Origin: an uncultured Deinococcales bacterium
Lineage (GTDB): Bacteria > Deinococcota > Deinococci > Deinococcales > JAAFIG01
Assembly (NCBI GenBank): GCA_964247135.1
Contig: CAXTTL010000084.1
Coordinates: forward strand, 1 to 18,011
Direction: 5' to 3'
Length of the DNA stretch: 18,011 nt
The first letter of the stretch is position 1. Every line of letters begins with the position of its first letter. The notes under the pieces were generated by a model. That model was not told where the DNA came from. It saw only the letters and a list, made by a program, of their open reading frames with translations, and did not search any database. This document shows positions 1-18,011 of the stretch, in pieces. The position numbers and the translations under genes are program-made.

Positions 1-125
1 AGCGAGTATTCTTGTTTGCCCTGCGCAATTTCGGTGATGTCAACGCCGAGCGGACCCGCGACTTGGTTCAGGGCGGCACGGGTTTTGGAAAGTCCTTGTT
101 TTAATCTTTGAAACCAACTCATCAT
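1..125 (-). CDS. ftsY: Signal recognition particle receptor FtsY, N-terminal fragment (runs off the window start)
   Basis: My own translation from ATG at 125 (or 122): MMSWFQRLKQGLSKTRAALNQVAGPLGVDITEIAQGKQEYS. WFQRLKQGLSKTR matches the FtsY membrane-targeting helix. AGGAG lies just upstream. Not in the ORF track because it is truncated. Confidence 0.85.
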   Translation of the reverse strand, partial: MMSWFQRLKQGLSKTRAALNQVAGPLGVDITEIAQGKQEYS

Positions 126-164
126 CTGCTCCTGTGATTACCTTAACCCACGAAGAATCTCGAG

Positions 165-173
165 TGCTAAAAT
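165..173 (+). promoter_or_regulatory. Extended -10 element (TGc-TAAAAT) for the Uma2 gene
   Basis: TGCTAAAAT at 165-173, followed by GAGGAGG (184-190) and ATG at 196. Confidence 0.5.
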
Positions 174-195
174 GGATTCTATCGAGGAGGTATTC

Positions 196-741
196 ATGAC
201 CATTGCAACTCGAGCGACCATTGATGATTTGATGAATGTTCAAAGTAAAGCCGAACTGATTCAAGGAGAGATTGTTTTTATGGCACCCACAGGGGATTTT
301 CCAAGTTCGGCAGGTGGTGCAGTGTACTCGAGTTTGCGTGATTATGCCCGTAAAACAGGGTTAGGACGTGCGTATACCGATAATGTTGGTTATATCGTGA
401 GATTGCCGCATCGAGAATCCTTCAGCCCGGATTCTTCGTTTCATGTTGGCGAACGAAGCGGAATGCGGTTTCTCGAGGGTGCTCCCATTTTTGCGGTTGA
501 AGTCCGCAGCGAAAATGATTATGGCGACGCGGCGGAACGCAACATGGCGCAAAAACGAGCCGATTATTTTGCTTGTGGAACGTTGGTGGTCTGGGATGTG
601 GATTTGCTTGGAACGGACGTGATTCGTTCGTACCGTGCCGATGCACCCTATTCACCTCGGGTTTTTCGCAAAGATGAATTCGCCAATGCCGAACCCGCAT
701 TGCTTGACTGGACTTTTGCGGTGAACGAATTGTTTGAATGA
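196..741 (+). CDS. Uma2 (DUF820) family PD-(D/E)XK endonuclease-like protein
   Basis: Motifs KAELIQGEIVFMAP, FSPD, APIFAVEVRS, KRADYFACG..VVWDVD. Start moved from 172 to ATG 196 because of the GAGGAGG Shine-Dalgarno. Confidence 0.9.
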   Translation: MTIATRATIDDLMNVQSKAELIQGEIVFMAPTGDFPSSAGGAVYSSLRDYARKTGLGRAYTDNVGYIVRLPHRESFSPDSSFHVGERSGMRFLEGAPIFAVEVRSENDYGDAAERNMAQKRADYFACGTLVVWDVDLLGTDVIRSYRADAPYSPRVFRKDEFANAEPALLDWTFAVNELFE

Positions 742-824
742 TTTCTCGAGATTTCATACCTCTTCCATCCATGACCTTTAAGGTCTAGAATCGGAAAAGC
801 GCAATTGATGCGCGGGAGGTTTTC

Positions 825-1199
825 ATGGGATTATTTGACGGTGTTTTGGGTGGTATTCTCGGCGCGGGTGCAATTGCAGCGGTAACCAAATACGTCGGTG
901 ACCACGGCGGGTTGCAAGGTGTGGTTGACCAATTTTCCAAACAAGGTTTGGGCGGCACAATAAACTCTTGGATTGGCATGGGCGACAACGAACCCGTCAC
1001 CGCCGACCAGATTACGCAAGCTGTCGGTACGGACAAATTGCACGAAATGGCAAAAGAAGCCGGAGTCGAGCCTGCCGTGTTGGCTGGTCAACTTGCCGAG
1101 CATCTTCCAACAGCCATCGACAAGCTGACACCAACAGGTAAATTGCCTGATGTTGGCGCAGCCGTGTCGGCAGCCGTTCCAACAATGCCAAAAGTCTAA
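825..1199 (+). CDS. YidB / DUF937 family protein
   Basis: GGLQGVVDQFSKQGLG..INSWIG.G.N.PV...LAEHLPTAIDKLTPTGKLP pattern; GGGAGG RBS upstream. Confidence 0.9.
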   Translation: MGLFDGVLGGILGAGAIAAVTKYVGDHGGLQGVVDQFSKQGLGGTINSWIGMGDNEPVTADQITQAVGTDKLHEMAKEAGVEPAVLAGQLAEHLPTAIDKLTPTGKLPDVGAAVSAAVPTMPKV

Positions 1200-1217
1200 A
1201 GTTAAGCTCGAGAAACC

Positions 1218-1245
1218 AAAAAAAGCCCCATTGTTGGGGCTTTTT
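1218..1245. terminator. Bidirectional intrinsic terminator between convergent genes
   Basis: AAAAAGCCCCA-TTGT-TGGGGCTTTTT hairpin with an A tract on one side and a T tract on the other. Confidence 0.85.
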
Positions 1246-1259
1246 GTTGTGGAGCAGGC

Positions 1260-1478
1260 TTACAAGAAGTACATGGTTTTGACTTTTGAGAACATGGTCG
1301 GGATGGTGTCAAAGTTCAGAAAATTTGCATCTCCAGGAATAAAAACACTGACGGCAATCAATGCTGAAAAAAGCGTCCACAACGAACCCCACCACCAACC
1401 AATGATGCAAAAGTAGAGTATTCGCAGGATCAACGGGCGTTCGGGTTTGGTTACTGCAACTTGGGCGGTTTCGGTCAT
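1260..1478 (-). CDS. Small membrane protein, YccF-domain-like
   Basis: LRILYFCIIGWWWGSLW resembles the YccF repeat; hydrophobic segment; GAGGA RBS before ATG; ends at the bidirectional terminator. Confidence 0.65.
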   Translation of the reverse strand: MTETAQVAVTKPERPLILRILYFCIIGWWWGSLWTLFSALIAVSVFIPGDANFLNFDTIPTMFSKVKTMYFL

Positions 1479-1525
1479 GAATTCCTCAATTCGGGTGCTG
1501 GTTTTGGTGTCTCGAGCTTAACCTT

Positions 1526-1564
1526 AAAATGAAAAACGTGATGTTCAAAACACCTGAACATCAC
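1526..1564 (-). terminator. Probable intrinsic terminator of gltX
   Basis: Perfect 10-bp stem GTGATGTTCA (1538-1547) / TGAACATCAC (1555-1564), followed on the minus strand by GTTTTTCATTTT; 20 nt after the gltX stop. Confidence 0.65.
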
Positions 1565-1583
1565 CATCATCACCACTCGAGTT

Positions 1584-3008
1584 TTAATTGACTTGATTGC
1601 GAATTCGTTCCAGACACTTTTCTTTACCGAGCACGGTCAAGACTTCAAACATGCCTGGACTCTCGAGCCTGCCCGTGAGTGCCGCGCGAAGTGGCTGCAT
1701 GACTGCGCCCAATTTTGTACCAGTCTTCTCGGCATAACCCTTAAAAATTGGCTCGAGCGTCGCTTGATCCCAGGTTATTGCCGCCTCGAGTTGAGGCAGT
1801 AGAGCTTGTAAATGCTCCAGTCCCTCGAGCATTTTGGCGGCGGCTTTTTCCTCGAGTTCGATGTCTTTAAAAAAGTACGAGACTTTGGCGGGAAGCTCAG
1901 ACAACAAATTAAAACGCTCACGCAAAATCTGAACCACGCTCGAGACGTACTCATGGTTTGAAACGTCAAAGCCAGCCGAAACAAGAAATGGTTTTGCGCG
2001 ATCAACCAGCGTCTCGAGGCTTAAAACCTCACGAATGTACTTGCCGTTGAGCCAGGTCAGTTTCTCGAAATCAAAGACGCTGCCACCCAAACTGACCCGA
2101 TCCCAAGAAAAATACTCGATCATCTCAGAAACGCCAAAGATTTCTCGACCATCGGGCATACTCCAACCCATCATGCCCAAGTAATTTAAGAGGGCTTCGG
2201 GAATCAAACCTTTGGCTTTGTAGGAATCCACGCTGACATCGCCCTTGCGTTTGGAAAGTTTGGTTTTATCGGCGTTCAACAACCAAGGGGTATGAATCCA
2301 CTCGGGTTGCGTCCAACCAAAAGCCTCAAAAATTAAAATGTGAATTGGGGTACTGACCAACCACTCCTCAGCCCGAATGACATGCGTAATGCCCATGTCA
2401 TGATCGTCGCACATGGCTGCCAGATGGTACGTCGGAAAACCATCGGCTTTCAACAGCACTTTATCGTCCAGTTCGGCGTTCTTGAAGACCACATCGCCGC
2501 GCAAACGGTCTTTGACGATTGTTTCACCAGTCAACGGAACTTTTAAACGAATCGCAAATGGTTCACCATTGGCGGCTCGAGCATCGGATTCTGTGGCACT
2601 CAAATCACGGTCACGACGGTCATAACCCCGATACGAGTCTTTGCGGGCTTCAGAGGCTTTGCGGCGCTCATCGAGTTCGGCGGGTGTATCAAAAGCACGG
2701 TACGCCATTCCAGCTTTGAGCATTTGGTTTGCGTAAGCTTGGTGCTGTTCGGCGCGTTCGGTCTGAACATAAGGCGCACTTGGACCGCCTTTTTCTGGCG
2801 ATTCATCGGGTGGTAAACCCAACCACTCGAGCATCTCGAGAATTCGTTTTTGCGATTCTGGATTGAAACGCGCACGGTCTGTATCTTCGATGCGGACGAT
2901 AAAATGCCCAGCATTTTGCTTGGCAAAAACATAATTGTAAAGCGCCTGATACGCCGTTCCAACGTGAGGGTCGCCGGTCGGCGAAGGGGCAATGCGGGTC
3001 TTAATCAT
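1584..3008 (-). CDS. gltX: Glutamate--tRNA ligase
   Basis: TRIAPSPTGDPHVGT (HIGH), RIEDTD, PTYHLA, ITHVIRAEEW, KLSKR (KMSKS), C-terminal anticodon-binding domain PLRAALTG. Start set at ATG 3008; the upstream in-frame extension is REP sequence. Confidence 0.97.
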   Translation of the reverse strand: MIKTRIAPSPTGDPHVGTAYQALYNYVFAKQNAGHFIVRIEDTDRARFNPESQKRILEMLEWLGLPPDESPEKGGPSAPYVQTERAEQHQAYANQMLKAGMAYRAFDTPAELDERRKASEARKDSYRGYDRRDRDLSATESDARAANGEPFAIRLKVPLTGETIVKDRLRGDVVFKNAELDDKVLLKADGFPTYHLAAMCDDHDMGITHVIRAEEWLVSTPIHILIFEAFGWTQPEWIHTPWLLNADKTKLSKRKGDVSVDSYKAKGLIPEALLNYLGMMGWSMPDGREIFGVSEMIEYFSWDRVSLGGSVFDFEKLTWLNGKYIREVLSLETLVDRAKPFLVSAGFDVSNHEYVSSVVQILRERFNLLSELPAKVSYFFKDIELEEKAAAKMLEGLEHLQALLPQLEAAITWDQATLEPIFKGYAEKTGTKLGAVMQPLRAALTGRLESPGMFEVLTVLGKEKCLERIRNQVN

Positions 3009-3047
3009 GAAAAACCTCGAGAGGGGAGAAGTGAGCGCGAGCAGACG

Positions 3048-3106
3048 GTAGGGTGCGCCGTGCGCACCAAAAATTGTTGAACGTCGGTGCGCACGGCGCA
3101 CCCTAC
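3048..3106. repeat. REP doublet (REPIN): two inverted 21-nt GTAG-type REPs with a 17-nt spacer
   Basis: GTAGGGTGCGCCGTGCGCACC (3048-3068) and its exact reverse complement (3086-3106). Each unit is GTAG plus the hairpin GGTGCGC-CGT-GCGCACC. Confidence 0.85.
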
Positions 3107-3119
3107 GGAACAAGATTGG

Positions 3120-3125
3120 ATTCTA
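3120..3125 (-). promoter_or_regulatory. Candidate -10 box (TAGAAT) for gltX
   Basis: ATTCTA at 3120-3125 reads TAGAAT on the minus strand, just upstream of the REPIN. Confidence 0.45.
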
Positions 3126-3252
3126 CCTGTTTGACTCGTGTTCTCGAAACTCGAGCTTTGACAACAACGGATTCATGCTTGCAGTTTAACCTCGAGTTTC
3201 TGGTCTGGCATCCTTGAAATGGCGGATGCGATCACAAGTTAAACTTGAAACG

Positions 3253-4635
3253 ATGGCAACGTTACTGATCAAAAACGCAAAAACCCTGGCAACCATGAAC
3301 GCGCAAAAACTCGAGCTAGAAAACGCTGGTTTGTTCGCTCGAGACGGCGTGATTGAACAGGTCGCGCCGACCTCCGAACTGCCGAGCAGTGCCGATGTGG
3401 TGCTGGATTTAACCGACCATGTGGTGCTGCCTGGTTTGGTCAACACGCACCATCATTTTTACCAAACTTTGACTCGAGCCGTGATCGGCGCTCAAAATGC
3501 GAATTTGTTCAATTGGTTGAAAACTTTATACCCAATTTGGGCACGTTTGACACCTGAAGTCATGAGGGTTTCAACGCAACTTGCTTTGGCGGAACTCGCC
3601 CGTTCTGGATGCACCACCGCCAGCGACCACCATTATATTTTTCCAAACGGCTGCACCCTGGACGATCAAATTCTTGCCGCTCGAGAAATTGGTTTGCGGC
3701 TTCATGCGTCTCGAGGGTCGATGAGTCTGGGCGAATCCAAGGGAGGTTTACCGCCAGATCGCGTGGTCGAAAAAGAAGATTTTATTTTGCGCGATTCGCA
3801 ACGTTTGATCGAAACCTTTCACGATCCCAAACCTGGCGCGATGACCAGGGTTGTACTCGCACCGTGCTCGCCGTTCAGCGTCACAAGCGACCTGATGCGA
3901 GAAAGTGCCAGGATGGCTCGAGCTTTCGGTGTCATGCTGCACACGCACTTGGCAGAAACCAAAGACGAAGAACAATTCTGCCTCGCCCGATTTGGCAAAC
4001 GCCCCATTGCCCTCATGCAAGACTTCGAGTGGCTGGGCAGTGATGTCTGGTTTGCCCATGCCGTGCATGTCAATGACCTCGAGATTGCGCAATTTGCAAC
4101 GTGCGGTTGCGGCGTGGCGCACTGCCCGAGCAGCAACATGCGGCTCGCCAGCGGCATTGCCCCGCTCAGAAAGTATTTGAGTGGGGGCGTCAACGTTGGG
4201 CTTGGCGTCGATGGCAGCGCCAGCAATGACGGCTCGAGTCTGCTGCTCGAGGCTCGTCAAGCCATGTTGCTCTCGAGGCTCGAGATTGCCGAACAGGAAC
4301 GGCGCAATGAAGTTTTTAATCCGATTCAACTGACCGCTCGAGAAGCCTTGGAAGTCGCCACCATCGGCGGAGCGAAAGTTTTGGGACGCGACGACATTGG
4401 TTCGCTCGAGGTTGGCAAACGCGCCGATTTTTTTGCCGTCAACCTCAACCGCCTCGAGTTCGCGGGCGCATGGCACGACCCGATTGCCGCCGTGGTGTTT
4501 TGCGCCACACCAAAAGTTGATTTGACCGTGGTCGAAGGCAAAATCATTGTGCAAAATGGCGAATTGCTGACGCTCGAGACACGAGGTTTGATTGAAAGCC
4601 ACAACCGATTGGCGAAGGACTTGGTGAACGGTTGA
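3253..4635 (+). CDS. 8-oxoguanine deaminase-like amidohydrolase (AtzB/5'-methylthioadenosine-deaminase superfamily)
   Basis: PGLVNTHHHFYQ, LAPCSPFS, LHTHLAET, WFAHAVH, HCPSSNMRLASG, GLGVDGSASND. Start at ATG 3253, 7 nt after TAAACT (leaderless layout). Confidence 0.88.
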   Translation: MATLLIKNAKTLATMNAQKLELENAGLFARDGVIEQVAPTSELPSSADVVLDLTDHVVLPGLVNTHHHFYQTLTRAVIGAQNANLFNWLKTLYPIWARLTPEVMRVSTQLALAELARSGCTTASDHHYIFPNGCTLDDQILAAREIGLRLHASRGSMSLGESKGGLPPDRVVEKEDFILRDSQRLIETFHDPKPGAMTRVVLAPCSPFSVTSDLMRESARMARAFGVMLHTHLAETKDEEQFCLARFGKRPIALMQDFEWLGSDVWFAHAVHVNDLEIAQFATCGCGVAHCPSSNMRLASGIAPLRKYLSGGVNVGLGVDGSASNDGSSLLLEARQAMLLSRLEIAEQERRNEVFNPIQLTAREALEVATIGGAKVLGRDDIGSLEVGKRADFFAVNLNRLEFAGAWHDPIAAVVFCATPKVDLTVVEGKIIVQNGELLTLETRGLIESHNRLAKDLVNG

Positions 4636-4700
4636 AACTCGAGATATCGAGGCTCGAAGGGTAAAATTTGAGCAAAATTGGAGTTCGCAAAAACGGTTGC

Positions 4701-4760
4701 GTAGGGTGCGCCATGCGCACCGTTCAACACGCGATTGCTGGTGCATATCGTTCATCCTCC
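4701..4760. repeat. Second REPIN: one near-intact REP plus a degenerate partner
   Basis: GTAGGGTGCGCCATGCGCACC at 4701-4721 (20/21 identical to the first REP). Decayed inverted arm GGTGCATATCGTTCATCCTCC at 4740-4760 (14/21). The spacer shares GTTCAACA with the reverse complement of the first REPIN spacer. Confidence 0.75.
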
Positions 4761-4818
4761 TCGAGCCTGCCAACCTTGCCGCTAGCCGTACTCATCAAAA
4801 ACACGATACACTTTGTCC

Positions 4819-5502
4819 GTGATTCAGTTTCACCGCGTCAGCCTCGAATATCCCGTGACCAAAACCTTGGCGCTCGAGGATGTCAATCTTCACATCAAAA
4901 AGGGCGAGTTTGTGTACCTGACAGGTCATTCGGGTGCGGGCAAGTCGAGTTTTATGGGTTTGGTGATCAAATCGCTCAAACCGACCAAAGGGCAGGTGTA
5001 CGTGGCGGGTGATCCACTCGCCAAATTTAAGGCGGGTCGAATTGCGCAGCACCGTCGGCGCATTGGCATGGTGTTTCAAGACCATCAATTGCTCGATCAC
5101 CTGAGTGTTTTTGAAAATATTGTCTTCGCCCTCAGAATCACGGGTGCTCCCGCCAAAGAGTGGGAGGAGCGCACCATGCACGTCATGCGCATGGTCGGAC
5201 TCGAGCACAAGCGAAACTCCTTTCCGATTCAACTCTCGCAGGGCGAACGCCAACGGGTTGCCATCGCTCGAGCCATCGTGACCAACCCAGTGCTGCTGCT
5301 TGCCGACGAACCCACGGGCAACCTTGACCCCGATGTCAGTTGGGAAATCATGGCGCTCTTGGACGAAATCAACTTAAAAGGGACAACGGTTTTGGTGGCG
5401 ACCCACTCGAGGGAAATTGTGGACCGTCAACGCCGCCGCACCATTACCTTGCGCAAAGGCAAACTCGTGCGCGACGATCCGAACGGTGGGTATGCGATAT
5501 GA
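4819..5502 (+). CDS. ftsE: Cell division ATP-binding protein FtsE
   Basis: Walker A GHSGAGKS, IGMVFQD, LSQGERQRVAIARA, LLLADEPTGNLDP; followed by ftsX. GTG start at 4819 lies 6 nt after TACACT. Confidence 0.95.
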   Translation: MIQFHRVSLEYPVTKTLALEDVNLHIKKGEFVYLTGHSGAGKSSFMGLVIKSLKPTKGQVYVAGDPLAKFKAGRIAQHRRRIGMVFQDHQLLDHLSVFENIVFALRITGAPAKEWEERTMHVMRMVGLEHKRNSFPIQLSQGERQRVAIARAIVTNPVLLLADEPTGNLDPDVSWEIMALLDEINLKGTTVLVATHSREIVDRQRRRTITLRKGKLVRDDPNGGYAI

Positions 5503-5542
5503 GTTTGGTTTTTGAAGCTCGAGCATCGTGGGTTTGTAATTT

Positions 5543-5605
5543 TGAAGGCTTCAAGCTCCAAGCCATAAGCTCCAAGCTTAAAGCTTATCGCTTAGAGTTT
5601 AGATT
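5543..5605 (+). repeat. Degenerate 7-nt tandem repeat array (consensus about TYNAAGC)
   Basis: tgaaggc ttcaagc tccaagc cataagc tccaagc ttaaagc ttatcgc ttagagt ttagatt in the ftsE-ftsX gap. Confidence 0.6.
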
Positions 5606-5629
5606 TACCTTTTCAGGAGCAATTCAATA

Positions 5630-6523
5630 ATGCTGTATCACATCAGGCAATCTTGGATGGCGCTCCGTGCCAACCTCACGGCGGGACTTGCCACGTTGAC
5701 CACCATGACCGTCACCCTGACCATGCTGGCACTCGTGACGCTGGTGGCACTCAACCTCGAGAACATTGTGCGCACCATCGAACGCGATGTGCAAATCACG
5801 GCGTTTCTCGAGAACACCAAAACCCCAGCCCAAGCCGAGGCATTGTCCGAAGCGGTTTTGATGGCGTTGCAGGACAAAACCAAATTTCCGGTGCTCGAGA
5901 GTGCCAAGTTTGTGCCCAAAGTGGAAGCCTACGCGAATTTGGCGATTGATTTTCCGTCGCTGGCAGACGCAACCTCGTTGGTAGAGAACCCTCTCAGTGA
6001 CCGCGTGGTGATCAAACTGACCAGTCCGACCAATCTGGTCAGCACCGCCGCCAACGTCAAAGCGATTGTCGGCGTGAAAGATGTCGAGTACGGCTCTGAC
6101 TTCGCGCAAAAAGTCATCAATGCGATCTCGAGCGTGCGCTGGTTTGGGATTGGACTCGAGGTGCTGCTGCTCTTGAACAGCTTATTCAACATCCTCAACA
6201 CCATTCGGGTTGCCATGTACGCCCGCCGCGACGAGATCAACGTCATGCGGCTGATCGGTGCGACCAGGGGATTTATCCGACTGCCTTACGTGCTCGAGGG
6301 TGTGGGTCTGGGCTTGCTGGCAAGTTTGTTTACGCTCGTCATCGTGTATCCTGCCTATACCAGTGCGGTTGGTCAACTCAGAACGCTCGTGCCGTTTCTG
6401 GCACTTATTGAAGACAATGTGACCGTGTTGCAAGTGCTGGCGCTGATTACGCTTTTGGGTGTGAGTTTGGGATTATTGGGCAGTTTGTGGGCAACCAACC
6501 GTTACCTGCGTGAAGTCGAATAG
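5630..6523 (+). CDS. ftsX: Cell division permease FtsX
   Basis: Four-TM layout, ENPLSD, NTIRVAMYARRDEINVMRLIGATRGFIRLPYVLEG; AGGAG RBS; follows ftsE. Confidence 0.95.
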   Translation: MLYHIRQSWMALRANLTAGLATLTTMTVTLTMLALVTLVALNLENIVRTIERDVQITAFLENTKTPAQAEALSEAVLMALQDKTKFPVLESAKFVPKVEAYANLAIDFPSLADATSLVENPLSDRVVIKLTSPTNLVSTAANVKAIVGVKDVEYGSDFAQKVINAISSVRWFGIGLEVLLLLNSLFNILNTIRVAMYARRDEINVMRLIGATRGFIRLPYVLEGVGLGLLASLFTLVIVYPAYTSAVGQLRTLVPFLALIEDNVTVLQVLALITLLGVSLGLLGSLWATNRYLREVE

Positions 6524-6533
6524 AGGAGACAAC

Positions 6534-7934
6534 ATGACCAAACATCTGGGTGTGATTTTTGTATTGCTGATCTCGAGCCTCTTGACCGTATCACTCGGGC
6601 AGGACACGACCAAACTGCGCGGCTTGGAACAAAATGTGCAATCGCTCGAGCAGAACCTGCAAACCGCCAAAGCCATTCGGGCGCAACAGGCGGCTCGAGC
6701 CTCGGCACTTGAAGCGGAACTGCGAAATTTGGGTGGGCAGGAATCCAAACTGAGCAGCCAAGTTAGGAAGTTAAACGACACGCTGAACAAACTCGAGCTT
6801 GATCGTTTGGCACTCATTCAAGCCATTGACAAAAATCAGAAAGCCTCGAGCAGCCTGCTGGCGCAAATTGCCAAACTCAACCAAACCGTCAGCGACCAGA
6901 AAAAAGCGGTGCAAGAATTGATCGTCAGCATCGACCGCGAACGAAGCTCGAGGTACGTGAAATTGCTGGCGCGGGCGGATAATATTTACGATCTGGCGGT
7001 CAAATCCAAAGACTTAAACATGATTGGGCAGAACAATCTTGATGTGATCGATGCTTTAAAGAAAAGTATTTCTGAGCGCGAACAAAAAAACCTCGAGTTG
7101 CAAAATGTAATCGCGCAACTGAACGCCAACCAGCGCTTTCTCGAGACCAAAAAAGACGCCATCACCCGCAATAGGGGGCAACTGAACGCCAGCATCGCGC
7201 AGTTGCGGCGTACAGCCCAAGGGCGCAAGGTCGTGCTGCTCGAGACGGTCAAAGCGCGGCAACGCAGCGATGCCAGCATTGGCAGCATTTTGAACACGGT
7301 CTTCAGGCAACGCCAGGCGTTAAAGCAGGAACGCGCCAGAATCCTCGAGATTCGGCGTCAGGCTGCGTTGGTTGCCGCCAGAAAAGCGGCTATTGAGCGT
7401 GAACGAATACGGCAAGAGAACACACGAATTGCCAGGATCAGATCGCAAAAAGCCCGAGCGGCAGCCTTGGCGCAAGAGCAAATTCGTCAACAGCAAGCCG
7501 CACAGCAAGCCGCGAATGCTCAGAGCAATTTACCGAGTGTGCCAGTTGCGCAGATTGATTTACCTGCCAGTGTTGGGCGTTTAAGCCAACCAATTCCAGG
7601 TGGAAGAATCACCGCCAATTTCGGGCAGCAAGGCGAATACATGGCAATTCAAGCGGATCAACAAGGGGCTGGAGTCTATGCGGCGGCAGATGGTCAAGTT
7701 GCACAGGTGAGACTCGTGCAAGCCAATTCAGGTTATACGATCATCATTGCCCACACCGACAGTATTTGGACAGTTTATTCAAATATGCAAGACCCACCCG
7801 TTGAACTCGGACAGGTCATCAAGCGAGGACAGTTTATTGGCTATGTCGGCGGTGGCGCGATCAACCCTGCCGATCAACTTCAATTTGCGGTTGCTGTGAA
7901 CGGTGTGCCAGTCGATCCACGCCCGTATTTTTAA
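6534..7934 (+). CDS. EnvC-like murein hydrolase activator (signal peptide, long coiled coil, degenerate M23/LytM domain)
   Basis: Follows ftsEX; AGAGGAG RBS before ATG 6534. The C-terminal M23 fold (VYAAADGQV, GQFIGYVG, VDPRPY) lacks the Zn ligands (YMAIQA, YSNM and DQLQF in place of HxxxD, YxH and HLH), as in EnvC. Confidence 0.85.
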   Translation: MTKHLGVIFVLLISSLLTVSLGQDTTKLRGLEQNVQSLEQNLQTAKAIRAQQAARASALEAELRNLGGQESKLSSQVRKLNDTLNKLELDRLALIQAIDKNQKASSSLLAQIAKLNQTVSDQKKAVQELIVSIDRERSSRYVKLLARADNIYDLAVKSKDLNMIGQNNLDVIDALKKSISEREQKNLELQNVIAQLNANQRFLETKKDAITRNRGQLNASIAQLRRTAQGRKVVLLETVKARQRSDASIGSILNTVFRQRQALKQERARILEIRRQAALVAARKAAIERERIRQENTRIARIRSQKARAAALAQEQIRQQQAAQQAANAQSNLPSVPVAQIDLPASVGRLSQPIPGGRITANFGQQGEYMAIQADQQGAGVYAAADGQVAQVRLVQANSGYTIIIAHTDSIWTVYSNMQDPPVELGQVIKRGQFIGYVGGGAINPADQLQFAVAVNGVPVDPRPYF

Positions 7935-7946
7935 GCCCCTCGAGCC

Positions 7947-8864
7947 TTATGCCCCAATGCCGTACAACGGGTCGTCGTTGCCAATCGCCAGGCTCGTCAC
8001 CGAGAACAAAATGGTGCCGTCAAGCGGCGCAACCACACTTTGCAAAACCTTGCCGAACGGGTCGGTAATCACGCCCAAATCCTGCCCTTTTTTGACCTTG
8101 CCAAGGCGCATTTTGGGATACCACAAACCTGCAATTTCTGAACGCAACCAAGCGAATTGGGTCAATTCGGTACACACCACGGCGTCGGGCGTTCCCTCGA
8201 GCATCCCCAAATGCTGCATGGCGCGTCGCACACCGTTCTCGAGCATGTGAACGTCCTCAGTGGACCACAAGCCGTTGCCGCCCGCCTCAGCCAGAATTGC
8301 GGGAATGTTGGAGGCTCGGGCGGCGGAGGTGGTCGTGCCGCCTGGCGCGGCAGCCACCAACAATGGAATGCCGAACGCTCGGGCGAGCGCCAGGGATTCT
8401 GGGTGTTGTTCAGGGTAAATTGTGAACGGCTCGAGCGCCTCGATCATGTCGCCGCCGTGAAGATCAATGTAAGCATTGGCGGGTTGAATCGCGTTTTCGG
8501 TGATCCACGCCGCGAGTTGCTGCGAGAACGTGCCCTCATAATCGCCTGGAAACTGCCGGTTGAGGTTTTTGCCGTCCACAGGGTTGCTGTAAATGCTTCT
8601 GGCAAGATAGGCGGGCATACACACGATTGGCAAGACCACAAGCGTTCCAGAAATATCGGCGGGCGAAATTCTGGCAATGTTGACCGTCGCCGCGATGCTG
8701 GCGTATTCCGAACCGTGAATTCCCGCCGTGACGACCAGCATCGGTCCAGGTTTTTCGCCTTTGACCACCGTGTACGGCAGGTCAAACGGTGCGTCCAACT
8801 CGAGACGGACATAACCATTGATGCTCGAGCCTGGTTTGACGGTTGCAAACGGAATTTCACTCAT
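7947..8864 (-). CDS. Succinylglutamate desuccinylase/aspartoacylase family (M14-like) metallohydrolase
   Basis: AGIHGSE, NLNRQFPG, IDLHGG, AILAEAG and a C-terminal barrel-sandwich segment; GGAGG RBS. Confidence 0.88.
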   Translation of the reverse strand: MSEIPFATVKPGSSINGYVRLELDAPFDLPYTVVKGEKPGPMLVVTAGIHGSEYASIAATVNIARISPADISGTLVVLPIVCMPAYLARSIYSNPVDGKNLNRQFPGDYEGTFSQQLAAWITENAIQPANAYIDLHGGDMIEALEPFTIYPEQHPESLALARAFGIPLLVAAAPGGTTTSAARASNIPAILAEAGGNGLWSTEDVHMLENGVRRAMQHLGMLEGTPDAVVCTELTQFAWLRSEIAGLWYPKMRLGKVKKGQDLGVITDPFGKVLQSVVAPLDGTILFSVTSLAIGNDDPLYGIGA

Positions 8865-8904
8865 GATGCCTCCAATGGGCGATTAGAATCCGAATGATGC
8901 AAGT

Positions 8905-10494
8905 TTAGCGGGCGTTGAGCAATTCCCTGGCGTGCTCCACCGCCGCCCTCGAGTCCGAACCGGAGAGCATTCGAGCCAACTCGAGCACCCGATTTTCGCC
9001 GTTTAACTTTTCGACCACGACTTTGGTGCGTCCTTTGACCTCGAGCTTGCTGACCTTAAAATGCTGGGTGGCTCTTGCCGCAATTTGTGCCAGGTGCGTC
9101 ACGACCAAGACTTGATGGCTCGTGGACAATCGCTCGAGTTGTTCGCCGACCGCGATTGCCGCCGCGCCGCCGATGCCGGCGTCAACCTCGTCAAAAATCA
9201 CGCTCGGCGTGCCCGAACCCAGCACGCTCGAGAGTGCCAGCATGACGCGGGAAAGTTCGCCGCCAGAGGCAATCTTTGCCAGGCTCCCGAGCGGTTCGCC
9301 AGGGTTTGCACCGAACCGAATCTCGAGGTTCTCCGCGCCGTTGATGTTGGCGGGGCAGCTTTCAAAACCAAACTCGAGTCTGGCTTTGGGCATCCCGAGG
9401 CTTTGCACGATGCCCTCGAGTTGCGGCGTGACGCGTTTGGCGGTGTCGCGCCTGGCTTTGGAAAGTTTGCTTGCGAGCGTTTCCATTTGGTGTTGCAGCG
9501 GCTCGAGTTGACGTTCCAGATCGCTCGCATCCGATGCCGCACGGTCAAGGTCACCGAGTTCCGCCCGAAGTTCATTGGCGTACTCGAGCACCTCCAAAAG
9601 GGTTGCGCCGTACTTGGCTTTGAGTTTTTCAATCAGTGCCAGCCTCGATTCGACCGCGTCCAACGCCCCAGGTTCGAGGTTGGTGCGCTCGAGAACATCC
9701 CGCGCCTCGCTGGCGATGGCTTGAATGCTCGAGATCGCTTCACGCAAATCCGTGCCGAGTTGTGCGGCGCTGGCATCAAAGCGTGAGGCATTCGAGAGTG
9801 CCCTTGCCGCATCCGCCAGCAATGAAACCGCGTTGACCTCGGCATCCTCGAGCGAATCCACGGCAACGCCCATGTCCTGCGCGATTCGCTCGGCGTTCAA
9901 CAGTCTTTCGCGCTCGAGTCGAAGCGGTTGTTCTTGGCTCGCCTCGAGTTTGGCATCGTCAATTTCTTTGAGTTGATACATCAGCAAATCTGCACGTCGC
10001 GCCCGTTCGCGCTCACCCTCGCGGAGCGCCTCGAGTCTGGCGCTGGCTTCGGAAAAAGTCCTGAATGCGGCACGGTACTTCTCGAGGATTTCTTTGCTGC
10101 TCGCGTCCAAACCCGCGTCCAAAAACTCGCGGTGAAATTGTGGCTCGAGCAACGCCTGCGCCGCGTGCTGCCAGTGCACCGTGACCAAATCTGAGGCGAT
10201 GCTCGAGAGTTCACGGTTGGTCACGACCTCGGCATTGACCCGAGCCGTGCTGCGCCCGCCTGCTTGAATGCGCCGAGACAGCGTGGTGTTCTCCCAAAAA
10301 CCCGTCACCAGCAAACTGTCCTGCCCATGACGCACCAGTTCGGCATCGCCTCGAGCGCCAGTTAAAAGCCAAATCGCATCGACAATGATGCTTTTTCCCG
10401 CGCCCGTTTCGCCCGTAAACACGTTCAAGCCCGTGCCCAACTCGAGTTCGAGTGAATCGATGATCGCCAGGTTTTGAATCTCGAGACGCTGCAT
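8905..10494 (-). CDS. recN: DNA repair protein RecN
   Basis: Walker A TGETGAGKS, coiled coil, ANPGEP, ASGGELSR, IFDEVDAGIGG, VTHLAQIAA. Start at ATG 10494, 10 nt after TATACT. Confidence 0.96.
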   Translation of the reverse strand: MQRLEIQNLAIIDSLELELGTGLNVFTGETGAGKSIIVDAIWLLTGARGDAELVRHGQDSLLVTGFWENTTLSRRIQAGGRSTARVNAEVVTNRELSSIASDLVTVHWQHAAQALLEPQFHREFLDAGLDASSKEILEKYRAAFRTFSEASARLEALREGERERARRADLLMYQLKEIDDAKLEASQEQPLRLERERLLNAERIAQDMGVAVDSLEDAEVNAVSLLADAARALSNASRFDASAAQLGTDLREAISSIQAIASEARDVLERTNLEPGALDAVESRLALIEKLKAKYGATLLEVLEYANELRAELGDLDRAASDASDLERQLEPLQHQMETLASKLSKARRDTAKRVTPQLEGIVQSLGMPKARLEFGFESCPANINGAENLEIRFGANPGEPLGSLAKIASGGELSRVMLALSSVLGSGTPSVIFDEVDAGIGGAAAIAVGEQLERLSTSHQVLVVTHLAQIAARATQHFKVSKLEVKGRTKVVVEKLNGENRVLELARMLSGSDSRAAVEHARELLNAR

Positions 10495-10551
10495 GACTGC
10501 TTTCAGTATACTGGTGAAATTGATTGACAAGATGATGAGGAAAGTTTGGGT

Positions 10552-11583
10552 TTACCAGATTAGCCTCAAGTTATCGGTGTGGGTTTTGCATTGCATTAAA
10601 TGCGCTTTTTGATGACGACCAAACCAGAATGGGATGTGACTTTCGGAATCAAATTCAAAAATCATGTGCATTTCCTGTTGGCAGGTCGGGCAATTTGTTG
10701 TCAGTTTGTTGTAAGTCCAATCTGGATATCCAGCAAATCGAGCACCACCCATTTCTGGAGTAATAGCCCATTGCACCTCGTCATCATCGGAAATAAATCG
10801 TATGCCAAACTCTTCACAAATTACTTTGACCAAAATATCGTCCGCTTGGTCTTCTGGTAGCTCATAATTAATTCCATAGTTTGCATAGTCATCAATGTGA
10901 GGATTGTTTATTTCTTCCCTCCAACCCACAATCTTTTTTGCGGCGTAAGTGTTCTCTGGCAATTGTGCTACTCGAGCAGATATTTCGTCCATCTGAAGAA
11001 GGCGACAGACTTGATTTTCTTGAAATTGGAAGTACCCATTTTGTTCAGCGCAGTTATCGTCACAACATAAAAAAACTTGAATCAAGCCAACTCCGAACCT
11101 GTGAGGGATTTCAGTCGCAATTTGCTCAAGGTTCAGTTGCAACAGCAATTGTTGGGGTTTTTGGCATTTGGGACACTTAGGGATAGATTCATTTTTTCGC
11201 AGTGCTGGTACGCCCGCAAATTTGCTGTCTGTTAAATCGCCATCTGTATCTACAACGATTGGATACCAAGTGGCTAAACCATATTTTTGACGCCAAGGCT
11301 CAAAAGCAATTTCAACTTCTTCAAAATCCATTCGCTTGTAACGGGATTTCTTTTCACGTCCACCCATAACCGCATCGGTATATCCATTTTTTCGCTTTTC
11401 TTTGAGCTTTTTCTCGGCTTCAACTTTGGCTTTGTCAATACTCAAGAAGCTCTTAGTTTGAGTTTGTCCAGCATCTCCAATTCGTCCGTAACGAATGGTT
11501 AACTCGGTACTCTCGAGCGTGATTTCATAAAATTTGTGTTGTGTGCCATCACTAAACTCGAGATACCATTGCTGAGATTCCAT
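10552..11583 (-). CDS. WGR-domain / DUF1963 (YwqG-like) fusion protein
   Basis: N-terminal WGR domain (KFYEI..LTIRYGRIG..GQ..EKRKNGY). C-terminal SKFAGVP, LLLQLNL, GLIQVF, RFAGYPDW with two CxxC motifs. AT-rich compared with its neighbours. Confidence 0.8.
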   Translation of the reverse strand: MESQQWYLEFSDGTQHKFYEITLESTELTIRYGRIGDAGQTQTKSFLSIDKAKVEAEKKLKEKRKNGYTDAVMGGREKKSRYKRMDFEEVEIAFEPWRQKYGLATWYPIVVDTDGDLTDSKFAGVPALRKNESIPKCPKCQKPQQLLLQLNLEQIATEIPHRFGVGLIQVFLCCDDNCAEQNGYFQFQENQVCRLLQMDEISARVAQLPENTYAAKKIVGWREEINNPHIDDYANYGINYELPEDQADDILVKVICEEFGIRFISDDDEVQWAITPEMGGARFAGYPDWTYNKLTTNCPTCQQEMHMIFEFDSESHIPFWFGRHQKAHLMQCKTHTDNLRLIW

Positions 11584-11585
11584 GA

Positions 11586-11602
11586 TTACGATTTTAACGT
11601 AA
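11586..11602. promoter_or_regulatory. RDRM-like 17-bp operator overlapping the -10 box of the WGR gene
   Basis: TTACG-ATTTTAA-CGTAA, extendable to the perfect 9-bp inverted repeat ATGATTACG-N7-CGTAATCAT (11582-11606). Its centre holds TAAAAT on the minus strand, 7 nt before the ATG at 11583. Confidence 0.7.
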
Positions 11603-11690
11603 TCATTTGGTTTTGGACAACCACAAAGGGAAGTTTTTGCTGAAATGCTTCATCCCGTCAAACCCGTAAAACTTACGGTAAACTGGTGCA

Positions 11691-12776
11691 GTGCCTGTCG
11701 CCGAAAAAACATTTCAAATGCTCGAGTTCTTAAGCAAAATCGCGCAAACTCCAGCGCCAAGTTTTCTCGAGACGCCACGCTCGGACTTGATTTTGGAAAC
11801 TTGGGCATCGTTTGGTTTGCAACCAAGCCTCGACGAAATGGGCAATGTGATCGCCAAAGTTGCAGGCAAAAATAAAACTCGAGTGGCATTGTGTGCTCAC
11901 CTGGATACGGTTTTTGATCTGGGTACAGATTTAACGGTGCGTCAACAGGGACACCGTTTGGTTGGCGCTGGCATTGGCGATAACGCGGCAAGTTTAACGG
12001 TTCTCACCGCTTATGCCGAAAAACTGGCGCTCGAGGGTGCACCCTGCGAGGTCTGGTTGGTGGCAAGCACCTGTGAGGAGGGTCTGGGCGATTTGCGAGG
12101 CGCGAAACATTTCCTAAAAAATCATGCCGATCAACTCGATGTGTTTATTGCCGTGGACGGTTACATTGGACTGGTGGTCAACCAAGCCGTCGGCGTGCGC
12201 CGATACCGCGCCAATTTCTCGAGCGAAGGCGGGCACTCTTGGGGCAATGCGGGTTCACCCTCGAGCATTCACGGGCTGTCCGAGGCGGTGCATGAACTTT
12301 ACAAGCTGCCGCTCGAAAGCGACCCGCGCACGACCCTCAGCGTCGGCACGATCTCGGGTGGCACGAGCGTCAACAGCATCGCCGCCAACGCCGACCTGCT
12401 GCTCGACTTGCGAAGCCTCGATTCGGAATCCCTCGAGCAACTTGACCTTCAAGCCCGAGCCGCGATGTTGCGCGGCGCAAAACGTGCCAAGGTCGAATTG
12501 CAACTCGAGCAAGTCGGGAACCGCAGCGCGGGCAAAACCGACACCGCGCAACTGACCAACACCGCCATTCGGGTGCTCGAGCATCTGGGCATTGCCGCTC
12601 GAGCCGTGGCTTCCAGCACCGACGCGAACGCTGCGGTGCCGTTTCATATTCCAGCCATCGGCTTTGGCGTTTACAAGGGCGGGAACGCCCACCGCTTGGA
12701 CGAATGGGTTGATCCCAGCAGTTTGGTACTTGGGCTAAAGGCGCTCGAGGGATTTGTCAATCAACTTGCACTCTAA
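11691..12776 (+). CDS. M20/M25/M40 family metallo-hydrolase
   Basis: AHLDTV, GIGDN, TCEEGLGDLRG, GGHSW, GGTSVNSIA, STDAN, AHRLDEW. GTG start 6 nt after TAAACT. Confidence 0.9.
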   Translation: MPVAEKTFQMLEFLSKIAQTPAPSFLETPRSDLILETWASFGLQPSLDEMGNVIAKVAGKNKTRVALCAHLDTVFDLGTDLTVRQQGHRLVGAGIGDNAASLTVLTAYAEKLALEGAPCEVWLVASTCEEGLGDLRGAKHFLKNHADQLDVFIAVDGYIGLVVNQAVGVRRYRANFSSEGGHSWGNAGSPSSIHGLSEAVHELYKLPLESDPRTTLSVGTISGGTSVNSIAANADLLLDLRSLDSESLEQLDLQARAAMLRGAKRAKVELQLEQVGNRSAGKTDTAQLTNTAIRVLEHLGIAARAVASSTDANAAVPFHIPAIGFGVYKGGNAHRLDEWVDPSSLVLGLKALEGFVNQLAL

Positions 12777-12788
12777 CCTGGCTCGAGT

Positions 12789-13208
12789 TTAAAACAGGGT
12801 TTGTGCGCTTTTACTGATTTGCCAGCCGTGCCCACTGAGGTTCGTGCAACGCACACCCGCCGTACTCGAGTTGCAGACAAAGCCAGCCCACTTCCAGGTC
12901 GTGCCGTATTGCAAAGTGGTGTAGGCATCGGCAACGGTGTCGCCGTAACACAACCGAACGCTTTTGCCTTTAAGCGTCATTTCAAAGGCGCCGCCGTAAT
13001 CGAGCGTGCAATCTGTTGGTCGTGGCGGTATTTTGGCGTTGTTTTGCAAAATATCGCAGCGCAATGTTGTCCCGCTCGCGTCCATAAATCCGGCACAGTG
13101 AATGTTTTTGGATGGGGTTTGGAATCCGATCAGATTTGATGCTGCCGTGCTTGGCAAGCTCGAGAATCCAGAACCAAAAACGATCAAAATGACTAAGAAC
13201 TTTTTCAT
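12789..13208 (-). CDS. Secreted DUF6636-like cysteine-rich protein (in frame with the upstream ORF but with its own start)
   Basis: AGGAG RBS, ATG at 13208, signal peptide MKKFLVILIVF. FQTPSKNIHC..LRCDI..CYGDTV..LQYG..FVC..GVRCTN..GHG matches DUF6636 as I recall it. Confidence 0.7.
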   Translation of the reverse strand: MKKFLVILIVFGSGFSSLPSTAASNLIGFQTPSKNIHCAGFMDASGTTLRCDILQNNAKIPPRPTDCTLDYGGAFEMTLKGKSVRLCYGDTVADAYTTLQYGTTWKWAGFVCNSSTAGVRCTNLSGHGWQISKSAQTLF

Positions 13209-13766
13209 GTTCACTCCTGAAGCTCGAGGCTTTTGATTTTGAATCTCGGTGATGGTCTGTTGAGAATGGTCTGTAGTCTCAGACCATCCCCTACAAGAAT
13301 AGATTTTTTGGGAATGCTTGAACGATGCCGCAATTTTTGCCGCGATTGAATCATAGGTTTTCTTTTGGGTCAGGGGGTAGGTGATTAAAAAAGTTTTGTA
13401 CTCGTCGTCCTCAAACAAAACTTTTTGGTAAAAAACGTTTTTGTTCTCGATCCCCGAGATCACAAAAAAATCGGGTTTGAACAGCTTGTACGTCACCTTG
13501 CGGGTTTCGCTCGAGCTGCTTTCGGCGTTAAAGCGCGTCTCGAGTTTTTCCAGCAGGCTGTTGTTGCTGCCGTAGATGAGCATTTTAACCAGACCGTCTC
13601 GGCTTTTAAAAGTGCGTCCATCGTCGTTGTCGGAGGCTGGTTGCATGACAAATTGGCTGGGGTAATCGATGCAAAACGCAAACCTGGCATTGCAATAATG
13701 CAGCATCGTGCCTTGCGCCATCACGCTCGAGGCTAAAAACACCGACAGCGCCAAGCGTTTTTTCAT
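12789..13766 (-). CDS. Secreted hypothetical protein (YCNARF.FCIDYP type) that reads through into the DUF6636-like gene
   Basis: ATG 13766 overlaps the upstream TGA (ATGA); signal peptide MKKRLALSVFLASSVMA. The domain appears to end near AASFKHS (about 13310) with no stop codon. Confidence 0.65.
   Translation of the reverse strand: MKKRLALSVFLASSVMAQGTMLHYCNARFAFCIDYPSQFVMQPASDNDDGRTFKSRDGLVKMLIYGSNNSLLEKLETRFNAESSSSETRKVTYKLFKPDFFVISGIENKNVFYQKVLFEDDEYKTFLITYPLTQKKTYDSIAAKIAASFKHSQKIYSCRGWSETTDHSQQTITEIQNQKPRASGVNMKKFLVILIVFGSGFSSLPSTAASNLIGFQTPSKNIHCAGFMDASGTTLRCDILQNNAKIPPRPTDCTLDYGGAFEMTLKGKSVRLCYGDTVADAYTTLQYGTTWKWAGFVCNSSTAGVRCTNLSGHGWQISKSAQTLF
13251..13294 (-). repeat. GTAG-led REP-like hairpin of a second sequence type
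   Basis: Minus strand reads GTAG-GGGATGGTCTG-AGACTA-CAGACCATTCT, followed by a duplicated arm CAGACCATC. Confidence 0.5.
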
Positions 13767-14614
13767 GCGCCGCAACCGCTGCTGGCTTTGGAGACAAATT
13801 TCTTGCCGTCCCATTCCAAGATTTCAAAACTGTAACCCTCGTAATAGGAACCGTAAGCCACCATCTCGAGTTTGCCGTCGCCGTTGAGGTCGAGCAGTCC
13901 CGCAATGTCGTACAACTGTTCTAAATGGCGGTTGTCGGCTTCAACGGAAATGTCGTTTAAAACCACATCGTCACCCAAGCTGAGGGTTTGGACTTTGCCG
14001 GCAATGATTTTGCGCATCAGCACAAACGAGTAATCTCCCTTTTTACCGCCCGCCGGTGGGTAGTAATTGTTGCCAGACATTTCTTGGTAATGCCGTCCGA
14101 CCATAAAGACCTCGTCGGTGTTGTCGTTGTCAAAATCGGTTTTGATCACGCTGGTCAGTTTGACGAGCGTGTTTTTCAAGCCTTTTTTGGCTAGAAATTC
14201 GCTGGCAATGTTGACGTAAGCTTGCGAGGTATTGGGCAGTACCGTGATGGCTCGAGGGCGAGGATTCCAGGCGGCGCTGACCCCAATTTCAAAAGCTTTG
14301 GATTTGTGGCTGGGGGTCAGTGGGACGCTGAACGTCTCCTCGCAAGGGGCACCCATTGATTCGGGTTTACCAGCTTTGGCGCTGCCTGTTGCCCCAGCGT
14401 GCGAAAAAAACTTGAAGCTGTCGCCAGAAATGAGTTTTGCCGACTCTTGAGAATTCAACCATTTCTTGCCCGACAATGCGCCGACCACGTCGGGCGCGGA
14501 ACTGTCCCAGGGTCCAAGAGCGATCACCACGTTTTTAGTGTCACTCGCGCCCGAAACAAAACTCGAGCACAAGAGGAGTGTTAAGCCTGAAATGAGCAGC
14601 AAAGATTTTTTCAT
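13763..14614 (-). CDS. Secreted hypothetical protein with FG-GAP/VCBS-like Ca-binding loops
   Basis: Signal peptide MKKSLLLISG; DFDNDNTDE and DLNGDGKLE motifs; ends YYEG...GCGA. Start at ATG 14614 after GAAGGGA. Confidence 0.75.
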   Translation of the reverse strand: MKKSLLLISGLTLLLCSSFVSGASDTKNVVIALGPWDSSAPDVVGALSGKKWLNSQESAKLISGDSFKFFSHAGATGSAKAGKPESMGAPCEETFSVPLTPSHKSKAFEIGVSAAWNPRPRAITVLPNTSQAYVNIASEFLAKKGLKNTLVKLTSVIKTDFDNDNTDEVFMVGRHYQEMSGNNYYPPAGGKKGDYSFVLMRKIIAGKVQTLSLGDDVVLNDISVEADNRHLEQLYDIAGLLDLNGDGKLEMVAYGSYYEGYSFEILEWDGKKFVSKASSGCGA

Positions 14615-14677
14615 AAGTCCCTTCAGGCTAACACTGAATTGCAATTTGACCCGAGGCAAATCGAGCATTGAGGCTGT

Positions 14678-17029
14678 TTAACGCTCGAGAATGACGCTCG
14701 AGTAATTTGGATCGGCTTTGATTTGCGCGTCGCTAAACGGCAATTTGACAAATTTCTTTTGCGAGTACAATTCGGTCTGGTCGGCATAATGCGCGTTGTC
14801 CGACTGCGGGCTGAGCGAGTACGACAAGAGCGCCTCGGCTTGCGGGTTGTTGTCCGCGTCCCAAGTCACGGTCTGCATGTAACTCGAGCCGTGCATAGGT
14901 TCGTAATGTCCGTCTTTCAAGATTGCGCCCTGATAGTTGTACACGCCCTCATCGCTCGAGCCGCCATGAATCGGGATGTGCTTGTCGCCACGAACTGCGT
15001 ATTGCACGCTGCCAAGGCTGGCATCGAGCGGCACTTTTTGTTTCTCGAGATCAAACACGGCGTCCGTGATCGCGGCATAGACTTGCTCGAGAATCGCGGG
15101 GTCGGTTTTCAAATCCCTGGGTGTGTTGACGGGGTCATTCACATCAAATGGGACTGCCCATAAATCTATCTTTTTGGCTTTAGACCAGAATTCGCGCCAG
15201 ATCACCGCACCCACGCTCTCAAGGTTTTCGCGTTTGTCCCATTTGGCAAGAATCGCGCACGGTTTCTCGAGTTTGCTCGGGCAGTTTTTCACCACCGCAT
15301 CGGTTAATAATTCCGCGCTGAGGTTGCGGTTGGAAAACAAGATTTGTTGCAATTTTTCCAAACTGAATTTGTTGCCAGCCAAACCATCCGTGCCTGCCAG
15401 TCGCTCGAGGATTTGCTTGTAACCAAGACGGGTTCTCAAGCTTCTGGCAGTACCCTCATCGCCGATAATTCTGGGGAAACCGATCAGGGGTTGCTGCAAA
15501 CTCGAGAGCCAATAACTGTCGTTCGAGTTCATGACCCAGTCCGAACGGGTGAGGCTCGGCATGTTTTTGCCAGCGATGATGCCAGCCTGCGGTGCGCCAT
15601 TGTCATTGTCCCAATCGCAGGCACTCGAGCTGCCATCGAGAATCGGCAATTTGGCGGCGGCGTAAATCGCCTTGCCCAAAAAGCCTTGGACGCACTGCTT
15701 GATTTTCTCTTGGCTCACATTCGGCACCACGCTGATATCAGCATAAAACGCATTGCCTGCCGCATCCGCCGCAATGGTATTGACCCAAGGCACCGCCACA
15801 TTTTGCTCGAGCGCCCGTTTGATCCCCGCCACACTTTTTGCCTGGTTGATGCGCCACCACTGTTCAATAAACCTCGAATTTTCCGCGTTGGCATCGCGGA
15901 TGGTATAGGCGAACGTGCTGCCCCAAGTCATACGCAAGGCATCGCTGGCAATCATTTGACCAAAATGCGTGCGCCACAAAGTCCGACTGACATTTTTGAG
16001 GCTGCCGTCGGGCTGTAACACTTGTACTGTCACGGTTTTGCTGGTCATCTTGCGTTTTTCGCCGTCGAACCAATATGAGGTTGGGTCGCCCGCCACCAAT
16101 TTGAGTTCAAAAATCGTGAAACGAAATGCGGTGGAAACCGTGTGCGACCATGCCACGCGGTTGTTAAAACCGATGTTGACCACCGGCACACCCGCCAAAC
16201 TGCCGCCCATGACGTCCAATTTGCCAGGAATGGTCAAGTGCATTTCATAAAATCGGTCTGGTCCAAACCACGGGAAATGCGGGTTGCCCAACAGCATCCC
16301 CCTGCCGTTCTCGGTCACGTCGCGCCCGAGTGCCACGGCGTTGCTGCCCAATTTGGCTTCGTCGGTATCGAGCCTTAAAAAGTCTCGAACCTCTTGGCGT
16401 GACGGAAGCTTCAGGTCTGGTCCGCTCGAGGTTTTTGTGCTGTAGGTCGGCGCTTGTGCCGCGTAAATGGCGTCGGTCAGCGGTTCGCTCGAGGCGTGCG
16501 AGACTTGCTCGAAGTTGTGCCTCAGCAAATCCAAGACCGTGATTTCGCGCAAGTATTTGGCGTCTTTGCAGTCCTGCGAGAATTTACCTTCATTGATAAA
16601 ACGGTTGTAACCCTCGACATAACCCGTCATTTCTTCTTGAAGCTCATGGGGGCTGGCGTTATATGCCTTGACCAAGGCGTTTTCGTCGTAGAACGTTTTG
16701 AAAAAAAAGTCGCTGCGCAAATTGTTGAAACCAGTCCTCGACGCGCCAGATTGCAAACTCGAGCCGTCTGGTCCAAAAAATTTGGATCGCTCGCCAGAAA
16801 TGGTGGTCAAGTGATTGGCGAACATGCAGTGGTTGTCGGTCGCAAAGGCGTAGCCCAAGCCGTAACCCAAGCTGCCGTAATCCTCGGCTTTGATGTGCGG
16901 AATACCATAACTGGTGCGCCGAATCTCGACGCGGTAATGTTCGGTGTCGTGCGCCAAACCCACCACACCAACCGCCAATGCGAGCAAGCCCAATCCAACA
17001 CCAAACGCAAATCGTTTGTTTAAATCCAT
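14678..17029 (-). CDS. Penicillin acylase family (S45) Ntn hydrolase, PvdQ / aculeacin-A acylase / AHL-acylase-like
   Basis: Signal peptide, IRRTSYGIPHI, beta-chain nucleophile GSNAVALG, LLGNPHFPW, AWSHTVS, PWVNTIAAD, NSNDSYW. AAGGAG RBS before ATG 17029. Confidence 0.9.
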   Translation of the reverse strand: MDLNKRFAFGVGLGLLALAVGVVGLAHDTEHYRVEIRRTSYGIPHIKAEDYGSLGYGLGYAFATDNHCMFANHLTTISGERSKFFGPDGSSLQSGASRTGFNNLRSDFFFKTFYDENALVKAYNASPHELQEEMTGYVEGYNRFINEGKFSQDCKDAKYLREITVLDLLRHNFEQVSHASSEPLTDAIYAAQAPTYSTKTSSGPDLKLPSRQEVRDFLRLDTDEAKLGSNAVALGRDVTENGRGMLLGNPHFPWFGPDRFYEMHLTIPGKLDVMGGSLAGVPVVNIGFNNRVAWSHTVSTAFRFTIFELKLVAGDPTSYWFDGEKRKMTSKTVTVQVLQPDGSLKNVSRTLWRTHFGQMIASDALRMTWGSTFAYTIRDANAENSRFIEQWWRINQAKSVAGIKRALEQNVAVPWVNTIAADAAGNAFYADISVVPNVSQEKIKQCVQGFLGKAIYAAAKLPILDGSSSACDWDNDNGAPQAGIIAGKNMPSLTRSDWVMNSNDSYWLSSLQQPLIGFPRIIGDEGTARSLRTRLGYKQILERLAGTDGLAGNKFSLEKLQQILFSNRNLSAELLTDAVVKNCPSKLEKPCAILAKWDKRENLESVGAVIWREFWSKAKKIDLWAVPFDVNDPVNTPRDLKTDPAILEQVYAAITDAVFDLEKQKVPLDASLGSVQYAVRGDKHIPIHGGSSDEGVYNYQGAILKDGHYEPMHGSSYMQTVTWDADNNPQAEALLSYSLSPQSDNAHYADQTELYSQKKFVKLPFSDAQIKADPNYSSVILER

Positions 17030-17054
17030 GCCATTTCTCCTTTTGTTCAGGGCA

Positions 17055-17831
17055 TTATGACCCAGATTTGAAATGGATATTGAAATGCACGATTTTCTCG
17101 AGGGTTGCCGCAATCACAGCACGGTCTTGATTTTGAATGACCGACTCAAGCAATATTGCCGTTTGCGTGTATAAGTCGAGCGCCGCCCATGCTCGAAGCT
17201 CGAGCGAAACGGTTTTTAGCCCAAGTGCAATTTGTTGCAGTTCAACCCATCGCGTCTCGGGTACGAGGTGTTCACGCACAAGCTTGAAATAGCGATTTTC
17301 ACTGTCAATCATGATGCCTTGGGCAACAGCAACGATCCGTGTCATGCCTTCAGCGATTCCCCAAACTGGTGCAATCATCCGTTCAAGGTCATGCAACTCG
17401 AGACCACCCATCATTTTATGAACTTCTTCAGCCCAAGCTTGAAGTTGCTGACTTGCCCAAACGTTGGCTTGTGCTTGCAAATTGGAAAAGTCAAACTCGA
17501 GCGCCAAATGCTTGAAGTGCGCCAAAATTTCGTGTGGATCGTACAAAATCTTGGCTTGCCTGAAACCTGGTACAGCCCAAATGGCATGTTCGGGTCTGGA
17601 AAATTCGAGCATGATTTTTTCTTGGGTCATGTACGTGATGCTGATCAGAACATTGTTGCGGTATTCGTAACGGTGGCTTTCTCTTGGTTCAGAGGCACAC
17701 AAGACCTTTAAATCGATATCGCTGTGGGTATTTTCTTCACCTCGAGCCAAGCTGCCCGTTAAAAAAATGCCCAGGGTTTCAACGTCCTTGAGTTCGGCGA
17801 TCAATGTTTTGAGTAATGGTTCAACATTCAT
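17055..17831 (-). CDS. Nucleotidyltransferase-domain protein (Pol-beta type, KNTase-like architecture)
   Basis: LTGSLARGE..HSDIDL motif plus a helical C-terminal domain; ATG 17831 lies 2 nt after the upstream stop. Confidence 0.8.
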   Translation of the reverse strand: MNVEPLLKTLIAELKDVETLGIFLTGSLARGEENTHSDIDLKVLCASEPRESHRYEYRNNVLISITYMTQEKIMLEFSRPEHAIWAVPGFRQAKILYDPHEILAHFKHLALEFDFSNLQAQANVWASQQLQAWAEEVHKMMGGLELHDLERMIAPVWGIAEGMTRIVAVAQGIMIDSENRYFKLVREHLVPETRWVELQQIALGLKTVSLELRAWAALDLYTQTAILLESVIQNQDRAVIAATLEKIVHFNIHFKSGS

Positions 17832-17833
17832 GC

Positions 17834-18011
17834 TCAAAACCAATCGGGTTTCATCTCGAGCACCGTCACATCCAAACTCGAGAGTACGTTTGACCAAACC
17901 CAAACTTTGGGCAGTTCAAATCGGTAAAAGTACGTGCAGGTTTGAATTTTGCCCGTATAGAAGCTCAAATCATCTTCGGATGGTGACTTTTTTAAGGCTC
18001 GAGCCACGACC
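17834..18011 (-). CDS. Acyl-CoA dehydrogenase, C-terminal fragment
   Basis: My own translation: VVARALKKSPSEDDLSFYTGKIQTCTYFYRFELPKVWVWSNVLSSLDVTVLEMKPDWF*. FYxGKxxxxxYFxxxELP is typical of the acyl-CoA dehydrogenase C-terminal domain. Confidence 0.8.
   Translation of the reverse strand, partial: VVARALKKSPSEDDLSFYTGKIQTCTYFYRFELPKVWVWSNVLSSLDVTVLEMKPDWF

Follow-up and report, generated by a model that had tools for sequence, protein, structure and literature searches.

CTCGAG as a highly iterated palindrome in an uncultured Deinococcales bacterium and its relatives

In an uncultured Deinococcales bacterium the hexamer CTCGAG is a true member of the HIP (highly iterated palindrome) class, and a DNA-level force favours the exact hexamer throughout the resident genome, with equal strength in coding and non-coding DNA. 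As a whole explanation we propose a word of this kind together with a sequence-specific reader that may act in recombination or repair, a reading that we put close to, but short of, an even chance. A literature search found no published report of CTCGAG hyper-abundance.

Abundance in the window and in the genome

The window (the whole stretch of DNA that was analysed, 18,011 bases) holds exactly 133 CTCGAG, one per 135 bp, with the first at 159 and the last at 17998-18003. Over 200 dinucleotide-preserving shuffles of the window the mean was 3.44 copies (sd 1.8, largest 9), and none of the 200 reached 133. The features concerned are as follows.

159..18003, no strand: dispersed CTCGAG copies, 133 against 3.44 expected; the unit is the bare hexamer and the flanks are near random
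3150..3196, no strand: intergenic CTCGAG pair (3150 and 3191) between gltX and the amidohydrolase gene
3214..4635, plus strand: amidohydrolase ("deaminase") ORF with 15 CTCGAG, 10.5 per kb, in three frames (7/6/2)
4272..4284, no strand: nearest CTCGAG pair of the window, spacing 7 bp
8905..10530, minus strand: recN with 22 CTCGAG, 13.5 per kb
12744..12787, no strand: CTCGAG pair (12744 and 12782) flanking the M20 peptidase stop codon on both sides
159, 745, 1207, 1511, 1576, 3150, 3191, 4638, 4760, 5518, 7939, 12782 and 17998: intergenic CTCGAG positions

Seventeen of the 22 recN sites are read as CTC GAG (Leu-Glu) and five lie in the remaining two frames, while the amidohydrolase ORF has seven read as CTC GAG (Leu-Glu), six as xCT CGA G and two as xxC TCG AGx. 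DNA outside the 15 listed ORFs (1,351 bp of the window) carries 13 sites, or 9.6 per kb. The first-pass annotation had counted about 133 copies by hand, one per about 135 bp, with 22 in recN, 15 in the deaminase gene (7 Leu-Glu, 6 x-Arg, 2 other) and further copies between genes, and exact counting agrees with it on each figure. A REP-like hairpin, separate from CTCGAG, is found at 3048-3106.

The genome to which the window belongs (5.09 Mb, 84% complete) has 33,925 CTCGAG, one per 150 bp or 6,660 per Mb, making it the commonest of all hexamers, with observed/expected ratios of 24.8 (zero order) and 35.2 (first order). The maximal-order Markov ratio is only 1.24, but this null is unfair, since CTCGAG itself raises the counts of the overlapping pentamers. 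All 825 five-kb windows of the genome hold at least 8 sites, and density runs from 2.6 to 10.5 per kb over the 297 contigs of at least 5 kb, so enrichment on this contig alone, named earlier as an outcome that would refute the claim, does not apply. The first-pass annotation had also taken the hexamer as the unit on the grounds that its flanks vary, and this holds genome-wide: G at -1 and C at +1 each reach 38.6%, composition beyond +/-1 is near background, and the palindrome runs on beyond the hexamer in 21% of cases versus 25% by chance.

Loss of the excess under codon-preserving shuffling would likewise have refuted the claim. With the protein and per-gene codon usage kept, within-gene synonymous shuffling gave 3,934 +/- 78 sites (20 replicates, largest 4,030) versus 27,882 observed, leaving an excess of about 7-fold that is present in all three frames (17,038, 4,400 and 6,444 sites; 5.6x, 13.6x and 11.4x over the shuffle). 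Site density is 7.39 per kb outside ORFs versus 6.52 in coding DNA. Exact sites outnumber their one-off neighbours by a ratio of 34 in coding DNA and 38 in non-coding DNA, about 35x over a composition-matched one-letter neighbour, and for transition neighbours alone the ratio is 17.5 versus 17.4. Leu-Glu, at an observed/expected ratio of 2.39, ranks first among the 400 dipeptides versus 1.02 for Glu-Leu, and 76.9% of Leu-Glu pairs are written CTCGAG versus about 5% expected. The force acting on CTCGAG can fix one synonymous codon over another and goes as far as to fix amino acids (Leu-Glu). That some process at the level of DNA generates the motif or selects for it stands as a description of its behaviour, which survives synonymous shuffling and is both genome-wide and lineage-wide.

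Site retention, spacing and distribution in Deinococcota

Across five same-genus genomes (~84% nucleotide identity), 70-82% of CTCGAG sites are kept versus 37-40% of control hexamers, a roughly twofold higher retention. In recN, 16 of the 22 positions are common to a same-genus genome and 8-10 to each of five out of six other-genus family members, with 3 of 22 in the remaining member (G143), where about 0.2 would be expected by chance. As judged from these sequence comparisons, some individual sites clearly persist from one species to the next, while others come and go. Spacing shows at most a mild regularity, at short range: the variance/mean ratio of counts is 0.79 at 150 bp, counts are over-dispersed from 1.2 kb up (1.89 at 5 kb), and the gaps (CV 0.96) are depleted below 20 bp and in excess at 50-200 bp. 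The short-gap depletion is partly forced by non-overlap, and no two sites in the genome lie 6 bp apart, since that arrangement would contain GAGCTC, a word with 0 copies.

Genome-wide, the first 25 bp after stop codons carry 13.0 CTCGAG per kb versus about 6.5, roughly a doubling, and 423 of 3,931 genes have at least two sites within 60 bp past the stop versus about 242 expected from a Poisson estimate; such pairs near gene ends are often the arms of hairpins. At the other extreme, 85 CTCGAG-free gaps of at least 1 kb have a mean GC of 0.447 versus 0.527 for the genome, and these low-GC islands are recently imported DNA that the CTCGAG-favouring force has not yet affected.

Our sample comprised 364 Deinococcota genomes, all but one within one order, and most of the compared genomes are incomplete MAGs. 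All 19 genomes of the window's family are enriched (4.3-6.8 sites per kb over GC 44-60%, observed/expected 13 to 37). Other families of the phylum show a weaker, moderate enrichment that does not extend to Deinococcus-like or Thermus-like genera, so absence from related genomes, a further refuting outcome, does not apply; a check of the raw reads carried almost no information. CTCGAG is the top palindrome in all nine enriched samples, which span four families, at 1.7-10x over synonymous shuffles. Many Deinococcus-like genomes strongly avoid the word, with for example 26-150 sites in 2.6-4.8 Mb. A RecN tree places a genome that has lost the motif (G124) within a genus rich in it, and puts the Thermus-like and Deinococcus-like groups inside the spread of motif-bearing lineages, making one old origin with several losses the simplest history. 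With the same word shared by four families of the order, this phylogenetic pattern favours an old trait that would have arisen once and been lost repeatedly. Two motif on/off contrasts exist in nature, G123 versus G124 and g21 versus g22.

Possible causes of the enrichment

Methylation-directed biased repair, as in Elhai's HIP model, would have an orphan methyltransferase mark CTCGAG and methyl-directed mismatch repair or conversion create and keep the sites, with the enzyme replaced non-orthologously across lineages. In the portions of the literature available to us, cyanobacterial HIP1 and alternate HIPs accompany cognate methyltransferases, m5C and m4C enzymes interchange (PMC4390886), and CTCGAG-specific m5C methylation occurs in Halorubrum (PMC8112702). 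Every family genome encodes some DNA methyltransferase, and the motif-losing G124 has no match to three methyltransferase families, both of which fit the model. What it lacks is a common enzyme: no universal methyltransferase ortholog group was found in the 19 family genomes with PF00145, PF01555, PF02086 and PF02384 (for PF07669 the search covered just the genome of the window plus five contrast genomes). In a clustering that took in 30 of 70 C5 and 29 of 65 N6_N4 matches, the widest C5 cluster spanned 7 genomes of a single genus and N6_N4 clusters at most 3 genomes. No C5 enzyme was found in G126 (91% complete) and no N6_N4 enzyme in G143 (closed), while the sole N6_N4 gene of the former and the sole C5 gene of the latter have 0 CTCGAG and low GC and look recently acquired. 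Two candidates, which had seemed conserved, proved patchy when profiled phylum-wide, one being a PvuII-type R-M system and the other a mobile Dam-like enzyme that is present in motif-poor genomes too. No Vsr (PF03852) match turned up in the genome of the window at its 84% completeness, and the T-containing variants CTTGAG and TTCGAG are not depleted (observed/expected 1.17 and 1.74). The first-pass annotation had listed methylation-directed repair as a candidate, and with no CTCGAG/TCGA methyltransferase ortholog or Vsr-like nuclease tracking the enrichment it loses support; non-orthologous enzymes of the same specificity are not excluded and the methylation state is undetermined, and we now consider this account unlikely. 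Nor was any XhoI-type nuclease found to track the motif, and the responsible gene, reported as not evident in the window, did not come to light in the wider genome. The nuclease bears on a further account, in which a site-rich and heavily methylated genome would be favoured for marking self DNA, or for excluding or taming CTCGAG-cutting restriction systems, in an arms race. The avoidance of CTCGAG in many Deinococcus-like genomes suggests that CTCGAG-specific restriction circulates in the phylum, and other palindromes are extremely purged from this genome. However, the XhoI-family nuclease PF04555 matched neither the window's own genome nor any of 54 genomes (no control genome matched either, so absence is not shown), no conserved methyltransferase was found, and protection alone predicts no enrichment beyond neutrality, leaving us with little belief in this account.

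Other accounts need no methylation. The enrichment could be a functionless by-product of context-specific mutation, repair or gene-conversion bias in (probably polyploid) bacteria, a molecular drive without benefit. The equal bias in coding and non-coding DNA, the overriding of protein sequence, the gradual gain of CTCGAG by imported DNA and the repeated losses without obvious consequence all agree with this. With that said, density stays steady over a wide GC range while observed/expected varies nearly threefold, spacing is locally under-dispersed and positions persist between genera; together these suggest a favoured density rather than blind bias, although none of them is decisive. We also know of no enzyme with such a CTCGAG-biasing specificity, and hold the by-product account to be quite improbable. 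A nucleoid-structuring protein needing a binding site every 100-200 bp would account for the roughly constant density, the local under-dispersion, the few gaps below 20 bp and the excess at 50-200 bp. Six-base palindromes are, however, typical of restriction and methylation enzymes and not of architectural proteins, no candidate protein was found, and counts show over-dispersion from 1.2 kb upwards, so that such a protein is very doubtful. Explanation by a protein or codon effect (Leu-Glu, or CTC and GAG as codons), by a family of dispersed repeats or by faulty assembly can appeal to the Leu-Glu frame, which holds 61% of coding sites (17,038/27,882), but the excess over the protein- and codon-preserving shuffle reaches 11-14x in the other frames, non-coding DNA is at least as dense and Glu-Leu is not enriched. 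The flanks are random and 19 independently assembled genomes share the trait; these readings are refuted by the shuffle, dipeptide, flank and 19-genome data, and we leave them next to no probability.

The reader-based explanation is the one we prefer. An unidentified sequence-specific DNA reader would recognise CTCGAG, and through it sites could gain a fixation advantage in recombination or repair between the cell's own genome copies or with incoming kin DNA. Such a reader would be neither a classical restriction-modification system nor one conserved orthologous methyltransferase. That the hexamer is the target of a reader acting in this way is a tentative inference from our analysis, to which we give somewhat less than an even chance. 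Deinococcus and Thermus are classic naturally transformable genera, and since the Deinococcus-like and Thermus-like genera lack the motif, a simple uptake-signal reading misfits the phylum. The proposed recombination role parallels what the accessible parts of two reports describe for HIP1, which boosts transformation and recombination (Kamoku & Nielsen; Rodriguez-Cruz et al. 2026). Because no reader protein was found, the mechanism rests on this analogy, and the equal bias in coding and non-coding DNA fits a functionless repair or conversion bias just as well. It is possible, though on balance improbable, that the drive is ancient, as old as the common ancestor of the order or older, independent of any cognate methyltransferase, read by an unknown reader among genome copies, and later lost independently in Deinococcus-like, Thermus-like and some reduced lineages. 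If true, this would add a second system to the HIP type, the only one so far that lies outside cyanobacteria and the only one that works without a cognate methylase; the G123/G124 and g21/g22 contrasts could then lead to the machinery and might account for HIP1 too.

Comparison with known systems

Chi-type hotspots are asymmetric, replication-oriented words read by RecBCD or AddAB; CTCGAG is palindromic and cannot be oriented, and the RecB/AddAB-type PDDEXK_1 nuclease domain matches Thermus thermophilus too, giving no contrast with motif bearers. A REP or MITE repeat is ruled out by the absence of common extended flanks, and an XhoI/PaeR7I-type R-M target by enrichment in place of avoidance, with PF04555 unmatched, as noted, in these genomes and in the control genomes alike. 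Dcm/Vsr very-short-patch repair in E. coli raises CCWGG, an example of how repair bias on a methylated palindrome can raise the frequency of a word, but the CTCGAG effect is far larger, and a Vsr by-product is disfavoured by the lack of a vsr match in the 84%-complete genome and by the undepleted T variants described above. The DUS/USS of Neisseria and Haemophilus are non-palindromic words of 9-12 bases that occur about once per kb in naturally competent lineages. Like CTCGAG, these signals (mentioned in the accessible part of PMC5861425) are carried into proteins, are enriched just past genes and can form terminator hairpins; CTCGAG does not fit among them, as it consists only of a palindromic hexamer, is present 6.7 times per kb and is missing from Deinococcus-like and Thermus-like genera. 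Helicobacter CCGG is likewise a restriction-type palindrome in unexplained excess, but according to the part of Rusinov et al. 2015 (PMC4687349) available to us it is over-represented only ~1.4-1.5-fold and CCGG R-M genes are present, whereas the CTCGAG excess is 25-35-fold and no matching system was found.

The alternate HIPs (GGCGCC, GCsGC and rCCGGy; Elhai 2015, PMC4390886) come closer, each being a lineage-specific palindrome in the HIP role, six-base words included. As far as the available part of that source goes, they have a cognate methyltransferase in the same genome and are confined to one strain, while CTCGAG has none assignable and is common to several families. HIP1 itself (GCGATCGC, cyanobacteria) is ruled out as the word in question, since its core CGATCG is nearly absent from the genome (47 copies in 5.09 Mb, observed/expected 0.03). 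From what is accessible of PMC4390886 and PMC5861425 (Xu, Lawrence & Durand 2018), DmtA and DmtC track HIP1, and CTCGAG, for which no co-extensive orthologous methyltransferase was found, fails HIP1's methylase criterion. It also differs in belonging to another phylum and in being another word, a hexamer and not an octamer. The likenesses drawn from the same portions of these two sources are extensive: each word is a short, GC-rich palindrome present at tens of times its expected frequency, in every reading frame as well as in intergenic DNA, and its sites are retained more often than background sequence. Each also shows a slight regularity of spacing (for CTCGAG at most at short range), runs through its lineage apart from exceptional losses, and is rare in DNA of foreign origin. 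The description of CTCGAG as HIP1-like outside cyanobacteria stands as an account of its behaviour, and at 6,660 per Mb it is denser than HIP1, for which the part of PMC4390886 available gives 300-2,700 per Mb.

CTCGAG in the genome and in its proteins

The palindrome CTCGAG occurs 133 times in the window, against 3.44 ± 1.8 in dinucleotide-preserving shuffles, and none of 200 shuffles reached that number (maximum 9). The enrichment described in the first-pass annotation is therefore real, and its counts of 22 sites in recN and 15 in the amidohydrolase ORF (frame split 7/6/2), as well as its report of sites between genes (13 within 1,351 intergenic bases), were confirmed. The window is the entire contig C84, and the enrichment is not limited to this contig but genome-wide, with each of 825 five-kb windows holding at least 8 sites. 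The genome (5,091,702 bases, 386 contigs, GC 52.7%) contains 33,925 copies, or one per 150 bp, making CTCGAG the top-ranking hexamer by count with observed/expected ratios of 24.8 (zero-order) and 35.2 (first-order). A maximal-order Markov model gives a ratio of 1.24 and was discarded as a null because CTCGAG inflates its own sub-words; 62% of the genome’s TCGA tetramers sit within CTCGAG. The flanks are nearly random and the palindrome stops at the hexamer, so these sites are not a repeat family, and an Rfam search of the window gave no family matches. Raw-read evidence is slight: run X1, stored as contigs, contained 0.11 of the sampled words, and only one 151-base contig matches without differences, spanning the copies at 8799 and 8824. 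Within the window, CTCGAG is scarcest in a WGR/DUF1963 gene at 10552-11583 on the minus strand, with only 2.9 per kb, and in a 124-codon ORF at 825-1199, with none.

Long ORFs chosen greedily (4,211 in total) stood in for coding DNA genome-wide; CTCGAG density is 6.52 per kb in them, compared to 7.39 per kb in the remainder. As a null we shuffled synonymous codons within each gene, which preserves all proteins and per-gene codon usage and is conservative since the motif has already left its mark on that codon usage. The first-pass view that protein content does not explain the sites held up, as the shuffle does not abolish the excess (27,882 observed vs 3,934 ± 78), which is present in every frame (17,038 vs 3,045, 4,400 vs 324 and 6,444 vs 564). 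Exact sites outnumber the 18 one-letter neighbours combined (33,925 vs 22,412); transitions are the commonest of these neighbours and no T variant is depleted. After correction for composition, exact sites exceed neighbours by a factor of 34 in coding DNA and 38 in non-coding DNA; against transition neighbours alone the factors are 17.5 and 17.4. The force favouring CTCGAG therefore acts at the DNA level irrespective of coding, and with the same strength in both. CTCGAG has also reshaped proteins. Leu-Glu has an observed/expected ratio of 2.39, the highest of 400 dipeptides, with Glu-Leu at 1.02, and 76.9% of Leu-Glu pairs are written CTCGAG, compared to about 5% predicted from codon usage without context.

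At short range, spacing of the sites is mildly regular, with a variance/mean of 0.79 in 150-bp bins, a depletion of gaps under 20 bp and an excess of gaps of 50–200 bp; from 1.2 kb upwards, counts are over-dispersed. No two sites lie 6 bp apart, since that spacing would produce GAGCTC, of which the genome has no copy. In the first 25 bp 3′ of stop codons the density is twice as high, and site pairs there are often the arms of hairpins. The 66 tRNA genes hold 10 copies vs 34 predicted from genome density, so even structural RNA genes take up the word, at approximately one third of that density:

Contigs C8, C14, C46, C157 and C221, eight tRNA genes: 10 tRNA-borne copies of CTCGAG

There are 85 CTCGAG-free stretches of at least 1 kb, with a mean GC of 0.447 vs 0.527 for the genome and 41 of them below 0.45, and they look like imported DNA. 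Two gaps of normal GC were considered as rRNA and this was ruled out; they contain ordinary transporter and surface-protein genes.

Other palindromes are purged from this genome far beyond usual restriction avoidance. Counts in 5.09 Mb are GAGCTC 0, GGGCCC 1, CGGCCG 3, AGGCCT 4, CGTACG 5, GGATCC 7, CCGCGG 11, CAGCTG 15 and GCATGC 17, and the window has no copy of GGCC, GAGCTC, CAGCTG, CTGCAG or GGATCC. In principle, a genome free of a site could carry the nuclease without the methylase. A separate repeated element was also seen, which recurs dozens of times in similar form, in either orientation, in five genomes of the same genus:

Window 3048-3106: REP-like hairpin, each arm about 21 bases long, upstream of gltX

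Distribution and persistence across Deinococcota

CTCGAG was counted in 364 whole Deinococcota genomes, and its reversal GAGCTC served as the control; the unpublished genome G324 is among them, and no specific claim is built on it. Density is graded, from 0.01 to 8.6 per kb. In the window’s family, f1, all 19 genomes from five genera fall at 4.3–6.8 per kb, with a GC of 44–60% in loci sampled around recN. Only 3 of the 125 genomes of family f2 are CTCGAG-rich (G002, 3.6; G122, 8.6; G123, 7.0 per kb), and the remaining 122 have at most 0.46 per kb, many far under expectation. Family f4 has 1.2–3.5 per kb in the 34 genomes of genera g18–g21 and 0.6–1.6 per kb in the 32 of the Thermus-like genus g22, which is 0.7–1.8 times the GAGCTC control, and families f5 and f3 have 0.3–2.8 and 0.7–2.9 per kb, respectively. 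Using 2–20 kb of DNA per genome, intermediate and rich lineages showed 1.7–10 times the synonymous shuffle with non-coding density about equal to coding, and samples of G124, G118, G003, G209 and G158 showed no excess (0.1–1.2 times). CTCGAG was the top palindrome in all nine enriched samples and in none of the four poor ones. Many of the 111 genomes of the Deinococcus-like genus g8 (f2) strongly avoid the word, with for example 26–150 sites in 2.6–4.8 Mb, the reverse of what is seen in the sister clade of g8.

Whether this distribution reflects many gains of the same word or one origin followed by losses was considered on a rapidly built maximum-likelihood tree of RecN (43 rows), supported by SH-aLRT only. 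In this tree G124 lies on a long branch within a motif-rich genus beside G123 (support 88, inside a clade of 99), G002 joins genus g12 and is sister to the motif-poor clade of g6, g8, g9 and g10, and the Thermus-like genus is nested inside f4. Since motif-poor lineages are nested in this way, a single origin followed by four or more losses is simpler than repeated gains, though this relies on a single-gene tree. G124 (2.3 Mb), with 0.2–0.55 CTCGAG per kb in eleven 20-kb samples, has lost the motif, and a search of it for three methyltransferase families gave no match. A possible ‘protein fossil’ of the lost motif in G124 was rejected, as a Leu-Glu ratio of 1.68 in a 20-kb sample fell to 1.27 ± 0.06 over 220 kb, near the Thermus-like value of 1.22.

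At the level of individual sites, five genomes of the same genus (~84% DNA identity to the window) keep 70–82% of the window’s CTCGAG intact vs 37–40% of control hexamers, and losses among them are mainly single transitions. RecN of 12 family members has 58 distinct CTCGAG positions, 17 of them restricted to one genome. The window’s recN shares 16 of its 22 sites with a congener. Of six relatives from other genera, five share 8–10 of the 22 and the sixth, the closed f1 genome G143, shares 3, where about 0.2 is expected by chance. Positions that are Leu-Glu in the window’s genome are often Leu-Asp, Ile-Glu or Phe-Glu elsewhere. Judged from these alignments, shared and unique positions together with residue swaps indicate long persistence of sites alongside turnover, amino-acid changes included.

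Candidate causes

The first-pass annotation had suggested that an orphan methyltransferase or a Vsr-like nuclease might track the enrichment, and neither was found. The window’s genome carries methyltransferases of several classes. Clustering the matches to PF00145, PF01555, PF02086 and PF02384 in the 19 f1 genomes gave no ortholog group universal to them, and a search of the window’s own genome for Vsr gave no match. No C5 enzyme was found in G126 (91% complete) and no N6_N4 enzyme in the closed G143, and the sole N6_N4 gene of G126 and sole C5 gene of G143 look recently acquired, given their low GC and absence of CTCGAG. A 538-aa Eco57I-family match in G143 is actually a Type I HsdM subunit (PDB 3ufb, E = 3.6e-209). 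Two candidates seemingly conserved across families were profiled phylum-wide, with the following genes concerned:

Contig C36 (locus L036), 5239-5727, minus strand: PvuII-family nuclease (E = 9e-67)
Contig C36 (locus L036), 6005-7057, plus strand: methylase paired with this nuclease, the pair flanked by a ketoacyl synthase gene and alaS
Contig C320 (locus L189), 1414-2253, minus strand: Dam-like D12 methyltransferase of group B, 75–93% identity across f1 genera

The C36 N6_N4 enzyme is 67% identical between the window’s genome and G123 but patchy, occurring in 3 of 18 other f1 genomes and 5 of 111 motif-poor g8 genomes. Its PvuII-family neighbour identifies the pair as a CAGCTG restriction-modification system, whose presence explains the scarcity of CAGCTG in this genome, and the pair was found at 9 of 12 loci from four families of the phylum, so it is mobile. 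The C320 enzyme is likewise patchy and mobile, present in 6 of 18 other f1 genomes and, at ~70% identity, in eight motif-poor g8 genomes; being more conserved than RecN, it was probably transferred horizontally. Group A of the Dam-like D12 enzymes is missing from nine f1 genomes by family search. From gene content alone, CTCGAG is apparently uncoupled from any conserved methyltransferase, although enzymes of the same specificity but other ancestry, and methylation state, are not covered.

XhoI-family nucleases gave no match in the 55 genomes searched (0/1 and 0/54), in a search without a positive control. An expansion of Uma2 nucleases, prompted by the window gene at 172-741, was set aside when an iterative search gave one copy in the genome, and an AddAB/RecB-type nuclease offers no contrast, as the domain family also matches in Thermus thermophilus.

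Comparison with HIP1

For some thirty years, the highly iterated palindromes (HIPs) of cyanobacteria have remained puzzling. CTCGAG is a second case, independent of the first, denser and in a different phylum; the phenomenon is thus not specific to cyanobacteria. The new case has assets that HIP1, the cyanobacterial one, lacks: a graded density series, the apparent uncoupling from a conserved methyltransferase, and on/off contrasts within a genus (G122 and G123 vs G124) and within a family (g18–g21 vs the Thermus-like g22). Further contrasts in density are those between G142 (6.5 per kb) and G143 (4.6 per kb), and between g7 with g12 and g6 with g8–g10. Comparative genomics and methylome data can therefore directly test what reads such words, and why; genetics could contribute as well should cultured strains exist among the intermediate lineages, a possibility suggested by their complete genomes. 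In practical terms, CTCGAG distorts codon usage and protein composition, flags imported DNA, and would have XhoI-type enzymes cut this genome’s DNA about every 150 bp.

The portions of recent studies available to us (Kamoku & Nielsen; Rodriguez-Cruz et al. 2026) tie HIP1 to transformation and recombination. This link is the basis of the mechanism we prefer, inferred by analogy, in which an unidentified sequence-specific DNA reader would favour CTCGAG during recombination or repair. A version in which the word serves as an uptake signal is a poor fit, as neither the Deinococcus-like nor the Thermus-like genera are enriched in CTCGAG. Our literature search, which did not cover supplements, returned no report of CTCGAG enrichment or of a HIP-type word in Deinococcota, and there is no mention of a CTCGAG case in the parts available of the main texts of Elhai 2015 (PMC4390886), Xu et al. 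2018 (PMC5861425) and Rusinov et al. 2015 (PMC4687349).

The first-pass description of CTCGAG as HIP1-like stands for its behaviour and not for the defining feature tested, a co-extensive orthologous methyltransferase. CTCGAG works like a HIP, and with that feature not met we file it as HIP-like rather than as HIP1. As far as the accessible parts of PMC4390886 and PMC5861425 describe HIP1 and the alternate HIPs, the likeness extends to a hyper-abundant palindrome that is conserved, found in all frames, present across the lineage except where it has been lost, rare in imported DNA and, less clearly, mildly regular in spacing. HIP1 is lost in reduced cyanobacterial genomes, to which the motif loss in G124 is a parallel. 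Beyond the missing co-extensive orthologous methyltransferase, CTCGAG differs from HIP1 in phylum, in word and in length, and also in density, at ~6,660 per Mb compared to the 300–2,700 per Mb quoted for HIP1 in the portion seen of PMC4390886.
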